Part shown: piece by piece, positions 1-64,000 of the stretch | How positions within the stretch are numbered: position 1 is the stretch's first letter | How the letters are laid out: every line of letters begins with the position of its first letter | From: a phage | Length of the DNA stretch: 64,000 bases | Direction: 5' to 3' (one strand) | Assembly: GCA_025677605.1 (NCBI GenBank) | Contig: GCA_025677605.1_4110.1 | The notes under the pieces: model-generated | Told to the model about the DNA's origin: nothing | What the model saw: the letters and a program-made list of their open reading frames with translations, nothing else | Database searches by the model: none | Position numbers and translations under genes: made by a program

Positions 1-222
1 TAAGTGTTTTGCATCTTCATCAATCCAATCCTGAAACTGACCATTGTTTACGAGATGTTTATTAACATCACAACAGTTAGGTTGCTTTGATGGTGTACCG
101 TTATATCCAGTACTCAATACTCGGTTATTCTTTACAATAACACAACCTACTTTCTGGGAAAGACACTTACTTTCCTCAGCAACGACACTGGCTATCTTCA
201 ACCACGTTGTATGTTTCATCAT
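1..222 (-). CDS. cd: dCMP deaminase, N-terminal part (gene continues beyond left edge of window)
   Basis: Minus-strand frame absent from the ORF track because it runs off the window: MMKHTTWLKIASVVAEESKCLSQKVGCVIVKNNRVLSTGYNGTPSKQPNCCDVNKH... This matches the ESKC..KVGAVI..R(I/V)xSTGYNG.P...NCCD N-terminal pattern I recall for T4 Cd / ComEB-type deaminases. The HAE and PCxxC zinc motifs would lie outside the window. Confidence 0.85.
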   Translation of the reverse strand, partial: MMKHTTWLKIASVVAEESKCLSQKVGCVIVKNNRVLSTGYNGTPSKQPNCCDVNKHLVNNGQFQDWIDEDAKHL

Positions 223-697
223 ATGTCCCTAAATTGGTTAATAGTTCTTTACAGATCTGATGTGTACGTAAAATACGCATATAGTCTACTATATCTTTCT
301 GTGTAATGTCAAATGGTTTTGAGCTATAAACATTCCAGCAACGAACGATTTCCAGAATGAAATCCACTTCCTTATTCATAATCTTATCAACTGCCACGAT
401 AACATCTTTTTCGTTTTGTTCTAATGTACGACCAGTATCTGAAAAAATCCCACCTAATGTGAACATCGCCCCACTATACAACCCAATAAAAATATCAGAT
501 GGTTTGTACATATTATACATAGTAAGTGCATAAATTTTCATGAAGATATTACGGTGAAAGTGTTTGTATGTTTTTTCTTTAGCTTCGTCTGATACACGGT
601 CAGCTTCCGAAATACATTGTCGCACAAGTTCCAACGTATTGTTTACGTTCTTTAGCCAAATATCAGTATCTTCTTGTGATAATTGATTATAGTTCAT
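176..697 (-). CDS. hypothetical protein (173 aa)
   Basis: ORF-track ORF in the uninterrupted minus-strand gene train. Its 3' end overlaps the cd start by 47 nt. No motif recognised. Confidence 0.55.
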   Translation of the reverse strand: MNYNQLSQEDTDIWLKNVNNTLELVRQCISEADRVSDEAKEKTYKHFHRNIFMKIYALTMYNMYKPSDIFIGLYSGAMFTLGGIFSDTGRTLEQNEKDVIVAVDKIMNKEVDFILEIVRCWNVYSSKPFDITQKDIVDYMRILRTHQICKELLTNLGTYDETYNVVEDSQCRC

Positions 698-698
698 A

Positions 699-1208
699 TC
701 ACTCCTTTAATTTTAAAGATTCAACCATCTCTTCACACATTTTCATGTGATGATATTGTTTTTCATCTAAAGTATATGGGATATTACGACCTTGTAAATC
801 CATACTAATATCATAATTTCTATACATAAATGACGAGTGCTTAATCATAAATGTTACAGCTTCCCAAACTTTACCCGATTCTTCATATATTTCCTTAGTA
901 TTGATTGATGTTAATTTTCTAATTTTTTTAATATCCATACCAACAATTGTTGAATTGAAATCAAGTCCAATGTAATTAAAATTCATACAATTATATCTTA
1001 ATACTAGTCCATCTCCCTCAGTTATAGTAGTAAGAAACCACTGGTAATCATTAATTTTATGATACCATTTTCTTGTATTCAAATAATTATCGTACCATTT
1101 CTTGGTTATTTCTATTGCTTCAGTACTGATATTTTTTGCGTACTCATTTATTAAAAACATATTTTTTGAGAACTCAATACTGCTTTCTTTAGTGATTTTA
1201 AAGATCAT
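699..1208 (-). CDS. hypothetical protein (169 aa)
   Basis: ORF-track ORF with tight junctions to neighbours. No motif recognised. Confidence 0.6.
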   Translation of the reverse strand: MIFKITKESSIEFSKNMFLINEYAKNISTEAIEITKKWYDNYLNTRKWYHKINDYQWFLTTITEGDGLVLRYNCMNFNYIGLDFNSTIVGMDIKKIRKLTSINTKEIYEESGKVWEAVTFMIKHSSFMYRNYDISMDLQGRNIPYTLDEKQYHHMKMCEEMVESLKLKE

Positions 1209-1561
1209 TAAAGTATTACCTCCTTCCTAGTGTTACTTGCGTCGCACCAATAAAAGACGTGCCAGTCAGGAAACTCCTTCTTTATTTGTACTGCACAAGC
1301 TTGACTTAATATATGTGATGCTTGTTGGATCATAAACATCCCAGGTGCTTCCACATTTATCATATCCGATGGTGACAGATATGAACTCCAATTGGATGCC
1401 TCCCAAATTTGCTGGTAAACATACAAGCTATGCATTAAACCTGCACTAAAAAGTTTTTTGTATCCATCAAGATCATCATTAATCCAATAGTCTCCTGTTT
1501 CAGAAGTCCATATAGGATCAGATGAATAATCCATATCAACAGAAATGTAAACTTTACTCAT
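1208..1561 (-). CDS. hypothetical protein (117 aa)
   Basis: ORF-track ORF with a 1-nt overlap to the downstream gene. No motif recognised. Confidence 0.6.
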   Translation of the reverse strand: MSKVYISVDMDYSSDPIWTSETGDYWINDDLDGYKKLFSAGLMHSLYVYQQIWEASNWSSYLSPSDMINVEAPGMFMIQQASHILSQACAVQIKKEFPDWHVFYWCDASNTRKEVIL

Positions 1562-1609
1562 ATAATTTACCTATGCGAAAAGGGAGTACAATGACTCCCA
1601 TTTATTTAA

Positions 1610-2056
1610 TCACTTTTCGGTCGGTGTATAGTTATATTGTTGACAATCTTCAACAGTTAATACACCTTCATCGTAGCCGTACTGAAGTACAATATCAAAT
1701 GCTTCATCTACCATAGTAACAACATCACGATAACGGACAATAGTATGTGCACGTTTTTCAACAGCTTTCATGATACCCATTAGCAGCCATTTACCTTCGT
1801 CGGTATGTAGTTTTGCAAAACGTGGTCGTTTAGTTGCTGCCATAATATCAGTCCAATCAGCCTTAAAGACTTCAGGACGTTTAGGTATATCAAACAATGT
1901 AGTTGGGAAGGTTACATTGTTTTTCTTCATTGCGTCAGCTTGTGCAGCACGATAGCCTTGACGGAAAATTGGATGCTGCATTTTAAGTTGTTCTGGTGAC
2001 AATACTAGTTTATTTTTAAACGCATCATAACCATCTTTGTATTGTTCATTAGCCAT
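1610..2056 (-). CDS. hypothetical protein (149 aa; start trimmed from ORF-track 2149)
   Basis: The internal ATG at 2056 (MANEQYKDGY...) is preceded by AAGGAA and sits 4 nt after the stop of the upstream gene. The longer ORF would overlap that gene by about 90 nt. Confidence 0.55.
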   Translation of the reverse strand: MANEQYKDGYDAFKNKLVLSPEQLKMQHPIFRQGYRAAQADAMKKNNVTFPTTLFDIPKRPEVFKADWTDIMAATKRPRFAKLHTDEGKWLLMGIMKAVEKRAHTIVRYRDVVTMVDEAFDIVLQYGYDEGVLTVEDCQQYNYTPTEK

Positions 2057-2060
2057 TGTA

Positions 2061-2354
2061 TTATTCCTTATCTTCTGTGCTGACAGCTTTTTTCTCGTTG
2101 AATGAACCGTGTTCGGCTCGCAAATTTGCAGCATATTGCACCGCATCAATTGGTTTAATATTGTTCTTCATAAGAACTTCTTGCATCAATTCAAGAATTT
2201 CAGCCATACCAACCAGTAGGTCTTCTGATTCTTTAATGTCTTTTAGTGCTAACGCTTGAGTACTGATCTGCTCTAGTGCAGTACTGATGAATTCCGAATC
2301 ATCAAGAATTTCAACTTCTTCAGTGCTAGAGTTTCGTACAAGTTTCTTTGACAT
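2061..2354 (-). CDS. hypothetical acidic protein (97 aa)
   Basis: ORF-track ORF with TAAGGAG upstream of the ATG. No motif recognised. Confidence 0.6.
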   Translation of the reverse strand: MSKKLVRNSSTEEVEILDDSEFISTALEQISTQALALKDIKESEDLLVGMAEILELMQEVLMKNNIKPIDAVQYAANLRAEHGSFNEKKAVSTEDKE

Positions 2355-2365
2355 TTTAACTCCTT

Positions 2366-2391
2366 AGAAAATGCCCCACAAAGTGAGGCAT
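2366..2391 (-). terminator. possible intrinsic terminator / stabilising hairpin after clpP
   Basis: Minus strand reads ATGCCTCAC-TTT-GTGGGGCAT (9-bp stem including one G.U) followed by TTTC. The U-tract is short. Confidence 0.45.
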
Positions 2392-2417
2392 AATATATTT
2401 TAAGTTTTAGTACTGAA

Positions 2418-3113
2418 TTATACCCACTCTTCCACGCCACCGCGACGTTTAACTAGGTATTGACCTTTTTCATTACGTGGACCAAGGATAATACCATCGA
2501 TAAATCCAAGTTCACCATACTCAAGTGCTTCATCTGCACTCAACCACAAATCGCGGTCCGCATCTTCTAGTAGTTTTTCATGAGAAACACCTACAGCTTC
2601 AGCGATTTCTTTCGTCAGCAATGTGTTCAATGCATCAGAGTGTTTTAGTGCAATTTTCTGATCAGTGATCAGACCTTGTGTACCAGAACTTACTTGGTGA
2701 CACATAAAGTACGAGCGTTTACCACCAAGACGATAACCTTTAGTACCAACTACTGATTGTGTGTAGCAACCCATTGATGCTGCATAACCCATCACTACTG
2801 TGCGGATTGGTGATACACAAGATTTAGCAATATCAGAAATACCCAAACCTGCATGAACACTACCACCCGGCGAGGAAATATAAAGAGTAATTGGTTCAGA
2901 ACCTTGAGAATCCAACCACACCAATTGTTGCTTGATGATATGTGCCATCTGGTCGTTGAAATCAGTATCAAGGAAAATGATACGGTCTTGCATCATACGA
3001 GATGCTAGATCATAAGTACGTTCGTTGCCATTAACTTTTTCAACTACATATGGAATTGAAATGTTAGTTGTTTCACCATTCGCATAACCACCAAACATAA
3101 ATTGTTGAGTCAT
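2418..3113 (-). CDS. clpP: ClpP-family ATP-dependent Clp protease proteolytic subunit
   Basis: Collinear with the bacterial ClpP pattern: IPYVVE..ERTYDLASRMMQDRIIFL, YISSPGGSV, GYAASMG (Ser), MCHQ (His), DADRD (Asp), EALEYG.ID. Confidence 0.9.
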   Translation of the reverse strand: MTQQFMFGGYANGETTNISIPYVVEKVNGNERTYDLASRMMQDRIIFLDTDFNDQMAHIIKQQLVWLDSQGSEPITLYISSPGGSVHAGLGISDIAKSCVSPIRTVVMGYAASMGCYTQSVVGTKGYRLGGKRSYFMCHQVSSGTQGLITDQKIALKHSDALNTLLTKEIAEAVGVSHEKLLEDADRDLWLSADEALEYGELGFIDGIILGPRNEKGQYLVKRRGGVEEWV

Positions 3114-3148
3114 TGTATATTTTCCTCTATTGTTTCATTGATGTGAGT

Positions 3149-3176
3149 ATTATATCACAGTGTTCGTATTTGTCTA
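3149..3176 (-). promoter_or_regulatory. sigma70-like promoter upstream of clpP (TAGACA-N16-TGaTATAAT)
   Basis: Read on the minus strand in the 60-nt gap before clpP. It has an extended -10 TG and overlaps the stop of the upstream ORF. Confidence 0.4.
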
Positions 3177-3557
3177 CAATTTTCTTGTAAAATCTAGTAA
3201 ACCGTAAATTGTTTCTTTGTTGTACAGAGTTGGGTCTATCTTCAGTAACCTAACCATACCTGTATCATACACAGAAGTGTTGGTAATGTCAAACAAAGAA
3301 TGCGTATAATATTGGTCAGTACTGACATAAATGAAGAATTCGTTCGATTTATCTAAATCTTCAAAGAAAACTGCATCATAGTATTCAGCACGACCATCAA
3401 TATACACTTCAACTGAATCATCATCCAGCCAGTAGTGAGAGATTTCAGTACTGTTCTGTTGTAACTTTGTTTCACCTCTAGTGTGGTGTAAGTTTGCATT
3501 TAACACGTACTTGATTTCGTTATTATATACAATTGTGTACACAGTAATAATTTTCAT
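3174..3557 (-). CDS. hypothetical protein (127 aa)
   Basis: ORF-track ORF. No motif recognised. Confidence 0.6.
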   Translation of the reverse strand: MKIITVYTIVYNNEIKYVLNANLHHTRGETKLQQNSTEISHYWLDDDSVEVYIDGRAEYYDAVFFEDLDKSNEFFIYVSTDQYYTHSLFDITNTSVYDTGMVRLLKIDPTLYNKETIYGLLDFTRKL

Positions 3558-3952
3558 CAGTACTCCCTAATTGATACCAGTGCGTTAAGAAATTCTAAAC
3601 GAATTCCACATGGTATGGTATCAAAATCAACCTCAATCATTCTTAATGAATCAGGGATTTCATTTCTAAAGAACATATTACATGCAAAAGTACTGAAAGG
3701 TAACACATCACCTTTACTATCATCACAAACAACAACGTACACTTTACCACTAAAAGAATCCAAATCATCTGCTCTCTGGATATCACGACTATAGTGATAC
3801 CTATCTTTCAGTACTGAGTTGATTCCTTTCTTATCATCATAGAATTGAACTTTATCACAATATGTCACCAGACGCATACCATATCTTTGGAACATACGAG
3901 CACTTCCATTGATTACGATCATTTTGTCTTTTGTATGCAATGTATATATCAT
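3557..3952 (-). CDS. hypothetical protein (131 aa)
   Basis: ORF-track ORF. No motif recognised. Confidence 0.6.
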   Translation of the reverse strand: MIYTLHTKDKMIVINGSARMFQRYGMRLVTYCDKVQFYDDKKGINSVLKDRYHYSRDIQRADDLDSFSGKVYVVVCDDSKGDVLPFSTFACNMFFRNEIPDSLRMIEVDFDTIPCGIRLEFLNALVSIREY

Positions 3953-3961
3953 AGTAATCCC

Positions 3962-4753
3962 TTAGATTTCGAATACCAATTTAGGATTGTAATCGAAATT
4001 CTCACAAGCTCCACTATAAGATTCGTAACCTCTTGGATTACAAATGATACGTGTCTTACCGATGTGGTAATCAAAGCTACTATGAACATGACCATGAATC
4101 CAAACATCAGCACCCAAATCTTCAATGTACTGATCCATGTCTGAACAGTAACAACCATTCAGTGAATCGTTTTTATATTTTGGTGAAACACTTTGAAAAC
4201 TCGGTGCGTGATGGGTAATCACGATGACCTTGAAATCATTATCCTGCATTAAGCGTACTGTGTCAACTGAATTTTTGATAAATTGTTTATCTTTGTGATG
4301 CATGAACTCAGTATCTTCTGGTGTCAGTTTCTTACGCCAAGGCTCGGATGTTGTTCCATGACGGATGTGTTTATAATCGTTCATCTTCTGACGAGCATCA
4401 AACTTCGTCATGGAATTACCTTTGTCAAAGTCTGTCCACAGAGTACTACCAACGAGCAAAACACCATCCAGCCATACAAATTTGTTTTGCAAAAAGATGA
4501 AATTAGGAAACTCATCTTGTATATCGGACAGTACTTGATGCGTTTTGTAAATGTTCGAACCGTAGTACTCGTGGTTGCCAGGAACCAGTACTACATTCTT
4601 GAACTGCTTACACAGTGATTCGATGCCAGTACGATAACGGCTGCGTTTAACTTCATCGAAATCCCCTGCAATGATCAGTACTGTGTCACTGTAATCACCA
4701 CTGTGGAGGTAATCAGTGCCACCGTGCACATCAGATGTTACGACAAATTTCAT
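3962..4753 (-). CDS. calcineurin-like metallophosphoesterase (264 aa; start trimmed)
   Basis: Motifs DVHGG, GDFD, GNHEYY, THHAP and GHVH occur in canonical order. The ATG at 4753 (MKFVVTSDVHG) is preceded by GGAGGT. The ORF-track start at 4825 would overlap the ligase gene. Confidence 0.8.
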   Translation of the reverse strand: MKFVVTSDVHGGTDYLHSGDYSDTVLIIAGDFDEVKRSRYRTGIESLCKQFKNVVLVPGNHEYYGSNIYKTHQVLSDIQDEFPNFIFLQNKFVWLDGVLLVGSTLWTDFDKGNSMTKFDARQKMNDYKHIRHGTTSEPWRKKLTPEDTEFMHHKDKQFIKNSVDTVRLMQDNDFKVIVITHHAPSFQSVSPKYKNDSLNGCYCSDMDQYIEDLGADVWIHGHVHSSFDYHIGKTRIICNPRGYESYSGACENFDYNPKLVFEI

Positions 4754-4772
4754 AATTACCTCCAATAAATGT

Positions 4773-6191
4773 TTAGCCAAGTGATTCAATAATACTGTTT
4801 GAGAAGACCTCAACTGCACTATCACGAATTTCTAAGATACGAGTATAATCGTCACAAGTGTTTTTGTCAAATCTAAATTCAATAAACACTGGTAAGAATA
4901 GTGATGGTTCACCAGTACGCTTATCATATACTACGTCATTGCACTCAATTGTAACAACTTTGCCAATGAGTTCTTGCATTCTTTCCCAAATGGTTTTAAA
5001 TGTCCATTCAGCATCTTTCTCTTTAATGCCTGTTCCTACGCTTACTTTTAGTGTACCACAAGCACTTTCCAGTTGTAAAGAACCAAGCATACCTTTACGC
5101 TTACCTTCACCTTCATTGAAACCAACAATACGCAAGTCCAGTTGCATTTTCAATTTCATTTTCAACTGCTTAGGAGAAGTATGAGATTTCCAGATACCAT
5201 CTTCACATTTCAGTACTGAACCTTCTTCACCTGAACTCATGAGTTCAGAGTTGTAAGCAAAGGCTTCTTTGAGATCCTTCACCTTACGATATCCAACCAT
5301 ACGCACGAATTCACTACCTAATGCATTGATTGCACCTTCAAGAATCTCGCGACGTTCCTTACGTTTCACATCCCAGATACCAGCACAATAAGCATCATAT
5401 GGCACTACATCCCAGAGAACGAATACAGTACGCATTGCTTCGTTTTGGGTGATAGTATCCTTACCAGCTTTCTGAATGATGCCGTTACCAGTTGTACGTG
5501 GAAGAATAGTTTCCCCATCAGTATCCAGTACTAAACCCTCGCCCATAAAGACTACACCACTACTGAAACGTTCATCTGTACTTTGAATATGATGAGCAAG
5601 TCCAGCCATTTCAGCATCACGACAACCGAGGAAGTCATAAATCTTACCATTACGGGAAGTGGATGTTAATGATGCATTGATAACAACGTGGTTCAAGTAC
5701 TGACCATCCATCTTAACTTCAGCAACGGCATAACCATAATCTTTGAAGTTGATGTTCTTAGCAGTTTTCTTGTCAATCAATGAACAACGCATATAAGGTT
5801 CATCTTTAATAAAGCCTTTACCGAATACATCATTACAGTTCTTTTCCTGAATACCACAATCAAGGTTCTTCGTGAGCATTTTACGGAGAACTTCCTGATC
5901 ATCTTCAGATACGGAACCCAGTACTGAAGCAATGAAATCACGCCCCGTATTACCCGTCACACCACGCTTATAGATGCATTCTAGCTTATCAATAGCTTCA
6001 TCTAACGTCATATGTTGATACACGTCAGCAGCGTCTGGTAGCTTCTTATAGCCACTTACGATAGTAGGGTCTAGCGTATATTTCAGTACTTTTTTGAGTG
6101 TTTCATTGTTTTTGTTTTCTTCAAGGATTGCTTTCTTACCAAGTGTACTTGAAGTCTTTTTGATTTGTTCCAGAATTGCTAAAATGCTCAT
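4773..6191 (-). CDS. ATP-dependent DNA ligase (T4 gp30-like)
   Basis: N-terminus MSILAILEQIKKTSSTLGKKAILEENKNNETLKKV parallels T4 ligase MILKILNEIASIGSTKQKQAILEKNKDNELLKRV (recalled). It has the adenylation motif AEVKMDGQ (KxDG), and its length (472 aa) is similar to T4 gp30. Confidence 0.9.
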   Translation of the reverse strand: MSILAILEQIKKTSSTLGKKAILEENKNNETLKKVLKYTLDPTIVSGYKKLPDAADVYQHMTLDEAIDKLECIYKRGVTGNTGRDFIASVLGSVSEDDQEVLRKMLTKNLDCGIQEKNCNDVFGKGFIKDEPYMRCSLIDKKTAKNINFKDYGYAVAEVKMDGQYLNHVVINASLTSTSRNGKIYDFLGCRDAEMAGLAHHIQSTDERFSSGVVFMGEGLVLDTDGETILPRTTGNGIIQKAGKDTITQNEAMRTVFVLWDVVPYDAYCAGIWDVKRKERREILEGAINALGSEFVRMVGYRKVKDLKEAFAYNSELMSSGEEGSVLKCEDGIWKSHTSPKQLKMKLKMQLDLRIVGFNEGEGKRKGMLGSLQLESACGTLKVSVGTGIKEKDAEWTFKTIWERMQELIGKVVTIECNDVVYDKRTGEPSLFLPVFIEFRFDKNTCDDYTRILEIRDSAVEVFSNSIIESLG

Positions 6192-6200
6192 TATATTCCC

Positions 6201-7397
6201 TTATAGATAATAGGTTCCATAAAAAATAGGACAGTCAGTGCTAATATGAACCATAGTTTTTTTATTAGATTCTGATGAATTATTACTATATCGTTTGGTC
6301 GGTGGATAGAAAGGTGAATTATAACCACGCCATGTATTGAAAGATGTATGTTCATCGATATCAACATCCATTGACATTACACCATTCGCATCAACTTCTA
6401 CTGGGTATCCGCAGTATTTTTCAAAATCACCCTTGTACGCTATAGAATAATCATGGCGATAATATCCATAGGAATTTCTGCTGTTGTTATCTGAAATACC
6501 AAAGAATACACGATATTTTTGACCATTCTGTTCAGTCATGAATAATACGTTTTCATTGAAACGACCATTAACAAGAACGTCTTTAGTGATTTCAGTGTAT
6601 TTTACTTTCATATCAGTACTTTTAAATGATTTAGTACTGATCAGTACTGGCCTATTACATTCACCTAATGCGTTCTCAGTTCGCATTCGGTACGTATTGA
6701 AATATGCATTTGCTTTAACAATTTCAGCTTCCATTGTTGTTTTAACGTTATGGAGTGCTCTGGGTGTTAATTCGTATCGGTCAAGGCTTGCACATACACC
6801 ATATGTACCATCAGCGATACAATACACCATATGATAGAAAGAACTTTTGTTAGGTAAAGAGAATTCTTTAGTTTTCTTCAAACAAAGAGCATGAACGCGA
6901 CCACAATAGTAGTACTCTTTTTTGTTATAAAGGAATCCATCACCAACTTTCAACTCACCAACAACGCTTTTACGTTCTTCAGCTTTTTCTTGCTTCTCTT
7001 GCATCTTAGCAAATGTTTTTGTATTACCATTGATGAGTTCAAGATTATTATTAAAGAACATAGCATCTTGGAATACACCATTAACGATATCATTGTGTGT
7101 GATTAAGTCCAGCATATTGTTTGCAGTGATATTGAACTCAAATCCTTCTGGGTGACGACAAACAAAATAGGTATCACGCCCACTGTGAATCAATTTTTGA
7201 ACAATAGCAAAACCTTTTTTCGGTTCATTGTCGAGTATAAGTGACGGCATATTATTGGTTCTTGCCCAGTACTCAACACGTTCTTTCTTAGTTTCAAATG
7301 CTTTAGTGTGCATTTTAGTTGCGTCGATAATATATCCGTCAACCTGATCCCCACTAACAAAACGTCTTGCGACGAAAATCTTTTCAGGAAAATTCAT
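6201..7397 (-). CDS. hypothetical protein (398 aa; start trimmed)
   Basis: The ATG at 7397 (MNFPEKIF...) shares one nucleotide with the upstream stop (TGATG junction). The ORF-track start at 7460 would overlap by 64 nt. Confidence 0.6.
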   Translation of the reverse strand: MNFPEKIFVARRFVSGDQVDGYIIDATKMHTKAFETKKERVEYWARTNNMPSLILDNEPKKGFAIVQKLIHSGRDTYFVCRHPEGFEFNITANNMLDLITHNDIVNGVFQDAMFFNNNLELINGNTKTFAKMQEKQEKAEERKSVVGELKVGDGFLYNKKEYYYCGRVHALCLKKTKEFSLPNKSSFYHMVYCIADGTYGVCASLDRYELTPRALHNVKTTMEAEIVKANAYFNTYRMRTENALGECNRPVLISTKSFKSTDMKVKYTEITKDVLVNGRFNENVLFMTEQNGQKYRVFFGISDNNSRNSYGYYRHDYSIAYKGDFEKYCGYPVEVDANGVMSMDVDIDEHTSFNTWRGYNSPFYPPTKRYSNNSSESNKKTMVHISTDCPIFYGTYYL

Positions 7398-7816
7398 CAA
7401 ATAGTCCTCATTGTACTCATAGCTTTTAGTGTTTCGTACATATGACCGTATTTGTGACATAGCTGTAAATCAGTCATTGGGTCGTTAGTACGCATCAGTG
7501 CCATGTCATCAATCATTTCTTCAGTGCATAGTACTGCTACACTAGTGAGGGTATCGTTCAAACCTGGTTCATTGAATTTAGCAAATGGAACCTTGCCCTG
7601 TTTGGATAGATTCTCGTAATGAGTGGTTAATTTATCTTGGTTGCCAGCATTGAGAATTACAATAGTTTCGTGCTCATTATACCATTTATCGATTAGAGTA
7701 CTGAATACTGAACCTTCATAATCTTTGACGAGTTTAATACCAGCATGAAATGCCTGAATGCCAGCCTGAACACCCTGACAGTACATGTTTGTTAAGCAAT
7801 ATAGTTTCACTTCCAT
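7397..7816 (-). CDS. hypothetical protein (139 aa); weak resemblance to PTH2-type fold
   Basis: ORF-track ORF. The pattern QAGIQAFHAG...W...ETIVIL...L..L...GKVPF..F.EPG...TLTSVAVL loosely recalls peptidyl-tRNA hydrolase 2-like proteins. This is unverified. Confidence 0.55.
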   Translation of the reverse strand: MEVKLYCLTNMYCQGVQAGIQAFHAGIKLVKDYEGSVFSTLIDKWYNEHETIVILNAGNQDKLTTHYENLSKQGKVPFAKFNEPGLNDTLTSVAVLCTEEMIDDMALMRTNDPMTDLQLCHKYGHMYETLKAMSTMRTI

Positions 7817-8034
7817 ACCTCTTGTTTTTCTACATATCCTTTACCATCACAATCTGGACATGCATAATATCGACGAAATTCTTCATCGGGAACTTGTTGT
7901 GTTCCGTTACATTTAGGACAAATGCGACGAACACCAGAAATAATACGTTCATGATGCTCAGCTTGTTTAGCTGAATCAAAAATGCGACCATCTTCAGTTT
8001 GATATTTTTCAACCTGAACATAAATTACTTTCAT
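7807..8034 (-). CDS. small zinc-finger protein (DnaJ CR-type CxxCxGxG repeats)
   Basis: CPKCNGTQ ... CPDCDGKGY in a 75-aa protein. Confidence 0.6.
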   Translation of the reverse strand: MKVIYVQVEKYQTEDGRIFDSAKQAEHHERIISGVRRICPKCNGTQQVPDEEFRRYYACPDCDGKGYVEKQEVWK

Positions 8035-8321
8035 TTTATATCCTTATAAAAAGTTAAATCTTCAGTGCTTAATTGTACAAAACATTTGTTAGTTTCATTG
8101 TCAACCAGAATTTCAACATACACCTTCACTTCATGAATTGTTACAATTCTATGAATCACACCAATAGTAGTTCCATCTATATATGGTAGCTCAACCCAAC
8201 GACCAACCAATTTATCACTTAAATGGTCTTTCATTTGTTGGTTGGTATCATTGATTATTGCATCGAGTGATTTTTTAAAAAAGTTAAATTCGGTTAATGC
8301 ACTATCAATCATGTCATGCAT
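8031..8321 (-). CDS. family A small protein
   Basis: Helical N-terminus followed by SDKLVGRWVELP and a beta-rich C-terminus. Confidence 0.6.
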   Translation of the reverse strand: MHDMIDSALTEFNFFKKSLDAIINDTNQQMKDHLSDKLVGRWVELPYIDGTTIGVIHRIVTIHEVKVYVEILVDNETNKCFVQLSTEDLTFYKDIK

Positions 8322-8326
8322 AATAA

Positions 8327-9070
8327 TTACCTTTTGAATCGACTAAATGAATATTCGTCTTTTTCTTTACGCAAATAACGCATCTTACCACCTTGTGGGG
8401 TAGCAATAGTCAAATCACCAGTAAGAAACTGACTGTCAATCCAGATACGGTTACCATAAATGAGGGGATCAAACACGGCAGTATGCCCACTAAGTACATA
8501 ATCTACGTTGGTAATACGTGATGCATTAAAGACGTTGTTGGCTTTACAGAAATCAAATGTCTTTCTGTCCCATAGGCATGACTCAATTGTATCACTGGAC
8601 ATTGATTTTGTCCCAGTAATGAACTTATTCCAGTCAGTGTGCTTAAGGTCTACACTTGCATGTACGAGGCCAATCTTGAGTCCTCTGTGATTGATTTGGA
8701 TAATCATAGGTAGCTGGTTCAAGTACTGACGGAAGAATTCCACTCCTGATACACCAACTTCTTCCAGGAACTTATCGCCCCCATTCTGTGTCCAGCAATG
8801 ATACCAGTCACGATGAGTTGCAGAATCAATACACATCGATTCATGATTGCCCATGATCATATATCGATTCTCAGCGAATAAAAACTCAAACAAAAGGTGA
8901 GCACTTTGCTCACCTCTGTCAATTAAATCGCCTAAACTGAATACATAATCTTCAGGAGTAATACCAAATTCTTTCTTGGTATGTTCCCATAGTTTTGCAT
9001 TACCGTGAATGTCTCCTACTATATACAAATCTTTTTCATCAGGAACTGTTACTTCTAAGAAATGTTTCAT
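8327..9070 (-). CDS. PPP-family Ser/Thr protein phosphatase (lambda PPase / PrpE-like)
   Basis: Motifs GDIHGN, GDLIDRG, GNHE, VHA and GHT occur in canonical order. Confidence 0.85.
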   Translation of the reverse strand: MKHFLEVTVPDEKDLYIVGDIHGNAKLWEHTKKEFGITPEDYVFSLGDLIDRGEQSAHLLFEFLFAENRYMIMGNHESMCIDSATHRDWYHCWTQNGGDKFLEEVGVSGVEFFRQYLNQLPMIIQINHRGLKIGLVHASVDLKHTDWNKFITGTKSMSSDTIESCLWDRKTFDFCKANNVFNASRITNVDYVLSGHTAVFDPLIYGNRIWIDSQFLTGDLTIATPQGGKMRYLRKEKDEYSFSRFKR

Positions 9071-9321
9071 TGTTCTTTAATCCATATAATTTTATCATAG
9101 GTGACAACTTGAGTATTGGCAATTTGGTCATTAACATAGCAATCTACGTAATATCGCACATCACCATAATATGTTCCCATATCTCTTATGCATATTTTTT
9201 GCCAACCTCTGGAGTGTTTAAGAAGAATTTCTTGACCAATATATTTGTGCTTAGCACGTTGGACAAAATCATCAGATAACGATTGTAACATCTTTAACTG
9301 TTCAATTTCCGTCTTTGTCAT
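9067..9321 (-). CDS. family A small protein
   Basis: Motif KHKYIGQEILL followed by a beta-rich C-terminus. Confidence 0.6.
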   Translation of the reverse strand: MTKTEIEQLKMLQSLSDDFVQRAKHKYIGQEILLKHSRGWQKICIRDMGTYYGDVRYYVDCYVNDQIANTQVVTYDKIIWIKEQ

Positions 9322-9544
9322 GTTTCTTCTTCTTGAATTTTGTTAGTGTATCGTAAAAATCTTTACAGATTGAAATGAAAAGATACACCAACGACACAGG
9401 CCACAGTACTGATAACATAGAGCAGGTACTAATATTAATCATTGTGGTAGGGGTATCTTTAAAAGAACCCCAATTGATGATAAGAAAAGTACTGATAAAT
9501 GTACTCAGTACTCCTACACCATACAAAGCAAAAAATAAAATCAT
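9302..9544 (-). CDS. small membrane protein (2 predicted TM helices)
   Basis: Hydrophobic stretches ILFFALYGVGVLSTFISTFLII and CSMLSVLWPVSLVYLFISI. Confidence 0.55.
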   Translation of the reverse strand: MILFFALYGVGVLSTFISTFLIINWGSFKDTPTTMINISTCSMLSVLWPVSLVYLFISICKDFYDTLTKFKKKKHDKDGN

Positions 9545-9889
9545 TTATTCCTCTTCTATTAGTTCTAAACGATCTAAACGGTAAGTGAATCCGTACCATT
9601 CAGAACTTTTTGGATTTTCATATTCAACATCAACATAGATTGATGAATTCTTTACTCGCAACAAAGTAATAAACATAACTGTATTTTCGTTGATATGAGA
9701 AGCTTCATCATCACAATAAATCCAGTCAGAATCTACTTCATCCTCCTTAGCCTTATTGATGTGGTCAATATACTCTTGAGTGAATTTTACTTTTTTGCCT
9801 ATTAATTTATTTTTTAAGGTACTAACGAATTCTGATTGAAGATCAAGGAGAGATTCGAAGTACCTTAGTTCAGATGATAACGGAACCAT
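9545..9889 (-). CDS. family A small protein
   Basis: Motif LKNKLIGKKVKF followed by a beta-rich C-terminus. Confidence 0.6.
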   Translation of the reverse strand: MVPLSSELRYFESLLDLQSEFVSTLKNKLIGKKVKFTQEYIDHINKAKEDEVDSDWIYCDDEASHINENTVMFITLLRVKNSSIYVDVEYENPKSSEWYGFTYRLDRLELIEEE

Positions 9890-10506
9890 TAATCACAGCT
9901 TCCTGAACTTGAGCTTGAACTATCACAAGAGCCACTGTCATAAGAGGAAGATGAGTCGCTATAGGATGAAGTACTGATAATTGCGGCAGTTGTTGCTGCT
10001 GTCAGTAGAACAGTGCTTGTACCATCATCAGTACTGGTAGTACTGGAAGATGCTTCCTTATCAGTTTTAGTGCTTTTGCGAGTTGTACTGGTTTTTTTGG
10101 TATTTTTAGTGCTAGTCTTGCGACCTTTTGTTTTCTTAGAAGTTTTTGCTTTTGTTTTAGTTGTTGATGCTTTTGGTTGTGGTTCTTCTTTTACTGGAAC
10201 TTCTTCAACTTCTTCCTGAACTGATTTAACTTCTTCAGCCGCACCATCAATGTAAACGTCATCAACAGTTAAAGTTGGCGTATATCCTTCAAAAACTGGT
10301 ACATCATGTACTGCTTTATCACGATTATCGTCAATGACTGGTGTCATGTCACGGCGACCCATAATAATTAGTAAACCTAGTTCTAGTACTGGCGTAAAAA
10401 TAATACCAAATACTGTGTATGCCAGTGCATTACGGTTGTAAGATTTTGCCAAAAACCAACCAATAACCAGACCAAGTACGTATAGTACGTATAGTGCATA
10501 AATCAT
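9889..10506 (-). CDS. membrane-anchored protein with S/T/K-rich low-complexity tail
   Basis: Two N-terminal hydrophobic helices, then an acidic VEEV repeat region, a TSKKTKGRKTSTKNTKKTSTTRKSTK tract, and a Ser/Cys-rich end SSSSSSGSCD. Confidence 0.6.
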   Translation of the reverse strand: MIYALYVLYVLGLVIGWFLAKSYNRNALAYTVFGIIFTPVLELGLLIIMGRRDMTPVIDDNRDKAVHDVPVFEGYTPTLTVDDVYIDGAAEEVKSVQEEVEEVPVKEEPQPKASTTKTKAKTSKKTKGRKTSTKNTKKTSTTRKSTKTDKEASSSTTSTDDGTSTVLLTAATTAAIISTSSYSDSSSSYDSGSCDSSSSSSGSCD

Positions 10507-10802
10507 AGTATGACTCCTTTAATTACAATTATTTTACCGATATCTTCGATATAATTAGAAAAGTGATAGTTGTCTTGGTATATCAACCACGCACCAAACC
10601 CATCTACTATTTCGATTATATTAATTTCTTCAATTGGATTATTTTTACATTCAGCAACTAACGGACAAAAATAATCATTTAAAATTTGAAGATATATTTT
10701 ACTTACCTCTAACCATTCAGTTCTATTATAGTATTTGTCAAAAGTAAAAGTTTCCCACAGAAGTTTATATGTTTCTTCTGCTTCATATAATATTTTAATC
10801 AT
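10503..10802 (-). CDS. hypothetical small protein (99 aa)
   Basis: ORF-track ORF with a 4-nt overlap junction. Confidence 0.55.
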   Translation of the reverse strand: MIKILYEAEETYKLLWETFTFDKYYNRTEWLEVSKIYLQILNDYFCPLVAECKNNPIEEINIIEIVDGFGAWLIYQDNYHFSNYIEDIGKIIVIKGVIL

Positions 10803-11101
10803 ATACTAATAATTTCGTTAGTGGATACTACTCTTCCGTACATCAATGGGATTACGTACACATTTGGAACCGAAATCCCCACTGATTTAATTGTATCACA
10901 TAGCTCATTATTTGTCCTGGCATTTTTGAACTTTATTTCTCTACCTTCAAATGCATCAATAACAGATTGTGAATATGAATCCATTAACACCCTGAAGTTA
11001 ATCATCATAGTTGGGTAGTCTAGTATCCCCTCAAGTCGCATATCATGGCACGTTCTGAATAGCATAATGTATGTTTTATGACAAAGTAATAGTTCATTCA
11101 T
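10799..11101 (-). CDS. hypothetical small protein (100 aa)
   Basis: ORF-track ORF with a 4-nt overlap junction. Confidence 0.55.
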   Translation of the reverse strand: MNELLLCHKTYIMLFRTCHDMRLEGILDYPTMMINFRVLMDSYSQSVIDAFEGREIKFKNARTNNELCDTIKSVGISVPNVYVIPLMYGRVVSTNEIISI

Positions 11102-11415
11102 ATGAAAATCTCATCCAGATACAATGTAGTACTGGGTCTGTCTGTATTAACATCAGTACTGCAATCAATCATCAGACCGTAGTCAGTACCCCATATTTGC
11201 TTGATATAAAGGTCATAATCACGACTGGTATTTGCTTCATATACTACATTATTATAAAAAAGATCAGTCAATTCGTAATAGAAATCTTTAACACGTTTAT
11301 TCACCTCTTTTCTGTACATATCCATCTCAACGTTATCAATGTACAATAACCATTTCAGACAATAATTAAAATGATTCTCGTACATTATTAATTTATTATA
11401 TTCTTCTTGTGTCAT
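11098..11415 (-). CDS. hypothetical small protein (105 aa)
   Basis: ORF-track ORF. Similar in size and layout to 11412..11735 (…GTDYGL.ID / …GTGYGIFVD). Confidence 0.55.
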   Translation of the reverse strand: MTQEEYNKLIMYENHFNYCLKWLLYIDNVEMDMYRKEVNKRVKDFYYELTDLFYNNVVYEANTSRDYDLYIKQIWGTDYGLMIDCSTDVNTDRPSTTLYLDEIFI

Positions 11416-11735
11416 AGTTCAATCTCTTCTATGTACATACTATTTTCTATGTACGGATCAAATGGGTGTATTTTATAATCAACGAATATTCCATATCCTG
11501 TACCAAAAACACCATGAATATATACAATATCATCTTCGCACTTAATAGTTCTGTACTTAAATCTCTTTTCCAATGATTCATATATTTCACTAATTATACA
11601 GTTAATATAGTTATATAACTGATGGTTTGATTTAGTGCATTGTTCTTCAAGAAGTATATTATATAGAATCAGAAAGTATCTGTTTATATAATTCAAATAA
11701 TCTAATTCACTTTTTGTTATTAACGTGTTGGTCAT
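11412..11735 (-). CDS. hypothetical small protein (107 aa), paralogue of 11098..11415
   Basis: Shares a C-terminal WGTDYGLMID / FGTGYGIFVD segment and an ...IEEIEL / LDEIFI end. Confidence 0.55.
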   Translation of the reverse strand: MTNTLITKSELDYLNYINRYFLILYNILLEEQCTKSNHQLYNYINCIISEIYESLEKRFKYRTIKCEDDIVYIHGVFGTGYGIFVDYKIHPFDPYIENSMYIEEIEL

Positions 11736-12051
11736 ATATAATCTCTATCTCATTTGAATCGTAATATGCTTTATGGGTTCTTGTTTTATTTTGGTATTTT
11801 ATTTTGGTTTTGATAAAATATATAACCTTTTTCCATTCATAATACACGTACTCAATTTTACCATAGTCACCAGTACTAAGTAATACTTTTTTACCTTTGT
11901 ACAGTTCTTGTAATTGTGTTTTATAATCCTCAAGAAATCTACTTTCAAAAATTTTTACATCACTTTCCATCACAAGGTCGATAAGAATAGCAAGATGCCT
12001 ATCCAATAATAGTAAGTTCTCTTGATCGTATTGCATAATATCTTTGTCCAT
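11707..12051 (-). CDS. family A small protein (start uncertain)
   Basis: Motif ELYKGKKVLLSTGDYGKIEYVYY. The ORF-track start at 12123 is a TTG and overlaps the upstream gene by 125 nt. An internal ATG was chosen without strong SD support. Confidence 0.45.
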   Translation of the reverse strand: MDKDIMQYDQENLLLLDRHLAILIDLVMESDVKIFESRFLEDYKTQLQELYKGKKVLLSTGDYGKIEYVYYEWKKVIYFIKTKIKYQNKTRTHKAYYDSNEIEIIYDQHVNNKK

Positions 12052-12307
12052 TATCAGATTTTGCCGTATACATGTATGCCCCATAAGAATATGATATGTT
12101 GGTAATTTCAACTTCTCTTCCAAGATATATAGCTTTTGTTCCTACGTATTTTTTAAGCAGTGGTGTAGTTAGATCAAGGAGATAGGTTTCAAGGAAATCG
12201 GAAATATCATAACATGGGTCTACTAATTGAGTATGAAAGAAACGACGAGTATCTCTTATCAATTTCACTTGCCTGTCATACAATTCTAATCTCGTCATAT
12301 GTTGCAT
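11999..12307 (-). CDS. family A small protein (start trimmed, uncertain)
   Basis: Motif KKYVGTKAIYLGREVEITNISY. An internal ATG was chosen to limit overlap with 12276..12557. Confidence 0.45.
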   Translation of the reverse strand: MQHMTRLELYDRQVKLIRDTRRFFHTQLVDPCYDISDFLETYLLDLTTPLLKKYVGTKAIYLGREVEITNISYSYGAYMYTAKSDNGQRYYAIRSRELTIIG

Positions 12308-12557
12308 CCCATAAAAAACCTGCTCGTTCGCACCTGTACAAAATATTACCATTCCAGGTCGCCACTTCAATAATTGTCCATGTTAAATCGGTATCATCTA
12401 GAACATTGACACCAAAAACCACTTTTGATAATTCGTTCTCGTAATTATCCATCAGTACTGATAATGATGTTAGTAATCTTTCATCGGATTCTGAAAAATA
12501 TAAACTACGTAAAATACGATAATGATAATAAAAAAACTTCAATGAATCATTATTCAT
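12276..12557 (-). CDS. hypothetical small protein (93 aa)
   Basis: ORF-track ORF. Confidence 0.55.
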   Translation of the reverse strand: MNNDSLKFFYYHYRILRSLYFSESDERLLTSLSVLMDNYENELSKVVFGVNVLDDTDLTWTIIEVATWNGNILYRCERAGFLWDATYDEIRIV

Positions 12558-12859
12558 GAAAAAATAAACCTCGAATATATTCTTGAGCGAAATGTTATAT
12601 TACTTGGGATATATTTGCAACAAAGGTATGGATATCCGTAAGTGCTGGATTCGATTTTGGTAATAATAACATCACTACCTCGATATTTGCACTGAACATT
12701 TGAGTATTTTTTATTCAAAAAGTCAAGATATTCATCATGAAAATGAATGAGTTGTTCTTCAAACTTGTATTGTTTTTCATTATACATTGCAAGAGATTCT
12801 TCTTTAAGAAGATATAATGTTTTCAATAATGCTTGGAATTCATTCGTATTCATATCCAT
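12554..12859 (-). CDS. hypothetical small protein (101 aa), possible family A
   Basis: LNKKYSNVQCKYRGSDVIITKI resembles the family A motif region. Confidence 0.55.
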   Translation of the reverse strand: MDMNTNEFQALLKTLYLLKEESLAMYNEKQYKFEEQLIHFHDEYLDFLNKKYSNVQCKYRGSDVIITKIESSTYGYPYLCCKYIPSNITFRSRIYSRFIFS

Positions 12860-13106
12860 CCACAGTAGTTATTGTTGCTCGCGTTGTGAATTGGTATCTA
12901 TGCCCATACATATCAACGCCAGATACAACTATATTATTGTTAGTATCAAGATATACTGAATCAATTTTAATAATGCGTTCCCAGTCACTTGTATCATAGA
13001 CACATTTAACATATGTATCTTTATATTTTTCTGATAGTTGCTTTACTAAATTTTTCAGTACTTGAATATGTGAATTAACAAATTGGAAATCTATATTAAT
13101 ATTCAT
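12840..13106 (-). CDS. hypothetical small protein (88 aa), possible family A
   Basis: SEKYKDTYVKCVYD followed by a beta-rich C-terminus. Confidence 0.55.
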   Translation of the reverse strand: MNINIDFQFVNSHIQVLKNLVKQLSEKYKDTYVKCVYDTSDWERIIKIDSVYLDTNNNIVVSGVDMYGHRYQFTTRATITTVDGYEYE

Positions 13107-13108
13107 GT

Positions 13109-13369
13109 TTATTCATCCGTTATAGATAATTCAGAGATAATTTTTACCATATGTTCACCCAAGAAATTGTTAGATCCAGTTAGGAATATTTTAGCTTTTA
13201 TTTTAATTTCATCACTAAGTGGAGAATAATAAATCTCTACAATTTGTCCACGTCTCCCAGTTGATAAACATGTAGCAATTTTGCCTATGTACTTGATTCG
13301 CAACTCTTCCATTAGGGAGTGCAAAACCAACTGACATTGTTTGAAATGTACATCATAACTATTATCCAT
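13109..13369 (-). CDS. family A small protein
   Basis: Motif LRIKYIGKIATC followed by a beta-rich C-terminus. Confidence 0.6.
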   Translation of the reverse strand: MDNSYDVHFKQCQLVLHSLMEELRIKYIGKIATCLSTGRRGQIVEIYYSPLSDEIKIKAKIFLTGSNNFLGEHMVKIISELSITDE

Positions 13370-13383
13370 TATATCACCTAAAT

Positions 13384-13414
13384 TAAAAGAAAAGGGATCA
13401 GTACTGATCCCTTT
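13384..13414 (-). terminator. intrinsic terminator after pseT
   Basis: Perfect 24-nt palindrome AAAGGGATCAGTACTGATCCCTTT (10-bp stem, GTAC loop) followed on the minus strand by TCTTTTA. Confidence 0.75.
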
Positions 13415-13421
13415 GTAATAA

Positions 13422-14354
13422 TCAAAATAGTCCAGGTTCCACCTGAAATACTTTCAAGCCTAGTAGCTTACGCCACATGAATACAACGGCGGCCCTGTCA
13501 TCAAATACTTTCTTAACATCGTAATGATTAACAACGTTATTCATATACAACTCGAATTTGACAACATCATCAGGACGTTTATCATCGATAGCTCGCATTA
13601 ACAATACATCGTAGGGAATGCCCCAATTCTTAAGCCACTGTTCAGTATCAGCACGACACCCTTCAGTACGCCCACTCATGACGATTACCTTACGCTTATG
13701 GAAAACAGCCTCAGCAATGACAGACAGAATTACTTCTTCATCTGGTGTATCCTGAAGGACAGTACTTTCATCAAACGGGTTACGTCCCCACTTATGAGCA
13801 AGAGTACCGTCGATATCAACAATGATAGCAGCTTCACGTGCATTACCATAGTAACCAATGTGTAATGCCTTTCTATAATAGTACGTATCTGCCATTGTGT
13901 CAATGATATCATATTGAACTGAACGCTCACGCTGGAGGTTATATTTCTTACAAAGTTTTACGAACTCTTTAATCTTAAAGAATTCATGAACATCTGCACC
14001 ACGGTCTTCATTAGGCACAAAATCATCATAGAAGTTCTTTTCTTTGTAATCATAACCATTATCTTTAGCCCAACGTTTCCATTCATCACGAAAACCTTGT
14101 TTCAGGTTCGTATCGGACACAATAATATTCCATCCATTCGCTGCTGCGGCGTTTGCTGCACTGAACTGTTGATTAGTTACGTACTTCTCGTTCGCATCAG
14201 TGAATTTATAAGCATCATGTGACCCAGCCATAGACTCTCGAATATCATCACGGTTGATGTTGATAGTCTTGGACTTTGCTTTTTTAATTTCTTGCACTGC
14301 CCACGTGGTTTTACCACATCCTGGCAATCCAACTGTTAGTGTAATAGTTGGCAT
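13422..14354 (-). CDS. pseT: polynucleotide 5'-kinase / 3'-phosphatase (T4 PseT-like)
   Basis: P-loop GLPGCGKTTWA, NINRDD, and phosphatase DxDGT motif IVDIDGTLA. Collinear with the recalled T4 Pnkp sequence, including the C-terminal ...KRPDDVVK... and W..LG...FQV segments. Confidence 0.9.
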   Translation of the reverse strand: MPTITLTVGLPGCGKTTWAVQEIKKAKSKTININRDDIRESMAGSHDAYKFTDANEKYVTNQQFSAANAAAANGWNIIVSDTNLKQGFRDEWKRWAKDNGYDYKEKNFYDDFVPNEDRGADVHEFFKIKEFVKLCKKYNLQRERSVQYDIIDTMADTYYYRKALHIGYYGNAREAAIIVDIDGTLAHKWGRNPFDESTVLQDTPDEEVILSVIAEAVFHKRKVIVMSGRTEGCRADTEQWLKNWGIPYDVLLMRAIDDKRPDDVVKFELYMNNVVNHYDVKKVFDDRAAVVFMWRKLLGLKVFQVEPGLF

Positions 14355-14666
14355 TTAATCCTCAATAAATTTCACATTCTTTAGATTGTACCACGAAAAA
14401 CGTTCATGTCGTGTGTTGTGTCCTATAGTTACTTCTACATAGCACTCGTCAGAAATGTGATGAGTAACTACATGAAATTTAACATTAACATCACTAATGA
14501 TAGTTTCGAACCATGTTTTAGTGTTGTAATCCCAGCATTCAACTTTCTTACCAATGAGTGATTTCTTGTATTGTGTAATCATATCATGAACAATTTCAGA
14601 AATAGTATTAGTTAATTCAATTTCTGCATTCATTAAATTATTAAGTTCTTTTAATGCTTTATTCAT
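14355..14666 (-). CDS. family A small protein
   Basis: Motif YKKSLIGKKVECW followed by a beta-rich C-terminus. Confidence 0.6.
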   Translation of the reverse strand: MNKALKELNNLMNAEIELTNTISEIVHDMITQYKKSLIGKKVECWDYNTKTWFETIISDVNVKFHVVTHHISDECYVEVTIGHNTRHERFSWYNLKNVKFIED

Positions 14667-14938
14667 TAGATTACCTCAATAATATCATCAATTGAGATAC
14701 CAATACAATTATCGACAGTGATATTCAATGTAAAATCATCATCTACATATACATTAGTGATTTTACCATAAACATTCATCCCATCATAAGATGATTTATA
14801 ACGTACTCTTTTGTTAATATATTTTGCACGTAGAGTATTACTCTCACGGTACAATATATCCGTCAAACATTCTGATAGTACTTTATAATATAACAAATCA
14901 CTTGAATGATTGTTTTTCATTGTATTTCCCAACTCCAA
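14666..14938 (-). CDS. family A small protein (start may be the internal ATG at 14920)
   Basis: Motif LRAKYINKRVRYK followed by a beta-rich C-terminus. Confidence 0.55.
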   Translation of the reverse strand: MELGNTMKNNHSSDLLYYKVLSECLTDILYRESNTLRAKYINKRVRYKSSYDGMNVYGKITNVYVDDDFTLNITVDNCIGISIDDIIEVI

Positions 14939-15134
14939 ATCGCTTGGAGATTTTTACAAGTACAGCTTCATCACAACGAATACTAGCAGTGTCATTGGAT
15001 GAACTGTACTTTAAGGGGGTCCACTGTAATTGAGATTCTTCAAGGAACTTGATACATCTGAAGTAATCTTTCAGAGAAAGAAACTTAACCACTGACATAT
15101 CCTGAACAATACTATGCTGAACTTCAACTTTCAT
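14898..15134 (-). CDS. hypothetical small protein (78 aa)
   Basis: ORF-track ORF. Confidence 0.5.
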   Translation of the reverse strand: MKVEVQHSIVQDMSVVKFLSLKDYFRCIKFLEESQLQWTPLKYSSSNDTASIRCDEAVLVKISKRFGVGKYNEKQSFK

Positions 15135-15143
15135 ATGAACTCC

Positions 15144-15401
15144 TTATAGTGGATCGAATTTATTTTCACGTTTTGATGTATAGCGAGTTACATCATGTAT
15201 TCTCGGCTTAACATCCTTTGGTTTCCTTTTCTTCTTATATTCAGTACTACTACACCCAAAAGTATTCTCGATTCGCTTCTTACTAATCTTCACACCTTTC
15301 ATTGAGCGTTTGTGCTGTAAATCATCGATTTCTTGTTGTATTTTCCTGAACTCAGTAGGAGAAAGGGAACCATCATTTTTATACTTAGGTTTAGCCATCA
15401 C
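15144..15401 (-). CDS. hypothetical basic protein (85 aa)
   Basis: Lys/Arg-rich (KKKRKPKDVKPR). No motif recognised. Confidence 0.55.
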   Translation of the reverse strand: MMAKPKYKNDGSLSPTEFRKIQQEIDDLQHKRSMKGVKISKKRIENTFGCSSTEYKKKRKPKDVKPRIHDVTRYTSKRENKFDPL

Positions 15402-15427
15402 TTCTCCTTGTGCTGGGCTAGTTAGTA

Positions 15428-16573
15428 CTAAAAATCCTTTAGTACATCTTTGTAGTACTTTAGTAAAGTCTCTTTATAATCGACACTTTTGCCATTGTAC
15501 AACGCAAAGGCCAAGCCTTGTCGGTTCAATACATTAGGTAAATCTTGCTGAACCTTTTGAGCGAATTCCTTTCGCTCTAAGTGCTTGTATGCATGGACGA
15601 AGCTTTCTACCTCATCTTGTAAAGCATTATAGCACGAAAATACCAATTGTTCCATTCTTAATATCTTATCCATAGCATATGTATCAGTACTGAACAATTG
15701 TTTTAAGTCATCACTTGCACCAGTCAGTACAGCTTCATATAAATGGGAATCAATAAGAATGGAATCTTTTGTTAAATGCAAAGAGCAATACCAGTCAGTT
15801 TTGATTTTGCACATTGTACCATCTTTCATTATACACACAAAACCTTCAATGTCAAGCATAGAACGTACTTTATCGATTGACTCTTTAAATGTAGGCATAA
15901 TCGGGAATGTATGATGAATGTCATTACCTGTCATATTAGTACTGTACTGTGAAAGGCATGGAAACTTATCACGTAGTGCTTTACCGCATAACAACTCACC
16001 ACTAATACGATGACGAACGTTAAGAACAAATAACTGTTCCACCTGATATGGTAACACAATTCGATACTCTGGGCTTGTGTATTCCAGATTCACAGTATAG
16101 CCCAAACGGTCTGCTTCATCAATGTATTGATAGAGATTTTGGTTCTCGTTCAAAAGTCGAGTACTGTTAATAGCATGGTCAGAAGATAACGAAGTGTGTG
16201 ATTTGCAACGGATTTCACCATCATTATCACGGAATGTGCTGATGATAGATCCATCTAGCTTAGGCATTACAACCGCAATATCATCACAGGTAGTATCAGC
16301 ACTGAACATTGTGTACGGGTTTTCATATGCATTGAAGAACTTTTTCATTGTACGTGCTGCACAACGAATCATAATTCCGTTGGAATCAATTTCCCACATA
16401 GAACCACGAGTTTCTAGTGCATTTTTATTTGTGAAATCGGTATAAGATGCCAGACGATAGGTGAATACACGGTATAAACCACCACCAGGGCTTGTGTGAT
16501 CTATATAGAAAAATGCATCATTAGATTCACATAGTTCCATTAAATCATTGTATATTTCTCGTAAATTACTCAT
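15428..16573 (-). CDS. rnlA: RNA ligase 1 (T4 RnlA-like)
   Basis: N-terminus IYNDLMELCE...FFY...YRVFTYRLASYTDF...ALETRG parallels recalled T4 Rnl1 LFNNLMELCK..FFY..YRIFSYNYASYSDW..ALECRG. It has a nucleotidyl-lysine motif PKLDGS and IKTDWYCSLH (T4 has IKSDWYVSLH). Length is 381 aa versus 374 aa. Confidence 0.9.
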   Translation of the reverse strand: MSNLREIYNDLMELCESNDAFFYIDHTSPGGGLYRVFTYRLASYTDFTNKNALETRGSMWEIDSNGIMIRCAARTMKKFFNAYENPYTMFSADTTCDDIAVVMPKLDGSIISTFRDNDGEIRCKSHTSLSSDHAINSTRLLNENQNLYQYIDEADRLGYTVNLEYTSPEYRIVLPYQVEQLFVLNVRHRISGELLCGKALRDKFPCLSQYSTNMTGNDIHHTFPIMPTFKESIDKVRSMLDIEGFVCIMKDGTMCKIKTDWYCSLHLTKDSILIDSHLYEAVLTGASDDLKQLFSTDTYAMDKILRMEQLVFSCYNALQDEVESFVHAYKHLERKEFAQKVQQDLPNVLNRQGLAFALYNGKSVDYKETLLKYYKDVLKDF

Positions 16574-16833
16574 CTAATTACCTCTATATCTACATCTGTG
16601 CCATAGTAGGAAACGTAACCATTATCTGACTTACATTGAATTGATAACTCTGATTCATAGTATGTTACTTTGATCACTGTTAGAACTTTTTCTTCAATTT
16701 CTCCCGTTAAATAATCCATTTCACGAACACGAATGTTGGTTCCTTTTGGGAGTTCTTGTGCAATTTTATTAACAAGTTCAAAAGCAGCTTCTTCAAGTGT
16801 GTGCAACAATTGCAATCTATCTTGGATATTCAT
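16570..16833 (-). CDS. family A small protein (87 aa; start trimmed)
   Basis: The ATG at 16833 (MNIQDRLQLL...) is preceded by GGTGGAAA and lies just after the upstream stop. Motif ELPKGTNIRV. Confidence 0.55.
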   Translation of the reverse strand: MNIQDRLQLLHTLEEAAFELVNKIAQELPKGTNIRVREMDYLTGEIEEKVLTVIKVTYYESELSIQCKSDNGYVSYYGTDVDIEVIR

Positions 16834-16834
16834 A

Positions 16835-17524
16835 TTATTTCCACCAACTGGTATCACGTCCATTAGATAAAGACTCATTGTACTGATGCCTGAAATTTGT
16901 ATCAGGATTATTAATCATAGTACTAATAAAATCAAATTTAGTGTTCTCTTGGATATATTCAATAACACTATCTTTAAACTTGATAGTACTGAAATCTAAA
17001 TCCAAATGTTCATACGATACTGGATGACAAAACTCATGTGTACGCAATGATCTCATCGTATCCTTAATGTATTGTACGGTGTTAATCATTGCTTCATAGT
17101 CTGGCATTGCACGCATCATCATAAGCTGGAAGTGTTCTTCCTCTGTCATTGATTCATCTAAATCAATAACAACTTCTTCATTCTTAGAGTCATATACTTT
17201 AATCTTACTATTCGTAGGGTCAAGCATAGCCCAATCAGGGTACAGGCATGTTTTCCAGAAAGGATTATTACACTGAAACATACTGACCAGTACTTGATTT
17301 TTATCGAAGATTGCAAAACCAAGATCATTACTGGGCTGTACTTCACACACATATATATCATATGCAGAGTCTTCAGAGCAGAATGATCCAACTACATTTG
17401 ATATATGTGAATATGGAGTTTCTCTTGATTTTAATTCAAAGGCTCTCTCCATGCGGTTAATCTGTGGTTGTAAAGTAATTACACCCCTTAGTACATATAA
17501 AATTCTATCTAAATCTTTAATCAA
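16835..17524 (-). CDS. family B-like protein (outlier copy, divergent)
   Basis: Contains MTEEEHFQLMMMRA, i.e. the acidic-x-FQ core without the Ser. Confidence 0.55.
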   Translation of the reverse strand: MIKDLDRILYVLRGVITLQPQINRMERAFELKSRETPYSHISNVVGSFCSEDSAYDIYVCEVQPSNDLGFAIFDKNQVLVSMFQCNNPFWKTCLYPDWAMLDPTNSKIKVYDSKNEEVVIDLDESMTEEEHFQLMMMRAMPDYEAMINTVQYIKDTMRSLRTHEFCHPVSYEHLDLDFSTIKFKDSVIEYIQENTKFDFISTMINNPDTNFRHQYNESLSNGRDTSWWK

Positions 17525-18099
17525 AATTCTATCCCCGTGTCGGTTAATTTTGCCCCGTCCATGTACCTGACAGTTATTTCAATACGACTCTCGGCACTCA
17601 ATTTCTGAAGCTCACTGTAGTACAATTTAAATTCTTCAAAAAACTCAAACGGTGGAATATCGAATAGAGTACTCATCTGGAAGTGCTCAGGTAAGCCAAA
17701 ATCTAATATATTAATCTTAGGAATAAGACCATCTGATGCTGCACCTTCAGGTGTACTGCTGTCTGCTATATAAAACATAGAATCACCATGACGCTGAATG
17801 ACGAATATACAATCATCTTCAGTTACATAAATTATATTTCCTAGGTATGGATCATTATCACACCACTCATCATGGACGAGTTCTTCAACTTGAAGTAAAT
17901 CTTTTATAATTCCCTGACCACTATCATCAACTCGAATATGTAAACCAGAATCATCTTTACTCAACCAGCGGTATCTTGAATCACATCCTGATTCCATAAA
18001 TGGATATTTTGAAAAATCCATGTCAGTACCGTTATAATACCAATTGTACCACTCGTTACGCATAGTAATCAGCTTAGTACTTAATTCTACAATATTCAT
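17521..18099 (-). CDS. family B (FQxS) protein, outlier copy
   Basis: Contains GLPEHFQMSTLFD. Confidence 0.6.
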   Translation of the reverse strand: MNIVELSTKLITMRNEWYNWYYNGTDMDFSKYPFMESGCDSRYRWLSKDDSGLHIRVDDSGQGIIKDLLQVEELVHDEWCDNDPYLGNIIYVTEDDCIFVIQRHGDSMFYIADSSTPEGAASDGLIPKINILDFGLPEHFQMSTLFDIPPFEFFEEFKLYYSELQKLSAESRIEITVRYMDGAKLTDTGIEF

Positions 18100-18395
18100 T
18101 TTAGTTTTAACCTTTTAGCAACATATTCTCTTAATTTTCCATCTGGAAGTTCTACTACAAAATATGGATGATATGTTAGTCTCAGAGTAACCCTTTTTAT
18201 TACACCTCGGTCATATGATATGGGAATTCCATAGGGATCATCAATTTCAACCTCCTTACCATATAACATTGCATTGCATGTATAGGTGTATTGCGTGAGT
18301 ATACCGAGCATAGTACTAACGGAACCACCACTGCTCCATCTGGCAACATCAGCAAGCATTGTTATAGTACTACTAACTAATTGTATTTTGTCCAT
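18096..18395 (-). CDS. family A small protein
   Basis: Motif NAMLYGKEVEID followed by a beta-rich C-terminus. Confidence 0.55.
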   Translation of the reverse strand: MDKIQLVSSTITMLADVARWSSGGSVSTMLGILTQYTYTCNAMLYGKEVEIDDPYGIPISYDRGVIKRVTLRLTYHPYFVVELPDGKLREYVAKRLKLK

Positions 18396-18404
18396 AATGT
18401 ACCT

Positions 18405-18431
18405 ACAAAAAAGACCAGCAATCCATGCTGG
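18405..18431 (-). terminator. intrinsic terminator
   Basis: Minus strand reads CCAGCA-TGGAT-TGCTGG followed by TCTTTTTTG. Confidence 0.7.
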
Positions 18432-18438
18432 CCTGTAC

Positions 18439-18717
18439 TTATTTTAATTCTTTATACGTGTATATACCAACAGTATCATTGGAGAAAATAATATAAAAAT
18501 ACACACCATGTGTATCAAAATCAATTTCATCAATGATACCTGATTTATTCATTGATTTATGTGTAACTTCTTTATTAGTATAAAGTGGAATAAACTCAGA
18601 AGAAAAATCATCTATCATAGCCCTTATATCGTCTATGTATGGTTTATTTTTAATATACATATCACCATAAAGTTCTAAAAGATATTCATATGTCCACACA
18701 TCTCTTTGTAAATTCAT
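18439..18717 (-). CDS. hypothetical small protein (92 aa), possible family A
   Basis: IPLYTNKEVTHKS followed by a beta-rich C-terminus. Confidence 0.55.
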   Translation of the reverse strand: MNLQRDVWTYEYLLELYGDMYIKNKPYIDDIRAMIDDFSSEFIPLYTNKEVTHKSMNKSGIIDEIDFDTHGVYFYIIFSNDTVGIYTYKELK

Positions 18718-18725
18718 AACTTACC

Positions 18726-19454
18726 TTAGAAGTAAATCATACCAAGTAATTCAGAATCGTCTGGTCTGTTATAATCTTGCTTCTTAACTTTGAAGTAGAA
18801 AGACTCATGTTCTTCTAAATTATATCTCTTTTTAAGGCAACGTGTGTAAGTCTGACAGTTCGGATGTACCCATTCATAAATGTGTACACCATTCTCATCA
18901 TAACCATTTACACTACAACGATTGCCTTCGTGCTTTTTGTAGTTTTTACTCTTTTCAGTAAATTCACGAGCACATGTGGTATGAGGCTTTTTATAATCAA
19001 AAGGTACTTCAGTTATACGGAAATAATAGAAAAATTCGTCTTCATCATATCCCAAGAGCACTGTGTTAGTTTCACGTACATTGTAATGATTCTTACTTTT
19101 TGCTTCATTTTCGTATATATCTTTCAGTACTTCATCAAATACTACATCACTTGCAGCATTCGGGTTTGACACACCTGATACACGGCGTTCAATAATAAAA
19201 TCGGTAAACTTACGTTCTTCTTCAATATCGCCGTTCATATACAGACTAACAAACTTATCCTTGTATGTTTTGACTGAATATTGTTTACCTTGCACTTCAC
19301 TGTATACATCAGCTAGTAAATTCTCTTGTCCGCATTGGACACCACTTACTGAATATGCAGTTGCATGTTCTGCCATTACGGATGTTAGCATTTGGAAATT
19401 TGCAATGTTTAATTGGTTTGCTAACTCGCTGGCAAATCTGATACGGTCAATCAC
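18726..19454 (-). CDS. hypothetical protein (242 aa), GTG start
   Basis: The start codon reads GTG with AAGGAG 8 nt upstream. No motif recognised. Confidence 0.6.
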   Translation of the reverse strand: MIDRIRFASELANQLNIANFQMLTSVMAEHATAYSVSGVQCGQENLLADVYSEVQGKQYSVKTYKDKFVSLYMNGDIEEERKFTDFIIERRVSGVSNPNAASDVVFDEVLKDIYENEAKSKNHYNVRETNTVLLGYDEDEFFYYFRITEVPFDYKKPHTTCAREFTEKSKNYKKHEGNRCSVNGYDENGVHIYEWVHPNCQTYTRCLKKRYNLEEHESFYFKVKKQDYNRPDDSELLGMIYF

Positions 19455-19512
19455 TCTACACGCTCCTTGTGTTAGTTATTATTCCATACCAACAATTATA
19501 TCACTACTTATA

Positions 19513-19815
19513 CTACTGTCCCGCTTTATAACAATAAAGATTCTCTAATTTGAAGTCCGCAAGGTCACATTCAGAACGTACTCGGTTCTTGTTCCAGTAC
19601 AAAATACGAATCCTTTCATAATCACGATAAACACTAATAATGCTTTTGTGCTTGGATTTATAGTATTCCTGCACAGTCACAAGATACACGGTCCTCAATA
19701 AAGACTTAATGGGATAGGGCATATTCTGTGCTGTAGTAATACTATAAATCATCTTCATTGTTTCAGCAATAAGTACTTCATTTGTTTGATTTGTCATTGA
19801 AATCCTTACATACAC
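19513..19815 (-). CDS. hypothetical protein (100 aa)
   Basis: ORF-track ORF. Confidence 0.5.
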   Translation of the reverse strand: MYVRISMTNQTNEVLIAETMKMIYSITTAQNMPYPIKSLLRTVYLVTVQEYYKSKHKSIISVYRDYERIRILYWNKNRVRSECDLADFKLENLYCYKAGQ

Positions 19816-19960
19816 TATGTAAAGTAAATCCTAAACCTACACCGACAATTGGAAATAGTAAATTGATATACCATGTATTCATTGTTGAAAATGAATAAGC
19901 ACCTGCAACTGTCAGTACTGCAAGAGAAAAAAGACTCCAGATAAAAAATAATGTTCTCAT
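19778..19960 (-). CDS. small membrane protein (60 aa, 2 TM)
   Basis: Hydrophobic segments LFFIWSLFSLAVLTVAGAY and INLLFPIVGVGLGFTL. Confidence 0.5.
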   Translation of the reverse strand: MRTLFFIWSLFSLAVLTVAGAYSFSTMNTWYINLLFPIVGVGLGFTLHSVCKDFNDKSNK

Positions 19961-20247
19961 AAAAAGGTTACCTCATCGAATGAAAAGTTTAAGTACGTTG
20001 GTGAATTTTGGTCTAAACTATGAATAGTAATATGACCATTGAAATAAAAAGAAACATCCTCTGCTTGAAGTTTTGGATATTTTCTAGTACTGAAATATCT
20101 TCCTACTACTAAGTCAGAAAACATATTTCTGTATTCTTGTGATACGTTTTTGTATAGGTTATGTAGAGCACTTTCTTGTGAATCGAAAGTAATGGAATAA
20201 TCTTTCACCAATATAGCATATGTTTTCTGTATTAAAATGATATTCAT
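19957..20247 (-). CDS. family A small protein
   Basis: Motif FSDLVVGRYFST followed by a beta-rich C-terminus. Confidence 0.55.
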   Translation of the reverse strand: MNIILIQKTYAILVKDYSITFDSQESALHNLYKNVSQEYRNMFSDLVVGRYFSTRKYPKLQAEDVSFYFNGHITIHSLDQNSPTYLNFSFDEVTFL

Positions 20248-20507
20248 AAATCACCTAATACCTCAAAAATTATTGTTATTGGGTATACTGGGTTATCAGA
20301 TGAAGTAACACATACTATTAGTACGTTTTTTCCAGGTGCTACATCCTTTACAGTGAAATTAATATTATTAAGAATCAGTGATTTACCAATATAATGTTCT
20401 TTCAAAGATTCTATAAAATAGTCCAGTACTGGATTATCTACACTATAGGATAACTCAGTACTGGCTATCATTTTATATGTATGAACTATTAGTTCAGCTT
20501 TAGTCAT
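20244..20507 (-). CDS. family A small protein (87 aa; start trimmed)
   Basis: The ATG at 20507 (MTKAELIVHTYK...) gives only an 8-nt overlap with the upstream gene. Motif LKEHYIGKSLIL. Confidence 0.55.
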   Translation of the reverse strand: MTKAELIVHTYKMIASTELSYSVDNPVLDYFIESLKEHYIGKSLILNNINFTVKDVAPGKNVLIVCVTSSDNPVYPITIIFEVLGDL

Positions 20508-20700
20508 GTACACGCTCACAATTAAGGCAATAAATGCACTCAATGTCTGGTCGCCATGATTTATCAAAATCTTTGTGCTGTTCTTCAGTGTATTCCGCAT
20601 CATCATTGATGGGAAAGAAATCCCCAGCACCAGTGGCCCAGTCTGAATCTAAGCGGAAACGAGCTAATTGAGTACTGTTACAGTATGGACATTTATTCAA
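20500..20700 (-). CDS. small zinc-ribbon protein (66 aa)
   Basis: CPYC near the N-terminus and CIYCLNC near the C-terminus. Confidence 0.55.
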   Translation of the reverse strand: MNKCPYCNSTQLARFRLDSDWATGAGDFFPINDDAEYTEEQHKDFDKSWRPDIECIYCLNCERVHD

Positions 20701-20980
20701 AATTTATTCCTTCTAACTGATATACGTTTAATGAAAATGACCCACTATTATTATCGCATCTGAAACACAGTGTTAAAGAACCATTAAAACTAACGACATC
20801 AGTACAGGTACATTTTTCACCATTGGATATGATAGATTTTCCTATATATAAATCTCTTACTATAGTACGGTAATGTTGCCATAAAAAATAATACACACTT
20901 TCATAGTACTCATCTGTTACATATGACAAGTATAAGAAGCTATAAAATACTTGTATTTCCTTTAAGTTGTTTTTCATCAT
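20693..20980 (-). CDS. family A small protein (tandem cluster 1 of 5)
   Basis: RDLYIGKSIISNGEKCTCTDVVSFNGSLTLCF. Confidence 0.6.
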   Translation of the reverse strand: MMKNNLKEIQVFYSFLYLSYVTDEYYESVYYFLWQHYRTIVRDLYIGKSIISNGEKCTCTDVVSFNGSLTLCFRCDNNSGSFSLNVYQLEGINFE

Positions 20981-21240
20981 TTAAAATCCAGTAAATTTAT
21001 ACCAATGAAGTCCCCGTCTCTGCGGTAGAATTCTAAACGCAACCTACCTCTATGACTTACTACATCAGTACAACGATAGTTTTTATTATTTCTACGTATT
21101 GGAAGTCCTATAAAATGATGTTGTATCTCAGATAGATAATTTGACCATATTTTATTACGTACTTCATAGTAGAAACCTAATTCGTTATTCATATCATCAT
21201 ATAAAAGTTGATATGTGAATTGTAAATCATGATAGTTCAT
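20977..21240 (-). CDS. family A small protein (tandem cluster 2 of 5)
   Basis: MNYHDLQFTYQLLY...HHFIGLPIRRNNKNYRCTDVVSHRGRLRLEF. Confidence 0.6.
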   Translation of the reverse strand: MNYHDLQFTYQLLYDDMNNELGFYYEVRNKIWSNYLSEIQHHFIGLPIRRNNKNYRCTDVVSHRGRLRLEFYRRDGDFIGINLLDFK

Positions 21241-21512
21241 AGGTACTCCAAATCAACAAATCCGCTTTTCGACTCTTCATTGTTATAGTAAATTCCAACA
21301 AGACTTCCATTATAACTTTTAATTCTGATAATACGTACAGTCATGTCGTCAATCATATATTCTTTATCAACAAAAATCTCGTTAATCATTGCCAAATATT
21401 CACACCACAATGTAAGAAAAAAATCTCGTTCATCGTAAGTTAATATTCCTTCACCACGTTCATATTGTTCATGAAGAATTTTGTACGTGAATTGTAAATC
21501 CTTATAATTCAT
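21237..21512 (-). CDS. family A small protein (tandem cluster 3 of 5; start trimmed)
   Basis: The internal ATG gives MNYKDLQFTYKIL..., matching sibling N-termini. Motif VRIIRIKSYNGSLVGIYY. Confidence 0.6.
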   Translation of the reverse strand: MNYKDLQFTYKILHEQYERGEGILTYDERDFFLTLWCEYLAMINEIFVDKEYMIDDMTVRIIRIKSYNGSLVGIYYNNEESKSGFVDLEYL

Positions 21513-21768
21513 AGATATAAATCTCATGTAATCCATCACTAGAATCTCTACCCCTGAAGCATAGATCCCCGTTGTAACTATCAACTTGAAATATTTTTAC
21601 TGTTTTACCTTCGTATTGAATTATAGTACCTATAAAATGTTCACGTAAAGATTTTATATAATCACTCCACAAACGATGATAAAATGCATTATCCATGCAG
21701 TTGTTATCAGCGTAACGATACATATAAAATGTTAGTTTATAGGTGAAATGTAAATCCTTATAATTCAT
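21502..21768 (-). CDS. family A small protein (tandem cluster 4 of 5)
   Basis: MNYKDLHFTYKLTF...EHFIGTIIQYEGKTVKIFQVDSYNGDLCF. Confidence 0.6.
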   Translation of the reverse strand: MNYKDLHFTYKLTFYMYRYADNNCMDNAFYHRLWSDYIKSLREHFIGTIIQYEGKTVKIFQVDSYNGDLCFRGRDSSDGLHEIYIYEL

Positions 21769-22040
21769 TATAATATCTCTAAATTTATAGATTGTTGTCC
21801 AATAATAGAATCAGTATAGAATAACACAATTTCACCACCTATACTATCAACGCGTGTTAGCTTACGCATTTCACCATCTATAAAGATTTCGTTAGCGTAA
21901 AAGTAATTTTGAATCATTGTAAAATATTCATTCCATATAATATAAACTGGATTTTTATAAATGATAGGATTATGTACTTTACTTTCAATATATGTTTTGT
22001 ATAAAGCTTTATATGTTCTATTCAGTACTCGATAATCCAT
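21768..22040 (-). CDS. family A small protein (tandem cluster 5 of 5)
   Basis: MDYRVLNRTYKALY...FIDGEMRKLTRVDSIGGEIVLFY. Confidence 0.6.
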   Translation of the reverse strand: MDYRVLNRTYKALYKTYIESKVHNPIIYKNPVYIIWNEYFTMIQNYFYANEIFIDGEMRKLTRVDSIGGEIVLFYTDSIIGQQSINLEIL

Positions 22041-22051
22041 TTACTTTTCCT

Positions 22052-22080
22052 TAAAAAGATGCCCGAACTAAGTCGGGCAT
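22052..22080 (-). terminator. intrinsic terminator
   Basis: Minus strand reads ATGCCCGA-CTTAGT-TCGGGCAT (8-bp stem) followed by CTTTTTAAGG. Confidence 0.8.
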
Positions 22081-22085
22081 AATTA

Positions 22086-22700
22086 TTATTCATCGTCGTC
22101 ATCATCATCCAGTTCGATGTAGATTTCACCATCATCATCATCAAAGCTTTCAACGATAACACCTGGAATGTTTAGAGTACTGAATAATACGTCATATTTT
22201 TCATCTGAAGGAATTAAGACAAATTCTTCAATATCTTGAATATCTGGCATCTTATCTTCAGGGATACCCATCTGAAGAAGTGATTGAACCATCTTTGCTT
22301 TGAATTCTTCAAATTTCTCTTTAGATGCAAAATCCATGATAAGTTGTGCTACATATCCATCTTCATTACCAAAAGCAATTGCCATTTGTGGATCTGTACC
22401 TACTAAACACCATGTAGTTTTTGCTGTGTTAGTTTCAATAAATTTATGAATTTCTTTGATTACATCATGTCTTGAACTGTTTACGATGCAATCTAGATTC
22501 TCAATGCCGTCCATAATACCAGTACTGTCATTGGTTTCTTCAAACTCACCGAAGTCACCCAGAACATACTGTACACCATCATCATAAATGGAATATGCAT
22601 AATCTAAATCAGCAAGAGAATCACATTTACCTCGAATTGGACGAAGGGATAGCCCAAGGCGTAGATAACGAAAATAAGTATTACTGTTTGTATTTGTCAA
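22086..22700 (-). CDS. hypothetical acidic protein (poly-Asp C-terminus); TTG start proposed
   Basis: The TTG at 22700 lies 6 nt after AAGGAGA. The ORF-track start at 22742 is also TTG but has no SD and overlaps by 62 nt. The C-terminus is DDDDGEIYIELDDDDDDE. Confidence 0.5.
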   Translation of the reverse strand: MTNTNSNTYFRYLRLGLSLRPIRGKCDSLADLDYAYSIYDDGVQYVLGDFGEFEETNDSTGIMDGIENLDCIVNSSRHDVIKEIHKFIETNTAKTTWCLVGTDPQMAIAFGNEDGYVAQLIMDFASKEKFEEFKAKMVQSLLQMGIPEDKMPDIQDIEEFVLIPSDEKYDVLFSTLNIPGVIVESFDDDDGEIYIELDDDDDDE

Positions 22701-22971
22701 AATAGTTCTCCTTGGTGAGATAGAATAAATGATCACTTCCAAGATAAATTATATATCCAGTATATGAAAGACTCGGTGATGACCTCACTGTACACAGTTT
22801 ACCTTCAGTACTGCACGAAGTCAAGAGTTTTTTGCATTCAGTACTGAAGCCATTGATACCACGGCATTTAATGTGCCATAGTTCTATACCGTCTAGTACT
22901 GAAAATGTTTCGTATGATCCTAAAATACACTCATCCAATATGATAGAAGTGATATCATTTATTTCAGACAT
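22681..22971 (-). CDS. hypothetical protein (96 aa)
   Basis: ORF-track ORF. Confidence 0.55.
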   Translation of the reverse strand: MSEINDITSIILDECILGSYETFSVLDGIELWHIKCRGINGFSTECKKLLTSCSTEGKLCTVRSSPSLSYTGYIIYLGSDHLFYLTKENYFDKYKQ

Positions 22972-23257
22972 GTAAATTGTCCAGTAAGTTGATTACATCA
23001 TCGTGTGTAAGATCAGTATCAGTACAAAGGAAGTTCATAATGAACTGCATTTGTGAATAAAGATTAGCGAGAAATTCAACTTCATCCAGACGATATGAAT
23101 AACCCATTGGAACCACTTGACATGTCCATTCACCTAGGGTTTTGTTCGCAACAACCGATACAATAGTGTTACCTTTGTATTCTACTTGGATATTACGATA
23201 TCCTGAACTTTCATTTTGTTCCCATAGTACTGGGTTAGTTTTGAAGAGTACTGTCAT
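22964..23257 (-). CDS. hypothetical protein (97 aa)
   Basis: ORF-track ORF. Confidence 0.55.
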   Translation of the reverse strand: MTVLFKTNPVLWEQNESSGYRNIQVEYKGNTIVSVVANKTLGEWTCQVVPMGYSYRLDEVEFLANLYSQMQFIMNFLCTDTDLTHDDVINLLDNLHV

Positions 23258-23793
23258 GGTTCTTTCCTCATGTATTTTATTACATCTTTAAAAAGTTTTA
23301 TTTTCAAGTCATTATCATCACCTGGTAGATAAGAACTGAAGCTTTCAAAATCATCACGCTTAGCAAAAGAACGCATTTCAGTTGAACTGTACTTGCTAAC
23401 GGTTCGGTCTATACCAGCTTGGATTGCTTTTATATTACGAAAATTATACAAGTTTCCATTGTATCTGTCAAGTACATTTTGAAAGTTTTCTATCCTGTCT
23501 GAACCACATATGAAAAGAACATCACTGTACTTACCATTCAATTCCTGCATAATATCAAAAAGATTATCTTCAGTACTGATGTTGTGTTGAATTCTTGGAT
23601 AGAAACCCTCAGTGTAATACATTTTCAATTCAGGTGGTAATGGATTCTTAATACAATCTTGTGTAGTACTAAGGTATATTTTTAAATCAGCATTGTATTG
23701 TTCTTTCATCGATACGGCTTTATCAAAAATTAACCCATGTCCCAAATGCACTGGATTTATACGTCCATACGTTACTATACAAGTGTCTTTCAT
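23254..23793 (-). CDS. HxGH-type nucleotidyltransferase (cytidylyltransferase/NMNAT-like superfamily)
   Basis: The N-terminal TYGRINPVHLGHG (HxGH) and C-terminal KYSSTEMRS (ISSTxxR-like) motifs are hallmarks of the nucleotidyltransferase alpha/beta phosphodiesterase superfamily. The substrate is unknown. Confidence 0.65.
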   Translation of the reverse strand: MKDTCIVTYGRINPVHLGHGLIFDKAVSMKEQYNADLKIYLSTTQDCIKNPLPPELKMYYTEGFYPRIQHNISTEDNLFDIMQELNGKYSDVLFICGSDRIENFQNVLDRYNGNLYNFRNIKAIQAGIDRTVSKYSSTEMRSFAKRDDFESFSSYLPGDDNDLKIKLFKDVIKYMRKEP

Positions 23794-24311
23794 ATATTCT
23801 TCATCACCTGACCGATAGATTTAAGATGGTTGATTTTAGCTGGTGTTAAGTACTTATCCAGTACTATTAAACAGCTAGGGAATGGAGCACTATCAGTCTT
23901 TTTATCTGGTTCTTCAGGGATGCCAAATTTTAAACGTCCTTTAATAAAACAAATACAGTCACAAAGCTTAGATGCATATTCCTGAAATGCAATTGTATCA
24001 GTACGTGATGGAACAAGTATCAGTACTGTTGCACCATTATTATAAGCATCAACTGCCTTAGATAGCCAAGGTTTCAGGTCGCTGTATGGTGGGTTAAGAA
24101 AGACGATATTGTTTCCCCAATCCTGTGAAAGACTATCATCTTCCGGTGTAAAAAACTTGTCACATAATGCAGTTTCTTTAACACATGCTGCATCAAGTGT
24201 GAATCCCCAGACTTCATCCAAATCTTCAAAGAATTCCTTTGGAGTAGTCCAGTTATCTTTTCCAGTACTGAAGTGTACCGAATGTTTTTTCGAAGCATCC
24301 TTCTTCGACAT
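23790..24311 (-). CDS. dam: phage-type DNA N6-adenine methyltransferase (Dam family)
   Basis: HFSTGKDNWTTPKEFF..LD..WGFTLDAA, DW...VFLNPPYSD, and the LVPSRTDT layout typical of the small phage Dam family. Target specificity cannot be read from the sequence. Confidence 0.8.
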   Translation of the reverse strand: MSKKDASKKHSVHFSTGKDNWTTPKEFFEDLDEVWGFTLDAACVKETALCDKFFTPEDDSLSQDWGNNIVFLNPPYSDLKPWLSKAVDAYNNGATVLILVPSRTDTIAFQEYASKLCDCICFIKGRLKFGIPEEPDKKTDSAPFPSCLIVLDKYLTPAKINHLKSIGQVMKNI

Positions 24312-24327
24312 AATACTTTCTCCATTA

Positions 24328-24942
24328 TTAAATTTTACTTATTGTTTCTGTTATCAAACCATTATCTAAATCATATTGTAAAATATCTATTCTACGCTTT
24401 ATTCCATTAATAACTCTTAAATCGACAACAGAACTGTATTTTTCTATGATTTCATATAGATATTTTATTTTCTCCCTTTGCCATACTTGATGAGCTTCTT
24501 CAGGTGTGTGAAATAACCCAAAGTTTCGTATTTGTTTTCCAAATTTACATATTGCAGGTCTATATTTTTTGGAACACCTATCATCATTGAAATACGACAC
24601 ACCAATATAATTATTACCTCTATTTCCGTCAATTATACAACTGTTAATTAAACCAGGTATAAAGGCACACGTTTCAGGTGAGTAAATATCTTTATCTCCC
24701 CCAATTATATCTTTATCTAATTGATATCCCTCAATATAGTGAAGTTTAAACCATTTTTTGAAATTGGAATAATATTTCCATTCATCACAAACTGTTGTGT
24801 TTATGTATGATAAATTCTTATCAGTTCTTTTAAGACTATAGCAACGCCTAATTATTCCAGTCCATTTATCATATATATGATAATCCAAACTTGATGGTAT
24901 GGAGTCGCCAGGAATGTCATTAATACCAAAATTATATATCAC
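24328..24942 (-). CDS. AP2-domain DNA-binding / homing-endonuclease-like protein
   Basis: N-terminal YDKWTGIIRRCYS box and a C-terminal AP2-like segment GVSYF...KKYRPAICKFGKQIRNFGLFHTPEEAHQVWQ, as seen in free-standing phage endonuclease-like genes. No catalytic HNH motif is evident. Confidence 0.45.
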   Translation of the reverse strand: MIYNFGINDIPGDSIPSSLDYHIYDKWTGIIRRCYSLKRTDKNLSYINTTVCDEWKYYSNFKKWFKLHYIEGYQLDKDIIGGDKDIYSPETCAFIPGLINSCIIDGNRGNNYIGVSYFNDDRCSKKYRPAICKFGKQIRNFGLFHTPEEAHQVWQREKIKYLYEIIEKYSSVVDLRVINGIKRRIDILQYDLDNGLITETISKI

Positions 24943-24956
24943 TGATTTTCCTTTAA

Positions 24957-25499
24957 TTATAGACAGTTCTGTAAGATATTATCGAACAGTTTACTGTCCA
25001 GGTTGTACTCATATAAAAATTTAAATCTAGAACCGTACTTCATCATTATATTGAATGCTTCATCTTCTGCTAATACATAGAAGTTGAAGTCATCTACTGT
25101 ACCATTGAACCCAATAAAATCCATAATTTCAATAGTAACATCATGTCCTTGATGGAAGTACTTCACTGACAAAGGAAGTCCAAGAACACTATATTGTCTG
25201 GATTCCCCTTCTAATTTCCCATCTACAACATGGAATTTCCTTGATACTGTATTAGAATTATATCGCTCTTCTCCGTAATGTCCATAGCGAACAGAAAAAA
25301 TTACTGGGTTTTTTGTAGGTCTACAAGTGATTTTTGCTAGTTCTACACCTCCCATGTACTCAACAATATGATTGATAGTTCCTTTTTCTTTTACTATTTT
25401 ATATCCATCAAATGAATCTCTATCAAATTCTTCTAGTACTTCAAATTCTTTTGATTTATAAATGATCTCTGTTGTTTTGTTCTTTGAAAATACAGGCAT
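24957..25499 (-). CDS. hypothetical protein (180 aa); possible MORN-variant repeats
   Basis: ORF-track ORF. FHVVDGKLEGESRQYSVLGLPLSVKYFHQG loosely resembles YwqK/MORN_2-type repeats (weak). Confidence 0.55.
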   Translation of the reverse strand: MPVFSKNKTTEIIYKSKEFEVLEEFDRDSFDGYKIVKEKGTINHIVEYMGGVELAKITCRPTKNPVIFSVRYGHYGEERYNSNTVSRKFHVVDGKLEGESRQYSVLGLPLSVKYFHQGHDVTIEIMDFIGFNGTVDDFNFYVLAEDEAFNIMMKYGSRFKFLYEYNLDSKLFDNILQNCL

Positions 25500-26138
25500 T
25501 ATTATTCCTTTTTAGGAAACATCAAATAATGTACTCGATGTTGATTTCGTTTGCACTCAATCAACATCAGTAGAATTAATTCATCGCTACGCTCTGAATA
25601 ATTCTAATAGTACTAAATGGTTTTAATTAATATTGACGAGGTTTGGAAGAGCATATTTCATCCCCCCACTGGGGGAAAGAATTAAAATTTGACGCTGGTG
25701 GTCTTCACATATTTCATATCACGAATTCTCTTAACGAGGCGAAAGCGGGTTGCTCTGTTTCTCTCTATCGCGGTTCTTGTAGCAACGGTCGTCGGTCTTA
25801 AACATCCCGACACATAATACGAGTACCATATGAACAGTACTGGTATTTGATTTCACCAAATTTTGGACGCAACTATCTTGTACAAATAGTTGACCGCAAT
25901 TTCTAATGAAATCTCCCTTAGCAAATCTGGTAAGGTGCGATCCTTATATGTCTATCTAGGAACTCTCTGTGTGCTTATCGGAGTTCTTTATACAGCCGCA
26001 TTGCCGTGAGGGGTTCATAATATGCCCACATCTGACGGGTTTCATCTGCTGTTCGTACTGAAAGGACTACTCATCTACCCTCTACATTTTCGAGTGGATT
26101 AGGCTCTTAATCATTTCCATATGGAACCTTTCAGGATT
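25500..26138. ncRNA. ORF-free, locally GC-rich block: candidate structured non-coding RNA (class unknown, strand unresolved)
   Basis: No ORF of 60 aa or more in any frame across about 640 nt, in an otherwise saturated coding region. Hand-counted 60-nt blocks at 25741-25800 and 25981-26040 are about 50% G+C, against much lower flanks. It is bounded at 26139-26172 by a strong terminator. Several stable hairpins are present: 25537-25568 (10-bp stem), 25661-25676 (CCCCC/GGGGG), 25870-25892 (7 bp) and 25948-25988 (about 9 bp). Confidence 0.35.
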
Positions 26139-26172
26139 AAAAAAAAAGAGTGACAAAGATATATTGCCACTC
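26139..26172 (-). terminator. intrinsic terminator after 26193..27032
   Basis: Minus strand reads GAGTGGCAA-TATATCT-TTGTCACTC (9-bp stem, one G.U) followed by a run of 9 T. Confidence 0.8.
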
Positions 26173-26192
26173 ATCATTATATCACCAAGAAT

Positions 26193-27032
26193 TTATTTGT
26201 CCTGGGTATTTTCAGTAAATTTCTTCCACAGTAGTAATGTATTTTGACGAATTATTTCAATATGTCTTGAACTAAATTGTCTTTCATTATCGTCCCATAG
26301 TGCATCTGAATTCAAAAATGCCAGAAATACAAATGCAACATCTTCTCGTGGGACATTGAATACTGTATTGTTCGTACATACACGATCCATTGGTACAGGC
26401 ATACCACCAGTACGATCACTGTACTGTAAGTCACGTGCCACCAGATTTACATCTTTGACGAATTTATGATTGATATAAGGCTTCAGAACGTTAAGGAAGT
26501 CATTATATCCATTATTGTGGTCAATTTCAAACATTACATGTTCAGTATTGTCCGCGTCTTCACAGTCGTTATTATTGCTATTTTTGAAATCAAAAAACCT
26601 TTCACTCATTCTACTGGAGTTTGAAGATGAACAATTACGTATACCACCAGAACGGCGTTTAATATTTTCTAAATCTTCATCAGTACTGGAATAATAAGTA
26701 AGATCATATGAATCATTACCAATCATAATACGCTTAGTATAATGGTTATAAACTATAAAGTCATAATCTTTAATACCAAGTAACATGAACTGGAATACTA
26801 ATTCATCCGGTACATCAACGAGTGCATGTTCAAAGTCTTCATATCTGGAACGGAATACAACATCCTTAAATCCACGGTAGATAATAAAATTACCAAAGTC
26901 GAAATAATTTTCATGCATATGGACATTTTCATTTCTGATGTATTCAGACGAAGCTGGTGCAACACGGTCATCTTCTGATGCGTAATGATCGGTTTCTTTA
27001 ACATTAAAGTTGATAATAAAATTTAATTTCAT
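26193..27032 (-). CDS. hypothetical protein (279 aa)
   Basis: ORF-track ORF flanked by terminators on both sides. No motif recognised. Confidence 0.6.
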   Translation of the reverse strand: MKLNFIINFNVKETDHYASEDDRVAPASSEYIRNENVHMHENYFDFGNFIIYRGFKDVVFRSRYEDFEHALVDVPDELVFQFMLLGIKDYDFIVYNHYTKRIMIGNDSYDLTYYSSTDEDLENIKRRSGGIRNCSSSNSSRMSERFFDFKNSNNNDCEDADNTEHVMFEIDHNNGYNDFLNVLKPYINHKFVKDVNLVARDLQYSDRTGGMPVPMDRVCTNNTVFNVPREDVAFVFLAFLNSDALWDDNERQFSSRHIEIIRQNTLLLWKKFTENTQDK

Positions 27033-27044
27033 AGTGCCTCATAG

Positions 27045-27071
27045 ACAAAAAGGCCGAGAATATTCCCGACC
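27045..27071 (-). terminator. intrinsic terminator after 27087..27395
   Basis: Minus strand reads GGUCGGGA-AUAU-UCUCGGCC. The two G.U pairs would be C-A mismatches on the other strand, so the hairpin is strand-specific. It is followed by TTTTTGTC. Confidence 0.7.
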
Positions 27072-27086
27072 TTTTTTTATTATGTA

Positions 27087-27395
27087 TTAGTTTGAGGTTC
27101 CCCAGCAGTAGACTGGTTTCAAATTCTCAAGAGGATTAACTTCAGGTTTCAGTACTGTAACGCGAACTTCATAAGTACTTCCATCTGCACGAGTCATTGT
27201 TTCATAATGAATACTTTCAATGAACGTTTCATATTCTTCTTGTGAACGAGCACGAACTGCTGAAGAGTATTTCTTCTTAGTATCCGATTTTAAGGTAACA
27301 CTTACGAGTTCTGCTTCTTCGCCATTTTCAAGCTTGTTGAAATCAAACTCTGGTACACCTTCAAACATATCAAATTTCATTCCGTTGTCTTCCAT
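27087..27395 (-). CDS. hypothetical protein (102 aa)
   Basis: ORF-track ORF. Confidence 0.6.
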   Translation of the reverse strand: MEDNGMKFDMFEGVPEFDFNKLENGEEAELVSVTLKSDTKKKYSSAVRARSQEEYETFIESIHYETMTRADGSTYEVRVTVLKPEVNPLENLKPVYCWGTSN

Positions 27396-27448
27396 TTTAA
27401 ATTCCTTTTATATAATGTTTAATTAGTTTGTTTTAATAATCGGAGATA

Positions 27449-27835
27449 TTACAGTACTTCGTATTGTAGTGTTCCGTGACGGAACTTCTCTAGTTGTGAT
27501 AGTACTTCTTTACGTTCAACAATCTCTGGTACTTCTTCTTGAAGTTGATTACACACTTCAACAATGAAATCCCAATCTGAATCACAATTCTGACGAACAG
27601 CTTCAATTGTTTTCCAGTCAGTACTGATTTCACCTTCGTCATTGCGATAGTTAGGCCATGCACGACCGTAGTCACCTACTGTTTTATCATTCAAAACACG
27701 AATTGCATTGAAAATCTGACCAGTACCAAAGAATTTAGTTTGTTTCATATCTTCTAAACAACATAGTTTTGGTTCACCTTGTACCTCGATGAGAAGTACA
27801 CCACCAATTGCTTTTAGAATAGAACTTGTATTCAT
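27449..27835 (-). CDS. hypothetical protein (128 aa)
   Basis: ORF-track ORF. Confidence 0.6.
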   Translation of the reverse strand: MNTSSILKAIGGVLLIEVQGEPKLCCLEDMKQTKFFGTGQIFNAIRVLNDKTVGDYGRAWPNYRNDEGEISTDWKTIEAVRQNCDSDWDFIVEVCNQLQEEVPEIVERKEVLSQLEKFRHGTLQYEVL

Positions 27836-27866
27836 CTTTATCTCCGTTTATCAAAAAGATGCGAAC

Positions 27867-27894
27867 ATTATATCATTGAATTGTCATATGTCCA
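27867..27894 (-). promoter_or_regulatory. sigma70-like promoter (TGGACA-N16-TGaTATAAT)
   Basis: Read on the minus strand in the 66-nt gap upstream of 27449..27835. Confidence 0.4.
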
Positions 27895-27901
27895 GATGAT
27901 T

Positions 27902-28204
27902 TTAGACAATATTTTCAATCCAATTTTCAAAGTCTTGAATTGCAAGGATGAACATATTCTCGTCTTGGAAGTCGAGGATGTGCTCGCTATATAGATAACT
28001 GATGTACTTACTGTCCTCTGTCTTTGTATTGTGCTTACAGTTCATGATAAGCATTTCAACAGCACGCTCATATGAACATGGATTCAAATACAATTTAGTA
28101 CCATCAGGGTGAACAACCTCTACTGCTCCTTCAGGAATAAAACGTTTCCCAGTATTAGGAGTATATGGTTGTGTCAAGAATTTAATTTCAAATTTAGTAT
28201 CCAT
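27902..28204 (-). CDS. hypothetical protein (100 aa)
   Basis: ORF-track ORF. Confidence 0.6.
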   Translation of the reverse strand: MDTKFEIKFLTQPYTPNTGKRFIPEGAVEVVHPDGTKLYLNPCSYERAVEMLIMNCKHNTKTEDSKYISYLYSEHILDFQDENMFILAIQDFENWIENIV

Positions 28205-28224
28205 ACTAAATCTATCTCCATGTA

Positions 28225-29061
28225 TTAACTTACTCTTTCAATATTTTCGAGAATAGTATTAACTATACTCATCTTACCACCTAACTGTTGGTAAGTTTTC
28301 AACTTATTAACTATGCCTTTACGTAAGATATCAAGAATCTCGTACTGCTTAGGGTTCAGTACTAACTCTGCTTGAAATGCTGCCAGCGGATCAAAAATAC
28401 CAAGTAATGATGCATCAGGTACATCCAGTTCTAATGTAAACGAATGTCGGTATCCAGAGGTTATAGTGGCGATTGTTTTATCACCTGTACGAGTGATATC
28501 CAAATCACACATCACTGGACGCCCATCTTCGGTGTTATATCTGAAAAAAGCAACACTACGCATAATAATCCCGTCTGATGACAAACGTTCTTGGAGTGTG
28601 ATGTTGCTTTCTTCTGTACCTTGTGTTAGACGGAAAGTTGTTTCAAATGATCGTACATTATTTTCGACAGTATATTTTGCAAATCTATCAGTACTACGAA
28701 CTGAAACTATACCACTGGCATTAATTCTACGATTAAAAACTATATCATTAATCGTGGTATCTCGGTAACGAATTGTATCTTCTGACTTGTAATAATGGAC
28801 TGATGGTGTGTTGAATATTTCAGACTTAAGATCTGAATCATATTCGTATGATAGTGAAGTTTCATAAGTCTCATTATTACGAATATTAATATCTAGTGTC
28901 GAAGGACGGATATTGTTTTTTACAGAAACAGTATGTCCTGTAATGTTATAAACATCATAAGATTCTCCATTTGCTGTTTTTACTGCACCAAATGTTTCAG
29001 GATTCTCAGATAGAATCTTGATATGATCAAGTACTGAATACTCTTTGAAGTTTAAGAACAT
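28225..29061 (-). CDS. hypothetical protein (278 aa)
   Basis: ORF-track ORF with GAGGAAA before the ATG. PLAAFQAELVLNP is only faintly family-B-like. Confidence 0.6.
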   Translation of the reverse strand: MFLNFKEYSVLDHIKILSENPETFGAVKTANGESYDVYNITGHTVSVKNNIRPSTLDINIRNNETYETSLSYEYDSDLKSEIFNTPSVHYYKSEDTIRYRDTTINDIVFNRRINASGIVSVRSTDRFAKYTVENNVRSFETTFRLTQGTEESNITLQERLSSDGIIMRSVAFFRYNTEDGRPVMCDLDITRTGDKTIATITSGYRHSFTLELDVPDASLLGIFDPLAAFQAELVLNPKQYEILDILRKGIVNKLKTYQQLGGKMSIVNTILENIERVS

Positions 29062-29077
29062 TTACATTTCCTCGGAC

Positions 29078-29105
29078 AAAAAATTAGTCGAGATAAAATC
29101 TCGAC
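29078..29105 (-). terminator. hairpin plus T-run overlapping the last codons of the 45-aa ORF
   Basis: Minus strand reads GTCGAGA-TTTTA-TCTCGAC (7-bp stem, encoding SRFYLD), then TAA and TTTTTTG. Confidence 0.6.
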
Positions 29106-29221
29106 TGGTGTTTAATTTTTCCATTTTTTGCAGCTTTCTTGCGGTCCACGTGCACTTGAGCCTTATTAAACTCATTACAGTGCTTTGCAACAAAGTTGTT
29201 TACTTTAGATTTCTTAGCCAT
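29084..29221 (-). CDS. small basic protein (45 aa), possible ArfA-like ribosome-rescue factor
   Basis: Hand-translated (below the ORF-track cutoff): MAKKSKVNNFVAKHCNEFNKAQVHVDRKKAAKNGKIKHQSRFYLD. It fills the gap between two genes. Loose similarity to the ArfA core (N.x.A....F...V...KKGKG..RK.KH), and like arfA it has a hairpin inside the 3' coding end. Confidence 0.35.
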   Translation of the reverse strand: MAKKSKVNNFVAKHCNEFNKAQVHVDRKKAAKNGKIKHQSRFYLD

Positions 29222-29223
29222 AA

Positions 29224-29697
29224 TTACTCCAGGTCTGGATCTTTCACTGTAAGGCTCTCGATATCACTTGCATATAGAACTACGTTGACTTGCTTCTCAG
29301 ATACTTTAAAGTCATGATAACTATCTTTGATTATGAAGTTGTCAAGTAGAAAACCCTTGGTAACGCACATCATAATTTTATCGTCTTTAATAGTATATGT
29401 ATTTTTCTTCTTATGCACTTCACTCTGTGGTGTGATAGAAGGATCATTACGAACAACACAATCAATATATTCTTCATTCGTATTCATTGGTATACCCATT
29501 ATAAATGAGTTTTCAGTACTGATAGTTAGTATAAAAATATTAGTACGTGGGCAATGGAAATGTTCATACATTGACTTGCTGCACAAGAAAAGGCATTGGA
29601 TAATGTCTCTTACGTTAAACATTATATCATGCACTTTGAAAGCGTCCAACTCTAAAATGTCATCAATCTTTCCGTTTTCAACAGTTTTAATCTCCAT
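29224..29697 (-). CDS. hypothetical protein (157 aa)
   Basis: ORF-track ORF. No family motif. Confidence 0.6.
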   Translation of the reverse strand: MEIKTVENGKIDDILELDAFKVHDIMFNVRDIIQCLFLCSKSMYEHFHCPRTNIFILTISTENSFIMGIPMNTNEEYIDCVVRNDPSITPQSEVHKKKNTYTIKDDKIMMCVTKGFLLDNFIIKDSYHDFKVSEKQVNVVLYASDIESLTVKDPDLE

Positions 29698-29737
29698 GAT
29701 CTATCCTTGATCGTCATCGCACATCCATGTGCTGGTG

Positions 29738-30238
29738 TTACGACACAGCGTTTTCGTAATATTCTATTGCTTCCGAGATATTTTGAATTGCCTGTGCCTT
29801 TAATGATTTGTTATAGCGACCAGTAAATGAACCTAAATTCTTAATGAGATCAAGAAATAATGGAAGTACTTCAGATGTATCAGTAAAATCACACTGATAT
29901 AAAGTTCCCATCTGGAACAATTCACCGCCGTCTACGCACAACGTGTTAAAGTCTTTTTGTACTCCCTTTTCTTCATTGAAAATGAAATACGAAGTCCCCA
30001 TGTGGTGAAGATAAACACCATGTTCATCCTGAACGTGGCAGGGGGTAATACACATCGCCGTATTGTCAATATTATTTACTATCGTCAAACGGAGGCTATG
30101 TAATCCGAAAACTACAGTACTATTGAGTGTACTGCATTGTAAATGGTCATTGGTGATAGTAACTTTACTTGTCCTTTTGTCATCGAATGAACGCATAATC
30201 AAAGAAATGCAAAGTTTCATATCAGTTGTTAGTTTCAT
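29738..30238 (-). CDS. family B (FQxS) protein, variant core
   Basis: GGELFQMGTLYQ (Ser replaced by Gly). Confidence 0.6.
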   Translation of the reverse strand: MKLTTDMKLCISLIMRSFDDKRTSKVTITNDHLQCSTLNSTVVFGLHSLRLTIVNNIDNTAMCITPCHVQDEHGVYLHHMGTSYFIFNEEKGVQKDFNTLCVDGGELFQMGTLYQCDFTDTSEVLPLFLDLIKNLGSFTGRYNKSLKAQAIQNISEAIEYYENAVS

Positions 30239-30680
30239 CTAAAATACCCTTAATATGTTTGATTAAATTGACTAGTACTGATTTATCAAATGGATTATTT
30301 AGACCAATACACTCGTACTGGAATAAGTCACCATCAAGAATAACATCTAAATCAATATCTAACTTCTTATTGTTGGTATCAAACATAGTAACATTATCAG
30401 AAGAAACTGTCAACACTTTTTGTGAATTTTTAATCTTATTACTGATATAAACATCAATAAGTAATTTACTGTTCACTGTAACCGTTTCAAAGATGATTTG
30501 ACTAGTACCGTAAATGTATTTTACTGAATTATGTATTCGTGAATATTTTAATTTGTATAAATTAATACCATTGTACTTACATTTGGTATCAATTTTTAAT
30601 TTGCATGATAAGATAGCATTAACTAATTCATTTATATTAGTTAATCTTGTTTCGGCTATCGATAAAGTTGGTAAATTCAT
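30222..30680 (-). CDS. family B-like protein (divergent)
   Basis: DGDLFQYECIGL. Confidence 0.55.
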   Translation of the reverse strand: MNLPTLSIAETRLTNINELVNAILSCKLKIDTKCKYNGINLYKLKYSRIHNSVKYIYGTSQIIFETVTVNSKLLIDVYISNKIKNSQKVLTVSSDNVTMFDTNNKKLDIDLDVILDGDLFQYECIGLNNPFDKSVLVNLIKHIKGILDETNN

Positions 30681-31101
30681 TATGTAATACCTTTAGGCAT
30701 TGTAATGTTTCTGACATGATATTTGAATCGAACTCAATACTATCAAATTTGATAAATGTACTTTGTGTGAAGAAGGTAGATTCCACATCGGTTGAATAAA
30801 ATGATTCATCAAAGAGATTAGTACTGAACATACCAGTTTTCTTTTTAAAGAACATCATGAATTTTGAATTATAACGAATGACGGCTTCATCTTTATTGAT
30901 GATGATACGAGAAATCTGTGTTCTCGTTTGTGTGAGAATATTGATTTGGAAAACATTTTTCTTAACTTCAACAATATCAACCATATAACCATCCCCACTA
31001 TAAAAGTTACTTCTAACTTGGATTGGCTTTGATGTGATATTGATAATTGCGTCTTGAATAAAAAAGTTTACCGTATCAATGTTTCCTAAAATGTCTAACA
31101 T
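30637..31101 (-). CDS. family B-like protein (divergent)
   Basis: ESTFFTQSTFIK (one-residue insertion in the core). Confidence 0.5.
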   Translation of the reverse strand: MLDILGNIDTVNFFIQDAIINITSKPIQVRSNFYSGDGYMVDIVEVKKNVFQINILTQTRTQISRIIINKDEAVIRYNSKFMMFFKKKTGMFSTNLFDESFYSTDVESTFFTQSTFIKFDSIEFDSNIMSETLQCLKVLHNEFTNFIDSRNKIN

Positions 31102-31619
31102 AAATTCTCCTTAATAGCTGTCATATTTACGAGAAATTCTTCAAGTACTTCCTCTGTAATACGCTCTGTATACCAGAATATCACAATATCTTTTGAAAGA
31201 CGAACATTCATAAAAATATCTACTAACTCTCTGTAGTACTCTAGAGTTTCTATATCTTTTAGAATTAGTGAGTACTGAAACATAGATTCTTCAGTTAACT
31301 TAAATTCTGGATATAGTAATTCGTTAAATTCAATTGATTCAATCTGTACTTTTATTCCTTTGAAGTTATTGGTTATACAACCTGAATAATTATTTCGGTA
31401 CAACGCGGCATAATCCATGAATTTTGCTTTGTGATTAAAATCAAGAACAGTTTCACCTTTATATGACAATCGGTGGAACGCCGAGAACCTTGTAATTTCC
31501 CACGGTTGCTTAATATCTAGTTCTGTAATATCAATTTGATTGTGCATAAGATCTGTGAAAATCTCACCAATCTTCAATAGTAACTTAGTACGTACCAGTA
31601 CTGTCATTGAATCAGTCAT
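31095..31619 (-). CDS. family B (FQxS) protein
   Basis: TEESMFQYSLIL. Confidence 0.65.
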   Translation of the reverse strand: MTDSMTVLVRTKLLLKIGEIFTDLMHNQIDITELDIKQPWEITRFSAFHRLSYKGETVLDFNHKAKFMDYAALYRNNYSGCITNNFKGIKVQIESIEFNELLYPEFKLTEESMFQYSLILKDIETLEYYRELVDIFMNVRLSKDIVIFWYTERITEEVLEEFLVNMTAIKENLC

Positions 31620-32038
31620 TATACACCTTCATATTCATCAAGAAAATCTTCGATAATCATTTCAGCTTCATCCATATGCATAGCATCAACTTCAACAATA
31701 CGAACTTTAGATGTATCCCAAATCATATAACTAGGAACATTGTCCGGCTCGTATTCATTTTTGTACTGAACTGCATCGTAACCTTCAGTATCACAATACT
31801 CAATAAGTGATCGCCATTCGTCATCACTACCCATATCCTCACACAGAAGCACGTTATCAACGTCAACTTCTAAGGTATGCAAGTACACCGTGTCAGCATC
31901 AACAACGTTCAGTGGGCTTCTCAGCTTGCGTAACGCAGCCTCAAGAGCACTATGCTTCCCTCCCATATGTAAACCACCATAAGGAATGTAGAAGTTGTCA
32001 ATTTTAACAGTACTTGCATGGTATAGAATCATCATCAA
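31619..32038 (-). CDS. hypothetical acidic protein (139 aa), not family B
   Basis: ORF-track ORF. N-terminus ILYHAST...GGLHMGG. No confident assignment. Confidence 0.6.
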   Translation of the reverse strand: MMMILYHASTVKIDNFYIPYGGLHMGGKHSALEAALRKLRSPLNVVDADTVYLHTLEVDVDNVLLCEDMGSDDEWRSLIEYCDTEGYDAVQYKNEYEPDNVPSYMIWDTSKVRIVEVDAMHMDEAEMIIEDFLDEYEGV

Positions 32039-32634
32039 TCCTCAGTGAGAATACAGTTCAGGTACGAACACAGTTCATCGTAGAAGAGTTTGTCCAGTAC
32101 TGTAAGGTAACAGATACCGTTCTCTTTCATTGCAGCCTGTATCTTATCATAACCATTCACTGTGTCAAGGATTTCTTGATAAGATAATGCATCATCATTA
32201 ACAGTACTACTCTGGAATGCCATTTCTTCTATGTTATCGATGGGTTCCTCATCGGAATTTAAGAAGCCTCCATTTTGATATATAATGTAATCTTCATTCC
32301 ATGATTTAGTGAAACGGAGCAGGATAGGTTCATTAGCGAACATTTCGATATCACCACTTTCAATGTCGTATGAACAATATAGATTACAGTCTTCATCTAT
32401 GAATTCTGCCATAAAGATTGCAGTTCGAGAACCATCATATACATAAACTCCAGTTTTGTTCATCTCAACATCAACTGCCATTCCATTTTTGAATTGCATT
32501 CGAATCGTGATTTTAAGACTTTGGAGTATGTTATTTTCTGTATCTTTAACACTATACAATCCACGATATCGTAACCACAAATCTTTGATAGTACTTAAAG
32601 AATTGATTAAGTCTTCATTGGGATCTTTTTTCAT
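32035..32634 (-). CDS. family B (FQxS) protein
   Basis: IEEMAFQSSTVND. Confidence 0.65.
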   Translation of the reverse strand: MKKDPNEDLINSLSTIKDLWLRYRGLYSVKDTENNILQSLKITIRMQFKNGMAVDVEMNKTGVYVYDGSRTAIFMAEFIDEDCNLYCSYDIESGDIEMFANEPILLRFTKSWNEDYIIYQNGGFLNSDEEPIDNIEEMAFQSSTVNDDALSYQEILDTVNGYDKIQAAMKENGICYLTVLDKLFYDELCSYLNCILTED

Positions 32635-33248
32635 TCAGGTATTACCATATTGTTAATTAGTGTTTCTTTCTTGATGCAATCAGGCTTGATATAAATGAAC
32701 ATCTTTCGTAGACTCTTCACTTTGTACCAATCATTCAGTACTGAAACCATAAGCCATAATTCTTCTGGTGTAGTGGTAACCTCTGTGATTACACCCATCT
32801 GAAACAATGCACCCTTACAATCTTCAAGTGATTTCAGATCAGTCTTATACCCAGATTCAATATCCATTAGTGTTTTAGTTTTGGCATCATATGTGATGAA
32901 CGATTCTTTTAGCGTTTTTCTTCCATCATTTAAGGTTAAAAACACTGGATTACCTGGACTAAACATGCACTCTTCAAATTCAGGAAATAAATCATGTGCT
33001 TCTTCATCATCGTCTTGGGTTAATTCCAGTACTAATTCATCTGTATAGATATTACAAATCCCAACGCTATATCTATTATACAGCGTTGTATATTGTGTGG
33101 GTTTTCCCTTTTTTGATAGCTTGAGTTCACTTTTCGGACCGTACTTGTCAAATAGTGTTTGTTTAGCTCTAATTAAATCTGGTGCAATGTTTAGTAAATC
33201 ACGTAGTGCTTTCTCGTACTTAACATACTCTGTTCTAATGTTAGTCAT
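32631..33248 (-). CDS. family B protein, variant core
   Basis: KGALFQMGVITE (same FQMG variant as 29738..30238). Confidence 0.6.
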   Translation of the reverse strand: MTNIRTEYVKYEKALRDLLNIAPDLIRAKQTLFDKYGPKSELKLSKKGKPTQYTTLYNRYSVGICNIYTDELVLELTQDDDEEAHDLFPEFEECMFSPGNPVFLTLNDGRKTLKESFITYDAKTKTLMDIESGYKTDLKSLEDCKGALFQMGVITEVTTTPEELWLMVSVLNDWYKVKSLRKMFIYIKPDCIKKETLINNMVIPE

Positions 33249-33780
33249 TGTAACCCTCTAAAAAATAATCTAATGTATCAAGTACATCACTATCAAAAAA
33301 ACAATTATTAACTACAACGATACCAGTATTATGTTCTAAATCATAACATTTATCCAGTACATTGATGCATTCATTGTACTCAATGATATCATGAAGAGTA
33401 CTGTGCTGAAAGTGTTCTTCTTCAGTGTACTCACAGTAATTAATATCAACACTGAACGATTGGTCGTTTCTTTTGCACGGATATAATTTAGTAGACTTTC
33501 GTCCAGACCATGTAATTGAATAACAACCAATCGAATTCTGTGGGATTTGTGTACCAGCATGAAGCATAATGTACAGAGCTTGCGAACTGTATGATTCAAC
33601 GTACAAACGGTTCTTATCTGCATTCATAACACAACCATCAATTGACATGCTTAGTGAATGTGACATTCTACTGGCTTTCCTGATGCCACGGCAGAAATTA
33701 ACATAACGCTGACGTAAGCTGTTAACTTTCTCAGGCCATAGCTCAAATTCTTTAGTATTTGATAATGTTGCAATGTGCAT
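33241..33780 (-). CDS. family B (FQxS) protein
   Basis: TEEEHFQHSTLHD. Confidence 0.65.
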   Translation of the reverse strand: MHIATLSNTKEFELWPEKVNSLRQRYVNFCRGIRKASRMSHSLSMSIDGCVMNADKNRLYVESYSSQALYIMLHAGTQIPQNSIGCYSITWSGRKSTKLYPCKRNDQSFSVDINYCEYTEEEHFQHSTLHDIIEYNECINVLDKCYDLEHNTGIVVVNNCFFDSDVLDTLDYFLEGYND

Positions 33781-33782
33781 TA

Positions 33783-34385
33783 TTATTCCTTAATAACTGG
33801 TATAGCAGACCAAATTCGTTTCATTAGTTCATCTTCTAATACCACATCAGTACTGATCTTTTTGTAGTTCATTGATAATAGAAAATTACATTTCAGTTCT
33901 GATTTTAATTTTTCATAAAGATCAATGTTCATATACATTTCTTCATACGAAGGTAAAGAATGAATTAATGAATTTTGAAAATACCATTCTTCGCTGAAAT
34001 CTTTCACTTCAACACTTTTGATATTCTTAAATGAATCCTTATCAAAATAATATGAAACATCAGAACCATTATAATGTGAAAATGTTTTGAATAATTTTAT
34101 TTCATTTGTTCTACGAAGAATTCTTTCATAGGACAGAATTTTACTATCTTCTAATTCACCATGAAGTATCAGTGAAATATCAAAATCATTTGCAAGTCCA
34201 GCACCAAGGCGTTTGAATGCTAGTGTAATTCGTTGTTCACATGCCGAGATTTCAATCCTGTAAAAATCAGTTGCATACGTTAACATAGAGTATGGGAGAT
34301 GCAACTTTTCATTATTAGAAATACTTTTAGCTAACGTAATGACAGGGTTAAGCATTTTATTAAGAATAGGCATGTCAATGATCAT
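33783..34385 (-). CDS. family B (FQxS) protein
   Basis: SEEWYFQNSLIHS. Confidence 0.65.
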   Translation of the reverse strand: MIIDMPILNKMLNPVITLAKSISNNEKLHLPYSMLTYATDFYRIEISACEQRITLAFKRLGAGLANDFDISLILHGELEDSKILSYERILRRTNEIKLFKTFSHYNGSDVSYYFDKDSFKNIKSVEVKDFSEEWYFQNSLIHSLPSYEEMYMNIDLYEKLKSELKCNFLLSMNYKKISTDVVLEDELMKRIWSAIPVIKE

Positions 34386-34386
34386 A

Positions 34387-34890
34387 TCATAATTCTCTTA
34401 GTTTTTTCAATACATAGTGTAGTACTTCATCTTCATTTACATACGATGTGTACATGAGAAATTTGCAACAAGTACTGTTAAGATAGCACATGTAGGTGAA
34501 CATTGCACTATAATTATTCACAGTACTGTTCTGAAATTCAACTTCATCAATTTCACCCAATGATACAGGTCGCATGTTGCAATCTACACCATCAATTTTT
34601 ACAACAGTAGTTCCTGGATGAAAGACTGCGGATTGTGAACCTATGGTGCTTGTATCGAAACTTGGTGCATCATAGATAGGACTATTGCTATCAAAGAGCA
34701 TGAAAATGTCATGGTCTAAACCTCTTTTCTGCTCAAATACAACTCGGATCATACCATCTTTTTGTATTTTAAGAATAATATCTGGAGCCAGTTCGAATCG
34801 ACCATATTGTTCATTGATATATTTTTCTTCAAGAATTTTATGCAATTCCACAAAGTCTTTAGTACTAAAGTGTTCCATCATATCCCTCAA
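34387..34890 (-). CDS. family B (FQxS) protein
   Basis: IDEVEFQNSTVNN. Confidence 0.65.
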   Translation of the reverse strand: MRDMMEHFSTKDFVELHKILEEKYINEQYGRFELAPDIILKIQKDGMIRVVFEQKRGLDHDIFMLFDSNSPIYDAPSFDTSTIGSQSAVFHPGTTVVKIDGVDCNMRPVSLGEIDEVEFQNSTVNNYSAMFTYMCYLNSTCCKFLMYTSYVNEDEVLHYVLKKLREL

Positions 34891-35323
34891 CTAATTTTGT
34901 AATTTCTGCTCTTCGTACATCAATGTCATGAGCAAATGATATGGATGTGAAACCACGTTCCGCTGCAATGGCTCTCAACTGTAGGAGAAGTAATAACGGA
35001 TATATCACTTCATCAGAATACAAAGTACTTAATTGAAATATGGTTGCTTCATCAATCTCAGTACTTAAATCTATACTTTTAATATCAATGATTAACTGTG
35101 TATTGAAATACCATACATTGTCATTGACATAATCTATAGTAGTATTATCCATTACACTATAATCAATGTATCTTTCATTTGACCATAATGTCATCATATC
35201 ATCGCCGTCCGATGGATAGCTTACGTCAAACCATGAACCTGATTTTCGAGCTTTACCATTATCCAGTTCATTGAGGCAGTACTGGATTAACTTTTTCAGT
35301 AATTCGTAATCGTCTTTATTCAT
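34865..35323 (-). CDS. family B (FQxS) protein
   Basis: DEATIFQLSTLYS. Confidence 0.65.
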   Translation of the reverse strand: MNKDDYELLKKLIQYCLNELDNGKARKSGSWFDVSYPSDGDDMMTLWSNERYIDYSVMDNTTIDYVNDNVWYFNTQLIIDIKSIDLSTEIDEATIFQLSTLYSDEVIYPLLLLLQLRAIAAERGFTSISFAHDIDVRRAEITKLVEGYDGTL

Positions 35324-35801
35324 TGCATTTCCAGAATATAGGATGTTTGTTAAGTGTTTGAAATATCATATCAAATGTAAATTTGTAATAAGAATAAACA
35401 CCGAAATTAATTGATATAGAATTTAAATTAGTTTCATGCACCATAGCACTATGTATCAGAACTGCATTTCTATGAAACTCATTATCAAGGCTCAATTCAG
35501 CCATAAAATCATCTAAAGTTCTGTCGCCGTTCTTTTTCTCGTATATGATTTCACCACTTGGTTCAATGAATACTGAACTTTCCCTTGATAGGATCATGAT
35601 TCGTTTCTCAATGACATTTTGAGATTCTTGACAGTTGAGTTCACAAAATGTCCATGAGCCACAGAACACAGCGATAATGTCGTTGTTTTTCACGAAGTTA
35701 AAGGGAATGCCATCAATCATTATCTGTACTTCGTGCACAAATTTATGAGAATACTTCTCAAGAATTTTACAAAATTTAATAACGTCTGCTGGATTTAACA
35801 T
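35316..35801 (-). CDS. family B-like protein (degenerate core)
   Basis: SLDNEFHRNAVLIHS at the equivalent position. Confidence 0.5.
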   Translation of the reverse strand: MLNPADVIKFCKILEKYSHKFVHEVQIMIDGIPFNFVKNNDIIAVFCGSWTFCELNCQESQNVIEKRIMILSRESSVFIEPSGEIIYEKKNGDRTLDDFMAELSLDNEFHRNAVLIHSAMVHETNLNSISINFGVYSYYKFTFDMIFQTLNKHPIFWKCNE

Positions 35802-36355
35802 TGGATTGCCTTAATATGTTCAATCATTGCCTTGGAGTTAGTACTCATGTACTCAAATATATCATCATTCATGAGTTCTGTCAAGTTCAATTCAACCGTA
35901 CATCCATCTGGTAAGTTCTTCTGACAGAACGGAGCCAGTACTGCACCGTACAGTACATACGGATCATCAATAATTAAACTCTTCTGGAAGCAATCACAAT
36001 CCATATCTTCTTCATTATCGAAGTAAGTACTGATATCTATTGCAGTACTATCTTTACACATCAACTCTACATCACCTTTTTTAATTACTACACGCTTTGT
36101 CTTGGTATTGCGTAATCGGGTGTATTCTTTTATGTGTCGTTGTTGTGTATTGATTTCAATGATATCTTTGTGGTTGTACGTTATTGTGAAGTGCATATCA
36201 TTATTCAAATCACCACTCAGAAAAAAATTAAGATCTCTTAGTACAGTGTGATTGACTTTAATGTATTCACCTTCACGAATTAAACTCAGTGCAGCTACAC
36301 AATCTTCAATAAACTTCTCAAGGAACTTCCCTCTATAGTAAAGACTATATTTCAT
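35795..36355 (-). CDS. family B (FQxS) protein
   Basis: MDCDCFQKSLIID. Confidence 0.65.
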   Translation of the reverse strand: MKYSLYYRGKFLEKFIEDCVAALSLIREGEYIKVNHTVLRDLNFFLSGDLNNDMHFTITYNHKDIIEINTQQRHIKEYTRLRNTKTKRVVIKKGDVELMCKDSTAIDISTYFDNEEDMDCDCFQKSLIIDDPYVLYGAVLAPFCQKNLPDGCTVELNLTELMNDDIFEYMSTNSKAMIEHIKAIQC

Positions 36356-36930
36356 GAGAACTCCCCAGTATTGTTGATAAGACTGTCCAGACCTTCATGA
36401 ATTCTTTTAAATTCACTACGTTTAAAACGATGAACAATTTGTTGTAATGGACAGTATTTGTCTTTCTTATCCAGTTCATGATTGACGATTGTACTGAAAA
36501 GTAATAAATCCAATTCGTTAGTACTGTACATAGTACTTAACTGGAATAGTTCTTCTTCTATAGTACTACTGTTAAGATTAATCTTTGGAATTTTTTTACC
36601 TGAAATAACAATCCCTGCAAATTCACTTGTCCCTGGAACTTCAGCATTTCCTCCAATAATATAATCGTAGTTAATGTACCCATCGTTATTGGTTAAATCT
36701 TCTTTATTGTACTTAATTATCAGAAAGACACGTAGATCATTCATCGAAACTACTGCATGATCATACATACCTTCCTGGTCTTTAGTAATCGCCAAACGCA
36801 TATATGGGAGATTAAATGTCTTTTTAGTTTTACATAAATCACTATTAAGAATAGCATTCACTTTCAAAACCATCTTAGTGTAATATTGATACTCTTCGGA
36901 CATGTAATTATAAAGATTTGAGAAAGGCAT
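36352..36930 (-). CDS. family B (FQxS) protein
   Basis: IEEELFQLSTMYS. GGAGGA SD before the ATG at 36930. Confidence 0.65.
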   Translation of the reverse strand: MPFSNLYNYMSEEYQYYTKMVLKVNAILNSDLCKTKKTFNLPYMRLAITKDQEGMYDHAVVSMNDLRVFLIIKYNKEDLTNNDGYINYDYIIGGNAEVPGTSEFAGIVISGKKIPKINLNSSTIEEELFQLSTMYSTNELDLLLFSTIVNHELDKKDKYCPLQQIVHRFKRSEFKRIHEGLDSLINNTGEFS

Positions 36931-37480
36931 TTAATTCCTCCAATAATTCTTCTTGTGTTTCAGTACTTTCATTGTATAAATTATTGAAAGCGGAACACTC
37001 CCCACTACCAAGTTGCATTGATAGTTGATATACAAAATCAGCTTTAGCTATCATATCATAACCAGGAAGCAACGACAACTGGAAAAGATATGCTTCTCGC
37101 TCTTCTGGATTTTGTAGCTCAGGTGCAATATGAAGATATTCTTCATCATCATAATAATCATCGTACAAATTTCTGACGATTAATTCGTTAGTTTCTTTGA
37201 GTTTATTCACAGTAAGACTACAATCAGAAACTGAACCCAAAAATTTACTCTCTCTGCCTGATGCCACATAAGAAGCATCAACTGACCATATATTTTTGGT
37301 TTTATGTTGAATGCAGTGTTGTATTTGGATATTAGCATAACGATACAAAGTACTGCAATCAAAAACTAATCGGTACATTGGATTGTTGAAGTAATGAAAA
37401 ATATTCTCTGTTCTTTTTTGTTCATCTAACTTATGAGTAAGTTCTTCTAGTACTTTAAAAATATCAATTAGTGTTTTCAT
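36908..37480 (-). CDS. family B (FQxS) protein
   Basis: EREAYLFQLSLLPG. Confidence 0.65.
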   Translation of the reverse strand: MKTLIDIFKVLEELTHKLDEQKRTENIFHYFNNPMYRLVFDCSTLYRYANIQIQHCIQHKTKNIWSVDASYVASGRESKFLGSVSDCSLTVNKLKETNELIVRNLYDDYYDDEEYLHIAPELQNPEEREAYLFQLSLLPGYDMIAKADFVYQLSMQLGSGECSAFNNLYNESTETQEELLEELNAFLKSL

Positions 37481-38018
37481 GTTCTTTTCTCGTTTGTGCG
37501 TAGTTTTTCAAGTCCTTGAGTAATACTACTAATTGATCATCAGTGAGTAATGATGCTGTTGCACTATATGACATATAATAATTATTGAGATTGAAATCAA
37601 ATTTATAGTTACGTGCTAAAGCTTCAATCGTAAGTGCATCAGTGATTAATTTATCGTGAGTTACAGAACTCTGGAAATTTTGTTCTTCTAAATTCTCAGT
37701 ACTGAACAACGCAATAGGATCATATGATGGTTCTTTGTAATCCACTGCCTCTTTCATTCGAGGATTACGTGAAATAAAAGCCCAAGAACTGTCATATGAA
37801 AAATCAACAACACAGTCTTCCTCATCACCTTCATGTGGGTAAACGCACAGAATAGTTTTATTTTCTTCTGTGAACATCTGCTGCGTTGCAATACCCTCTC
37901 CTGTGTATTCAATTTCATAATCGAAACCGATTCTTAATTTACGTCCCTGTGAATTACACGTTTCAAGAAGTTTTCCCAGTTCGTTGTAAATTTGTAAGAT
38001 TAATAGGTAATTGTCCAT
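37464..38018 (-). CDS. family B (FQxS) protein (start trimmed)
   Basis: LEEQNFQSSVTHD. The ATG at 38018 (MDNYLLILQIY) is preceded by GAGGA. The ORF-track extension to 38075 runs through the MCP terminator hairpin. Confidence 0.65.
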   Translation of the reverse strand: MDNYLLILQIYNELGKLLETCNSQGRKLRIGFDYEIEYTGEGIATQQMFTEENKTILCVYPHEGDEEDCVVDFSYDSSWAFISRNPRMKEAVDYKEPSYDPIALFSTENLEEQNFQSSVTHDKLITDALTIEALARNYKFDFNLNNYYMSYSATASLLTDDQLVVLLKDLKNYAQTRKEHENTN

Positions 38019-38054
38019 ATGATATCCTCGGTTAAATAATATTAAAATAATAGC

Positions 38055-38087
38055 AAAGAAAAAAGCCAGAGTCAATACCCTGGCTTT
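38055..38087 (-). terminator. intrinsic terminator after the MCP gene
   Basis: Minus strand reads AAAGCCAG-GGTATTGACT-CTGGCTTT followed by TTTCTTTGC (a continuous U-rich tail). Confidence 0.8.
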
Positions 38088-38091
38088 AAAA

Positions 38092-39504
38092 TTATTTCAC
38101 GTTAAAAATCGAAGTGGCTTTTTGTAAAGCATGTACTTCAGACTGTTGATTGTCTACCATCATCATTGTGTCCTTGACATGCTCCGCATTTTGCTGTACT
38201 GAACGGTCCATCATATTAACACTCTCGGTAACCTGAAGGATTGCAATGCTTTGTTGTTCAGCCATTATAGCTAAATCATCAATGAACTGCAAGAGAGAAT
38301 CAACATTTTTTACAATAGAATCAATATCACTTGCAGTTTCGTTGATTTGTTCTATTCCTTGGTTGTTGTTTTTTACAGAGTTATCAACGATTTCTTTAAT
38401 TTCTTTACTACATGCATCACATTTCATTGCTAAGTTACGAACTTCCTGTGCAACAACAGAGAATCCACGTCCATGTTCACCCGCTTTAGCAGCCTCAATA
38501 CTGGCATTTAAAGAAAGAATATTAGTCTGGAAAGCAATAGTTTCTATATTTTTGAGTATAGCAACTATAGCATTAGAATCTTCTTTAATTCTATCCATCT
38601 GCTCTTTGCAATTATTAATACTTTCAATTGCATTAGTACTGGATTCTTTTGTAGTTTTAACCATACTTTTTGCAGTATTGGAGTTATCAGATGTATTTGC
38701 AGATGTAGCACTTAATTCTTCCATAGCAGCAGCGATTTGAGTAAGTGCCTGTCCTTGTGTTTCAGTTCTGAAAGCTAAATCATTACTTTTACTTTCGAGA
38801 TGATAGGAGTTGCTTTTCATTGACTGAACTGTAATTTGTACTTGTTCAATTGCCTCACGCATAGCTGATATTGTTTTACTAAAAGTCTGTGCAAATTCTG
38901 AGTTGAAATGATTATTTTGTATTTCTAAAGTAATATTGCCGTCTTCAGAATTCACCGAATGGGCAATTCGTTGAATTTCATCTGCTTCATTTGCATCTTT
39001 CTCCATAATATACGCAACGTACATCAGAACTATTGCCTGTACTACTACATATATTGCGTGCTCTATAATGTGCCATAACGAAATATGGTGAAAAGAAAAC
39101 ACGAATAATATTGGAATTCCAGCACCCTGTAACAATCCAAATAATAAATGATGTATAGCAATCAGTACTGAACCTGCTAATACACAACGCCAGTCACGCC
39201 ATACAATCAATAAACTTAAAAAGACAAAAACTGTAAAGTGCCATTCCACCATCCCTAAGCCAAGATGTATTAGTAACGCACTCCAGCACATCACATTTAT
39301 ACTTAACAACGTTCGAGTGAACGCATTACTTTCAACAAATAGTAAAGGAGTTAGCATTACTAATAATAAAACTGCACCGATTAGTGCAATAATAAAACTA
39401 CCATGAACAACACCGGAAACTAAAGTAACAGCAAATAAAGCCCCTATACAACATAGTACTAAATTATCGGCTTTTTTGCGTATATTTTCTAAATTACTTT
39501 TCAA
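38092..39504 (-). CDS. methyl-accepting chemotaxis protein (multi-TM N-terminal module plus MCP signalling domain)
   Basis: The near-invariant MCP hairpin-tip sequence is present: [37 protein letters not shown]. There is a methylation-helix-like segment, [19 protein letters not shown]. The N-terminal 170 aa or so has about 6 hydrophobic helices carrying His residues ([31 protein letters not shown]). No obvious HAMP domain. Confidence 0.9.
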
Positions 39505-40049
39505 CGTACTTCTCCATAATTTAAATTATCATCAATATATTTTTTTAATAACAAATGCATTTTCTCTAGTTCCTCTTGGCTTTTGGTAAGTAACTTGTCC
39601 ATAATTGTAATTTCATAATGATCTTCTAATAACCTAAGTAATTTATAACCCATTTCTAGCTTATTATAAGTTAATTGATCATATGACATAGCAGCCATGA
39701 ACATTTGTTCTTTGAAAGTGTTTGAATCAATTTTAGCTACAGCTAACTTCTCGTCATCTTCATAAGAATGTTTTACCAGTATCTTAGTGTAGCGTGATAC
39801 ATTATATAGACGAATTTCACTATCTCCGCGTAGAATTTCCATCTTGTATTCTTGTCTACGTTGTGTTGCATTAATGATCTTTACGACATAACCTAAACCA
39901 CTAATGAACAATGTAATATTAGAATATACTGATGGAGATTCTTTTGGGTTGATATTTAATTCACCTAACTCAAAATTAACAGTCTTATTATCAGGACTGT
40001 TTTTAAAAATATAAATCATGCATTCAATAATATTTACAATGCTATCCAT
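39501..40049 (-). CDS. family B-like protein (degenerate core), translationally coupled to the MCP gene
   Basis: [15 protein letters not shown] sits at the position of the FQxS core. The junction with the MCP gene is a 4-nt overlap. Confidence 0.55.
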
Positions 40050-40080
40050 AAAATACGCTCTCTTTTAAATAGGTTACAAT

Positions 40081-40109
40081 ATTCTAACACTCTACATTAC
40101 TAATGTCAA
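40081..40109 (-). promoter_or_regulatory. sigma70-type promoter TTGACA-N17-TAGAAT
   Basis: Read on the minus strand in the 82-nt gap upstream of 39501..40049, immediately downstream of a terminator. Confidence 0.65.
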
Positions 40110-40116
40110 CCTATAA

Positions 40117-40143
40117 ACGAAAAAAGACCCATCAGGGTCTTTT
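40117..40143 (-). terminator. intrinsic terminator overlapping the stop of 40132..40683
   Basis: Minus strand reads AAAGACCC-TGAT-GGGTCTTT followed by TTTCGTTT. The TGA stop lies in the loop. Confidence 0.8.
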
Positions 40144-40683
40144 AAATGCTCGTAAGTCTCTCAGAATGTTTGGTAGAGTGCCTTGTTCCATTACAGAATT
40201 CAGTACATTAAGATCCATTGTAAGATAGAAACCATCAGGGATGTAATCACGCACTAACTTATCCAACTCAATGATATCCATTGTTAACTGATCATATAGA
40301 GTACTGTACTGGAAAAGCACCCCATCGTCAACATTTAAATCTATTAAGTTATCACCGTGATTGCATTGGCAAAAGTTATTAGCAAGATTTTTATGTTTAA
40401 TGCTGCTTATGTACACATATGGATAACGTGTGAGTACACGATTCTGTGCCTCCGAACAACCATCTGCAATTTCTTCATCTGATAACTCAGGGTGCAAAAG
40501 AAACAATGAACTATCACTAATGTACAAAGTACCTATAGAACCGTTTTTATTATTACTGTGTCGAATATAACATGAACCAAGATTTGATATAGGTTTTATA
40601 TCTTGTAGTACAATAGGAAAAAAGTTAATAATAACTTTAGATAGATCTTTTAGTACTGGGTTTATTGTTAATGGTAGACTCAT
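40132..40683 (-). CDS. family B (FQxS) protein
   Basis: DDGVLFQYSTLYD. Confidence 0.65.
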   Translation of the reverse strand: MSLPLTINPVLKDLSKVIINFFPIVLQDIKPISNLGSCYIRHSNNKNGSIGTLYISDSSLFLLHPELSDEEIADGCSEAQNRVLTRYPYVYISSIKHKNLANNFCQCNHGDNLIDLNVDDGVLFQYSTLYDQLTMDIIELDKLVRDYIPDGFYLTMDLNVLNSVMEQGTLPNILRDLRAFKRP

Positions 40684-41312
40684 TTCATTATCCTTGAACC
40701 GCCTATATAGGTATCGTTAAAATAATTATCATTTTCAAACGCCATGTTATTCAAATCAGCAAGGTCATCGAAGTAACCGCCTTCAATACATATTTCTTTG
40801 AATACGTCACTGTACTTGAATAAATTTACTAAACTAAAGGTAATGTCTGCTCTTTGAACTTTAGTACATTTAAGGTGCTCATGTAGATATGGGAAAACAA
40901 TAGTATATAATAAATCATTCGGTTCATATATTAAACTATTTTGAAAGAATGATTCTTCTGAATAATCCATAACATTGAGGTTCAATCTAAGTACCTCATT
41001 ACTATCCAGTACTAATGTTTTATCTGACAAATCGAAGTTCAAGCAGTGCGTATAAAATGGTCCCAAATTACCAACTCTATTTTTATCTAAACCACTAGGA
41101 CTGAAATCAAGCCATACTTCATTCAACTCACTATCATCTGATTCTATGTACTCAAGAACATTGTTATGAAAACGCATGTCATAACATTCAAGGAACTTAT
41201 CATCCTTCAGACGTGGTAATATGTCCGTTAATGCTCGTGCATACGCAATGCAGTGCTTATACTCTAGGCGATGAAAAACGTACTTTGAAATTGGTTTTCT
41301 TTTTGTACTCAT
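40680..41312 (-). CDS. family B (FQxS) protein
   Basis: SEESFFQNSLIYE. Confidence 0.65.
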   Translation of the reverse strand: MSTKRKPISKYVFHRLEYKHCIAYARALTDILPRLKDDKFLECYDMRFHNNVLEYIESDDSELNEVWLDFSPSGLDKNRVGNLGPFYTHCLNFDLSDKTLVLDSNEVLRLNLNVMDYSEESFFQNSLIYEPNDLLYTIVFPYLHEHLKCTKVQRADITFSLVNLFKYSDVFKEICIEGGYFDDLADLNNMAFENDNYFNDTYIGGSRIMK

Positions 41313-41316
41313 TCAA

Positions 41317-41931
41317 TTAATCTCCAATTGTACATATGTTTTCTTCAGTAATACTTTTTAATTTAAGTAATAAACCATCCCAGTCCTGTTCTTTGAATAT
41401 TTCAGGTTCTAATTTGATATACTTTGTTAATGGTAATTTAGGGGATAGATTTTTACAAAATTTAATAGCATCAATAACACAGGCGTTGTGAATTAATGAG
41501 TACTGAAACAATGTTTCGTCGAGTACATCATCATCTGGAATATCCAGAAATTCAGGTTCATGTGTTGTGACATAGTATTCTTCTTCTTCATCCATATCAA
41601 TGTAGACTTTATTAAGATAATTAAGTCCAGATGAACTAATAAAAATACCATCGCTTCTTGAGATACAAATATAAGAACTGGGCATATATATATCTAAATC
41701 TCTTTCTCTGTTGTGGTCGGTCAATTCTGTTCTTACGCAGATGATAGCTTTACAATTTTCATCCATTAAATCAAACCATTTGTCACCACGGTCAAATTTG
41801 TATGTAGAATTTTGTTCAGTACTGGTATGAAATGAAATAACACGATTTGTTAGACGCCATGCAAATTCATGAATACGAATTAGTTCTAAACTTATCTGAC
41901 TAATTTTATCTATTGTTTCGTTTGTCAGCAT
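41317..41931 (-). CDS. family B (FQxS) protein
   Basis: LDETLFQYSLIHN. Confidence 0.65.
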   Translation of the reverse strand: MLTNETIDKISQISLELIRIHEFAWRLTNRVISFHTSTEQNSTYKFDRGDKWFDLMDENCKAIICVRTELTDHNRERDLDIYMPSSYICISRSDGIFISSSGLNYLNKVYIDMDEEEEYYVTTHEPEFLDIPDDDVLDETLFQYSLIHNACVIDAIKFCKNLSPKLPLTKYIKLEPEIFKEQDWDGLLLKLKSITEENICTIGD

Positions 41932-42412
41932 TTTTTAAAATCCTTACTTGTTTAATAAAGTGCTTCATTGAAGCAAATTCAAAACTAATTCTCTGAAACT
42001 CACTATATTTTTTAAAGTACGATAGAATAAACATAGCTTTAAGTTCAGAGTCATTGTAAATTAATGAATTTTGGAAATAATTTTCATCCGTTAAATCCGT
42101 AATGTACGGAAGTATATGATTAATAAATTGGGCTTTTCCTCTTTGGTGTGAAATATATTTTATATCAGAACCATCTGAACGAAATAGAATATAGTCTGTT
42201 TTACCTTTCTCAAACATAGAATGAGCCAGACGATCTTCAGCTTTAGTATGAAAATATATACTATGAGCACCGTGACGAATATTGAAAGACGATTCAGTAC
42301 TGTGATGGATAGCGAAATATCTATGCAAATTAACTTCATTAACGTACAAATAAGTTATTGTATCAAGACAATCCTTTGCGAACTTTATTAGTTCTGATAG
42401 TTTCCTCGACAT
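41906..42412 (-). CDS. family B (FQxS) protein
   Basis: TDENYFQNSLIYN. Confidence 0.65.
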   Translation of the reverse strand: MSRKLSELIKFAKDCLDTITYLYVNEVNLHRYFAIHHSTESSFNIRHGAHSIYFHTKAEDRLAHSMFEKGKTDYILFRSDGSDIKYISHQRGKAQFINHILPYITDLTDENYFQNSLIYNDSELKAMFILSYFKKYSEFQRISFEFASMKHFIKQVRILKNADKRNNR

Positions 42413-42421
42413 ATAGCACCT

Positions 42422-42892
42422 TTATAAATGTTCCAAAAATGTATTAAAGAAATCCAAATCAATATAAAAGGAATTAAGTCCTTCGCTTCTTAAGTATGTT
42501 ACAATCACAGATAGTAAAAGTATATTACTTGTATATAATAATGAGTTTTGAAAGTACATCTCTTCATTACATATTTCAATATATGAAGGTAATACTTTAA
42601 AATCACTGTCATGAACACAAATTTTATCAAGGTATGAATGGTACTGAATATAATAGTAATCAAAGCTCATGAATGATTCATTATCACACACTGATTCCCC
42701 TATGTTTAAAACTTCAGTACCAGCGTAATACCATGCATTATGAGTATTTGATTTTTCAAACACTTTGTCAAATTTACCATTATTACCAGCATGATAAATC
42801 TTCATCAAAATCTTTGCAAAATCAATACACGCCGCATATGAATCGTATCGGATAACGTGACCATCCAGTACTAACTCGTCGGATTCTATCAT
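42422..42892 (-). CDS. family B (FQxS) protein
   Basis: CNEEMYFQNSLLYT. C-terminal SFYIDLDFF. Confidence 0.65.
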   Translation of the reverse strand: MIESDELVLDGHVIRYDSYAACIDFAKILMKIYHAGNNGKFDKVFEKSNTHNAWYYAGTEVLNIGESVCDNESFMSFDYYYIQYHSYLDKICVHDSDFKVLPSYIEICNEEMYFQNSLLYTSNILLLSVIVTYLRSEGLNSFYIDLDFFNTFLEHL

Positions 42893-43371
42893 AGAGAAAG
42901 TTCCTCTGCAAGTAATTCCTCAATAAGTTCAAGATGTACTAAATCCAGATAGAAAGCACTGGCATTTACACTATTGAGATATGAATACAACATTATAGCA
43001 CGAACTGTTTCTTCTGTATAGATCAAAGATAACTGAAAGTGCGTCTCTTCAGTAGGCTTATAAGAACCTATATTATCAAGTACAATTGTCTCTTCCTCCC
43101 ATTGGAAGTAACATACAAGTGTATTCCCTGGGGTAAAGGTCATGTACAAATCCATTAGATTGTATTCTGAATCATCATAAATCGTAGCGTAGATGGCCTC
43201 TCTTTTGGATTTGAATGTAGGTAGTTTTATGACAAATGAACTTTTATCACAGCTTTTAATCTTATCGACATATGAACGCTTTTGGAACTCAGTACTTTCC
43301 ATTATAAGATGAATTTTGTAAATCTTTTTTGCAAAATCAATATCTTCCTGGAATGTCATTAATCTCTCCAT
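42889..43371 (-). CDS. family B (FQxS) protein
   Basis: TEETHFQLSLIYT. C-terminal AFYLDLVHL. Confidence 0.65.
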   Translation of the reverse strand: MERLMTFQEDIDFAKKIYKIHLIMESTEFQKRSYVDKIKSCDKSSFVIKLPTFKSKREAIYATIYDDSEYNLMDLYMTFTPGNTLVCYFQWEEETIVLDNIGSYKPTEETHFQLSLIYTEETVRAIMLYSYLNSVNASAFYLDLVHLELIEELLAEELSL

Positions 43372-43790
43372 TTTTTTCCTGGGAAATGCTTATCGTAGAA
43401 CTCATCATCACTAAGCATATAATCAGGAATTTCTCTTTCGATCTTTAAAAACTCTACATTAGTTGAAAAATATTCAGGGCTAGACTTAGGCACAAAGTCC
43501 ATTAAACCCTCCTGAATCTTCTTGAGAAGGTCAATATCACCACGGTAAGGACATACTAAGCTGTACTGAAATAGCTCGTCAGGTGGCATTACAGCGAGAT
43601 TCTCAATGTCATATTGTGAGTTATCTTTGTGAGAATAGATATAGAATTTATTCTCCGGTACTGGTTGTGTTACTTTAGAATAATACAATTCGTTATTATC
43701 ATCCAGCATTACACTATGAGTGCAACCATACGTTTGAAATCTTGTATTAAGTAAAGCCTTTGATTTAACTTTTATAATTTCAAAATACAT
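43359..43790 (-). CDS. family B (FQxS) protein
   Basis: PPDELFQYSLVCP. Confidence 0.65.
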   Translation of the reverse strand: MYFEIIKVKSKALLNTRFQTYGCTHSVMLDDNNELYYSKVTQPVPENKFYIYSHKDNSQYDIENLAVMPPDELFQYSLVCPYRGDIDLLKKIQEGLMDFVPKSSPEYFSTNVEFLKIEREIPDYMLSDDEFYDKHFPGKKWRD

Positions 43791-44128
43791 TAATCCACCT
43801 CAAGTGTAAATTTGTGCATCATAAATGATTTAACCAGAAATAAATCTTTGTGTTTTAGTTTCTGAAGAGACTCCAACAAAATATTCTGTACATCTAATAA
43901 TTCGTATACATCATATTCAAATGCAGTGCTCATTTGAAATAGTTCTTCTTCACTTAAATTGTAAAGAAGTTCCAAATTCGTATCTTTATGTTTAGTAGAA
44001 ATAAAAGATACAATGGATTCATCCTCTTCTACAGAGAAGATAACCCAATGTCCAGCCTTGCATTCTTTTTGGACAATAAAAATTTCATCACCATCGTGCA
44101 TGTACTCAATATCAACTACTTTTCCCAT
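43790..44128 (-). CDS. family B (FQxS) protein, short form
   Basis: SEEELFQMSTAFE. 112 aa. Confidence 0.65.
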   Translation of the reverse strand: MGKVVDIEYMHDGDEIFIVQKECKAGHWVIFSVEEDESIVSFISTKHKDTNLELLYNLSEEELFQMSTAFEYDVYELLDVQNILLESLQKLKHKDLFLVKSFMMHKFTLEVD

Positions 44129-44615
44129 TTAGATATCCCTTGCATACTTCAAAATCATTCAAATCAAAATAGAAGTCAGTTTCAATTTCATGCTTATATC
44201 GGAGAAAACCGTAGAGTGTTATGACATTCAATACCAACATATTCATAGTAGTACTGAACTGAAAGTAATCTTCTTCAGAAATTAGTTTTACATCTTCTTC
44301 CTTGATACTACTCTTTTTATTACGACCATTTTCATCACGTAAATCTACTACAACTTCACCTTCTTTTGAGTAAGATAGGTAATTCATGCCTACACTATAT
44401 TCACTATCATCAAATGATTCACAGAAGATTTCCATCATTTCGCCTGATTTCTGTGTATATGTTAAACAACTTTTCCTATCCCTGTTAAGACTCTTTTTTC
44501 GAGAATACATTGAACCAAATGCTGTAGTATTGTTCTTGAATTCATCATAGATTTCGTAGATATCTTTTGCGTACTGTTCAATCTCATCGTAATTAAGTTT
44601 GCTAATATCAGGCAT
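44112..44615 (-). CDS. family B (FQxS) protein
   Basis: SEEDYFQFSTTMN. C-terminal DFYFDLNDF. Confidence 0.65.
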   Translation of the reverse strand: MPDISKLNYDEIEQYAKDIYEIYDEFKNNTTAFGSMYSRKKSLNRDRKSCLTYTQKSGEMMEIFCESFDDSEYSVGMNYLSYSKEGEVVVDLRDENGRNKKSSIKEEDVKLISEEDYFQFSTTMNMLVLNVITLYGFLRYKHEIETDFYFDLNDFEVCKGYLNGKSS

Positions 44616-45112
44616 TACAATTCTCCTACACGATTAATATGATCCAACATGATATCATAATCACTAAGGTCAAAGTAAAATTGGGCATCTGGTGGTAATT
44701 TTTTATGCAATTCAGATATTGCAGTTAATGCAAAAACCACATCTTCTGAATAGATTGTGCAGTACTGAAAGTATTCACACTCATCATTGATATCAATGAG
44801 ATCTATCTCTTCGCACTCCAAAAATTCTTTATAAAAACGAAGAGTACCTTTCGCTTTCGCATTGAATCCAAAGAATGACGAACCAAGAATTCTGACATTA
44901 TTATGTGCTTCAACTTTGCTGTATAACATATGCATACGAAATGACAGGATACTGGATACCTGTACTGTATCGGTAAACATTTCACCACTTTTGGGGTCCA
45001 CATATGTAACGTCAAAATTAGTTTCAACATCTCTTAAAAAGTTATGAATGCGAATTAAATTGTCTGCAAAAGTTATAGCATTACTGTATGAGAGTTCAGG
45101 ATTGAATTGCAT
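44615..45112 (-). CDS. family B (FQxS) protein
   Basis: NDECEYFQYCTIYS. C-terminal QFYFDLSDY. Confidence 0.65.
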   Translation of the reverse strand: MQFNPELSYSNAITFADNLIRIHNFLRDVETNFDVTYVDPKSGEMFTDTVQVSSILSFRMHMLYSKVEAHNNVRILGSSFFGFNAKAKGTLRFYKEFLECEEIDLIDINDECEYFQYCTIYSEDVVFALTAISELHKKLPPDAQFYFDLSDYDIMLDHINRVGEL

Positions 45113-45143
45113 GATATGATCCTTTTCGTATTAGATGAAAAAG

Positions 45144-45172
45144 ATTATATCATGCACAGAAGGAGGTGTCAA
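45144..45172 (-). promoter_or_regulatory. perfect-consensus sigma70 promoter TTGACA-N17-TATAAT
   Basis: Read on the minus strand. The -35 overlaps the stop of 45169..45705. An AAGGA SD and the ATG of 44615..45112 follow about 30 nt downstream. Confidence 0.7.
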
Positions 45173-45705
45173 GATGGATTACGAACAAAATTCCAAATTA
45201 GATCGTAAAAAGTAAGGTCAACATAAAAAGGAGGGAAGTTATTCTGTTTAAGCCAAGAGAACATGAATTGTACACCAACTATGTACGGGTCGTCAACAGT
45301 ACTCATCTGAAAGAACAGTTCTTCGGTAAGTTCTTCTTCTATAAATGGTATAACAATGTCTGCCTCTTCATAAAAGAACTTTATTCTGTCATAGTCAGGT
45401 GAATAACTTAAAAAGCCACCGCTGTATTTTGGATCATATTCAGGGTCATTAAATTTGTTGATATTGAACATATCAACACTGTACCCGTCATCATCCAGAC
45501 CTCTTGAACGAATACTGAAGTAATCATAACTTGAATCAATAAATCTGTCAGATTTTACCCAAATAGAAGTCTCTCTGTTATTACAAATGAACTCATGGAT
45601 TTGCATAAGATCTTGAGCAGTACTGCGAGCGTGTTCAAAAGTGTCAACCTTTAAATGGTGAGTACCGTCCCAATCATCTTTCTCTATTCTGTCATAATCT
45701 AACAT
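45169..45705 (-). CDS. family B (FQxS) protein
   Basis: TEELFFQMSTVDD. C-terminal PFYVDLTFY. Confidence 0.65.
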   Translation of the reverse strand: MLDYDRIEKDDWDGTHHLKVDTFEHARSTAQDLMQIHEFICNNRETSIWVKSDRFIDSSYDYFSIRSRGLDDDGYSVDMFNINKFNDPEYDPKYSGGFLSYSPDYDRIKFFYEEADIVIPFIEEELTEELFFQMSTVDDPYIVGVQFMFSWLKQNNFPPFYVDLTFYDLIWNFVRNPS

Positions 45706-45707
45706 AA

Positions 45708-46046
45708 TTAAACCTCTTTGTATTGGACAATAAATTCCAGTTCTCTTTGTAGTTCACATGGATAGTTATTCATTATATCTTTCATTAGTTGTTGATACTT
45801 AAATAACTTTTCAATATCTACAATTCTATTATACTCCCATACTAATGATTCCTGAAATAACTCTTCTTCACTATAATCACTGTAATCAAAAATATGAAAT
45901 ACATCTCGTGCTAAATTATTAGTGATTATCTTGAACATATTCTTTTCATATGTAAGATAATAAAAATGTTCTTTCTTGTGGTTATAACCTAACTCAATCA
46001 TTACATAGTACTGATGTTTGGCTATAGTAACTTTAACTAAATCCAT
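45708..46046 (-). CDS. family B (FQxS) protein, short form
   Basis: SEEELFQESLVWE. 112 aa. Confidence 0.65.
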   Translation of the reverse strand: MDLVKVTIAKHQYYVMIELGYNHKKEHFYYLTYEKNMFKIITNNLARDVFHIFDYSDYSEEELFQESLVWEYNRIVDIEKLFKYQQLMKDIMNNYPCELQRELEFIVQYKEV

Positions 46047-46414
46047 CAGTACTCAACCTCTACATGAATAGATTCAGGAAACTTAGTCATATGATCTTCT
46101 GGATAGTTCTGCATTGCTTTGATCATCTCTACCTGTGTAGCACGGACGTATTCAATTGGTGCTCCTGGTAAATCCCAAACTGTACTTTCCTGAAAGAATT
46201 CCTCTTCTGACAGTACTGTAAGATTTACAAAATCATTACGATAATTTTTTGAATCATCATATGTGAAGATTTTAAAAGACCCATTTTCATATAGTACAAG
46301 AACAAAATGGGAGAATTTTTGTAATGCATCAAACCTTTCCACGACCGCATGATTCAGTGTACAAATGACCTCTTTTTTCCTCATACCGAATTGGATTCTA
46401 ATTTCTTTTTTCAT
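46046..46414 (-). CDS. family B (FQxS) protein, short form (start trimmed)
   Basis: SEEEFFQESTVWD. The ATG at 46414 forms an ATGA overlap with the upstream stop. Confidence 0.6.
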   Translation of the reverse strand: MKKEIRIQFGMRKKEVICTLNHAVVERFDALQKFSHFVLVLYENGSFKIFTYDDSKNYRNDFVNLTVLSEEEFFQESTVWDLPGAPIEYVRATQVEMIKAMQNYPEDHMTKFPESIHVEVEY

Positions 46415-46989
46415 AAAATCTCCTTCAGATGAGTACAAAATTTGTACAGTATATTGCAATCCGCAATGTACAATAACTCAAGAATTTTGGAATTCTGAAA
46501 TTCCTTACACAGAACATTAGAACTGTATACTGATGCTGAATCCACATTCATAATCAAATCCTGTTGGAATGCAACATCAGTACTTGGATTGAGATCCACA
46601 TCTTGTACTGCACCTTTATTATAAAATGAAGTACCTGTGCCTAAATTCTTACCCAATCCAATAATGAAAGAAGTACTGGAATTTAATGTAAGTTGATACA
46701 GATTGCTTCTTACATCGTAGAAGAAACGATTTAAATCACGATCAATCTTGAAATCATCATTGCATTTAATCAAATCACGCTTTGACATATATGGTTTAAT
46801 ATACATAAAGTTCACACCATTATATGAAAGCTCACATTCTTTTTGTGTTTTATTAAATGATTTAACTAAATCACGAAATGTAGAAGGTGATTGACTCAGT
46901 ACTGTATCGTAATAATATTCAGCAGTACTGATGAGTAGCTTAGCTTTCTCGTGAATATCAAATGTGGAAGTTTTGTTTAAATTGATCAA
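46411..46989 (-). CDS. family B-like protein (start uncertain; TTG proposed)
   Basis: STDVAFQQDLIMN. The TTG at 46989 lies 7 nt after GGAG. The ATGs at 47007, 47031 and 47061 lack an SD and overlap the upstream gene more. Confidence 0.5.
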   Translation of the reverse strand: MINLNKTSTFDIHEKAKLLISTAEYYYDTVLSQSPSTFRDLVKSFNKTQKECELSYNGVNFMYIKPYMSKRDLIKCNDDFKIDRDLNRFFYDVRSNLYQLTLNSSTSFIIGLGKNLGTGTSFYNKGAVQDVDLNPSTDVAFQQDLIMNVDSASVYSSNVLCKEFQNSKILELLYIADCNILYKFCTHLKEIL

Positions 46990-47506
46990 TTCTTCTCTCC
47001 ATTTCATCAATACAAGTATCAATGTCTTCATAATTTGCATATACAAATACAGGAGCATCATCCCTTAAACGAAGGATATTCCACAAAGAAATACCAAACA
47101 CTTCAATATCATTGTGCACTGTACTTAACTGAAAAACACTTTCTTCATTAATTTCAAGGTGTGGTAAATCTATGTGTTTGTCAACATCACTCAACGATGT
47201 AACATCAACTGCACTCGCTCCTGCATTAAAAGTATTCAGTACTGTCGAATCTTTTCTGTACACTAATCCATACAATTCCCCATTGTTATGGGTGCACATA
47301 GATAATTTTCCATTTGTTTCAGGAACAGAACCGAACTTAATAAGTGTTCGGCCTGAAGATCTGAAAGACATATACGTCATGTAATCGTGTTGTGAAACAT
47401 CTAGCTCACTACGGGCAAGTATACGCTCATCTTGCAGTACTACTTCCGTCAATTTGGTTAGTGTACTTAACTTATTTGCAAAAGAAATTATCTCATCATA
47501 GGTCAT
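46958..47506 (-). CDS. family B (FQxS) protein
   Basis: NEESVFQLSTVHN. Confidence 0.65.
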   Translation of the reverse strand: MTYDEIISFANKLSTLTKLTEVVLQDERILARSELDVSQHDYMTYMSFRSSGRTLIKFGSVPETNGKLSMCTHNNGELYGLVYRKDSTVLNTFNAGASAVDVTSLSDVDKHIDLPHLEINEESVFQLSTVHNDIEVFGISLWNILRLRDDAPVFVYANYEDIDTCIDEMERRIDQFKQNFHI

Positions 47507-47732
47507 AGTGTTCGCTCATTTCATTCATATATTCATAGCACGATAGGTATATAATTTTTTTAATCATAAAAGACATATCAGATTTATCACTGTCCTCTGC
47601 AATACGAAAAATATAACGCATATTAGCAAAGATATAAAGAGGTATATCAGATGCTTCAGTACCAGAAAATATATCTATAATAAACCCATAACTGAAATCC
47701 GATGCTGGTGCTTGTTCAAAAGTATTGTCCAT
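47496..47732 (-). CDS. hypothetical small protein (78 aa)
   Basis: ORF-track ORF. No family motif. Confidence 0.5.
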   Translation of the reverse strand: MDNTFEQAPASDFSYGFIIDIFSGTEASDIPLYIFANMRYIFRIAEDSDKSDMSFMIKKIIYLSCYEYMNEMSEHYDL

Positions 47733-47922
47733 TTTTCATCCTTATAATACCCAATAGGTACTTAATATACGTCTCAACTGAAGCCTCCTGGTATTGTGTC
47801 CCTATGTACATCAGTAACTGTAATTCCGACACGTCATTTTGATTGGAAGACCTGATTGCAGTGAACATTTGAGCACTGTATTGGTTAAGAATATCTTGCA
47901 TGTCTCTGTGTCTTATACCCAC
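47716..47922 (-). CDS. family C (LGTNYQ) small protein, isolated copy
   Basis: MYIGTQYQEASVETYIKYL. Confidence 0.6.
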   Translation of the reverse strand: MGIRHRDMQDILNQYSAQMFTAIRSSNQNDVSELQLLMYIGTQYQEASVETYIKYLLGIIRMKNGQYF

Positions 47923-48140
47923 GGTGACTCCCCCTTTCCTTGAACTTTATTCTGAATTAATTTCTGAAGGTTAAAAATGTAATCTTTCATCACAACCTCT
48001 TGATAATTAGTTCCAAGAAAATGATTCAACTTGTAATCATGATATGGTCGCCTCTTCTTCAAAAGGGGATGAAATGTATTCCATTTTGTGTAAATGTCAG
48101 AACACATCCTGTAGTACTGGTGTTTTGGAATATACTTCAT
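47913..48140 (-). CDS. family C (LGTNYQ) small protein, isolated copy
   Basis: HFLGTNYQEVVMKDYIFNL. Confidence 0.6.
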   Translation of the reverse strand: MKYIPKHQYYRMCSDIYTKWNTFHPLLKKRRPYHDYKLNHFLGTNYQEVVMKDYIFNLQKLIQNKVQGKGESPWV

Positions 48141-48670
48141 AGTATACCATCAACGAATACATCTTCGAATTCAAATGTTGAAGTATCAATGTATAAATTA
48201 CTTCTGAAGTTCATTTGCATCTCCATATATAGACGTAGAATCATGTACATGTCATCAGTACATGACAATTGAAACATCTGCTCTTCAAATGCGTTGTAAT
48301 TGTATTTCGGGATTTCAATAGTACTACTCTTTACTGTATCCCACCAGTTCTGAATACCAAAATATAATTCAGTACTTTTTCCTGTATAAAACAAATTCAT
48401 GATTTGATTTTTTTCATTCAAGTACAAACGGTTCGTGCCGCATACGGCAATACCAATACCAATAAGTGTAAGTGCAGGAAGACCGTCACGTAATACACGA
48501 CAACGATGAAATGTACCACCCTTATAGACTGACTGTAGGTAGTATCCTTCTTTAATAATGTCTCGTGATGGAATCAAACCAGTACTGCAATCCTTAAGCA
48601 AAGGAACTATAATGTTGATTTTACGAGATAATTCCTGCATTTCCTCTGCATTGTAAGCATCAATAATCAT
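48137..48670 (-). CDS. family B (FQxS) protein (start trimmed to second ATG)
   Basis: FEEQMFQLSCTDD. The ATG at 48670 is preceded by AAGGTG. The first ATG (48706) lies inside the -10 element of the predicted promoter and lacks an SD. Confidence 0.55.
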   Translation of the reverse strand: MIIDAYNAEEMQELSRKINIIVPLLKDCSTGLIPSRDIIKEGYYLQSVYKGGTFHRCRVLRDGLPALTLIGIGIAVCGTNRLYLNEKNQIMNLFYTGKSTELYFGIQNWWDTVKSSTIEIPKYNYNAFEEQMFQLSCTDDMYMILRLYMEMQMNFRSNLYIDTSTFEFEDVFVDGIL

Positions 48671-48704
48671 TTCATGTGCACCTTTTGAATTAATATTACT
48701 GTGC

Positions 48705-48732
48705 ATTGTAACACAGTACAGGCTCTTGTCAA
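48705..48732 (-). promoter_or_regulatory. sigma70-type promoter TTGACA-N16-TACAAT
   Basis: Read on the minus strand in the 36-nt gap between 48743..49189 and the next gene. Confidence 0.5.
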
Positions 48733-48742
48733 TAGCATGAAC

Positions 48743-49189
48743 TCATTTTTTAGAACTAATCTTACGTAAGTACTCAAAGTAATCTAAATCAATGTATACC
48801 TGATCGTGCTTCAAGTTCATAGTACTAATAAGATAAAACAAACGTAATACATGTAGTTCTTCATGATTCAGTACTGTACTCAATTGAAAGTATCCTTCTT
48901 CATTACCTACACTTTGTATTGTCTCTCTGGTATACACTGTACGGTCATCACTACTGTCACGTACCACAATCAACTCGTCTGCAAGTGCATTATAGGAGAT
49001 GTAATTTGAATAAGAATTGAAAAATGATTGCTCTTCCGAGCACCCACCACAGAAAGTAAAATATACACACCCACCTTTCTCGTATTCAAGCTCACTACCC
49101 AATACGTTAGGATTATCATTGAAGTACTTGATTATTTGTACAATATCCTGAACCAACTTATCATTTACTTCATAATAATAAAAAAACAT
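48743..49189 (-). CDS. family B (FQxS) protein
   Basis: NEEGYFQLSTVLN. C-terminal QVYIDLDYF. Confidence 0.65.
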   Translation of the reverse strand: MFFYYYEVNDKLVQDIVQIIKYFNDNPNVLGSELEYEKGGCVYFTFCGGCSEEQSFFNSYSNYISYNALADELIVVRDSSDDRTVYTRETIQSVGNEEGYFQLSTVLNHEELHVLRLFYLISTMNLKHDQVYIDLDYFEYLRKISSKK

Positions 49190-49194
49190 TACAA

Positions 49195-49650
49195 TTACCT
49201 CTTATATTTCTGTGTCTCTATGTATTCATAATCCATATAGAAACATGTTGAATCTATACTTTTAAAGTACCACATAATGACCAGAGTATCGAGTTCATGT
49301 TCAGTATATACAGTACTTTGCTGAAAGTAATACTCTTCACTATCCCACGGACCATCCAGTACTGAAAACGGAATTGTCAAATCTTTAGCATAATAATCAG
49401 GGTTGTATACGGTTATATCTGACCCTGGGTAGTAATTGATAAAGTAGTACAAAGGGTTATAACCACAATTATCATGATCATAATCATCACATTGCAGTAC
49501 TAATGTATCAGAACCATCAAAATCCTCAATATTCTTCGTGCAATATTCAGTCTCTGACATTTTGAAGATACCTGGAATTTCTCCACCTTTGACCTTAATC
49601 ATGTACTCATGAATCTTCTTTGCTTCTTTTAATGCACTTTGTAACGACAT
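49195..49650 (-). CDS. family B (FQxS) protein, recent triplet copy 1
   Basis: GPWDSEEYYFQQSTVYT. C-terminal CFYMDYEY. Confidence 0.7.
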   Translation of the reverse strand: MSLQSALKEAKKIHEYMIKVKGGEIPGIFKMSETEYCTKNIEDFDGSDTLVLQCDDYDHDNCGYNPLYYFINYYPGSDITVYNPDYYAKDLTIPFSVLDGPWDSEEYYFQQSTVYTEHELDTLVIMWYFKSIDSTCFYMDYEYIETQKYKR

Positions 49651-50093
49651 TACAAATCCCCTGTACTTAAATATTCACATGCTCCCCAGTCAAGAAAGAA
49701 TGGTTCAAAATTCAATTCCTTAAAGTACCACAACACAACCAAGGAATCAAGCATTTCTTGGTTAAAAATGAGACTCTGTTGGAAGTAATACTCTTCAGTA
49801 CCCCACGGGCCATCAAGTACCCCGAAGTCAACAGGTGAATTTGATGTGTCAAAAGTAATCTTAGTACCTGGAATATATACCATAAAACTAGTATATTGAC
49901 TACATGAAGAGTACTGTATAGTATTGTCTTTATCATGACCCATAAGTAAAATATCAGCAGAGTATGTCTTTATACCTGATAGATAATACTCATTACCAAA
50001 TGCACTTACTTTATCACCATAGAACCCACTTTTTATGTTATCGTGGAAGTGATGTATTTTGTTGGCTAGTTCTAGTGCTCTTTCTAAACTCAT
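49650..50093 (-). CDS. family B (FQxS) protein, recent triplet copy 2
   Basis: GPWGTEEYYFQQSLIFN. Confidence 0.7.
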   Translation of the reverse strand: MSLERALELANKIHHFHDNIKSGFYGDKVSAFGNEYYLSGIKTYSADILLMGHDKDNTIQYSSCSQYTSFMVYIPGTKITFDTSNSPVDFGVLDGPWGTEEYYFQQSLIFNQEMLDSLVVLWYFKELNFEPFFLDWGACEYLSTGDL

Positions 50094-50094
50094 T

Positions 50095-50577
50095 TCAACC
50101 CCTGTGAAGTTTATTAATACCGTTATCTACAGTTTTCTTTACGTATCTGTAATCGAAATAGAAGTTCTCAGAACCAATACTTTTAAAGTACCACATAATT
50201 ACAATACAATCAAGTTCTTCTTCATTGTATACAGTACTTTGTTGGAAGTAATACTCTTCACTATCCCACGGACCATCCAGTACTGCACACGGAATTATAA
50301 TGTCATCGGTATCGTGGACAGTACTGTAGATGGTAATATCTCCACCATTAACATAGACCATGTACTCATTATGCATATCAATGAAACATTCATAATCATT
50401 AGGGTCGGTATCTAGTACGCACGTTTCTGTATCTGGGAAGTCATTATCAATGAGGTTATCAGAGACATAATATTGAGTACTTGTGTCTTTGAAAATACCG
50501 TAAACTGAACCTTCTTTTGCCATATTCATGTACTCATGAATCTTCTTTGCTTCTTGTAATGCTCTTTTTAAACTCAT
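50095..50577 (-). CDS. family B (FQxS) protein, recent triplet copy 3
   Basis: GPWDSEEYYFQQSTVYN. C-terminal NFYFDYRY. Confidence 0.7.
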   Translation of the reverse strand: MSLKRALQEAKKIHEYMNMAKEGSVYGIFKDTSTQYYVSDNLIDNDFPDTETCVLDTDPNDYECFIDMHNEYMVYVNGGDITIYSTVHDTDDIIIPCAVLDGPWDSEEYYFQQSTVYNEEELDCIVIMWYFKSIGSENFYFDYRYVKKTVDNGINKLHRG

Positions 50578-50578
50578 T

Positions 50579-50749
50579 TCAACCCCTGTGAAGTGTCTTG
50601 ATATATTCTCTGTACGCCATGTGAATATTAGCTATATACAATTCTATACCGTACTTGTCATTTGTAATACAGTTCTTGTGTTGGATATCATTAACAAAAC
50701 GACGAATAACTGCATTCATTAATGATTCCATTTGTTCTTTTTTAAGCAT
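50579..50749 (-). CDS. small ORF (56 aa) filling the gap after the triplet
   Basis: Hand-translated: MLKKEQMESLMNAVIRRFVNDIQHKNCITNDKYGIELYIANIHMAYREYIKTLHRG. Its ATG shares one nucleotide with the upstream TGA. Its last codons (LHRG-stop) and the following junction repeat those of 50095..50577. Confidence 0.45.
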   Translation of the reverse strand: MLKKEQMESLMNAVIRRFVNDIQHKNCITNDKYGIELYIANIHMAYREYIKTLHRG

Positions 50750-51075
50750 CAGTACTCCAGATTAATAGAATAAATGCAAGAACGAACTATTTGGTCCTTG
50801 TTATCTCTGTAGTACTTTTGTAATGCAAGGTACATAAAGAAATCGATTTCTTTATCCCATACTAATGATTCCTGAAATATAAAACTTTCATAGTTCTCCA
50901 TGTATTCACATTCGATGTAATTAGGAAGCTTATCTGTTTTGGATACGTACTCAATATTACATTCATTGAAATCACGAATAATCAATATAGGTGTTTTATT
51001 CAATGTAGTAAAAAAGCACGTATAAGTAAAACCACTTCCCATTGTACTTGAAGAAACATATATTTTAGTATTCAT
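50749..51075 (-). CDS. family B (FQxS) protein, short form
   Basis: YESFIFQESLVWD. 108 aa. Confidence 0.65.
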   Translation of the reverse strand: MNTKIYVSSSTMGSGFTYTCFFTTLNKTPILIIRDFNECNIEYVSKTDKLPNYIECEYMENYESFIFQESLVWDKEIDFFMYLALQKYYRDNKDQIVRSCIYSINLEY

Positions 51076-51419
51076 TAGAATCTACTCTTAAGAAGTTTAT
51101 TACAGTGCTCATTGTATTCTTCCTCGGAAATAACTTGAGTACTGCTATTGTTGAAATGATTTCTATAATGACCAGTATTCAAACAGAATGATGCGTTATT
51201 GCGAGTTATAATGTATTTCACAATTTCTCCGCACCAGACTTCTCCAGTGAAAGTCTTTATTTTAATTTTAGTACCATTATGTTTTTTCTGAAGTACTACT
51301 TTTATTTCTTCGAACATTTCATTAAAGAACGAAAGACTTGTCCATCCGTGCATTAAATCTTCAATTTCATATAATGTATTCTGAAGAAGATCTATTTCAC
51401 GGTATTCATTGTATGTCAT
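51075..51419 (-). CDS. family A-like small protein (isolated copy inside the family B array)
   Basis: Helical N-terminus followed by QKKHNGTKIKIKTFTGEVWCGEIVKYII. Confidence 0.55.
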   Translation of the reverse strand: MTYNEYREIDLLQNTLYEIEDLMHGWTSLSFFNEMFEEIKVVLQKKHNGTKIKIKTFTGEVWCGEIVKYIITRNNASFCLNTGHYRNHFNNSSTQVISEEEYNEHCNKLLKSRF

Positions 51420-51430
51420 AGTTAAGACCC

Positions 51431-51787
51431 CTATAGATTGAAATAGTACTGAACAGTCTTGTGCTTATCTTGAGTTAATTCTATCATGCACTTCGCAGAG
51501 TATTCTTTCATGATATTCTGAATACCAATAACTTCATCTAGTGTACAAATATATTTCTTATCGAACACTAATGACTCCTGAAATAGAGTCGCCTCATCCA
51601 TTTCTGTATAGTCCAGTAGAGGTTCATTAACACCACCACCCACTCGACCGTAATCAATAAAAGAAAATCCATTTGAGGTGTACTTAATATATTGGTCCAA
51701 CGAATGATTGGTATCACCCTTAACGAGATTACAATAGAACTCAACCTTTTTGTAGAAAAAACTGTGAATAGCAAAATCATTGCTCAT
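51431..51787 (-). CDS. family B (FQxS) protein, short form
   Basis: DEATLFQESLVFD. 118 aa. Confidence 0.65.
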   Translation of the reverse strand: MSNDFAIHSFFYKKVEFYCNLVKGDTNHSLDQYIKYTSNGFSFIDYGRVGGGVNEPLLDYTEMDEATLFQESLVFDKKYICTLDEVIGIQNIMKEYSAKCMIELTQDKHKTVQYYFNL

Positions 51788-52000
51788 AATAACCTCTACT
51801 ATAATTAATAAGGTAAACTACAATATAAGGAGCACGTTCGGCGGCGGGGTATTTTTTTGTTTAAGGAAACATGAACTGTACTCTGAAAAACACAATATAA
51901 AATTTTATATTAAACATATACCTTAACATGTTTTTCAGCGAAAATTTTTTTGACCCCCCAAAACGCCCCCAAAAACAAGCCTATATTTATCATTTTAAAA

Positions 52001-52567
52001 TTACCCCTTTTCCGCGACCTTATCAAACACGTACTGTATGTACTGATTCAATGCAATGAGATCGATATCTCTGTCAAATCTCAACGTTAACTTCTCTGTC
52101 AACTCCCCGAAGGTATCATAATAATGCTTAACAAAATAACGATATCGTATTGAATTATAATCGTGCAATGTACTGTACTGAAACACTACATCAGGACTAT
52201 ATGGCATCAAATCAATAAGCTCACTTACTTTTAATTTCTCATTTTCGCCATTATTTTTAACTGTTATATATTCATTTGAACTGAACCATGCACATGATAC
52301 ATCTGAACAAATTGATGTTGTACTGTAAAATCTATCTGTACTCACAAATAATACACTATGTGATTTGTTGGATTTTCTTTCGTAAATCGATAAATCCGAC
52401 ATAAGCGTAATGATTGGTTCGTGTCGAAATTTATTATGCTGGTACGTTTCCTGAAACGCATTCGGATTTTTGTAAATCCTATCTACAATTAAATACAACC
52501 CCTTGATGTATTCTAAATCATCTTCTATCGCTTTGCATGTACTTTCTATGTCCTGAAGGTCCAGCAT
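52001..52567 (-). CDS. family B (FQxS) protein
   Basis: SPDVVFQYSTLHD. Confidence 0.65.
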   Translation of the reverse strand: MLDLQDIESTCKAIEDDLEYIKGLYLIVDRIYKNPNAFQETYQHNKFRHEPIITLMSDLSIYERKSNKSHSVLFVSTDRFYSTTSICSDVSCAWFSSNEYITVKNNGENEKLKVSELIDLMPYSPDVVFQYSTLHDYNSIRYRYFVKHYYDTFGELTEKLTLRFDRDIDLIALNQYIQYVFDKVAEKG

Positions 52568-53103
52568 TACTCCCCCTTAATCTCTTTGAGATCTTTTACT
52601 AACCTATCGTACCACGTTAAAGCTAAAAAGAAATTCGTTTTCACATTAGCACGTAATACATTATATACTTGCTGCACCTGTAAAACATAAGGATCTTGTA
52701 CTAAGGACTCCTGAAAATATTCTTCAGGACTCAGGATGTTAGGATTCAAGGTTGCAATATCAACGTGCTTTGTTAAACCAAAAAAGGTTTCTTCCTCTCT
52801 CTTGCTCATATCCAAATAACGAATCCAATTCACTGGAGCGAACTCTTCAGATGCTGATGTAGCCGATGTAATAGCATTGAACAAAAGACAATACTCTAAC
52901 TGCATCTTCTCACCTACAGCGTGCATTACCGTATCTCTCCTGTAATACACAATAGAGGGATACTTTTCAATATCGCTCTTAGGCTCAAGCCATCCTTCCT
53001 TGTGCTTAGGATAGATGTGGTCAAAATCCCCAGCCTCAAACGCCTGTACGATTTTTACTAAATTGTCAGCGAACTCGTACTCAAAATGTTTGTGCTGGAT
53101 CAT
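52567..53103 (-). CDS. family B (FQxS) protein
   Basis: SPEEYFQESLVQD. C-terminal NFFLALTWY. Confidence 0.65.
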   Translation of the reverse strand: MIQHKHFEYEFADNLVKIVQAFEAGDFDHIYPKHKEGWLEPKSDIEKYPSIVYYRRDTVMHAVGEKMQLEYCLLFNAITSATSASEEFAPVNWIRYLDMSKREEETFFGLTKHVDIATLNPNILSPEEYFQESLVQDPYVLQVQQVYNVLRANVKTNFFLALTWYDRLVKDLKEIKGE

Positions 53104-53133
53104 CTAAATCACTCCCGTCTTTGTTGTATTGTG

Positions 53134-53163
53134 TGTTATTGCATGTTATTGCATGTTATTGCG
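53134..53163 (-). repeat. 3 x 10-nt tandem direct repeat in an intergenic leader
   Basis: The plus strand reads tgttattgca tgttattgca tgttattgcg (minus strand (C/T)GCAATAACA x3), located between a predicted promoter and the GGGAG SD of 52567..53103. Confidence 0.8.
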
Positions 53164-53164
53164 T

Positions 53165-53192
53165 ATTATAACACAATCTCTTTTAACTTCAA
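53165..53192 (-). promoter_or_regulatory. possible sigma70-type promoter TTGAAG-N16-TATAAT
   Basis: Read on the minus strand. It overlaps the 3' end of 53166..53804. The -35 is weaker than at the other sites. Confidence 0.35.
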
Positions 53193-53804
53193 AATGAAAT
53201 CTTCATATACTTTTATCTGAAAATGCGGACTCTGTGCACTGAAACTAAACCCAGGTTCAATCAATTTCTTGTACTCATTTGCATATTTGCACAACTTCAG
53301 GATTTCGGTAGGGTCCACCATATCCTTCTGTACTAAGGACATTTGAAAAAGCACTTCCTCTACACCCTCGTACTCTTGACCTGCAATGTAACATATGTCA
53401 TCGTCTAACGATAATGATATGAACGTCTTTGTACTTATTACATTACCATCTTTTGAAACACCATAATCTGCAACTGAATCCACAAAGGAATCCGGCTTAG
53501 ATGAACCTGCTATGTCGCAAATGTACTTGTCAATGTATGTGATGTTATTGTTGTTATCGAATATACCAAATGCTAATGACGTGTCAAATACTTCCCTGAA
53601 ACCAATTCTGTCACTACCGATAACTAAAACTAATTTACCACAGGATGCACTGTATCTGGATGCGGAATCAAATGGAATCTCCAATTTTGAATTCTCAGGG
53701 AAAATAGCATTGAACTTCTTTAGCATTTCAAACATATAAGGAACATGAGGCTCCATGAACTTCATCACCTCATACGGTGAAGCATTTCTGGGAAAATTAT
53801 GCAT
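53166..53804 (-). CDS. family B (FQxS) protein
   Basis: VEEVLFQMSLVQK. Confidence 0.65.
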   Translation of the reverse strand: MHNFPRNASPYEVMKFMEPHVPYMFEMLKKFNAIFPENSKLEIPFDSASRYSASCGKLVLVIGSDRIGFREVFDTSLAFGIFDNNNNITYIDKYICDIAGSSKPDSFVDSVADYGVSKDGNVISTKTFISLSLDDDICYIAGQEYEGVEEVLFQMSLVQKDMVDPTEILKLCKYANEYKKLIEPGFSFSAQSPHFQIKVYEDFILKLKEIVL

Positions 53805-54330
53805 ATGTACTTACCCTTAAATTTTCGAAATCCCATACATCACTGATTGTACCATTGTGCCTGTAATCATAATATTGTACTAATACATTATACAATAACT
53901 TCAACGATACAAATTCATGATTCCACGGGGCTTTATTCTCATGAACACATTTAGAGATATAAGGTATCATATATAAAGCAACCATCTCTAATGGTTCATG
54001 TACACATTGCTTTTGAAAATATTCTTCTTCTTGCATACAATGCTCAGGAATAATTAGATCACCATGTTTACCGAAGACATATGAACCTACTGTGTATTTT
54101 TTCACATCGCAAGCGAACCATATTGTACTATCCGAAACAAATGGAATGATACCATTATTGTTTGCAATGTACATCATATGGTAAGAGCTATTTGACTTGT
54201 TAAATACCTCTATACTTTTAATATTACTACAAATCGCGTATTCAATACAATCAATAATCTTATCTTTAAATACACCAATTTCATTGAATGTCATTGCTTT
54301 CTGTACTTGCGATGTTTGCGATGTTTGCAT
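53797..54330 (-). CDS. family B-like protein (start trimmed)
   Basis: QEEEYFQKQCVHE. The ATG at 54330 (MQTSQTSQVQK...) is preceded by AAGGAG. The ORF-track ATG at 54366 lies upstream of the predicted transcription start. Confidence 0.6.
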   Translation of the reverse strand: MQTSQTSQVQKAMTFNEIGVFKDKIIDCIEYAICSNIKSIEVFNKSNSSYHMMYIANNNGIIPFVSDSTIWFACDVKKYTVGSYVFGKHGDLIIPEHCMQEEEYFQKQCVHEPLEMVALYMIPYISKCVHENKAPWNHEFVSLKLLYNVLVQYYDYRHNGTISDVWDFENLRVSTYA

Positions 54331-54356
54331 GGGGTTCTCCTTAAAAATGTTCAGGT

Positions 54357-54385
54357 ATATTAGCACCGATTCGGTACTGTGTCAA
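54357..54385 (-). promoter_or_regulatory. sigma70-type promoter TTGACA-N17-TAATAT
   Basis: Read on the minus strand in the gap between 54411..54908 and 53797..54330. Confidence 0.6.
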
Positions 54386-54393
54386 TACCAAAA

Positions 54394-54424
54394 CGAAAAA
54401 AGCCCATATCTTACGATACAGGCT
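54394..54424 (-). terminator. probable intrinsic terminator overlapping the stop of 54411..54908
   Basis: Minus strand reads AGCC-TG-TATC-GTAA-GATA-TG-GGCT (4+4 bp with a 2-nt internal mismatch) followed by TTTTTTCG. Confidence 0.5.
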
Positions 54425-54908
54425 CGGTTGGGTAAAAGGACTCATATACATTTTTCATTTGCTGGAAATAAAAATATACATGATTCTTAAGCACACCATT
54501 CTCATAAAGCATCTTGTATATTGCGTAGAAAAAGATATCAATTTCTTCATGTATTGTACTGTACTGGAACCACAACTCCGGTGTCAAGGGTTCTGGACTG
54601 TATTTGATTTCCAACAAAGCATCATCCATTGGCTTATCACGTCCTGGATACATATACCAAAGGTCATCTCTTTCCAGACGAAGATCATCTTCATCAGGAT
54701 ATACATTGTCAGGAGCAAAATTTAAAAAACTAAAAAGCACTTTACCTGAATTTGATTCTTCTAACTGATTGTTAATATAATCATATTTGTGATTTATTGA
54801 AGCATATCCTTTTCCTTCATATGCTTTCATTATATTGTATACACCTTCAATGTACTTAACGTACTGTACAGCACTCTCTAAACTAAATTCCACTTTACAT
54901 TTTTGCAT
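54411..54908 (-). CDS. family B (FQxS) protein
   Basis: TPELWFQYSTIHE. Confidence 0.65.
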   Translation of the reverse strand: MQKCKVEFSLESAVQYVKYIEGVYNIMKAYEGKGYASINHKYDYINNQLEESNSGKVLFSFLNFAPDNVYPDEDDLRLERDDLWYMYPGRDKPMDDALLEIKYSPEPLTPELWFQYSTIHEEIDIFFYAIYKMLYENGVLKNHVYFYFQQMKNVYESFYPTEPVS

Positions 54909-55246
54909 AATAAAATAATCTCAACTAAAGCAAGAACTGTATTGAATTCCACTATACTTGTAATTCCCTGAAGGTACATGTACTTTGCTATTACATATTT
55001 CTGTACTAAATTATCATTCTTCTTGAATTCATCAAACGCATCATTACAACGTGTCATGTATTCTGTACTCAAAAATATCTTATGCATCTCTAATGCACTC
55101 TGATAATATGCATACAACTCACGAATATCTATACTACGTAAATCACGTTGTTCGTACTTGTGATACGGAATAGCTTCAATTTCAATATTATAAAACCATT
55201 CTGTTAACTTATTAATATCAAATGTATTATTGTACTTCGAGGTCAT
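54878..55246 (-). CDS. hypothetical protein (122 aa; start trimmed)
   Basis: The ATG at 55246 (MTSKYNNTFD...) is preceded by AAGGAA. No family motif. Confidence 0.55.
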   Translation of the reverse strand: MTSKYNNTFDINKLTEWFYNIEIEAIPYHKYEQRDLRSIDIRELYAYYQSALEMHKIFLSTEYMTRCNDAFDEFKKNDNLVQKYVIAKYMYLQGITSIVEFNTVLALVEIILLCKNVKWNLV

Positions 55247-55535
55247 AATATTTCCTTTCCCATTCGGATACATGGGCATTAAAATTCATAACAGCTTTCT
55301 GTATCTTTTTTAATAATAACACATCATATCCACCTGTGTCAATCACTAATTGCTGTTGAAACAATTCTTCGTCGGATAATGTATTGAAATCTACAAAATA
55401 ATCTGTGACTTCGTTATCATTTAAATGTGCCATGTACCAACCTGAACTACATGAATAAATCAAATTCCAACCGTCTTCATCGCCTTCTAATTCAACATAA
55501 ATCATATCTTTTGTATAAAGCATTCTATACTTCAT
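55227..55535 (-). CDS. family B-like protein, short form
   Basis: SDEELFQQQLVID. 102 aa. Confidence 0.6.
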   Translation of the reverse strand: MKYRMLYTKDMIYVELEGDEDGWNLIYSCSSGWYMAHLNDNEVTDYFVDFNTLSDEELFQQQLVIDTGGYDVLLLKKIQKAVMNFNAHVSEWERKYYDLEVQ

Positions 55536-56040
55536 AACTATATCCTTGCATCAAAATATCATAAACTGCTTGAATGTCAGGAACTTTTATATAAAATTTA
55601 AAACCCTTAATTAAAGGATTCGCGTACAATGAACTGAATAACTTTAGATAATGCATTTGACGAGGACTATATAATAACGATTTCTGAAATAATTCAGCAC
55701 TACAATCTGTACTAATATCAATTAAATCAATTCGTTCTTCTACTTCATCATCTTGTTTCAAATCATAAAAGAAATAATCGTTTGTGTTTACCCACAAATA
55801 CCCTTCTTTATTTTCGTATACAACAGGAGATGTTTGTACCGGATTGGCTTGGGTAAATGCTGCAATACAAACGTTAACATTCCCTGCATTATTTGCATTG
55901 TGAAACATAAACGATAATTTACCATGCCTATCTTCTATGCGTAATTCATCTATATCAATGTACTTATGTATAGGATGATTATTTTTGAGCATAAGCATTA
56001 TTGTACTAATCTTGTGCGTTAATAATTCAATTTCATTCAT
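55525..56040 (-). CDS. family B (FQxS) protein
   Basis: CSAELFQKSLLYS. Confidence 0.65.
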   Translation of the reverse strand: MNEIELLTHKISTIMLMLKNNHPIHKYIDIDELRIEDRHGKLSFMFHNANNAGNVNVCIAAFTQANPVQTSPVVYENKEGYLWVNTNDYFFYDLKQDDEVEERIDLIDISTDCSAELFQKSLLYSPRQMHYLKLFSSLYANPLIKGFKFYIKVPDIQAVYDILMQGYSYEV

Positions 56041-56046
56041 ATATTA

Positions 56047-56430
56047 TTACCTATAGCATTTGAGCACTGTAACCAATCCCTCTGCATTCTTGAAATGCAT
56101 TAAAGACAATGAACTATCAACGTACTGCAATGATATAATTACATCCTGTTCTGTGTGTTTGAATAAAAATTCCTGTACCGAATTCGTACCATAATACATG
56201 TACTTCGTTGCTTCAATCTGCAAATAAGGCACTTCTGTATTGTGTAAAAAGATATTGATTATTTCATTATTCTGTAATCTGCAATCAAATTTGTATGTTT
56301 CATATAACGGTACATCCGATGATGCCTGTACTGCCTGTACTGCCTGTGCTGCATGAGCGGTGTTTATAAATGATAAAAACACAAATGTTAAAATGAATAT
56401 GATTTTATTGAACATGTTTTGTTTCCTCAA
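56047..56430 (-). CDS. secreted/periplasmic protein with Sec-type signal peptide
   Basis: MRKQNMFNKIIFILTFVFLSFINTAHA-AQAVQAVQAS: a basic n-region, a hydrophobic core and an AHA-A cleavage-type site, followed by a short AQAVQ repeat. Confidence 0.6.
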   Translation of the reverse strand: MRKQNMFNKIIFILTFVFLSFINTAHAAQAVQAVQASSDVPLYETYKFDCRLQNNEIINIFLHNTEVPYLQIEATKYMYYGTNSVQEFLFKHTEQDVIISLQYVDSSLSLMHFKNAEGLVTVLKCYR

Positions 56431-56624
56431 TAATGTTTGTACTTGTGTAAAATTCTATCCTGTACTGAAAGATGCTCAAATATAATTACACTCAAATAAT
56501 AATTGTAATCATTGATACCACCCCTCAAATGCATATTGTAATACAGCTTAATACTATCTAATAATGAATCCTGTAATGCATGTAATGCATTTAATGTCTT
56601 TGCATCTATCATCATCTTTCCCAT
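56427..56624 (-). CDS. hypothetical small protein (65 aa)
   Basis: ORF-track ORF. Confidence 0.5.
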   Translation of the reverse strand: MGKMMIDAKTLNALHALQDSLLDSIKLYYNMHLRGGINDYNYYLSVIIFEHLSVQDRILHKYKHY

Positions 56625-57013
56625 TTAATAGGGTATTCCGTTTCATTCACTACATACGACATAATCCATCCGTAATGGATAGGATGATATTTGTCTGAAT
56701 CAGGAATAAAATATAAAGCTGTACTGGGATTATAACTGAAGAAATCCCTCTCGTCAAATGTTAATCTGGCTAACTTAATTTTCCTTGGAATTGCATGAGG
56801 ACGAACTGCATTCTTTACACAGAATATACCATCTTTGTATTTTGGTTCGATAACACCCAATGCACTCTGGATTAACTCCTGAAAGACTAAATTGATTTGT
56901 GCAAATGAATCCTTGTTGTTATGCATTTCGTGCCATAAATCTCGTCTTGCATTTAACATCATTATTACTGGTCTAAGATCCTGTACTATTGTTAGATTCT
57001 GCATTGTATTCAT
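56612..57013 (-). CDS. hypothetical protein (133 aa)
   Basis: ORF-track ORF. Confidence 0.55.
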   Translation of the reverse strand: MNTMQNLTIVQDLRPVIMMLNARRDLWHEMHNNKDSFAQINLVFQELIQSALGVIEPKYKDGIFCVKNAVRPHAIPRKIKLARLTFDERDFFSYNPSTALYFIPDSDKYHPIHYGWIMSYVVNETEYPIKWER

Positions 57014-57230
57014 TTATCTCATTCTGTAACTTAACAACCAAAATTTGCGTATGAATTTTTCGCTCAAGGTGCTTGATAAATTTCTGTACCATTTCTTCTT
57101 GTACTGATGTACCAAGATAAAATAACATATTAAATTCTGATAATCGCAGAGCAAAATCTTCATCGCCCCCCTGTAAACAAAAATCCCTGTACTTCGATGC
57201 GTACAAATGATGGTTTACATTTTTGTACAT
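56973..57230 (-). CDS. family C (LGTNYQ-like) small protein
   Basis: FYLGTSVQEEMVQKFIKHL. Confidence 0.55.
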   Translation of the reverse strand: MYKNVNHHLYASKYRDFCLQGGDEDFALRLSEFNMLFYLGTSVQEEMVQKFIKHLERKIHTQILVVKLQNEINEYNAESNNSTGS

Positions 57231-57433
57231 TTAGACTCCTTTGGTGTGCATACTATCTCTGTTCGTAAAGCCCTTATGTATGCATCAACGAATTGTGGCT
57301 GTGCTCTCGTTCCTAGATAAAATAATAAATCGAACTCTGCCATTTTAACATTAAAAGGATCTGAATCTACATTTCGAATAAACTGTCTGTACTTCAATTC
57401 ATATCCGTTAGGCATCTTCTTGTATACTATCAT
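57215..57433 (-). CDS. family C (LGTNYQ-like) small protein
   Basis: FYLGTRAQPQFVDAYIRAL. Confidence 0.55.
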   Translation of the reverse strand: MIVYKKMPNGYELKYRQFIRNVDSDPFNVKMAEFDLLFYLGTRAQPQFVDAYIRALRTEIVCTPKESKCTKM

Positions 57434-57743
57434 ATTCTATACAATCACCTCTTTTAATCGAATCCCAAACTTCTTTCATCCTCTTCTGTAAACTGCACAT
57501 AATATCTATATCAAACATATAAGGGTCATGAATTAGACTGTACTGAAATAATTCATCTTCCTGCATAAGAGAAAGATCCTGAAGCAACTCGTACTTACCT
57601 AAACTCCTGGGACTCAAATAAGCAAAATATTCTTTACCGTCCTCAAAAACATAATGTACTTCATGATTCATGTACTTCTTGTAATTCTCATGCGTATAAG
57701 CAAATATACAACCGGAATTAATTCGGTGAATGTTGAATTTCAT
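57408..57743 (-). CDS. family B (FQxS) protein, short form
   Basis: QEDELFQYSLIHD. 111 aa. Confidence 0.65.
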   Translation of the reverse strand: MKFNIHRINSGCIFAYTHENYKKYMNHEVHYVFEDGKEYFAYLSPRSLGKYELLQDLSLMQEDELFQYSLIHDPYMFDIDIMCSLQKRMKEVWDSIKRGDCIEYDSIQEDA

Positions 57744-57752
57744 ATTAATCTC

Positions 57753-58079
57753 TTATACGTAAATTGGATGAATATTTTGAAGGAAATGCTTAGAAATATT
57801 CATACATGATATCATCTGCCTTTGTACTTCCTTCATCTCTTTGTATGTCAACCCAAAAGAATCATCGTATACTAACATGTACTGAAACTCTTCTTCTTCA
57901 GAGATATCAACTAGATTCGGTACTGCTATCGTATTTTCATATGATTTGATACCTTCTACCCAATAGAAACAATTATCAACTTTATTGTACTCAAATATCT
58001 TAACCCCAGGCCCACCCTGTACATTGGTCAACGCAATGAAACATGTATTCGCTCTTTTTATACAATTGATCTTACGCAT
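57753..58079 (-). CDS. family B-like protein, short form (start trimmed)
   Basis: SEEEEFQYMLVYD. The ATG at 58079 (MRKINCIKR...) has GGAG upstream and avoids overlap with 58087..58332. Confidence 0.6.
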   Translation of the reverse strand: MRKINCIKRANTCFIALTNVQGGPGVKIFEYNKVDNCFYWVEGIKSYENTIAVPNLVDISEEEEFQYMLVYDDSFGLTYKEMKEVQRQMISCMNISKHFLQNIHPIYV

Positions 58080-58086
58080 TATCGCA

Positions 58087-58332
58087 TTATCTCCATCTCT
58101 CTCCGTCATCGCAAGAGTACTGGTACGTTGTCGTTAGGGTAGGAATCATGTTCGTAATCGGCATATTATTCACAATAACCGTTACGGGCATCATAACCGT
58201 CTCTTTTCTACTCTGTCCTGTCTTTGTGCAATTCATCTTGTGCATTTCATCTGAATCCAGATACGCTAATACAAACGGTGCAATCCCAAGAACAATACAC
58301 AAGACGATAAGGAAATTTAAAAATTTTAACAT
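58087..58332 (-). CDS. small membrane-anchored protein (81 aa)
   Basis: N-terminal TM helix LNFLIVLCIVLGIAPFVLAYL. Confidence 0.55.
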   Translation of the reverse strand: MLKFLNFLIVLCIVLGIAPFVLAYLDSDEMHKMNCTKTGQSRKETVMMPVTVIVNNMPITNMIPTLTTTYQYSCDDGERWR

Positions 58333-58361
58333 AATCTGTACCCTATGATTAACGTTAGTGT

Positions 58362-58390
58362 ACTATAGCACTACAATAGAGTACTGTCAA
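58362..58390 (-). promoter_or_regulatory. sigma70-type promoter TTGACA-N17-TATAGT
   Basis: Read on the minus strand. The -35 lies in the last codons of 58371..58601 and the -10 in the 38-nt gap. Confidence 0.55.
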
Positions 58391-58601
58391 CTGCTTTGTT
58401 CTCTATTATACTCATTAAACCCCAAATTAGATAACGAACACTATCAGCTTGATAGTTAGTACCTACTGTGCATTTTAAAATTAACTCATCTTTCAGTACT
58501 GCACGTTCTTCTTGGGATATAGGAAGAGAATTTATTTGTTTTATTTGTGGTTGTAAAGTATTAATAAGCTTGCAGTACTCTTCGAATGATAATCTTTTCA
58601 T
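58371..58601 (-). CDS. family C (LGTNYQ) small protein
   Basis: CTVGTNYQADSVRYLIWGL. Confidence 0.6.
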   Translation of the reverse strand: MKRLSFEEYCKLINTLQPQIKQINSLPISQEERAVLKDELILKCTVGTNYQADSVRYLIWGLMSIIENKAVDSTLL

Positions 58602-58604
58602 GGT

Positions 58605-58946
58605 TCAGTACTCAATAATGTGTTCTTCATAAGCACTATTAGGCTCCTGTTTAGTTTCTTTTATTAGTACTATCATCTTATGTGCCAATGGCATAGGAAA
58701 CTCTAAATCCCATACTAATGATTCTTGAAAGTATTCTTCTTCAGATAAAGTACTTAAATCTTCAATGTCAATGTGTTCGTACATGTTATATTTGTAATCA
58801 GCAAAAGATATATAAAAACCTCTTGTAGAATCGTAAGTAATCGTGAATGGCTTACCTTTGTAGTCCATTACATCTTTACATAGACTGCATTTGATATATG
58901 TACTTGCAAATGATTTATAAACCTTAAGTTGAATATTAGTTTTCAT
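58605..58946 (-). CDS. family B (FQxS) protein, short form
   Basis: SEEEYFQESLVWD. 113 aa. It sits between family C genes. Confidence 0.65.
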   Translation of the reverse strand: MKTNIQLKVYKSFASTYIKCSLCKDVMDYKGKPFTITYDSTRGFYISFADYKYNMYEHIDIEDLSTLSEEEYFQESLVWDLEFPMPLAHKMIVLIKETKQEPNSAYEEHIIEY

Positions 58947-58948
58947 TT

Positions 58949-59170
58949 TTAAACACCTATTCCATTAGCAATAGCAGTACTTAACGCTAACAAATACTTC
59001 TGTACTGCTTGCTCTTGATGATCTGTACCTAAAAGTATATACACCCATAATTCACTGTAGTGTACATCTTCTGTATAAGGGTTGTTGTAACTTTTTGATA
59101 ATATAGCATCAAATTCAGATGCATGAACCCTTGTGAACTTAAGAATATCTTGTTGTGTTATGATTCTCAT
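58949..59170 (-). CDS. family C (LGTNYQ) small protein
   Basis: ILLGTDHQEQAVQKYLLAL. Confidence 0.6.
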   Translation of the reverse strand: MRIITQQDILKFTRVHASEFDAILSKSYNNPYTEDVHYSELWVYILLGTDHQEQAVQKYLLALSTAIANGIGV

Positions 59171-59382
59171 AGCTTTTCCTGTATAAGCTTCTTAAGTATT
59201 TCTATGTGTGAATTAACAGTTCTTTCTTGATGCTGTGTTCCTAAGAGTATCAGTACTATCATCTCTGAACGCAAAAGATTTTTTTCAAGTTCCCCTATAT
59301 CAGTTCTTGTATCAAGTACTAAAAATTTGTGATTATTCTTTCTGAATAGTTCTAAGTACTCTTGATTTGATATTGTCTTCAT
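59167..59382 (-). CDS. family C (LGTNYQ) small protein
   Basis: ILLGTQHQERTVNSHIEIL. Confidence 0.6.
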   Translation of the reverse strand: MKTISNQEYLELFRKNNHKFLVLDTRTDIGELEKNLLRSEMIVLILLGTQHQERTVNSHIEILKKLIQEKL

Positions 59383-59609
59383 AGTTTATCCCTGATGCCA
59401 TTTAAAAGTGCTCTAATATGCTCCTGTACGAATTTGTACTGACTGTCTGTTCCTAGAGTGAGTAACAATCTTAAATCTGAACTTTTGATATGATATTCTA
59501 AATCATTATTTGATTCTTGCCTCAGTTTCTGAAAGGATGAGAAGTTTGCTGCCATTAGTTCAATGTATTCTGCTGTTCCTAGGGGTTTGTGTATGTGCTG
59601 TCTGTGCAT
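59379..59609 (-). CDS. family C (LGTNYQ) small protein
   Basis: LTLGTDSQYKFVQEHIRAL. Confidence 0.6.
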   Translation of the reverse strand: MHRQHIHKPLGTAEYIELMAANFSSFQKLRQESNNDLEYHIKSSDLRLLLTLGTDSQYKFVQEHIRALLNGIRDKL

Positions 59610-59815
59610 TTTAATTGTATTACCCTTTTAAGTGTATTAATATAATCCACGATGATGTGTTCTTGATAGTTAGTTCCTATAGTAGCTAGAACATAGATTT
59701 CACTTATTAGAATATTTTTTTCATCCTGTGATAATTCTTCTGACCAGCTACGATGCAACTTTGGAATTAAACTACTTAATAGTTGGTTGTATTCAGTAGG
59801 TGAAATGATTTTCAT
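59579..59815 (-). CDS. family C (LGTNYQ) small protein
   Basis: ATIGTNYQEHIIVDYINTL. Confidence 0.6.
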   Translation of the reverse strand: MKIISPTEYNQLLSSLIPKLHRSWSEELSQDEKNILISEIYVLATIGTNYQEHIIVDYINTLKRVIQLKCTDSTYTNP

Positions 59816-60027
59816 TTACATCTTCTCAGTACTGATTCTTTAAGTTCATCGATGTAGTCCTCAACAAATTGTTCTTGTAGGTTTGTTCCGAGATGTAACA
59901 GTACTCTTAAATCTGCTCTAAGTACTTCTTTGTCATCTTCATCTATATCAGACAGTGATATGTTTAAGAATTTACTTGAATTCTCTATAAGTAATATTAC
60001 TTCATCACCTTCGCTTAAAATTTTCAT
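59812..60027 (-). CDS. family C (LGTNYQ) small protein
   Basis: LHLGTNLQEQFVEDYIDEL. Confidence 0.6.
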   Translation of the reverse strand: MKILSEGDEVILLIENSSKFLNISLSDIDEDDKEVLRADLRVLLHLGTNLQEQFVEDYIDELKESVLRRCK

Positions 60028-60239
60028 AATCTTTGTGTTTTCCTCGACAGTAGGTACAGGTAACGTTCAGTGCATTGTTCTTGATAGTTTGTTCCTAATA
60101 AATGAACTAATTGTTGTTCAGCTATAGAAAGCTGTTTATCTTCATAACAAGCGTATCGTTGTTTCCTATGGTATTCTTTATTGATAACATCAAGGATGAT
60201 AACACCGTATTCGTCATCTGTCAAGTGTTTCATGTGCAT
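60024..60239 (-). CDS. family C (LGTNYQ) small protein
   Basis: HLLGTNYQEQCTERYLYLL. Confidence 0.6.
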   Translation of the reverse strand: MHMKHLTDDEYGVIILDVINKEYHRKQRYACYEDKQLSIAEQQLVHLLGTNYQEQCTERYLYLLSRKTQRL

Positions 60240-60471
60240 TTCTTTTTCTTATATGTTTAGTTAAAAGGTATATTAGTTTTCTTACGTACTCGTCTTGATA
60301 GTTAGTCCCTAATAGTGCAAGAAGTTTTGCTTCAACTAAAGCTAATTGTCGTTCTTCAAATGTGTGTTCCAGAATGTACTTGGGGTTTGATTTTTTAGAA
60401 ATTGCACTATTAGTCTTCATTATAATCTTATGATATTCATTGACTGTTAAGATTTTTATATATTTGGTCAT
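60214..60471 (-). CDS. family C (LGTNYQ) small protein
   Basis: ALLGTNYQDEYVRKLIYLL. Confidence 0.6.
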   Translation of the reverse strand: MTKYIKILTVNEYHKIIMKTNSAISKKSNPKYILEHTFEERQLALVEAKLLALLGTNYQDEYVRKLIYLLTKHIRKRNAHETLDR

Positions 60472-60691
60472 GTATCTTTTCCTGAATAGTCATTTTAAGA
60501 TATCTAAGAATCGATCGAACATAATACTCCTGTCTATCGGTTCCAAGAAAGTACAGGAGTTGTTGATATAATACTTCTGCACTCCTTGCAGCAGGGGTTT
60601 GATTTGGGTCTTTTGGAAGTTGATTTGTATGTTTTCTGGATTTAATTATTCTTTCTTTTATTTCATCGTCTGTTAAGTATATCATTTGCAT
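60437..60691 (-). CDS. family C (LGTNYQ) small protein (start trimmed)
   Basis: YFLGTDRQEYYVRSILRYL. The ATG at 60691 gives MQMIYLTDDE, matching the sibling N-termini MQMINLS.DEY, and sits in the recurring ATGCAAATGA junction. Confidence 0.6.
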   Translation of the reverse strand: MQMIYLTDDEIKERIIKSRKHTNQLPKDPNQTPAARSAEVLYQQLLYFLGTDRQEYYVRSILRYLKMTIQEKIHDQIYKNLNSQ

Positions 60692-60918
60692 TTTATGTTC
60701 CTCACATGAATTGTTTGGATTAAACATTCAATCCAAGATGTAACATATCTTGTTTGATATTGTGTGCCTAAGAGACTCTGCATTTTAAACTCTGCTTCAA
60801 GTTCATATCTCTTTTCTATCGTAAAGCTTAAATGACCATATTCTGCATCGTATCTTCTCAGTGATTCCCCAATTCTATCAAATCTTTCTGCTAAGTTGAT
60901 GTTATTCACAGTATTCAT
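60682..60918 (-). CDS. family C (LGTNYQ) small protein
   Basis: SLLGTQYQTRYVTSWIECL. Confidence 0.6.
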   Translation of the reverse strand: MNTVNNINLAERFDRIGESLRRYDAEYGHLSFTIEKRYELEAEFKMQSLLGTQYQTRYVTSWIECLIQTIHVRNIKCK

Positions 60919-61178
60919 CGATCAGTACACCTCAGTGGTTGGGTCATTTGATAAAAGTACAGCTTACCTCTGATTTCCATTAACAACTCGGCTATGACGC
61001 GATTTACTTCTGTCTCTTGATAGTTTGTTCCTAAGAAGACACCCATCTTTAACTCACGATGCATAATCATCTTCTTACTGTGTTGAATTTCTTGGCTGTA
61101 ATAGATTGCATTACGTTTAGGTGAGATTTTTGCTAGTCGCTCGTTATATTCATCTTGACTTAAATTAATCATTTGCAT
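60915..61178 (-). CDS. family C (LGTNYQ) small protein
   Basis: VFLGTNYQETEVNRVIAEL. Confidence 0.6.
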   Translation of the reverse strand: MQMINLSQDEYNERLAKISPKRNAIYYSQEIQHSKKMIMHRELKMGVFLGTNYQETEVNRVIAELLMEIRGKLYFYQMTQPLRCTDR

Positions 61179-61393
61179 TTACTTTGGACCTCATTTTGAA
61201 GTGCATTAATGACCTTCAGTACAGCACTCGCTTGATAGTTTGTTCCTAAGACTGAAAGCATCTTGATCTCATTTACTACAATCCACTTATTTGATTGTTC
61301 AATAATGTGACTTTCATAAATGGCCTTGCGTAATGAATAAGTTTTTGCAAGACGTACATAATATTCATCTTTACTTAAATTAATCATTTGCAT
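61169..61393 (-). CDS. family C (LGTNYQ) small protein
   Basis: SVLGTNYQASAVLKVINAL. Confidence 0.6.
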   Translation of the reverse strand: MQMINLSKDEYYVRLAKTYSLRKAIYESHIIEQSNKWIVVNEIKMLSVLGTNYQASAVLKVINALQNEVQSKCK

Positions 61394-61602
61394 TTACTTT
61401 TAACCTCTTTCTGGAGTGCATCAATCCATAGGTCTATATACGTTTGTTGATAGTTTGTGCCTAAGAGTGCCTCTACATAGAGTTCAGCTACCTTTGCGTG
61501 CTTTAGGTCAACAGGGATGCTCTTATCGCTTGATAACATTCTCCTTCTGCTGGTGCATGTTTTCAGAAGCCTGATGTATTCAACACCTTGTAATTTTCTC
61601 AT
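61384..61602 (-). CDS. family C (LGTNYQ) small protein
   Basis: ALLGTNYQQTYIDLWIDAL. Confidence 0.6.
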   Translation of the reverse strand: MRKLQGVEYIRLLKTCTSRRRMLSSDKSIPVDLKHAKVAELYVEALLGTNYQQTYIDLWIDALQKEVKSKCK

Positions 61603-61814
61603 TCTCTGGATATCACCTTGTTACGTAGACTTGCTAACCATGCGTCAGTATAGATGTTTTGATAGTTTGTCCCAATGAAGATAGATAGCTTCATTTCAGT
61701 TATTATAACACATTTGTCCACTTGTGCAATAGATTTGTTTAAAGAAATACTAGAAACTTTTGCTTGTATAGTTCGCAACAGCCTGTAATATTCATACCCA
61801 CTAAGGATTTTCAT
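61599..61814 (-). CDS. family C (LGTNYQ) small protein
   Basis: IFIGTNYQNIYTDAWLASL. Confidence 0.6.
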   Translation of the reverse strand: MKILSGYEYYRLLRTIQAKVSSISLNKSIAQVDKCVIITEMKLSIFIGTNYQNIYTDAWLASLRNKVISRE

Positions 61815-62061
61815 TCTCTCGTCTCCAGACTTCCGTTCTTATATGTTGTTGATATGCTTCCAGATAGTTCTCTATTGCCTTAGAGATTGTTTGTGTATCG
61901 TCGCCCGTCATCAGTACAAGCATCTCTGCTTCACAGTGTATAAGTCTGCTAATATCATTAGTGAGTTTATCAGATACCGTATCATAGTGTTTGTGGATTA
62001 GTTTCTGAAATAGTTTAACGTACATAATGTGATTTATTCTGGATCGCATTGTCTTTTCCAT
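61801..62061 (-). CDS. family C-like small protein (divergent core)
   Basis: VLMTGDDTQTISKAIENYL at the equivalent position. Confidence 0.5.
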   Translation of the reverse strand: MEKTMRSRINHIMYVKLFQKLIHKHYDTVSDKLTNDISRLIHCEAEMLVLMTGDDTQTISKAIENYLEAYQQHIRTEVWRRENENP

Positions 62062-62285
62062 TCTCTTTTGGCCTGTCGGGTTTTATACGCTACAAGGTTT
62101 CTTAGTGCATTGATATAACGATCAGTGAAGATATCTTGTTTATTAGTTCCAACGAATTTAAGAAGAAACACGTCACCATTAACTACATCATTCTCAGGGG
62201 AAGGATAAAGTTCATTGTTCTTGCGAAGGGTGTTTAGTAAAGAGAATAGGGCAGATTGATACTCAGTGCTTGATAATACTTTCAT
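62034..62285 (-). CDS. family C (LGTNYQ) small protein
   Basis: KFVGTNKQDIFTDRYINAL. Confidence 0.6.
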   Translation of the reverse strand: MKVLSSTEYQSALFSLLNTLRKNNELYPSPENDVVNGDVFLLKFVGTNKQDIFTDRYINALRNLVAYKTRQAKREWKRQCDPE

Positions 62286-62509
62286 TAGTTCATTCCCTTT
62301 CTTTCTATATGTTTCATAAGAACATTAAGATACTCACCCACAAACCTATTCTGATACTGCGTCCCCATGAATTCAAACAGCCATACTTCAGCAACCATTT
62401 CTTCAATTTCATTCCAAGATAAGTACATCATAGTGAAGTAAATGTGGTTCTCTTTTTGAGATGCACTCCTTGAGCGAGCCTCGTATTCAAAGTTATTAAT
62501 GCAGTTCAT
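62285..62509 (-). CDS. family C (LGTNYQ) small protein
   Basis: EFMGTQYQNRFVGEYLNVL. Confidence 0.6.
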   Translation of the reverse strand: MNCINNFEYEARSRSASQKENHIYFTMMYLSWNEIEEMVAEVWLFEFMGTQYQNRFVGEYLNVLMKHIERKGMN

Positions 62510-62718
62510 AGTTTACTCCTGATGTATTTCTCAAGAGCTATTAGATACTCTTGGACATAAGATTTCTGGTGGTCAGTTCCTAAGAAGACACCCAGAAGTA
62601 ATTCTTTTTCCATAACTTTTGATAAGTATACATCATCCCTGTCTGCATATATCAGCAAGATTTCAATCTGCTTAGAATTGTAACGTTTCCTATATTGCTC
62701 TGGTGTTAATATAATCAT
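62506..62718 (-). CDS. family C (LGTNYQ) small protein
   Basis: VFLGTDHQKSYVQEYLIAL. Confidence 0.6.
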   Translation of the reverse strand: MIILTPEQYRKRYNSKQIEILLIYADRDDVYLSKVMEKELLLGVFLGTDHQKSYVQEYLIALEKYIRSKL

Positions 62719-62924
62719 AGTTTACTCTTTATATCTTCAATTAAAAATCCAATACAATCATTGACATACTCTTCCTGAAAGTTAGTCCCCAGTACAGCCA
62801 ACATGCGATACTCTGCTGACCTTATCGCTCTTTCAGTTTTTGGTAAGTTACGTGGTATAGTTACCATCAATTCAAGATACTCCACCATACGACTCAATGC
62901 TTGTCTTTGTGTTATAGTTTTCAT
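62715..62924 (-). CDS. family C (LGTNYQ) small protein
   Basis: AVLGTNFQEEYVNDCIGFL. Confidence 0.6.
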   Translation of the reverse strand: MKTITQRQALSRMVEYLELMVTIPRNLPKTERAIRSAEYRMLAVLGTNFQEEYVNDCIGFLIEDIKSKL

Positions 62925-63121
62925 AATTTACACCTCGCTCGTATGTCAGCTTTCAAAGATTCCAAATAGTGCGTTACCCACACTTCCTGATAGTTGGTTC
63001 CCATCGTAATCAACAGGTACAACTCAACTCTTTCTAAGTGCACATTGCTTTGGTAAATCCTTGCCGTGTTTTTACGTAGTATATGATGATATTCATCTTG
63101 GGTTAATGTACGCATTTTCAT
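62921..63121 (-). CDS. family C (LGTNYQ) small protein
   Basis: ITMGTNYQEVWVTHYLESL. Confidence 0.6.
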   Translation of the reverse strand: MKMRTLTQDEYHHILRKNTARIYQSNVHLERVELYLLITMGTNYQEVWVTHYLESLKADIRARCKL

Positions 63122-63315
63122 AGTTTACCATTTATCTCTAAACATAACTCTTTTACATATAGTTTAACATATTCATTTTGTAAGTTAGTTCCTAAGAATA
63201 GTTCCATAACTAATTCACGTTTATAGGCATTACCACGTTTATGAGACTTATACATTATCATAGCCATGTTATTGATAAGTCTTTCGTGATGCTCTTCTTG
63301 TGTTAAAATACGCAT
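63118..63315 (-). CDS. family C (LGTNYQ) small protein (first gene of the array)
   Basis: LFLGTNLQNEYVKLYVKEL. Confidence 0.6.
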   Translation of the reverse strand: MRILTQEEHHERLINNMAMIMYKSHKRGNAYKRELVMELFLGTNLQNEYVKLYVKELCLEINGKL

Positions 63316-63340
63316 AGGGCAAATTCCATAGGTTCATATA

Positions 63341-63375
63341 TGAAAAAACATCATACCCCATATGAGGCATGATGT
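63341..63375 (-). terminator. intrinsic terminator after 63382..63966
   Basis: Minus strand reads ACATCATGCCTC-ATAT-GGGGTATGATGT (12-bp stem including G.U pairs) followed by TTTTTTCAT. Confidence 0.75.
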
Positions 63376-63378
63376 CAA
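63350..63378 (-). promoter_or_regulatory. sigma70-type promoter TTGACA-N17-TATGAT at the head of the family C array
   Basis: Read on the minus strand. It is superimposed on the terminator hairpin (-35 at the 5' foot, -10 in the 3' arm) and lies about 35 nt upstream of the first family C ATG. Confidence 0.5.
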
Positions 63379-63381
63379 GTG

Positions 63382-63966
63382 TTAAAGCTTACCCATGTAA
63401 GTAAGTTCTTCCATAATAAATTTTAGTCCAGCTTCGTCGGTGAGTTCAGTACAGCCATCTTTGATTTTAACATGTTGCATATGATTAATTAAATTAGTAT
63501 ACTTCAACATATCCTCAAGGTCAGCAGCTTCAACTGAGTTTTCAAACAGTACAGCTATGATTTCTTCAGAATCGAACCTATTGTTATATTTGAATAGTTC
63601 ACGACGATTTGTTAAATTATGAGTAACTCCGTATTTGTAAACAACTTCACTATTGTGGATGAACTTATTGACATAGAAATAAGCTTCATGCGAACCATTG
63701 AATGTCTTACGCTTATAACAATCTGGGCAGTTTGTTATATTACCATTTTCAACTATATGACACATTTTTCGTTCAAAAATACAACCACATTTACATTCAA
63801 GATTGCATGTGTAATTACCATATACTCCATGTCTATTTGATTTACCTGACGGAATATACCCATTACATCTTATATCATTTCCCTGAAATTCTAGAATGCA
63901 ATTAGCAACGTAAACTATATCTTTATCAGTATATCGTATACGAGAAATATTATTAGCTTTCATCAA
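63382..63966 (-). CDS. T5orf172 / GIY-YIG-superfamily-like protein with N-terminal Cys-rich region
   Basis: EAYFYVNKFIHNSEVVYKYGVTHNLTNRRELF resembles the (Y)xYV....(Y)KxGxT.....R signature of T5orf172/MUG113-type GIY-YIG-like domains. Upstream are the Cys clusters CNLECKCGC and CPDC. Confidence 0.4.
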   Translation of the reverse strand: MMKANNISRIRYTDKDIVYVANCILEFQGNDIRCNGYIPSGKSNRHGVYGNYTCNLECKCGCIFERKMCHIVENGNITNCPDCYKRKTFNGSHEAYFYVNKFIHNSEVVYKYGVTHNLTNRRELFKYNNRFDSEEIIAVLFENSVEAADLEDMLKYTNLINHMQHVKIKDGCTELTDEAGLKFIMEELTYMGKL

Positions 63967-64000
63967 ATAATTAGCTGACCTTGTAAGTAAAACACCATTA

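Follow-up and report, generated by a model that had tools for sequence, protein, structure and literature searches.

A tandem array of 42 or more diverged gene copies for one small acidic protein in an Asteriusvirus jumbo coliphage

Tandem paralog arrays were mentioned once, in passing, for phage 121Q, as was paralogy of ~10% for RaK2; apart from such passing mentions, the gene family considered here is undescribed in the literature. In phage CBB, RpoD-type promoters cluster in a short-ORF region proposed as early (PMC5259590), and the CBB region equivalent to our array is likewise the one proposed as early. The proteins that mass spectrometry detected in RaK2 virions are encoded in two other gene clusters (PMC3622015).

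We analyzed a 64,000-nucleotide stretch (the window) from an Asteriusvirus (RaK2-like) jumbo coliphage that is 98.7 to 99% identical to phage A4. In it, 42 or more diverged copies of the gene for one small acidic protein form a tandem block; the block ranks among the largest gene-family expansions seen in any phage. We found 41 supported members in 30.2 to 58.9 kb, all on the minus strand, and one more outside the array at 16835-17524. They account for 41 of the 63 ORFs between 29738 and 58946 and ~69% of the bases there (19.6 kb from 40 members plus 30222-30680), so that "nearly every gene," as an earlier note on this DNA had put it, was an overstatement. That note's figure of ~45% devoted to the family holds for the window, but the supported members make up only ~5.6% of the 355-kb genome. 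In PHROGs, the family is spread over at least 30 groups, each of unknown function.

The shared core described in the earlier note is confirmed: between 31.1 and 58.9 kb, 36 minus-strand ORFs carry FQxS[TLIVAM][VILMF] or a looser form of it, placed at 0.51 to 0.76 of protein length; the strict motif is present in 33 minus-strand ORFs. One extra match lies in a spurious plus-strand ORF. Pairwise BLASTP (1e-3) linked just 14 ORFs. Alignment and HMM searching, which the earlier note had proposed as a check, bore the family out: the iterative search converged on 41 ORFs, and all 41 passed when left out of the model (15.5 to 65 bits), the top score among 882 reversed or shuffled decoys being 13 bits. 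A 189-sequence HMM brought in 30222-30680 (13.8 bits versus 8.3 for the top decoy). Beyond this set lie 6 to 7 ORFs with only a degenerate motif; the candidates starting at 29738, 32631, 36908, 46411, 39501, 30637, and 17521 have the motif rightly placed and subthreshold HMM scores, and for 36908 and 29738 the positional orthologs in 121Q do match the family HMM. The earlier count of "about 48" is therefore reasonable. Of the two outliers noted before at 16835-18099, the first is HMM supported and the second is a motif-only candidate. Members and candidates are as follows (E, leave-one-out E value unless stated otherwise):

16835..17524, minus: outlying member, 229 aa, TEEEHFQLMMMR; E=1.3e-4, 15.5 bits, weakest supported
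17521..18099, minus: motif-only candidate, 192 aa, LPEHFQMSTLF; strict motif at 0.72, HMM 7.8-10 bits, within decoy range
29738..30238, minus: motif-only candidate, 166 aa, GGELFQMGTLY; HMM 10.1 bits, 121Q positional ortholog a weak match (E=0.005)
30222..30680, minus: member, 152 aa, DGDLFQYECIG; 189-sequence HMM E=5.4e-4
31095..31619, minus: member, 174 aa, TEESMFQYSLIL; E=3.1e-7
32035..32634, minus: member, 199 aa, IEEMAFQSSTVN; E=3.9e-5
32631..33248, minus: motif-only candidate, 205 aa, KGALFQMGVIT; HMM score nonsignificant
33241..33780, minus: member, 179 aa, TEEEHFQHSTLH; E=2.3e-8
33783..34385, minus: member, 200 aa, SEEWYFQNSLIH; E=4e-8
34387..34890, minus: member, 167 aa (start approximate), IDEVEFQNSTVN; E=4.9e-5
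34865..35323, minus: member, 152 aa, DEATIFQLSTLY; E=5.9e-9
35795..36355, minus: member, 186 aa, MDCDCFQKSLII; E=2.7e-6
36352..36930, minus: member, 192 aa, IEEELFQLSTMY; E=1.1e-10
36908..37480, minus: motif-only candidate, 190 aa, REAYLFQLSLLP; HMM 8-9.8 bits, 121Q positional ortholog E=3.9e-4
37464..38075, minus: member, 203 aa (start approximate), LEEQNFQSSVTH; E=1e-4, 15.8 bits
40132..40683, minus: member, 183 aa, DDGVLFQYSTLY; E=4.6e-8
40680..41312, minus: member, 210 aa, SEESFFQNSLIY; E=9.6e-11
41317..41931, minus: member, 204 aa, LDETLFQYSLIH; E=6.6e-12
41906..42412, minus: member, 168 aa, TDENYFQNSLIY, sole basic one (pI 9.3); E=1.8e-13
42422..42892, minus: member, 156 aa, NEEMYFQNSLLY; E=2.5e-12
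42889..43371, minus: member, 160 aa, TEETHFQLSLIY; E=5e-16
43359..43790, minus: member, 143 aa, PPDELFQYSLVC; E=3.7e-5
43790..44128, minus: short-form member, 112 aa, SEEELFQMSTAF; E=1.1e-7
44112..44615, minus: member, 167 aa, SEEDYFQFSTTM; E=4.5e-15
44615..45112, minus: member, 165 aa, DECEYFQYCTIY; E=2.2e-15
45169..45705, minus: member, 178 aa, TEELFFQMSTVD; E=1.2e-14
45708..46046, minus: short-form member, 112 aa, SEEELFQESLVW; E=1.2e-7
46046..46459, minus: member, 137 aa (start approximate), SEEEFFQESTVW; E=2e-8
46411..47061, minus: motif-only candidate, 216 aa (start approximate), TDVAFQQDLIM; degenerate motif, no HMM support
46958..47506, minus: member, 182 aa, NEESVFQLSTVH; E=1.1e-11
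48137..48706, minus: member, 189 aa (start approximate), FEEQMFQLSCTD; E=3.1e-6
48743..49189, minus: member, 148 aa, NEEGYFQLSTVL; E=1.4e-11
49195..49650, minus: member, 151 aa, SEEYYFQQSTVY, in recent tandem triplet; E=3.1e-18
49650..50093, minus: member, 147 aa, TEEYYFQQSLIF, in tandem triplet; E=2.7e-15
50095..50577, minus: member, 160 aa, SEEYYFQQSTVY, modeled long form; E=7.2e-20
50749..51075, minus: short-form member, 108 aa, YESFIFQESLVW; E=7.1e-6
51431..51787, minus: short-form member, 118 aa, DEATLFQESLVF; E=1.9e-9
52001..52567, minus: member, 188 aa, SPDVVFQYSTLH; E=1.2e-9
52567..53103, minus: member, 178 aa, SPEEYFQESLVQ; E=4.1e-13
53166..53804, minus: member, 212 aa, VEEVLFQMSLVQ; E=1.2e-11
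53797..54366, minus: member, 189 aa (GTG start, approximate), QEEEYFQKQCVH; E=2.6e-9
54411..54908, minus: member, 165 aa, TPELWFQYSTIH; E=1.3e-7
55227..55535, minus: short-form member, 102 aa, SDEELFQQQLVI; E=2.2e-11
55525..56040, minus: member, 171 aa, CSAELFQKSLLY; E=2.2e-10
57408..57743, minus: short-form member, 111 aa, QEDELFQYSLIH; E=1e-9
57753..58109, minus: short-form member, 118 aa, SEEEEFQYMLVY; E=4.4e-8
58605..58946, minus: short-form member, 113 aa, SEEEYFQESLVW, modeled short form; E=6.1e-10

The outlier at 16835..17524 sits in a conserved region close to an RNA ligase gene, and 46411..47061 pairs with 29224-29697 in BLASTP. The A4 annotation of the 52567..53103 ortholog as "DNA ligase" is without any supporting Pfam match.

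Members are 102 to 229 aa long and mostly acidic (median pI, 4.87; net charge, −10); acidity, ascribed to the proteins generally in the earlier note, is a tendency (71% lie below pI 5) with one exception at pI 9.3. They share a near-invariant block, EE-x-x-F-Q-x-S-(T/L)-(V/I/L), outside which family-wide median identity is 16%. The segment after FQ is of near-constant length (41 to 65 aa in most members), and the one preceding FQ ranges from 58 to 152 aa; conserved aromatics beyond the motif (Y47, in 77%; Y60; and Y63) make "hypervariable" too strong a word for the N-terminal two-thirds. The N- and C-terminal motifs once attributed to long forms in general are subclade features: the strict C-terminal (F/Y)(Y/F)xD(L) motif, present in 9 of 33 long forms, marks one subclade. 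A Pfam search of the family proteins found no transmembrane or secretion domain.

AlphaFold2 models, of moderate confidence and built on a shallow alignment of 41 paralogs, were obtained for a long form (50095..50577; pLDDT 74.7, pTM 0.72, with mid-region pLDDT below 50) and a short form (58605..58946; pLDDT 77.4, pTM 0.66). They predict a common scaffold in which an antiparallel β-sheet packs on two or three helices and a C-terminal strand completes the fold, with the near-invariant block in the helical part after the sheet. Foldseek, a check suggested beforehand, returned from BFVD matches to RaK2-like phage proteins only (TM up to 0.82) and linked the model, at 13 to 19% identity, with distant family members in RaK2, GAP32, and Serratia BF.

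Such a constant block in otherwise divergent proteins would also suit a single phage-internal job done many times, in which paralogs act as regulators or specificity adaptors for one phage machine (a Clp-like protease, of which the phage has several, host RNA polymerase, or the replication apparatus); docking would fall to the FQxS core, and the choice of substrate or promoter to the variable part. The constant motif-to-C-terminus length and the ClpP-like proteases encoded in the same genome region as the array fit this; however, the motif is the top-confidence part of the long-form model (pLDDT 91 to 97), which suits a structural core at least equally to an exposed docking site, and we regard this alternative as unlikely.

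Homologs of the family proved, when their phyletic spread was searched as formerly proposed, to be confined to RaK2-like phages, in ~6 to 8 copies in Serratia BF, 33 to 35 in RaK2, and ~42 in 121Q. A4 carries two additional members, with breakpoints at gene junctions: A4_355 adjoins 49650..50093, where the alignments share 23 bp (50071-50093), and A4_345 adjoins the A4 ortholog of 53797..54366. The recent tandem triplet that includes 49195..49650 and 49650..50093 is joined by DNA repeat families D1, D3, and D8. For 39 of 42 members the nearest relative is in another phage, and 22 of 42 are nearer to a RaK2 protein than to paralogs in their own genome. Median reciprocal-best-hit identity to 121Q is 36% for the family versus 69% for other genes (p=6e-4); 46046..46459 is 91% identical to its own 121Q ortholog. 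Birth-and-death evolution of the array is well supported. Conserved gene junctions are the sites of unequal homologous recombination, by which whole genes are gained or lost, and distinct paralog lineages are then retained long-term under purifying selection. The likeness drawn earlier to the multigene families found in large DNA viruses of eukaryotes is apt: the array is tandem, its copy number varies between 98.7%-identical genomes, and its members diverge unusually fast.

Variable copy number among near-identical phages and very fast divergence could also mark genomic filler, that is, largely dispensable DNA arisen by tandem duplication, with little or no specific function, kept because a headful-packaging capsid holds more than the essential genome, a reading that follows the "ratchet" proposed by Hua et al. 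(2017). Relative to A4, dN/dS of the family is 0.21 (39 genes: 116 synonymous and 105 nonsynonymous changes), somewhat above the 0.12 of the remaining window genes, as filler would have it, but nonetheless clear purifying selection. Every reading frame is intact and the motif survives synonymous change; since varied codons encode it, constraint acts on the protein. Together with the many paralog lineages conserved between genera and organized coding-strand promoters and terminators, this makes filler rather improbable: the family genes are functional and under purifying selection. Gene-wide dN/dS against A4 gave no sign of positive selection and, being well below 1 overall, shows none.

Whether members are related beyond the short motif was tested by masking its 16-column block: 16 of 41 ORFs still reached E<1e-3 and 26 scored above all 410 decoys, so that ~15 members are held by the block alone, and the relatedness claimed earlier extends beyond the motif for the 26. 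A real clade of ~26 genes joined by ~15 ORFs with a convergent or recombined short motif is nevertheless very improbable. The strict motif in 33 minus-strand ORFs compares with <0.1 expected by chance (a rough residue-frequency estimate), it always lies 41 to 70 residues from the C terminus, the genes are alike in size and orientation and lie in a single block, the Foldseek links reach distant phages, and serine codon class (AGT-ACT versus TCA-TTA) follows sublineages, as expected under descent. This is one very large paralog family, real and well supported.

Strong σ70-like promoters lie on the coding strand: matches to the consensus of at least 11/12 number ten there and none on the other strand. 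Putative elements in the gaps include the following:

40081..40109, minus: σ70-like promoter, 11/12, upstream of 39501-40049
40122-40143, minus: terminator-like hairpin, preceding the 40081..40109 promoter
45144..45172, minus: σ70 consensus promoter match, 12/12 plus extended −10 TG, upstream of 44615-45112
48705..48732, minus: σ70-like promoter, 11/12, upstream of 48137-48706
54400..54425, minus: terminator-like hairpin, then TTGACA, in gap 54367-54410

The late-promoter motif TATAAATA has 0 occurrences versus 12.06 ± 3.27 expected. An early or non-late expression context, as the earlier note's early-type promoters implied, is plausible, and because RaK2 virion proteins are encoded elsewhere, the array genes look non-late and nonstructural. 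Host RNA polymerase probably transcribes the array early or in mid-infection, as several operons.

T4-type protease sites have the form L/I-x-E, which the "L-S/T-E-E" ahead of FQ loosely resembles. The array products, being small, acidic, and hypervariable, might instead be "inner body" or other internal head proteins, packaged in the capsid and injected with the DNA like the paralogous inner-body proteins of phiKZ or the hypervariable internal proteins known from T4-like phages, and the 121Q bubblegram pattern is consistent with an inner body (PMC5646251), but this is the least probable reading, given that every RaK2 virion protein found by mass spectrometry maps to the two other clusters, that array genes of 121Q and Serratia BF were never annotated as structural though their neighbors are, that σ70 promoters stand where the late motif is missing, and that the conserved block, which the models predict to be folded, lies inside the protein and is no N-terminal targeting peptide.

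Comparison with known anti-defense and defense families gave no match beyond one weak PADLOC hit, ThsB TIR-like, to 44112..44615 (19.6 bits, E=1.6e-4). Our preferred explanation, which we hold tentatively and at somewhat less than an even chance when taken whole, is a lineage-specific tandem family evolving by birth and death and expressed early or in mid-infection as a set of intracellular binding proteins. The conserved core could be merely a folding nucleus, or it may dock on one shared partner, such as a phage or host protease or polymerase. The products probably act within the infected cell, where one scaffold would supply a repertoire of binding proteins, and the family's role is probably host takeover or counter-defense; the target, be it a host factor, a defense protein, or a competitor-phage protein, would differ from paralog to paralog.

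The small acidic paralogs that fill the minus strand of the window from ∼30.2 to 58.9 kb form one related family, as the earlier note had claimed. A regular-expression scan found the FQxS motif, the near-invariant EE-x-x-F-Q-x-S-(T/L)-(V/I/L) core common to family members, in 36 ORFs on the minus strand (31.1 to 58.9 kb), at 0.51 to 0.76 of protein length, and also in ORF 17521-18099. Pairwise BLASTP at 1e-3 connected 14 motif ORFs and no more; since BLASTP alone was thus inadequate, we used an iterative HMM search with decoys instead, seeded with these 14 ORFs and iterated over all 147 ORFs on the window's minus strand. The search converged on 41 members, and no reversed or shuffled decoy was recruited even at E ≤ 10. 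In leave-one-out searches, all 41 members scored 15.5 to 65 bits (E = 1.3e-4 to 7e-20), against 13 bits for the best of 882 decoys. A 189-sequence HMM, to which database homologs had been added, gained 30222-30680 (13.8 bits versus 8.3 for the best decoy). The statistically supported total is 41 in the interval plus the outlier 16835-17524. Seven more ORFs carry only a degenerate motif:

Motif-only ORFs (degenerate FQ motif, rightly placed; individually non-significant with the HMM)
ORF 29738 (-), positional ortholog in phage 121Q matches the HMM
ORF 36908 (-), positional ortholog in phage 121Q matches the HMM
ORF 32631 (-)
ORF 46411 (-)
ORF 39501 (-)
ORF 30637 (-)
ORF 17521 (-)

Because these seven, two of them with HMM-matching orthologs, join the 41 HMM members and 30222-30680, the previous figure of about 48 copies is a fair count.

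The relationship among members is deep: median pairwise identity is 16%, and identity is above 30% in only 4 of 820 pairs. After removal of the 16 alignment columns around FQ, 16 of the 41 members still reached E < 1e-3 (leave-one-out) and 26 scored above all 410 shuffles; thus, for ∼15 members, mainly short forms (∼102 to 118 aa) and genes at 31 to 38 kb, the case for membership is the motif block together with position, size, and synteny. Conserved profile positions outside the motif are Tyr47 (77%), Tyr60, Tyr63, and Phe125. The distance from FQ to the C terminus is near-constant (41 to 65 aa in most members), the N-terminal part spans 58 to 152 aa, and N termini are unconserved. The C-terminal FYxDL motif attributed to the long forms occurs, in its strict version, in just 9 of 33.

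Codon use within the motif varies for Phe (TTT, 31; TTC, 15), Gln (CAG, 31; CAA, 15), and Ser (all six), so constraint acts on the protein. We therefore rejected a DNA-level origin of the motif repeats, the CAG excess being mild (31/46); the reported DNA repeats are the coding motif itself. Copies with "S-T" mostly use AGT-ACT and those with "S-L" mostly TCA-TTA, a sign of old sublineages. The E-x-x-Y-F-Q-x-S block resembles the TEV/NIa protease site (E-x-x-Y-x-Q, then S/G), but its P3 residue is unconserved and, in the predicted structure, the block lies inside a confidently folded helix.

We used AlphaFold2 to model one longer and one shorter member. The 160-aa member 50095-50577 (pLDDT 74.7, pTM 0.72) is predicted to begin with an N-terminal helix and a series of short strands, followed by three helices that surround and follow the motif, one more strand, and a terminal helix; residues 41 to 64 are of low confidence, and the three helices at the motif have pLDDT values of 91 to 97. 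The 113-aa member 58605-58946 (pLDDT 77.4, pTM 0.66) is predicted to have five strands, two helices, the first of which contains FQES, and a final strand. All Foldseek matches in BFVD were uncharacterized proteins, from 121Q, RaK2, GAP32, Serratia BF, Yersinia fHe-Yen9-03, SP27, and CBB, and a search of PDB sequences with the family profile gave 0 matches.

In Pfam, NCBIfam, and PADLOC scans of the 41 members, no two members matched the same profile; none reached a Pfam-A/NCBIfam gathering score, the best stray E values being 0.0011 (DUF4467) and 0.004. Among known anti-phage defense components in PADLOC, including TIR/ThsB, no profile matched family-wide, only single-member strays. One of these, the ThsB1 (TIR-like) match of 44112-44615 (-) at residues 49 to 125 (19.6 bits, E = 1.6e-4), is absent from its nearest paralogs and is probably due to chance; we treated it as such and rejected a ThsB/TIR identity for the family. 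ArdA (PF07275), matched by 1 of 41 members below threshold (E = 0.074), was also rejected; compared with the acidic DNA mimics Ocr and ArdA, the family has a moderate net charge (median −10; median pI 4.87). PHROGs splits the superfamily over at least 30 separate groups of unknown function, including phrog_12674 (the largest, matched by 14 members), phrog_9317 (E = 6.7e-61), phrog_13866, phrog_34017, and phrog_15629, with best E values spanning 6.7e-61 to 2.7e-146; the unity of the family is unrecorded there. A 178-aa member, 52567-53103 (-), is labeled "DNA ligase" in the record of phage A4 (A4_348; positions 25036-25572 of the A4 locus L001). This unsupported label is probably a public-record annotation error; the true DNA ligase, of 472 aa, is encoded at 4773-6191.

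The window comes from a close relative of Escherichia phage A4 (ON286972; 355,528 bp; genus Asteriusvirus), which matches 1-12000 at 99.0% identity and 40000-48000 at 98.7% over its full length; A4 annotates nearly all genes of the region as "hypothetical protein." All genes in the window are on the minus strand. Further genomes of the genus, among them 121Q, PBECO4, phAPEC6, and Sharanji, align with roughly half of the first 12 kb and with only ∼0.4 to 0.5 kb of 8 kb of array DNA. Searching 1.84 billion cluster representatives with the profile yielded 173 clusters at E ≤ 1e-3, all of 65 to 229 aa; ∼110 of the 150 matches listed were <50% identical to any window member. Named sources were Asteriusvirus coliphages, whose genomes are often filed as "E. 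coli" contigs of ∼350 kb, together with Klebsiella RaK2 and Erwinia/Serratia Eneladusvirus; tblastn further recovered Yersinia phages, Cronobacter GAP32, and Pectobacterium CBB, and gave no match with the HMM consensus as query. Syntenic arrays hold 42 HMM matches in 121Q, 33 to 35 members in RaK2 (consensus (S/T)EEgyFQYSTlY), and, in Serratia BF, 6 HMM matches along with 2 ORFs that have the motif only. The family is restricted to RaK2-like phages.

Several other genes and features lie in and near the array:

Non-family features in and near the array
20244-22040 (-), small paralog cluster of five BLASTP-linked ORFs (87 to 128 aa)
29061-29078, site lacking ∼660 bp found in A4 (L001 421-1079, A4_397/398), including a putative HNH endonuclease gene; the A4 segment is probably a mobile homing-endonuclease insertion
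31619-32038 (-), 139-aa protein with net charge −21 and N terminus LYHASTVKIDNFYIPYGGLHMGG
38092-39504 (-), 470-aa protein with a hydrophobic N-terminal half and an MCP signaling domain (PF00015, E = 6e-37)
51788-52000, largest array gap (213 bp), with G-runs and C-runs atypical of a 33% GC genome
56047-56430 (-), 127-aa ORF with an N-terminal hydrophobic stretch ending AHAAQA
58949-63315, plus 47716-48140, 56973-57433, and 58371-58601, second paralog family, 24 ORFs in tandem (∼65 to 96 aa; BLASTP cluster)

The second family has a median pairwise identity of 25% and a common L-G-T-x-x-Q block; its array is syntenic in 121Q, with orthologs 35 to 92% identical. The product of 31619-32038, which lies within the array in every clade, is much better conserved than its neighbors (92% versus 121Q, 47% versus Serratia BF_0050) and matches nothing in Pfam or among PDB sequences. 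The MCP-like gene belongs to the A4 lineage only and is missing at the 121Q syntenic site; its next best matches are enterobacterial MCPs (∼35% identity), and a chemoreceptor-like gene is unusual in a lytic jumbo phage. The 56047-56430 product, encoded among cytoplasmic-looking members, may be exported, given its signal-peptide-like N terminus. Rfam and tRNA scans of the whole window were empty; the 51788-52000 gap likewise lacks an Rfam match, and its fold energy does not differ from that of shuffles (z = −0.72).

The array changes by whole copies between close relatives. Within the 61 kb of A4 compared, two members have no counterpart in the window, A4_355 (…SEEFYFQQNTIY…) and A4_345 (…EDEYFQYSTVH…). 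Alignments of A4 with the window break at gene junctions, with a 23-bp overlap at 50071-50093, the hallmark of unequal homologous recombination among tandem paralogs. With 41 members in one block and the two extra A4 members placed junction-to-junction, the array has the layout of an accordion-type viral multigene family; across genera, copy number runs from 6 to 8, to ∼35, to ∼42. Such turnover could be read as that of dispensable duplicated filler, which we consider improbable: between the window and A4, 39 family genes differ by 116 synonymous and 105 non-synonymous changes, and their dN/dS of 0.21 (0.12 for the other 74 genes) shows that they are constrained and functional.

Reciprocal best hits in 121Q are 36% identical at the median for the family (n = 32; 10 members lack any) and 69% identical for other genes (n = 60; Mann-Whitney p = 6e-4). 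Because recent substitutions have accumulated only modestly faster in the family, we infer that differential paralog loss or allele exchange, beyond point mutation, lies behind this deep positional divergence. For 39 of 42 members the nearest relative is in another genome (121Q for 31, RaK2 for 8), and 22 of 42 are nearer a RaK2 protein than any paralog in the same genome; thus, much of the repertoire arose before the two genera separated and has been retained ever since. That these distinct paralogs all serve as adaptors for one shared machine seems doubtful to us. We conclude that the family is tandemly organized and evolves by birth and death.

The likeness to multigene families of large eukaryotic DNA viruses, raised in the earlier note, holds up. 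Like ASFV MGF110/360/505, the poxvirus ankyrin/kelch families, and "genomic accordions," the array consists of tandem diverged paralogs that are gained and lost as whole copies between close isolates, diverge faster than the rest of the genome, and occupy a non-structural, probably early location. There is no sequence or fold relationship, however, and the host here is bacterial; the comparison concerns mode of evolution, not membership. The family also recalls T4-like hypervariable early/accessory regions in its small acidic proteins, its plastic setting within a phage that has a T4-like core, and its putative σ70-type promoters.

Ten σ70 matches (≥11/12) all lie on the coding strand and none opposite, although the overall count of σ70-like sites is no higher than in shuffles. 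Several lie in the few intergenic gaps, among them 45172-45144 (12/12), 48732-48705, 40109-40081, and 58390-58362, and terminator-like hairpins precede some. The octamer TATAAATA, the T4-type late promoter core, occurs 0 times on both strands of the 64 kb, where shuffles predict 12.06 ± 3.27; its absence suggests selection against late promoters across the region. In the related phage CBB, RpoD-type promoters reportedly cluster in an extended stretch of short hypothetical genes that is considered the early, host-takeover region, and a TATAAATA-like motif precedes structural genes (PMC5259590); all RaK2 virion proteins identified by mass spectrometry come from two other clusters (PMC3622015). 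Together, these observations support non-late, non-structural array genes. Packaged internal proteins, akin to phiKZ inner-body or T4 internal head proteins, are unlikely, given the unconserved N termini, the missing octamer, and the origin of the RaK2 virion proteins.

The family is a real, unusually large, uncharacterized multigene family. Drawing on its context and acidity, on the lasting maintenance of distinct paralogs, and on the analogy with large-DNA-virus multigene families, we propose that its proteins would act early, inside the cell, as one scaffold for binding many host, defense, or competitor targets. Tentatively, the array could then be a phage counterpart of the ASFV/poxvirus families: an expandable early-effector repertoire with an unseen fold, each paralog neutralizing a different defense or takeover target, reshaped by unequal crossing-over, and forming an anti-defense/host-takeover superfamily specific to RaK2-like phages.

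Earlier papers touch on such arrays in one sentence each, without family definition, motif, fold, spread, or evolution. Hua et al. 2017 (PMC5646251) noted tandem paralog arrays in 121Q and phage G. The 121Q case is the same phenomenon in the same genus, tandem duplication yielding tens of small genes without annotated function in a jumbo phage; the remark may mean this family or the adjacent array of ∼70-aa ORFs, although neither is "very similar" (median identities of 16% and 25%). The ∼35 zinc-ribbon copies of phage G were called unprecedented (Iyer et al. 2021, PMC7824862), and the present family is larger, with at least 42 copies. Nearly 10% of RaK2 products are paralogs (PMC3622015). The jumbo-phage comparative review (PMC7824862) does not mention the family, nor do the recent Sharanji, JP4, and fEgEco12 genome papers discuss it.

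At ∼20 kb, one uncharacterized family takes up ∼5.6% of a 355-kb genome, placing it among the largest documented phage paralog expansions. It is conserved and differentially amplified across RaK2-like phages of Escherichia, Salmonella, Klebsiella, Serratia, Erwinia, Yersinia, Cronobacter, and Pectobacterium; several such phages are under therapeutic development. If the paralogs are host-interaction modules, each genome would offer ∼40 natural variants on one scaffold, a library for finding new host targets or counter-defense functions. For the debate on genome gigantism, the array would be a concrete, experimentally tractable example of "accordion" evolution; were it instead dispensable, it would support the capsid-ratchet view of genome growth.

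Follow-up and report, generated by a model that had tools for sequence, protein, structure and literature searches.

Among described methyl-accepting chemotaxis proteins (MCPs), the Escherichia coli receptors Tsr and Tar are 36-heptad (36H) proteins that combine two transmembrane (TM) helices with a periplasmic four-helix ligand-binding domain. Membrane sensors with six TM helices are also on record. Galperin and colleagues reportedly defined the MHYT domain in 2001 as a six-TM sensor whose conserved histidines lie close to the outer face, for which metal binding and gas or redox sensing were proposed. In HtrVIII (Htr8), the aerotaxis transducer of Halobacterium salinarum, the histidine-bearing TM helices have been proposed to bind haem and sense O2, according to the account of Brooun et al. 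(1998) given in PMC13401364. In phages, complete MCP genes are found in the 270-290 kb genomes of Vibrio phage vB_VmeM-Yong XC31 (QAX96201.1) and Microcystis phage MaAM05 (WMU93215.1), where both products are annotated only as hypothetical proteins. Our search of the literature on phage-encoded chemoreceptors returned nothing specific, only CheR, CheY and MCP listed in ammonia-oxidiser phages, and two reviews of jumbo phages do not mention chemotaxis.

Here, we describe an MCP gene in a 64,000-nucleotide stretch of phage DNA (referred to as the window), which shares about 98.7% identity with Escherichia phage A4 (Asteriusvirus). The gene is part of a two-gene unit on the minus strand, in which an upstream terminator is followed by a promoter, a 182-aa ORF, the MCP gene and a second terminator; on re-checking the window coordinates, the positions originally predicted for the terminators, the promoter, the genes and their 4-nt overlap were all borne out. 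The upstream intrinsic terminator (40116..40143, minus strand) belongs to the preceding paralogue gene (40132-40683) and consists of a 9-bp stem, 4 of whose pairs are GC, and a T-run (positions 40143-40122 plus T-run: dG -12.5 kcal/mol, z -3.2; 0/200 shuffles as stable). Next to it lies a sigma70-type promoter, TTGACA-N17-TAGAAT with an extended -10 TG (40081..40109, minus strand; 11/12 matches). Across the whole window, the gene strand carries 20 sites with at least 11/12 matches and the opposite strand only 2, and 9 of the 20 fall in intergenic DNA, which makes up 17% of the window. This strand and intergenic bias indicates that the promoter is no chance match. The 182-aa ORF (39501..40049, minus strand) begins with ATG, and its TGA overlaps the TTG start of the 470-aa MCP gene (38092-39504, minus strand) as TTGA, so that 4 nt are shared; a GGAG lies 7 nt 5' of the TTG. 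The TTG start is supported by a near-invariant D13 and an "IRxxADxL" motif, which align with bacterial homologues at MCP residues 5-15. The unit ends at an intrinsic terminator (38055..38087, minus strand) with an 11-bp stem and a T-run (positions 38087-38062 plus T-run: dG -15.5 kcal/mol, z -4.6; 0/200 shuffles as stable). Both promoter hexamers, the ribosome-binding site and the sequences of both terminators are unchanged among three independent assemblies, namely the window, A4 and a Logan contig.

A second promoter-like site, TTGACT-N17-TATTAT with TG (38047..38075, minus strand; 10/12 matches), has its -35 element within the MCP terminator hairpin. It would restart transcription into 16 tightly packed downstream genes; beyond it, as far as 29737, all intergenic gaps are shorter than 35 bp. 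Scanning the window for Rfam families and tRNAs gave no matches. The unit had been called moron-like, a description that holds at the sequence level as far as its own promoter and terminators are concerned but is a loose one, the phage being virulent and the unit one of many that are punctuated by promoters. As to insertion, the flanking genes have no tblastn-detectable orthologue in any phage but A4, and therefore no empty insertion site could be located.

Both outer neighbours of the unit (40132-40683 and 37464-38018) belong to a 41-member paralogue family collected by iterated HMM search, which places the unit inside a paralogue array, as had been proposed. The gene upstream of the MCP had itself been read as a degenerate member of one such family ("family B"), and this membership could not be demonstrated: the 182-aa ORF has no BLAST partner, is absent at E <= 10 from the iterated search that collected the 41 paralogues including both neighbours, and reaches only E ~0.01 in its best phmmer match. 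At the available sensitivity (BLAST, iterated HMM, phmmer), we reject it as a family member. It does match phrog_36809 (E 1e-9), a group whose function is not known. Among phages, tblastn finds the ORF in A4 only, from which it differs by 3 synonymous and 1 non-synonymous changes. Start/stop overlaps of the kind that joins it to the MCP gene are the rule across the whole gene array.

The A4 counterpart of the MCP, A4_379 (USL83455.1, GenBank ON286972.1), is 98.9% identical at the protein level and sits at the same spot in the paralogue array. GenBank already labels A4_379 "methyl-accepting chemotaxis protein", and the gene as such is thus not new, although chemotaxis goes unmentioned in the A4 paper (PMC9355613). 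The expectation that a chemoreceptor, a host-type gene, would be rare in phages was confirmed. Among 50,697 phage records, A4 alone has a full-length MCP of this type, several further "phage" records with MCP matches being clearly bacterial contigs, and BFVD contains no comparable structure. Scans of IMG/VR with the phage sequence, and with an alignment-derived pattern that excludes the phage's own Thr variant, returned no related viral contig. The MCP gene is present in none of the other Asteriusvirus genomes. Of the 24 kb around the gene, they cover 5-9%, and only A4 shares the region at the DNA level.

The N-terminal part of the protein (residues 1-167; 39004..39504, minus strand) is a membrane sensor module. 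AlphaFold2 predicts, with high confidence, six TM helices (residues 4-33, 37-56, 61-81, 86-102, 105-127 and 143-181; pLDDT 91.3), and because the longest periplasmic loop has only 15 aa in this model, there is no periplasmic ligand-binding domain. Together with residue conservation, the model upholds the view of this region as a module of about six TM helices with histidines in the membrane. The module has a signature, G84, E87-x-H89-F90, H118-H119-x-x-F122-x-x-x-Q126 and H149-A-x-x-V153, all of which is present in the phage MCP. E87, H89, H118, H119, Q126 and H149, located in the periplasmic half of TM4-TM6, are 95-100% conserved among 149 diverse family members, and overall 24/26 family-conserved N-terminal positions are retained. 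The phage MCP scores 206.9 bits (E 2.5e-56) against the module profile, which itself includes the phage sequence. An exhaustive HMM search yielded 5,862 cluster representatives of the module family, a large bacterial one, for which neither Pfam nor NCBIfam has a model. It was this search that brought the family to light: in a word-indexed database of 5.8 billion proteins, the N-terminal 180 aa gave 0 matches and the profile version 12. A faint resemblance to MHYT-type modules had been suggested. Neither the phage module nor two bacterial modules match PF03707 at E <= 10, and the Met-His-Tyr-Thr motif is absent from the sequence; we thus reject MHYT membership and retain the resemblance as an analogy only. 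By analogy with the proposal made for HtrVIII, the most plausible role of the putative His/Glu/Gln site is to bind a metal or haem and so to read redox, O2 or metal status.

Between TM6 and the methylation bundle lies a linker of 48 residues (168-215; 38860..39003, minus strand), which aligns in register with the HAMP domain of Tsr (216-263). It comprises an extension of the TM6 helix that leads through a connector of some 18 residues into a further helix, the full-length AlphaFold2 model showing helix to 184, coil at 185-202 and helix from 203. The Pfam HAMP models PF00672 and PF18947 do not match it. In this respect the original prediction, that there is no obvious HAMP domain, stands, but it is too strong as a statement that HAMP is absent, because a HAMP-like helix-connector-helix in the Tsr register is predicted.

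The remainder of the protein (residues 216-470 plus stop; 38092..38859, minus strand) forms a kinase-control hairpin composed of methylation bundle, flexible bundle and tip. Residues 216-469 align to Tsr 264-517 with zero gaps, which gives the hairpin 36H length and shows the signalling domain to be neither truncated nor frameshifted. MCPsignal (PF00015) matches residues 281-434 with 127.5 bits (cut-off 34.6; E 6.3e-37). The tip has the canonical sequence quoted for it originally, is ~79% identical to the Tsr 371-408 core in a hand count on the alignment, and includes E343 (Tsr E391) and F348 (Tsr F396). Other parts of the hairpin have changed. The three glycines of the hinge (Tsr G340, G341 and G439), which occur in 100%, 75% and 89% of 28 bacterial relatives, respectively, are all replaced in the phage MCP (A292, I293, A391). 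One canonical EE methylation motif is kept, E262-E263-L-S-A-T (corresponding to Tsr Q311), and Q256 (Tsr E304) is a single Gln at a methylation position; sites 1 and 4 (Tsr 297 and 493) have given way to T249 and D445, and the protein lacks an NWETF tail. Conserved positions deviate in 17/65 cases in the signalling domain versus 2/26 in the sensor, the signalling-domain deviations being mostly conservative (R to K, A to S, V to I) and consistent with AT-biased drift. In Tsr and Tar, side-chain replacements at hinge positions impair or abolish chemotaxis (PMC6606802), and therefore stimulus-response signalling by the phage MCP may be compromised. Taken together, the alignments and models show the phage MCP to be, at the level of sequence, a complete 36H receptor with a six-TM sensor, a HAMP-like linker, a 36H hairpin and a host-compatible tip.

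In homologue searches, the phage MCP came closest to chromosomal MCPs of Enterobacter, Kluyvera and Scandinavium, with which it shares 37-40% identity across 99% of the length; more distant homologues occur in Burkholderiales. The phage MCP is sister to the Enterobacteriaceae clade, with a similar degree of divergence in each of its three regions. A search of 5,426 E. coli genomes with the Enterobacter N-terminal DNA gave no match, Escherichia is not represented among the 80 genome matches listed, and a plasmid collection held no close relative. The bacterial gene is found in a metC-exbBD synteny that is vertically inherited within Enterobacteriaceae; its context shares nothing with that in Burkholderiales and gives no functional clue. 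The GC content of the phage MCP gene (34.5%, versus 33.7% for the window) is fully ameliorated, which implies long residence in the phage.

Between isolates, the MCP gene shows 20-21 synonymous versus 4-5 non-synonymous changes (pN/pS ~0.05 over 25 substitutions); relative to A4_379, there are 4 amino-acid and 21 synonymous differences. Residues 1-181 contain no non-synonymous change between isolates, and the reading frame is intact in all three. From these comparisons, the MCP is evidently maintained under purifying selection.

On balance, and with confidence slightly above even, we favour the view that the phage MCP is a functional 36H chemoreceptor that an ancestor of A4 captured whole from an Enterobacter/Kluyvera/Scandinavium-type lineage rather than from E. 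coli, that purifying selection has kept, and that joins host arrays. Under this scheme, host RNA polymerase would transcribe the two-gene unit early in infection, and the MCP would insert in the inner membrane with both termini cytoplasmic and form mixed trimers of dimers with host 36H receptors (Tsr, Tar and others). No CheW homologue was found in A4, and because the phage has none, the MCP would rely on host CheW and CheA. It could thereby give E. coli an input otherwise lacking, read by the conserved His/Glu/Gln cluster buried in the periplasmic half of TM4-TM6, or else bias CheA output. With the glycine hinge gone and few methylation sites left, the output set-point of the phage MCP may be shifted, and adaptation may rely on host receptors next to it. 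The swimming of the infected cell would thereby be altered over a long, poorly lytic jumbo-phage infection; A4 fails to lyse its host when grown in broth (PMC9355613). That the phage manipulates host taxis or the array is something we infer, as had been suggested before, and the idea is strengthened by the low pN/pS, by the 36H match to host receptors and by the lack of a phage CheW. What a virulent phage would gain from taxis is a matter of speculation. More tentatively still, the phage might give E. coli a new sense through a metal or haem site responding to redox, O2 or metal, which would steer or park the infected cell ("virocell navigation"), receptor capture might be recurrent in jumbo phages, and the module might represent a large new sensor family of more than 5,000 clusters; we regard this combined proposal as possible rather than probable. 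The notion of a recurrent jumbo-phage strategy stems from the two other jumbo phages that independently carry MCPs, one of them with an O2-binding globin sensor.

The altered hinge could also be read differently. An MCP with locked output could co-assemble with host receptors and set CheA permanently on or off whatever the stimulus, so that swimming would be abolished or fixed, for example keeping the cell in place or saving energy. All three hinge glycines are lost in the phage copy only, methylation sites 1 and 4 and the pentapeptide tail are missing, deviations are concentrated in the signalling domain, and the effects of hinge replacements in Tsr and Tar all point this way. A jammed receptor needs no sensor, yet the near-invariant sensor residues are all kept, the first 181 residues carry no non-synonymous change, and most of the signalling deviations are conservative and consistent with drift, so that we think this reading unlikely. 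Degraded hinge and adaptation sites would also suit a protein retained for its polar, array-forming or membrane-anchoring traits and used in a phage process other than taxis, such as localising a phage factor, possibly the 182-aa protein. The translational coupling of the MCP to a phage-specific ORF fits such a use, as does the fact that the bacterial homologue stands without a partner gene of this kind. But overlaps are the rule in this array, so the TTGA coupling is no specific evidence of partnership, and the best conserved residues are those of the CheA/CheW-contacting tip and the sensor, as a signalling role predicts; we consider scaffold reuse improbable.

Whether the gene contributes to phage fitness at all, as the favoured array-joining receptor would, can be asked from its distribution. 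A neutral passenger persisting in a hypervariable accessory region would account for a gene carried by no other Asteriusvirus, in a stretch that only A4 shares at the DNA level. However, pN/pS ~0.05, a frame intact in three isolates, conserved promoter, ribosome-binding site and terminators, and fully ameliorated GC speak against neutrality and make a passenger hardly probable. An assembly chimera or host contamination, for which the bacterial contigs filed under "phage" might give cause but for which no support was found here, has a negligible probability and is already refuted: the window, ON286972.1 and the Logan contig (from SRR30543657) place the same phage genes around the MCP and show no indels over 2,251 bp, the GC content is phage-like, the nearest bacterial protein is only ~40% identical, and no counterpart of the module turned up in the E. 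coli genomes searched.

Phage auxiliary genes are mostly known for rewiring metabolism, and a complete chemoreceptor under selection in a virulent phage would extend this to host behaviour, in a bacterium whose chemotaxis pathway can be measured quantitatively at each step. The phage MCP also points to a large bacterial MCP family with a six-helix, histidine-lined sensor outside Pfam and NCBIfam, and its compactness may make it a convenient handle for studying that family in E. coli. Finally, natural loss of the hinge in an otherwise conserved 36H receptor offers a ready-made test of the role of the glycine hinge.

Compared with Tsr and Tar (PDB 6S1K, 8C5V, 3ZX6, 1QU7), the phage MCP is alike in hairpin length, tip motif and a HAMP-sized linker region; it differs in having six TM helices instead of two, in lacking the periplasmic four-helix domain and, relative to Tsr, in the hinge, methylation-site and tail changes described above. 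HtrVIII resembles it at the level of architecture only, with six N-terminal TM helices leading directly into an MCP domain. Unlike MHYT modules (PF03707), the phage module has no threefold repeat of two TM helices, and its conserved histidines lie on TM4, TM5 and TM6 in the motifs ExHF, HHxxF and HAxxVV. The six-TM domains of class III adenylyl cyclases (AC9, 6R3Q; AC5, 8SL3; Rv1625c, 7YZI) and of the diguanylate cyclase ImcA (8WCN) are similar to the module in fold only, with 9-15% identity, other output domains and no His/Glu/Gln signature. Much closer in kind are the uncharacterised 483-aa MCPs of Enterobacteriaceae (Enterobacter soli, E. wuhouensis, Kluyvera, Scandinavium, Pseudocitrobacter, Buttiauxella, Siccibacter), which have the same three-part architecture, all sensor-signature residues, 36H length and likewise no pentapeptide tail. 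In contrast to the phage MCP, they retain an intact glycine hinge (GG plus G) and a larger number of Q/E adaptation sites, are longer by 13-25 residues at the N-terminus, and are encoded by stand-alone genes beside exbBD instead of being coupled to a 182-aa ORF. Of the other phage MCPs, that of XC31 senses through a dCache_1 domain with HAMP and that of MaAM05 through a protoglobin, both unrelated to the six-TM module; the XC31, MaAM05 and A4-type MCPs are independent acquisitions.

The region that holds the chemoreceptor gene matches Escherichia phage A4 (ON286972.1) at 98.7% identity. [quoted passage not shown] The paper describing A4 never mentions chemotaxis, and reports that in broth culture the phage does not lyse the host (PMC9355613). 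In an independent third assembly (a 23.6-kb Logan contig from SRR30543657), the MCP is found between the same phage genes, and over 2,251 bp the three isolates show zero indels, with both promoters and both terminators identical. The GC content of the gene is 34.5%, versus 33.7% for the window. Three concordant assemblies and a phage-like GC exclude contamination or a chimera with host DNA, one of the outcomes that would have undone the original prediction. At the DNA level, only 5-9% of the surrounding 24 kb is found in other Asteriusvirus genomes, none of which has the MCP.

The unit, all on the minus strand, consists of a 182-aa ORF (39501-40049) and the 470-aa MCP ORF (38092-39504), both at the coordinates originally predicted. 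The TTG start of the MCP and the TGA stop of the upstream ORF overlap as TTGA, with a GGAG 7 nt upstream. The predicted transcription signals were likewise recovered by consensus scanning and shuffling: a TTGACA-17-TAGAAT promoter with an extended -10 TG at 40109-40081, a terminator hairpin before the unit at 40143-40122 (-12.5 kcal/mol, z -3.2) and another after the MCP at 38087-38062 (-15.5 kcal/mol, z -4.6). Both hairpins are far stabler than shuffled sequence, with 0 of 200 shuffles as stable in each case. Promoter-like sites in the 6.5-kb region around the unit total 36 against 36.1 expected, i.e. no excess over chance. The promoter of the unit is nonetheless a credible candidate, because sites that match the consensus at 11 or all 12 positions are strand-biased across the whole window (20 on the gene strand versus 2 on the opposite strand) and 9 of those 20 fall in intergenic sequence, which makes up 17% of the window. 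An extended -10 TG is present at eleven of the strong sites, and three of them match at all 12 positions (45172-45144, 23471-23443 and 15855-15828). The 20:2 asymmetry of near-consensus sigma70 promoters suggests that the region relies heavily on host RNA polymerase. Within the MCP terminator lies a second promoter-like site (38075-38047, minus strand), from which transcription would start anew into the 16 genes that follow, between which there is no gap of 35 bp or more. Thus, the bounds of the proposed self-contained cassette hold, but the terminator with its embedded promoter makes it one of several terminator/promoter-bounded transcription units in the paralogue array and not a unique insert.

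An iterated HMM search recovered 41 members of the expanded paralogue family, at ~31-59 kb plus one outlier at 16.8-17.5 kb (16835-17524); they include both outer neighbours of the unit (40132-40683 and 37464-38018, E ~1e-18). The 182-aa ORF was absent from this search even at E <= 10, has no BLAST partner within the window, and its best phmmer match reaches only E ~0.01. It is not demonstrably a member of the family, and its description as a "degenerate family-B gene" is unsupported. It matches phrog_36809, to which no function is assigned, and A4 is its only tblastn match. The family makes up 41 of the 108 selected window ORFs of at least 90 aa, on the minus strand at ~31000-59000, examples being 40132-40683, 40680-41312, 41906-42412, 42422-42892 and 50095-50577, the last of which matches phrog_9317. 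In many members a [YLF]FQ[NYL]S motif (e.g. ENYFQNSLIY, EMYFQNSLLY) comes after an acidic stretch, superficially resembling a TEV-type ExxYFQ(S/G) protease site. Elsewhere in the window, what first looked like long non-coding gaps at 58949-63315 is occupied by a run of ~20 small ORFs (65-96 aa), tightly packed and mostly overlapping, which without exception lie on the minus (gene) strand.

MCPsignal is the only Pfam domain detected in the MCP (127.5 bits). Compared with solved structures, residues 216-469 align gap-free to residues 264-517 of the E. coli receptor Tsr, and residues 171-215 to the Tsr HAMP region. As judged by this gap-free alignment, the signalling region is a full 36-heptad kinase-control hairpin, in the class to which the receptors of the host itself belong, and neither truncated nor frameshifted, in keeping with the original prediction. 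The tip is ~79% identical to Tsr over residues 371-408 (hand count on the alignment). In Tsr register the adaptation sites are T249, Q256, E263 (canonical EELSAT), D445 and Q454, and the NWETF tail is absent from the sequence. In the full-length AlphaFold2 model (pLDDT 85.5), the TM6 helix runs to residue 184 and is followed by an 18-residue connector and a long helix reaching the hairpin turn at 341. The earlier view that there is no obvious HAMP domain stands in so far as the Pfam HAMP model is silent, but the linker (residues 168-215) is predicted to be a HAMP-like helix-connector-helix.

AlphaFold2 predicts six helices in the N-terminal 182 residues (pLDDT 91.3), and since the longest periplasmic loop is 15 residues there is no periplasmic domain, both as anticipated. 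No Pfam or NCBIfam model covers the sensor module (residues 1-167); the MHYT resemblance noted earlier is no more than an analogy, with no match even at E <= 10. When 1.84 billion representatives were searched exhaustively with a profile of the module alone, 5,862 proteins scored E <= 1e-3, 513 of them E <= 1e-30. The 150 best matches are almost all 450-520 aa long, and the longer proteins among those checked have HAMP or PAS inserted before MCPsignal. The module is not strictly MCP-specific, because a 317-aa protein (P0275, from a 121-kb ENA contig; E 9e-19 against the profile) fuses it to HisKA (PF00512). Across 149 diverse family members the signature comprises G84 (100%), E87 (96%), H89 (99%), F90 and F93, a conserved Y/W-R-D-W cytoplasmic turn, H118 (95%), H119 (100%), F122 and Q126 (99%), and H149 (99%) and V153. 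The membrane histidines of this signature are thus 95-100% conserved. The helix boundaries place every polar residue of the signature in the periplasmic half of TM4, TM5 or TM6, where these residues may form a putative buried metal- or haem-binding site.

Enterobacter, Pseudocitrobacter, Pantoea and Siccibacter have full-length homologues, which share 37-40% identity with the phage protein across 99% of the length and carry no annotation beyond MCP; homologues in Cupriavidus and Paraburkholderia are ~31% identical. Neighbour-joining places the phage protein as a long-branched sister of the Enterobacteriaceae clade, to which its sensor is 34-40%, its linker 31-48% and its signalling region 35-39% identical. 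The linker is only 10-23% identical to that of most of the more distant, largely Burkholderiales homologues (Cupriavidus 33%). The sister position and the similar divergence of the three regions point to acquisition of the whole gene from an enterobacterial source. A one-genome-per-species scan found the module in 360 species; the 80 listed include Scandinavium, Kluyvera, Enterobacter, Buttiauxella, Dryocola, Hafnia and many Burkholderiales, and no Escherichia. A search of 5,426 complete E. coli genomes with the Enterobacter N-terminal DNA gave no match, at a sensitivity limit of ~65-70% DNA identity. In Enterobacter the homologue is a stand-alone chromosomal gene adjoining exbBD. The three phage isolates differ in the MCP by 20-21 synonymous and 4-5 non-synonymous changes (pN/pS 0.05), with zero non-synonymous changes in residues 1-181. 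Variable sites number 38 in 1,413 nt for the MCP and 4 in 549 nt for the adjacent 182-aa ORF. Synonymous divergence is 0.07 in the MCP versus 0-0.04 in its neighbours, which could reflect recombination or a different gene history.

At positions conserved among bacterial relatives (at least 85% agreement), the phage protein deviates at 2 of 26 in the sensor and 17 of 65 in the signalling domain. Most of these changes are conservative, the striking exception in the aligned sequences being loss of the glycine hinge, replaced by A292 (100% Gly in relatives), I293 (75% Gly) and A391 (89% Gly). In Tsr, ON/OFF switching is believed to involve a bending that this hinge makes possible, and side-chain replacements there weaken or abolish chemotaxis (PMC6606802).

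We lean, by a modest degree, towards a sensor-coupled receptor. The unit would be transcribed by host RNA polymerase, and the receptor would enter the membrane with both termini cytoplasmic and join host 36H receptor teams, using host CheW and CheA (no CheW homologue was found in A4); a new input would thereby be added, or kinase output biased, during infection. Conservation of the sensor speaks for signalling that depends on a stimulus; loss of the hinge and of adaptation sites speaks for an output that is shifted or partly locked. These losses would also suit a protein that purely jams the host array, a reading that the conserved sensor makes unlikely. We think it more doubtful still that the phage reuses the receptor as a scaffold, and marginally more so that the gene is a neutral passenger; that it is an artefact we consider close to inconceivable.

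Phage "chemotaxis-related" genes have been listed in the literature, for example in ammonia-oxidiser phages; no functional or comparative treatment of phage-encoded chemoreceptors was found there, and BFVD holds no comparable viral structure. The finding here is a virulent jumbo phage whose chemoreceptor lacks the glycine hinge and has a membrane sensor of an undescribed kind. Two other jumbo phages carry MCPs that represent independent captures, both annotated only as "hypothetical protein": Vibrio phage vB_VmeM-Yong XC31 (QAX96201.1, L085:187-2019), with a complete dCache_1-HAMP-MCPsignal protein of 610 aa, and Microcystis phage MaAM05 (WMU93215.1, L086:796-2322), with a complete HemAT-like protoglobin-MCPsignal protein of 508 aa. 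Many "phage" records with MCP matches are apparently contigs of bacteria, or chimeras with host DNA, that were deposited under a phage name (e.g. Salmonella WGS contigs, the 254-kb "Acinetobacter phage MD-2021a" and a 126-kb "phage P1" with an aerotaxis receptor gene), and counts of phage-encoded MCPs from such collections would be inflated. The closest described analogue of the phage receptor is HtrVIII of Halobacterium, an aerotaxis transducer described as putatively haem-binding (PMC13401364); the likeness is one of architecture only, an MCP domain coming after six TM segments in both proteins.

Follow-up and report, generated by a model that had tools for sequence, protein, structure and literature searches.

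Small-gene arrays in an Asteriusvirus genome

The window analysed here, 64,000 nt of phage DNA from assembly GCA_025677605.1, derives from an Asteriusvirus (121Q/PBECO4-type) jumbo coliphage and is 98–99% identical to phage A4. All of its genes are carried on the minus strand. The paralogue arrays described in an initial annotation of the sequence are present: a family of ~70-aa proteins has 22 members between 56973 and 63315, and there are several families of ~160 aa. The host-takeover or anti-defence role proposed for the array proteins is unsupported; their only matches are to PHROG families of unknown function. Relatives cover only 15–38% of the interval from 39.5 to 64 kb, at 82–86% identity; by this coverage and the PHROG matches, the promoter cassettes described below lie in a hyperplastic region of small ORFans. 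The A4 annotation includes no RNA polymerase gene, and the phage encodes a sigma70-family protein, A4_181 (320 aa), with regions 2 and 3 and a weak region 4. Elsewhere in the window, an ORF-free gap (25500–26192) contains a pseudoknotted RNA of ~500 nt, of which A4 has four copies and to which no Rfam family matches.

Near-consensus sigma70 sites exceed chance expectation

The six sigma70-type promoters tabulated in the initial annotation are exact in coordinates, strand, hexamers and spacers. The pattern TTGACA-N16–18-TAnnnT occurs 22 times in the window, compared with 6.5 ± 2.7 after dinucleotide shuffling (maximum 14), and 20 of these matches lie on the minus, or coding, strand. We scanned the sequence with a sigma70 weight matrix, treating sites of at least 12 bits as strong and those whose −10 box falls between genes as intergenic. 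Seven strong sites were intergenic, against 0.24 ± 0.49 in shuffled intergenic segments, none of which (0/500) reached seven; the plus strand has three sites of at least 12 bits in all. The density of strong sites is ~7.6-fold higher between genes than in coding DNA (2.8 vs 0.37 per kb). In absolute number, strong matches are more frequent inside genes (23 vs 7 intergenic).

The intragenic matches are themselves above chance (4.9 ± 2.3 in codon shuffles), an excess that the initial annotation had missed. Some of them, such as those at 40331 and 54587, which have TTCCAGTACAGTAC in common, represent conserved coding motifs and not promoters. The promoter motif by itself is therefore not diagnostic, because most strong matches are intragenic and some are coding motifs. 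A loose consensus scan (at least 9/12) gave counts at the level of chance (110 vs 110.2 and 120 vs 109.4), as would be expected of by-products of base composition, and the enrichment is limited to the near-consensus class. The 13 matches of at least 11/12 in the interval from 24 to 64 kb lie, without exception, on the minus strand.

A perfect TTGACA is not, as had been claimed, present in every sizeable gap: of the eight gaps measuring 38 nt or more in the interval 40000–64000, six have one. The gap at 53104–53165 has TTGAAG-16-TGnTATAAT instead, and that at 51788–52000 (213 nt) contains no match that reaches 10 bits. Equally good minus-strand matches, in genes or at gene ends, were missing from the table (60196–60224, 55313–55342, 53560–53587, 54558–54587 and 56729–56757). 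Across the A4 genome, sites of at least 12 bits number 179 on the coding strand and 26 on the opposite strand; they are crowded in blocks of small hypothetical genes, scarce at 140–280 kb and few in the structural and replication regions. Twelve of the 25 TTGACA...TGnTAnnnT sites in A4 lie within 20–70 kb.

Promoter architecture and conservation

Nine clean intergenic sites score 10–15.5 bits, with a perfect TTGACA in six and a hexamer spacing of 16–18 bp. In all nine, the end of the −10 box is 27–36 nt from the next start codon, and the predicted leaders are 20–29 nt long. This distance was left unscored by the weight matrix, as were the extended −10 element TGn and the upstream A-stretch. 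TGn is present at six of the seven strong intergenic sites; its frequency is 28% among matches genome-wide and 50% in this region, compared with a background of 7.5%. Genome-wide, A accounts for 48–56% of bases at positions 5–9 upstream of the −35 box (34% overall).

Following the minus strand, on which all of these sites lie, the promoter at 63350..63378 (TTGACA-17-TATGAT, without TGn) heads the run of ~70-aa paralogues, whose first gene starts at 63315. It has a predicted leader of ~28 nt, and BF17 keeps both hexamers with one spacer change. Inside the array, a candidate internal promoter (TTGACA-17-TGnTATCAT, 60196..60224) lies in coding sequence; G17, JP4 and BF17 retain TTGACA-17-TAnnnT at ~78% local identity, and its promoter function is less certain. 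At 58362..58390 (TTGACA-17-TGnTATAGT), 30 nt separate the −10 box from the start codon at 58332, and relatives retain the hexamers and TG while differing at 7 of the 17 spacer bases. The promoter at 55313..55342 (TTGACA-18-TGnTATTAT), both hexamers of which are kept in relatives, overlies the upstream gene at its 3′ end and is followed after 34 nt by an alternative start codon at 55279. TTGACA-17-TGnTAATAT at 54357..54385 precedes the start codon at 54330 by 27 nt and has a weak −10 box, TAATAT; JP4 and BF17 have TATCAT in its place and keep the −35 box, TG and the 17-nt spacing by means of +2/−2 indels.

A weaker candidate, TTGAAG-16-TGnTATAAT at 53165..53192, is followed by three copies of GCAATAACAT in a 55-nt leader, which in A4 is shorter by one repeat unit. 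A4 is the sole carrier among the relatives examined of the promoter at 48705..48732 (TTGACA-16-TGnTACAAT; start codon 48670, 35 nt on). The full-consensus promoter TTGACA-17-TGnTATAAT at 45144..45172 lies 32 nt from the start codon at 45112, and its cassette, kept in G17, BF17 and JP4, is flanked there by different genes, with indels giving an 18-nt spacer. A 32-nt interval also separates TTGACA-17-TGnTAGAAT (40081..40109) from the start codon at 40049, and the intergenic candidate TGGACA-16-TGnTATAAT (27867..27894) from that at 27835. A further intergenic candidate, TAGACA-16-TGnTATAAT at 3149..3176, has its start codon 36 nt on, at 3113.

In relatives that are ~80–90% identical, critical hexamer positions were changed in 0 of 54 cases, compared with 31 of 108 for spacer columns (Fisher P = 9e-7), in a set of window sites picked as near-consensus and hence slightly biased toward seeming conserved. 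Together with the compensating indels that preserve hexamer spacing, this pattern points to purifying selection on the hexamers and their spacing. The gaps contain no T4 late-promoter box TATAAATA, as the initial annotation reported, and neither strand of the entire 64 kb has one, although 12.1 ± 3.3 occurrences are expected; the box is avoided in this region.

Terminators and hairpins at promoters

Several promoters had been described as paired with an intrinsic terminator. This is correct for 40109 and 54385, where a terminator lies directly upstream, and for 63378, where the two are superimposed; no upstream terminator is present at 45172 or 58390. The terminator at 63341..63376 has a 13-bp stem (63347–63376; −18.6 kcal/mol, z −5.15) followed by a T-run, with GACA of the −35 box in its 5′ arm and the −10 box in its 3′ arm, so that the predicted start of the 63378 promoter falls in the T-run, past the hairpin. 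At 54394..54425, an 11-bp stem (54400–54425; −14.9 kcal/mol, z −4.06) precedes a T-run, as does a 9-bp stem (40122–40143; −12.5 kcal/mol, z −4.33) at 40114..40143. Beyond the range of the initial annotation, a similar minus-strand cassette at 38047..38087 comprises a stem (38062–38087; −15.5 kcal/mol, z −4.56), with TTGACT in the loop and 3′ arm, and then N17-TGnTATTAT, 29 nt from the start codon at 38018. A promoter with a stable stem-loop and T-run is thus found at 63378, 54385, 40109 and 38075 and is absent at 58390, 48732 and 45172; the hairpin at the 48732 promoter (48697–48718) has no T-run.

A different arrangement is seen at the full-consensus promoter. Here, a 19-bp hairpin (45108..45156, minus strand; −21.5 kcal/mol, z −6.8) ties up the Shine-Dalgarno sequence and AUG of the gene at 44615–45112 by pairing them with the −10/start-site region, and relatives have an equivalent hairpin. 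In the folding model, the stretch from Shine-Dalgarno to AUG has a paired probability of 0.93 in read-through RNA and of 0.37 when the RNA begins at the gene's own start; the hairpin is predicted to be possible only in read-through RNA from upstream. Because the gene's own start falls downstream of the 5′ arm, only promoter-proximal transcripts should be translatable. In T4, promoter-embedded hairpins gate the translation of genes e, soc, 49 and I-TevI; the internal promoter is late and the gating is temporal. The hairpin described here resembles these in sequestering the Shine-Dalgarno and AUG and in the placement of its 5′ arm, but the promoter is of sigma70 type and there is only one clear example.

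Host sigma70 as the probable reader

The intergenic near-consensus sites are probably functional early promoters read by host sigma70, several of them in terminator–promoter cassettes resembling the PeSLs of T4-like phages. Recognition by the host holoenzyme, early timing and terminator efficiency are what we infer from the features above and from known systems. Like T4 early promoters (Pe), the sites combine −35 and −10 boxes close to consensus with TGn and, upstream, an A/T-rich element, and are dense on the coding strand of small non-essential gene blocks (PMC2988021); the lack of the late-promoter box in the region is a further likeness. T4 Pe are read by unmodified host sigma70 holoenzyme (PMC2988021), and the same reader would serve here. 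These sites have the TTGACA of E. coli as their −35 box where T4 has a variant of its own, TTTACW for the PST/T4 pair (PMC4122927), and, unlike T4, A4 has no annotated Alt, AsiA or MotA homologues. Counting against this interpretation are the preponderance of intragenic sites among the strong matches, the two sizeable gaps that have no good match, the lack of TGn at 63378 and the weak −10 box at 54385.

Host sigma70 is not the sole candidate reader, because the phage encodes A4_181. An RpoD-like sigma factor encoded by the phage itself is characteristic of this jumbo-phage group (PMC11895373), and A4_181 with host core enzyme could be the main reader, making the sites middle-phase rather than immediate-early. 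We regard this as unlikely. A4_181 is much diverged in the part that reads the −10 box, where TYATWWIRQ aligns to TYATTSVYM; its region 4 falls short of the Pfam threshold, with an alignment that ends before the recognition helix. The perfect E. coli consensus, TGn and UP-like element are what competition for host holoenzyme would predict, and a second promoter class in CBB and GAP32, with the −35 sequence TGAAACG (PMC5259590), would be a more natural target for a phage factor.

PeSLs, for which promoter and terminator activity has been measured, join a promoter of sigma70 type to a stem-loop terminator, together with an AT-rich stretch and a Shine-Dalgarno sequence, as seen in RB49/phi1, PST/T4 and nt-1/KVP40; the RB49/phi1 promoter is a near-perfect TTGACA-N17-TATAAT (PMC2839356, PMC4122927). 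The cassettes described here share this composition, and both kinds sit in ORFan-filled hyperplastic regions, with some copies located where relatives differ by an indel or a replacement (PMC2839356, PMC4122927). Mini-circles that arise by recombination between adjacent copies are a further trait of PeSLs (PMC2839356). This correspondence was not recognised in the initial annotation. Unlike PeSLs, only four of ~10 promoters here have a terminator, two of these four interleave hairpin and promoter instead of placing the hairpin ahead, and there is no polyG/polyC stem.

Could the cassettes be chiefly recombination linkers that, in the manner of PeSLs, allow gene cassettes to be gained, lost and exchanged and so drive array turnover, with promoter activity secondary? 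At 58390, homology to relatives sets in exactly with the first base of the −35 box, the BF17 match stops 5 nt upstream of the −35 box of 63378, terminator and promoter at 54334–54423 form an isolated homology island of 47–92 nt, and the 45172 cassette has different neighbours in relatives. Clear junctions of this kind number three or four. Breakpoints are found near cassettes more frequently than uniform placement would give (P = 0.02–0.04), but the excess disappears under a null of any gene junction (P = 0.2–0.3), against which the association is not significant, in contrast to PeSLs. The upstream regions share little beyond TTGACA, TG and TAnnnT, and the cassettes therefore offer far less homology for recombination than the RB49/phi1 PeSLs. 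A primary role as linkers is improbable, slightly more so than reading by the phage sigma.

That the matches have no function and simply reflect A+T-rich composition and codon usage, which chance-level loose scans and the many intragenic matches would suit, is very hard to sustain, as near-consensus sites surpass dinucleotide, intergenic and codon shuffles, are strongly strand-biased, carry unscored TGn, upstream A-tracts and a fixed start-codon distance, and keep their hexamers while spacers diverge.

A model for transcription of the small-gene block

With host-read promoters as the preferred explanation, E. coli RNA polymerase with host sigma70 would read the intergenic near-consensus sites, which are of the very strong UP/−35/TGn/−10 type used in T4-related immediate-early transcription. 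The promoters would split the minus-strand block of small genes, paralogue arrays included, into units of ~2–5 kb, each transcript beginning 20–29 nt ahead of the first start codon. Where a terminator adjoins the promoter upstream (40109, 54385) or interleaves with it (63378, 38075), incoming transcription would end at the cassette and a new transcript begin.

Such a layout is the one expected of T4-related phages. We found no comparable promoter analysis for Asteriusvirus in the literature; the Rak2-like jumbo phages CBB, GAP32 and PA5oct, of the same clade, have a sigma70 consensus after a UP-like element, with late genes served by an ATAAATA-type motif (PMC5259590, PMC7318152). In CBB, for which the same promoter inference was published earlier, RpoD-like promoters with UP-like elements cluster over short hypothetical ORFs and were proposed to mark the early region (PMC5259590). 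PA5oct is rifampicin-sensitive and transcribes comparable small-gene blocks early (PMC7318152). The promoters of these three phages are MEME predictions made without conservation or background tests, and to such Rak2-like predictions the present set adds a phylogenetic footprint and the fusion of promoters with terminators.

Gene content and paralogue arrays

The closest relative of the phage, Escherichia phage A4 (ON286972, Asteriusvirus, 355.5 kb), is 98–99% identical over one 6-kb and one 24.5-kb stretch of the window, while other 121Q/PBECO4-type jumbo coliphages are 82–86% identical and cover only 15–38% of the query. Transfer of the A4 annotation onto the window, with gaps filled by curated ORFs, gave a map of 149 genes, counterparts of A4_300 to A4_462, which leaves 3.9% of the window (2,475 bases) intergenic. 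All credible genes are on the minus strand, and transcription proceeds from 64000 towards 1.

The paralogue arrays described in the initial annotation were recovered as several minus-strand families: one of ~70 aa, with 22 members at 56973–63315 and one at 47913–48140; one of ~160 aa, with six members scattered over 40680–50577; and several further, smaller families. The array proteins had no match in Pfam and matched only families of unknown function in PHROGs (phrog_4148; phrog_9317, 12674, 28680), so the role in host takeover or anti-defence proposed for them finds no support. Elsewhere in the region, the gene at 38092–39504 (minus strand) encodes a 470-aa protein with a Pfam MCPsignal domain (methyl-accepting chemotaxis protein signalling; residues 281–434, E = 6e-37). 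Such a protein is unusual in a phage, and its gene is flanked by two terminator-promoter cassettes.

Near-consensus sigma70-type promoters are enriched between genes

All six promoters tabulated in the initial annotation, named here by the first base of the −35 box (63378, 58390, 54385, 48732, 45172 and 40109; minus strand, with the −10 box at lower coordinates), were found exactly as listed. Its statement that every sizeable intergenic gap contains a perfect TTGACA was too broad, as this is true of only six of the eight gaps of at least 38 nt in 40000–64000. The gap at 53104–53165 carries TTGAAG-16-TGnTATAAT on the minus strand instead, and the 213-nt gap at 51788–52000 has no match of at least 10 bits. 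The table was also incomplete, leaving out equally good minus-strand matches at 60196–60224, 55313–55342, 53560–53587, 54558–54587 and 56729–56757.

The pattern TTGACA-N16-18-TAnnnT occurs 22 times on both strands of the window, 20 times on the minus strand, compared with 6.5 ± 2.7 in dinucleotide shuffles (largest value 14). The 13 matches of at least 11/12 in 24–64 kb all belong to the minus strand. A loose scan (at least 9/12) was at chance, with 110 matches observed against 110.2 in the control at 44–64 kb and 120 against 109.4 at 24–44 kb; thus only the near-consensus class is enriched. When scored with a matrix at a threshold of 12 bits, seven sites had an intergenic −10 box, compared with 0.24 ± 0.49 when intergenic segments were shuffled (0/500 shuffles reached 7). 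Within genes there were 23 sites on the coding strand, against 4.9 ± 2.3 when codons were permuted within genes (0/300 reached 23), and three sites fell on the plus strand. Site density was 2.8 per kb between genes and 0.37 per kb within them, a difference of ~7.6-fold, and matches are therefore not just as frequent inside coding sequence, the observation by which the initial annotation proposed that its promoters could be refuted. For the intergenic class, the shuffles, the elements that the matrix does not score and the footprint of the hexamers in relatives together exclude an origin by chance or composition.

In absolute numbers the intragenic matches are the majority and are likewise in excess. 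Strong minus-strand examples include 60196–60224, 35856–35884, 30385–30413, 23443–23471, 15828–15855 and 4842–4870. They are not all necessarily promoters: 40331 and 54587 have TTCCAGTACAGTAC in common, which resembles a conserved coding motif of the paralogues. Judged by their conservation, sites 60224 and 55342 are the best candidates for internal promoters. The record of the more distant relative G17 has annotated terminators and no annotated promoters. The CBB-type motif TGAAACG...TAnnnT is rare in A4, with eight copies on the coding strand, and was uninformative here.

The gap at 51788–52000 contains a single-copy, 170-nt noncoding element (51790–51959, minus strand) whose identity across 31 Asteriusvirus genomes is 91–95%. 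Its surroundings are far less conserved, and the flanking genes are non-homologous between phages. The element has no sigma70-type promoter. It includes a G-run and a distant C-run, its fold has a z-score of only −1.6, and its variation is too low for a covariation test.

Promoter architecture and conservation

Four lines of evidence independent of site selection point to the sites being real sigma70-type promoters. TG at −15/−14, an element not scored by the matrix, is found at six of the seven intergenic sites that reach 12 bits; among matches in the A4 genome, TG is present in 28% overall and in 50% at 20–70 kb, against a dinucleotide background of 7.5%. The A content 5–9 positions upstream of the −35 box is 48–56%, compared with 34% overall. 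The end of the −10 box lies 27–36 nt from the next start codon at all nine clean intergenic sites, and predicted leaders are therefore 20–29 nt long; site 55342 obeys the same rule if its gene starts at 55279. A phylogenetic footprint of six sites compared with G17, BF17 or JP4, all relatives more distant than A4, revealed no change at 36/36 positions of the −35 box or at 18/18 of positions 1, 2 and 6 of the −10 box, while 4/18 of −10 positions 3–5 and 31/108 spacer columns had changed (Fisher P = 9e-7 for the 54 unchanged positions against the spacer columns). In relatives, a +2/−2 indel pair holds the spacer of 54385 at 17 nt, and indels bring that of 45172 to 18 nt.

The coding strand of the A4 genome has 179 sites that reach 12 bits, and the opposite strand has 26. 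They are dense at 1–70 kb and 280–340 kb, in blocks of small hypothetical genes, and sparse at 140–280 kb among structural and replication genes. The variant TTGACA-N13-15-TGnTAnnnT is found 25 times in A4, 12 of them at 20–70 kb. Transcriptionally upstream of the window, A4 1–19600 comprises ~55 very small genes separated from one another by gaps of 60–100 nt, and holds the densest sigma70-like cluster of the genome (18 matches in the 10–20 kb bin); it is probably richer in promoters than any other immediate-early stretch. In the window, the 55-nt leader below the weaker promoter 53192 contains three copies of the direct repeat GCAATAACAT (53110–53165, minus strand). A4 has one unit fewer, such that copy number differs between near-identical phages.

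The host holoenzyme as the probable reader

The A4 annotation includes a gp55-like late sigma factor and a sigma70-family protein, and no RNA polymerase gene. PA5oct, a related phage, is fully sensitive to rifampicin, and its small-gene blocks are the first to be transcribed (PMC7318152). T4 early promoters have been described as 'uber' UP/−35/TGn/−10 promoters that win the sigma70 holoenzyme in competition with those of the host (PMC2988021), and the window sites have the same anatomy. On these grounds, the sites would be immediate-early promoters used by the unmodified host holoenzyme. Recognition by the phage's own sigma70-family protein, A4_181, is possible but unlikely, since its region 2.3–2.4 is strongly diverged (TYATTSVYM where principal sigma factors have TYATWWIRQ) and its region 4 falls below the Pfam threshold, the alignment ending ahead of the −35 recognition helix. 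In CBB and GAP32 there is also a second class of promoters whose −35 box differs (PMC5259590); this class could be the target of the phage sigma factor.

The T4 late-promoter box, TATAAATA, had not been seen in the gaps, and it is in fact absent from both strands of the whole 64-kb window, where 12.1 ± 3.3 copies are expected. The 355-kb A4 genome has only 13 copies, none of them on the coding strand at 1–90 kb and three in the portal and capsid region. The box is strongly avoided in the window and in A4, which fits the annotation of a gp55-like late sigma factor as A4_588.

Terminator-promoter cassettes and transcription units

The terminators reported to precede several promoters were confirmed, with a hairpin and T-run ahead of 40109 and of 54385 and one superimposed on 63378. 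The hairpins have fold energies of −12.5 to −18.6 kcal/mol and z-scores of −4 to −5. At 63378 the hairpin extends from the GACA of the −35 box through the −10 box; the predicted start lies in the T-run beyond it, so the new transcript would not be terminated. The elements are interleaved similarly at 38075, whose −35 box lies within the loop and 3′ arm of a terminator hairpin. At such fused elements, transcription arriving from upstream would be halted and then restarted.

The promoters would partition the region into separate minus-strand transcription units. The unit of 63378 would run from 63315 down to 58371, with ~22 genes and a possible internal promoter at 60224, and that of 58390 from 58332 down to 54411, with an internal promoter at 55342 and a terminator at 54400–54425. 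Units from 54385, 53192 (a weaker candidate) and 48732 would begin at 54330, 53103 and 48670, respectively. The unit of 45172 would extend from 45112 down to 40132, ending at the terminator at 40122–40143; that of 40109 would begin at 40049 and end at the terminator at 38062–38087, and that of 38075 would begin at 38018.

Promoter 45172 has no terminator upstream. RNA read through from further upstream is predicted to form a 19-bp hairpin here (45108–45156, minus strand; −21.5 kcal/mol, z −6.8), in which the Shine-Dalgarno sequence and AUG of the gene at 44615–45112 pair with the −10/start-site region of the promoter. The computed paired probability from Shine-Dalgarno to AUG is 0.93 in read-through RNA and 0.37 in RNA from its own promoter. 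An equivalent hairpin is present in G17, BF17 and JP4, despite a different downstream gene. By this folding model, the hairpin, formed only in read-through RNA, may gate translation, and the gene would be expressed only from its own promoter. Translation of the T4 genes e, soc and 49 is limited to transcripts from an internal promoter, and the arrangement at 45172 resembles this restriction.

The terminator-promoter composites correspond to what Arbiol, Comeau and Krisch named promoter-early stem-loop (PeSL) cassettes in T4-like phages, for which promoter and terminator activity have been measured by reporter fusions (PMC2839356; PMC4122927). An alternative is that the cassettes are primarily recombination linkers, for which the support is anecdotal: homology to relatives starts exactly at the −35 box of 58390, the terminator and promoter at 54334–54423 form an isolated 47–92-nt homology island, the BF17 match stops 5 nt short of the −35 box at 63378, and the genes flanking the 45172 cassette differ in relatives. 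Breakpoints near cassettes are in excess over uniform placement (P = 0.02–0.04). However, the excess is not significant against a null of any gene junction (P = 0.2–0.3), and the cassettes have almost no sequence in common with one another. A combined reading, in which the cassettes serve as PeSL-like exchange points for array gene turnover through hexamer microhomology and at least one, 45172, also gates translation, strikes us as improbable; were it correct, the paralogue arrays of giant coliphages would gain, lose and swap genes at the cassettes.

A candidate pseudoknotted, multi-copy RNA

The 693-nt ORF-free gap at 25500–26192 (minus strand) holds a conserved RNA-like element of roughly 500 nt, with a core at ~25556–26126 and a 3′ pseudoknot domain at 25714–25806. 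BLAST located it in 62 jumbo-phage records, at 269 places in all and at 4–5 per record among those listed, from phages of Escherichia, Salmonella, Erwinia, Yersinia, Xanthomonas, Serratia, Cronobacter, Pectobacterium and Klebsiella. The A4 genome carries four diverged copies and no more (~65, 126, 206 and 321 kb). Each has coding-strand orientation and occupies a large gap that is sparsely annotated or not annotated at all. One copy lies directly downstream of the gene for the phage's sigma70-family protein (A4 319937–320899, outside the window).

An alignment of 32 non-redundant copies (median identity 65%) was folded by RNAalifold into 72 pairs in 16 helices, with compensatory double changes in 44 of the 72. 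Paired cells made up 96.4%, compared with 37–45% when the 3′ partners were slid by 1–3 columns, and double-change cells numbered 394 against 35–59 in the slid controls; 0/500 shuffles reached any of five measures. In the pseudoknot, GUUGC in CGACCGUUGC pairs with GCAAC in ACAGAGCAACCCG, crossing a GAGAG/CUUUC helix. It is paired in 32/32 sequences, with covariation at three of the five pairs. The structure is strand-specific owing to its many G-U pairs, and this points to an RNA in the gene sense.

Neither the window copy nor three cross-genus copies matched Rfam 15, even at E up to 1, and a tRNA search of the gap found none. A group I intron is unsupported, given the lack of an Rfam match and flanking ORFs without a family match that would indicate a split gene. 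Neither nhmmer nor a covariance model of the 3′ domain detected any relationship to the four PA5oct ncRNAs defined by RNA-seq, and a literature search found no description of the element, which looks like a new RNA family. Just upstream of it, a putative extended −10 promoter-like site, AGGACA-16-TGaTATAAT (26176–26203, within 26148–26207, minus strand), overlaps a terminator (stem 26148–26172, then T9).

Relation to known systems and significance

The closest known counterparts are T4 early promoters, PeSL cassettes and the RpoD-like promoters with UP-like elements predicted by MEME in CBB, GAP32 and PA5oct (PMC5259590), and the window set is of the same kind. In CBB such promoters had already been suggested as markers of an early region made up of short hypothetical ORFs, alongside a late motif of ATAAATA type (PMC5259590). 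New in the present analysis are statistics corrected for background, a footprint across relatives and the observation that terminators and promoters are fused. The promoter finding is solid and of use for annotation, but it was to be expected. It leaves the understanding of phage early transcription unchanged, this logic having been established in T4 and predicted for related jumbo phages.

The outcome is a tested, coordinate-level map of promoters and terminators for the early region of an Asteriusvirus, usable for the design of 5′-end mapping and as a source of strong compact promoters and insulating terminator-promoter units as parts. For the phage itself, the map defines the transcription units that hold its expanded families of unknown genes. 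More consequential than the promoter map is the candidate pseudoknotted, multi-copy RNA family absent from Rfam.
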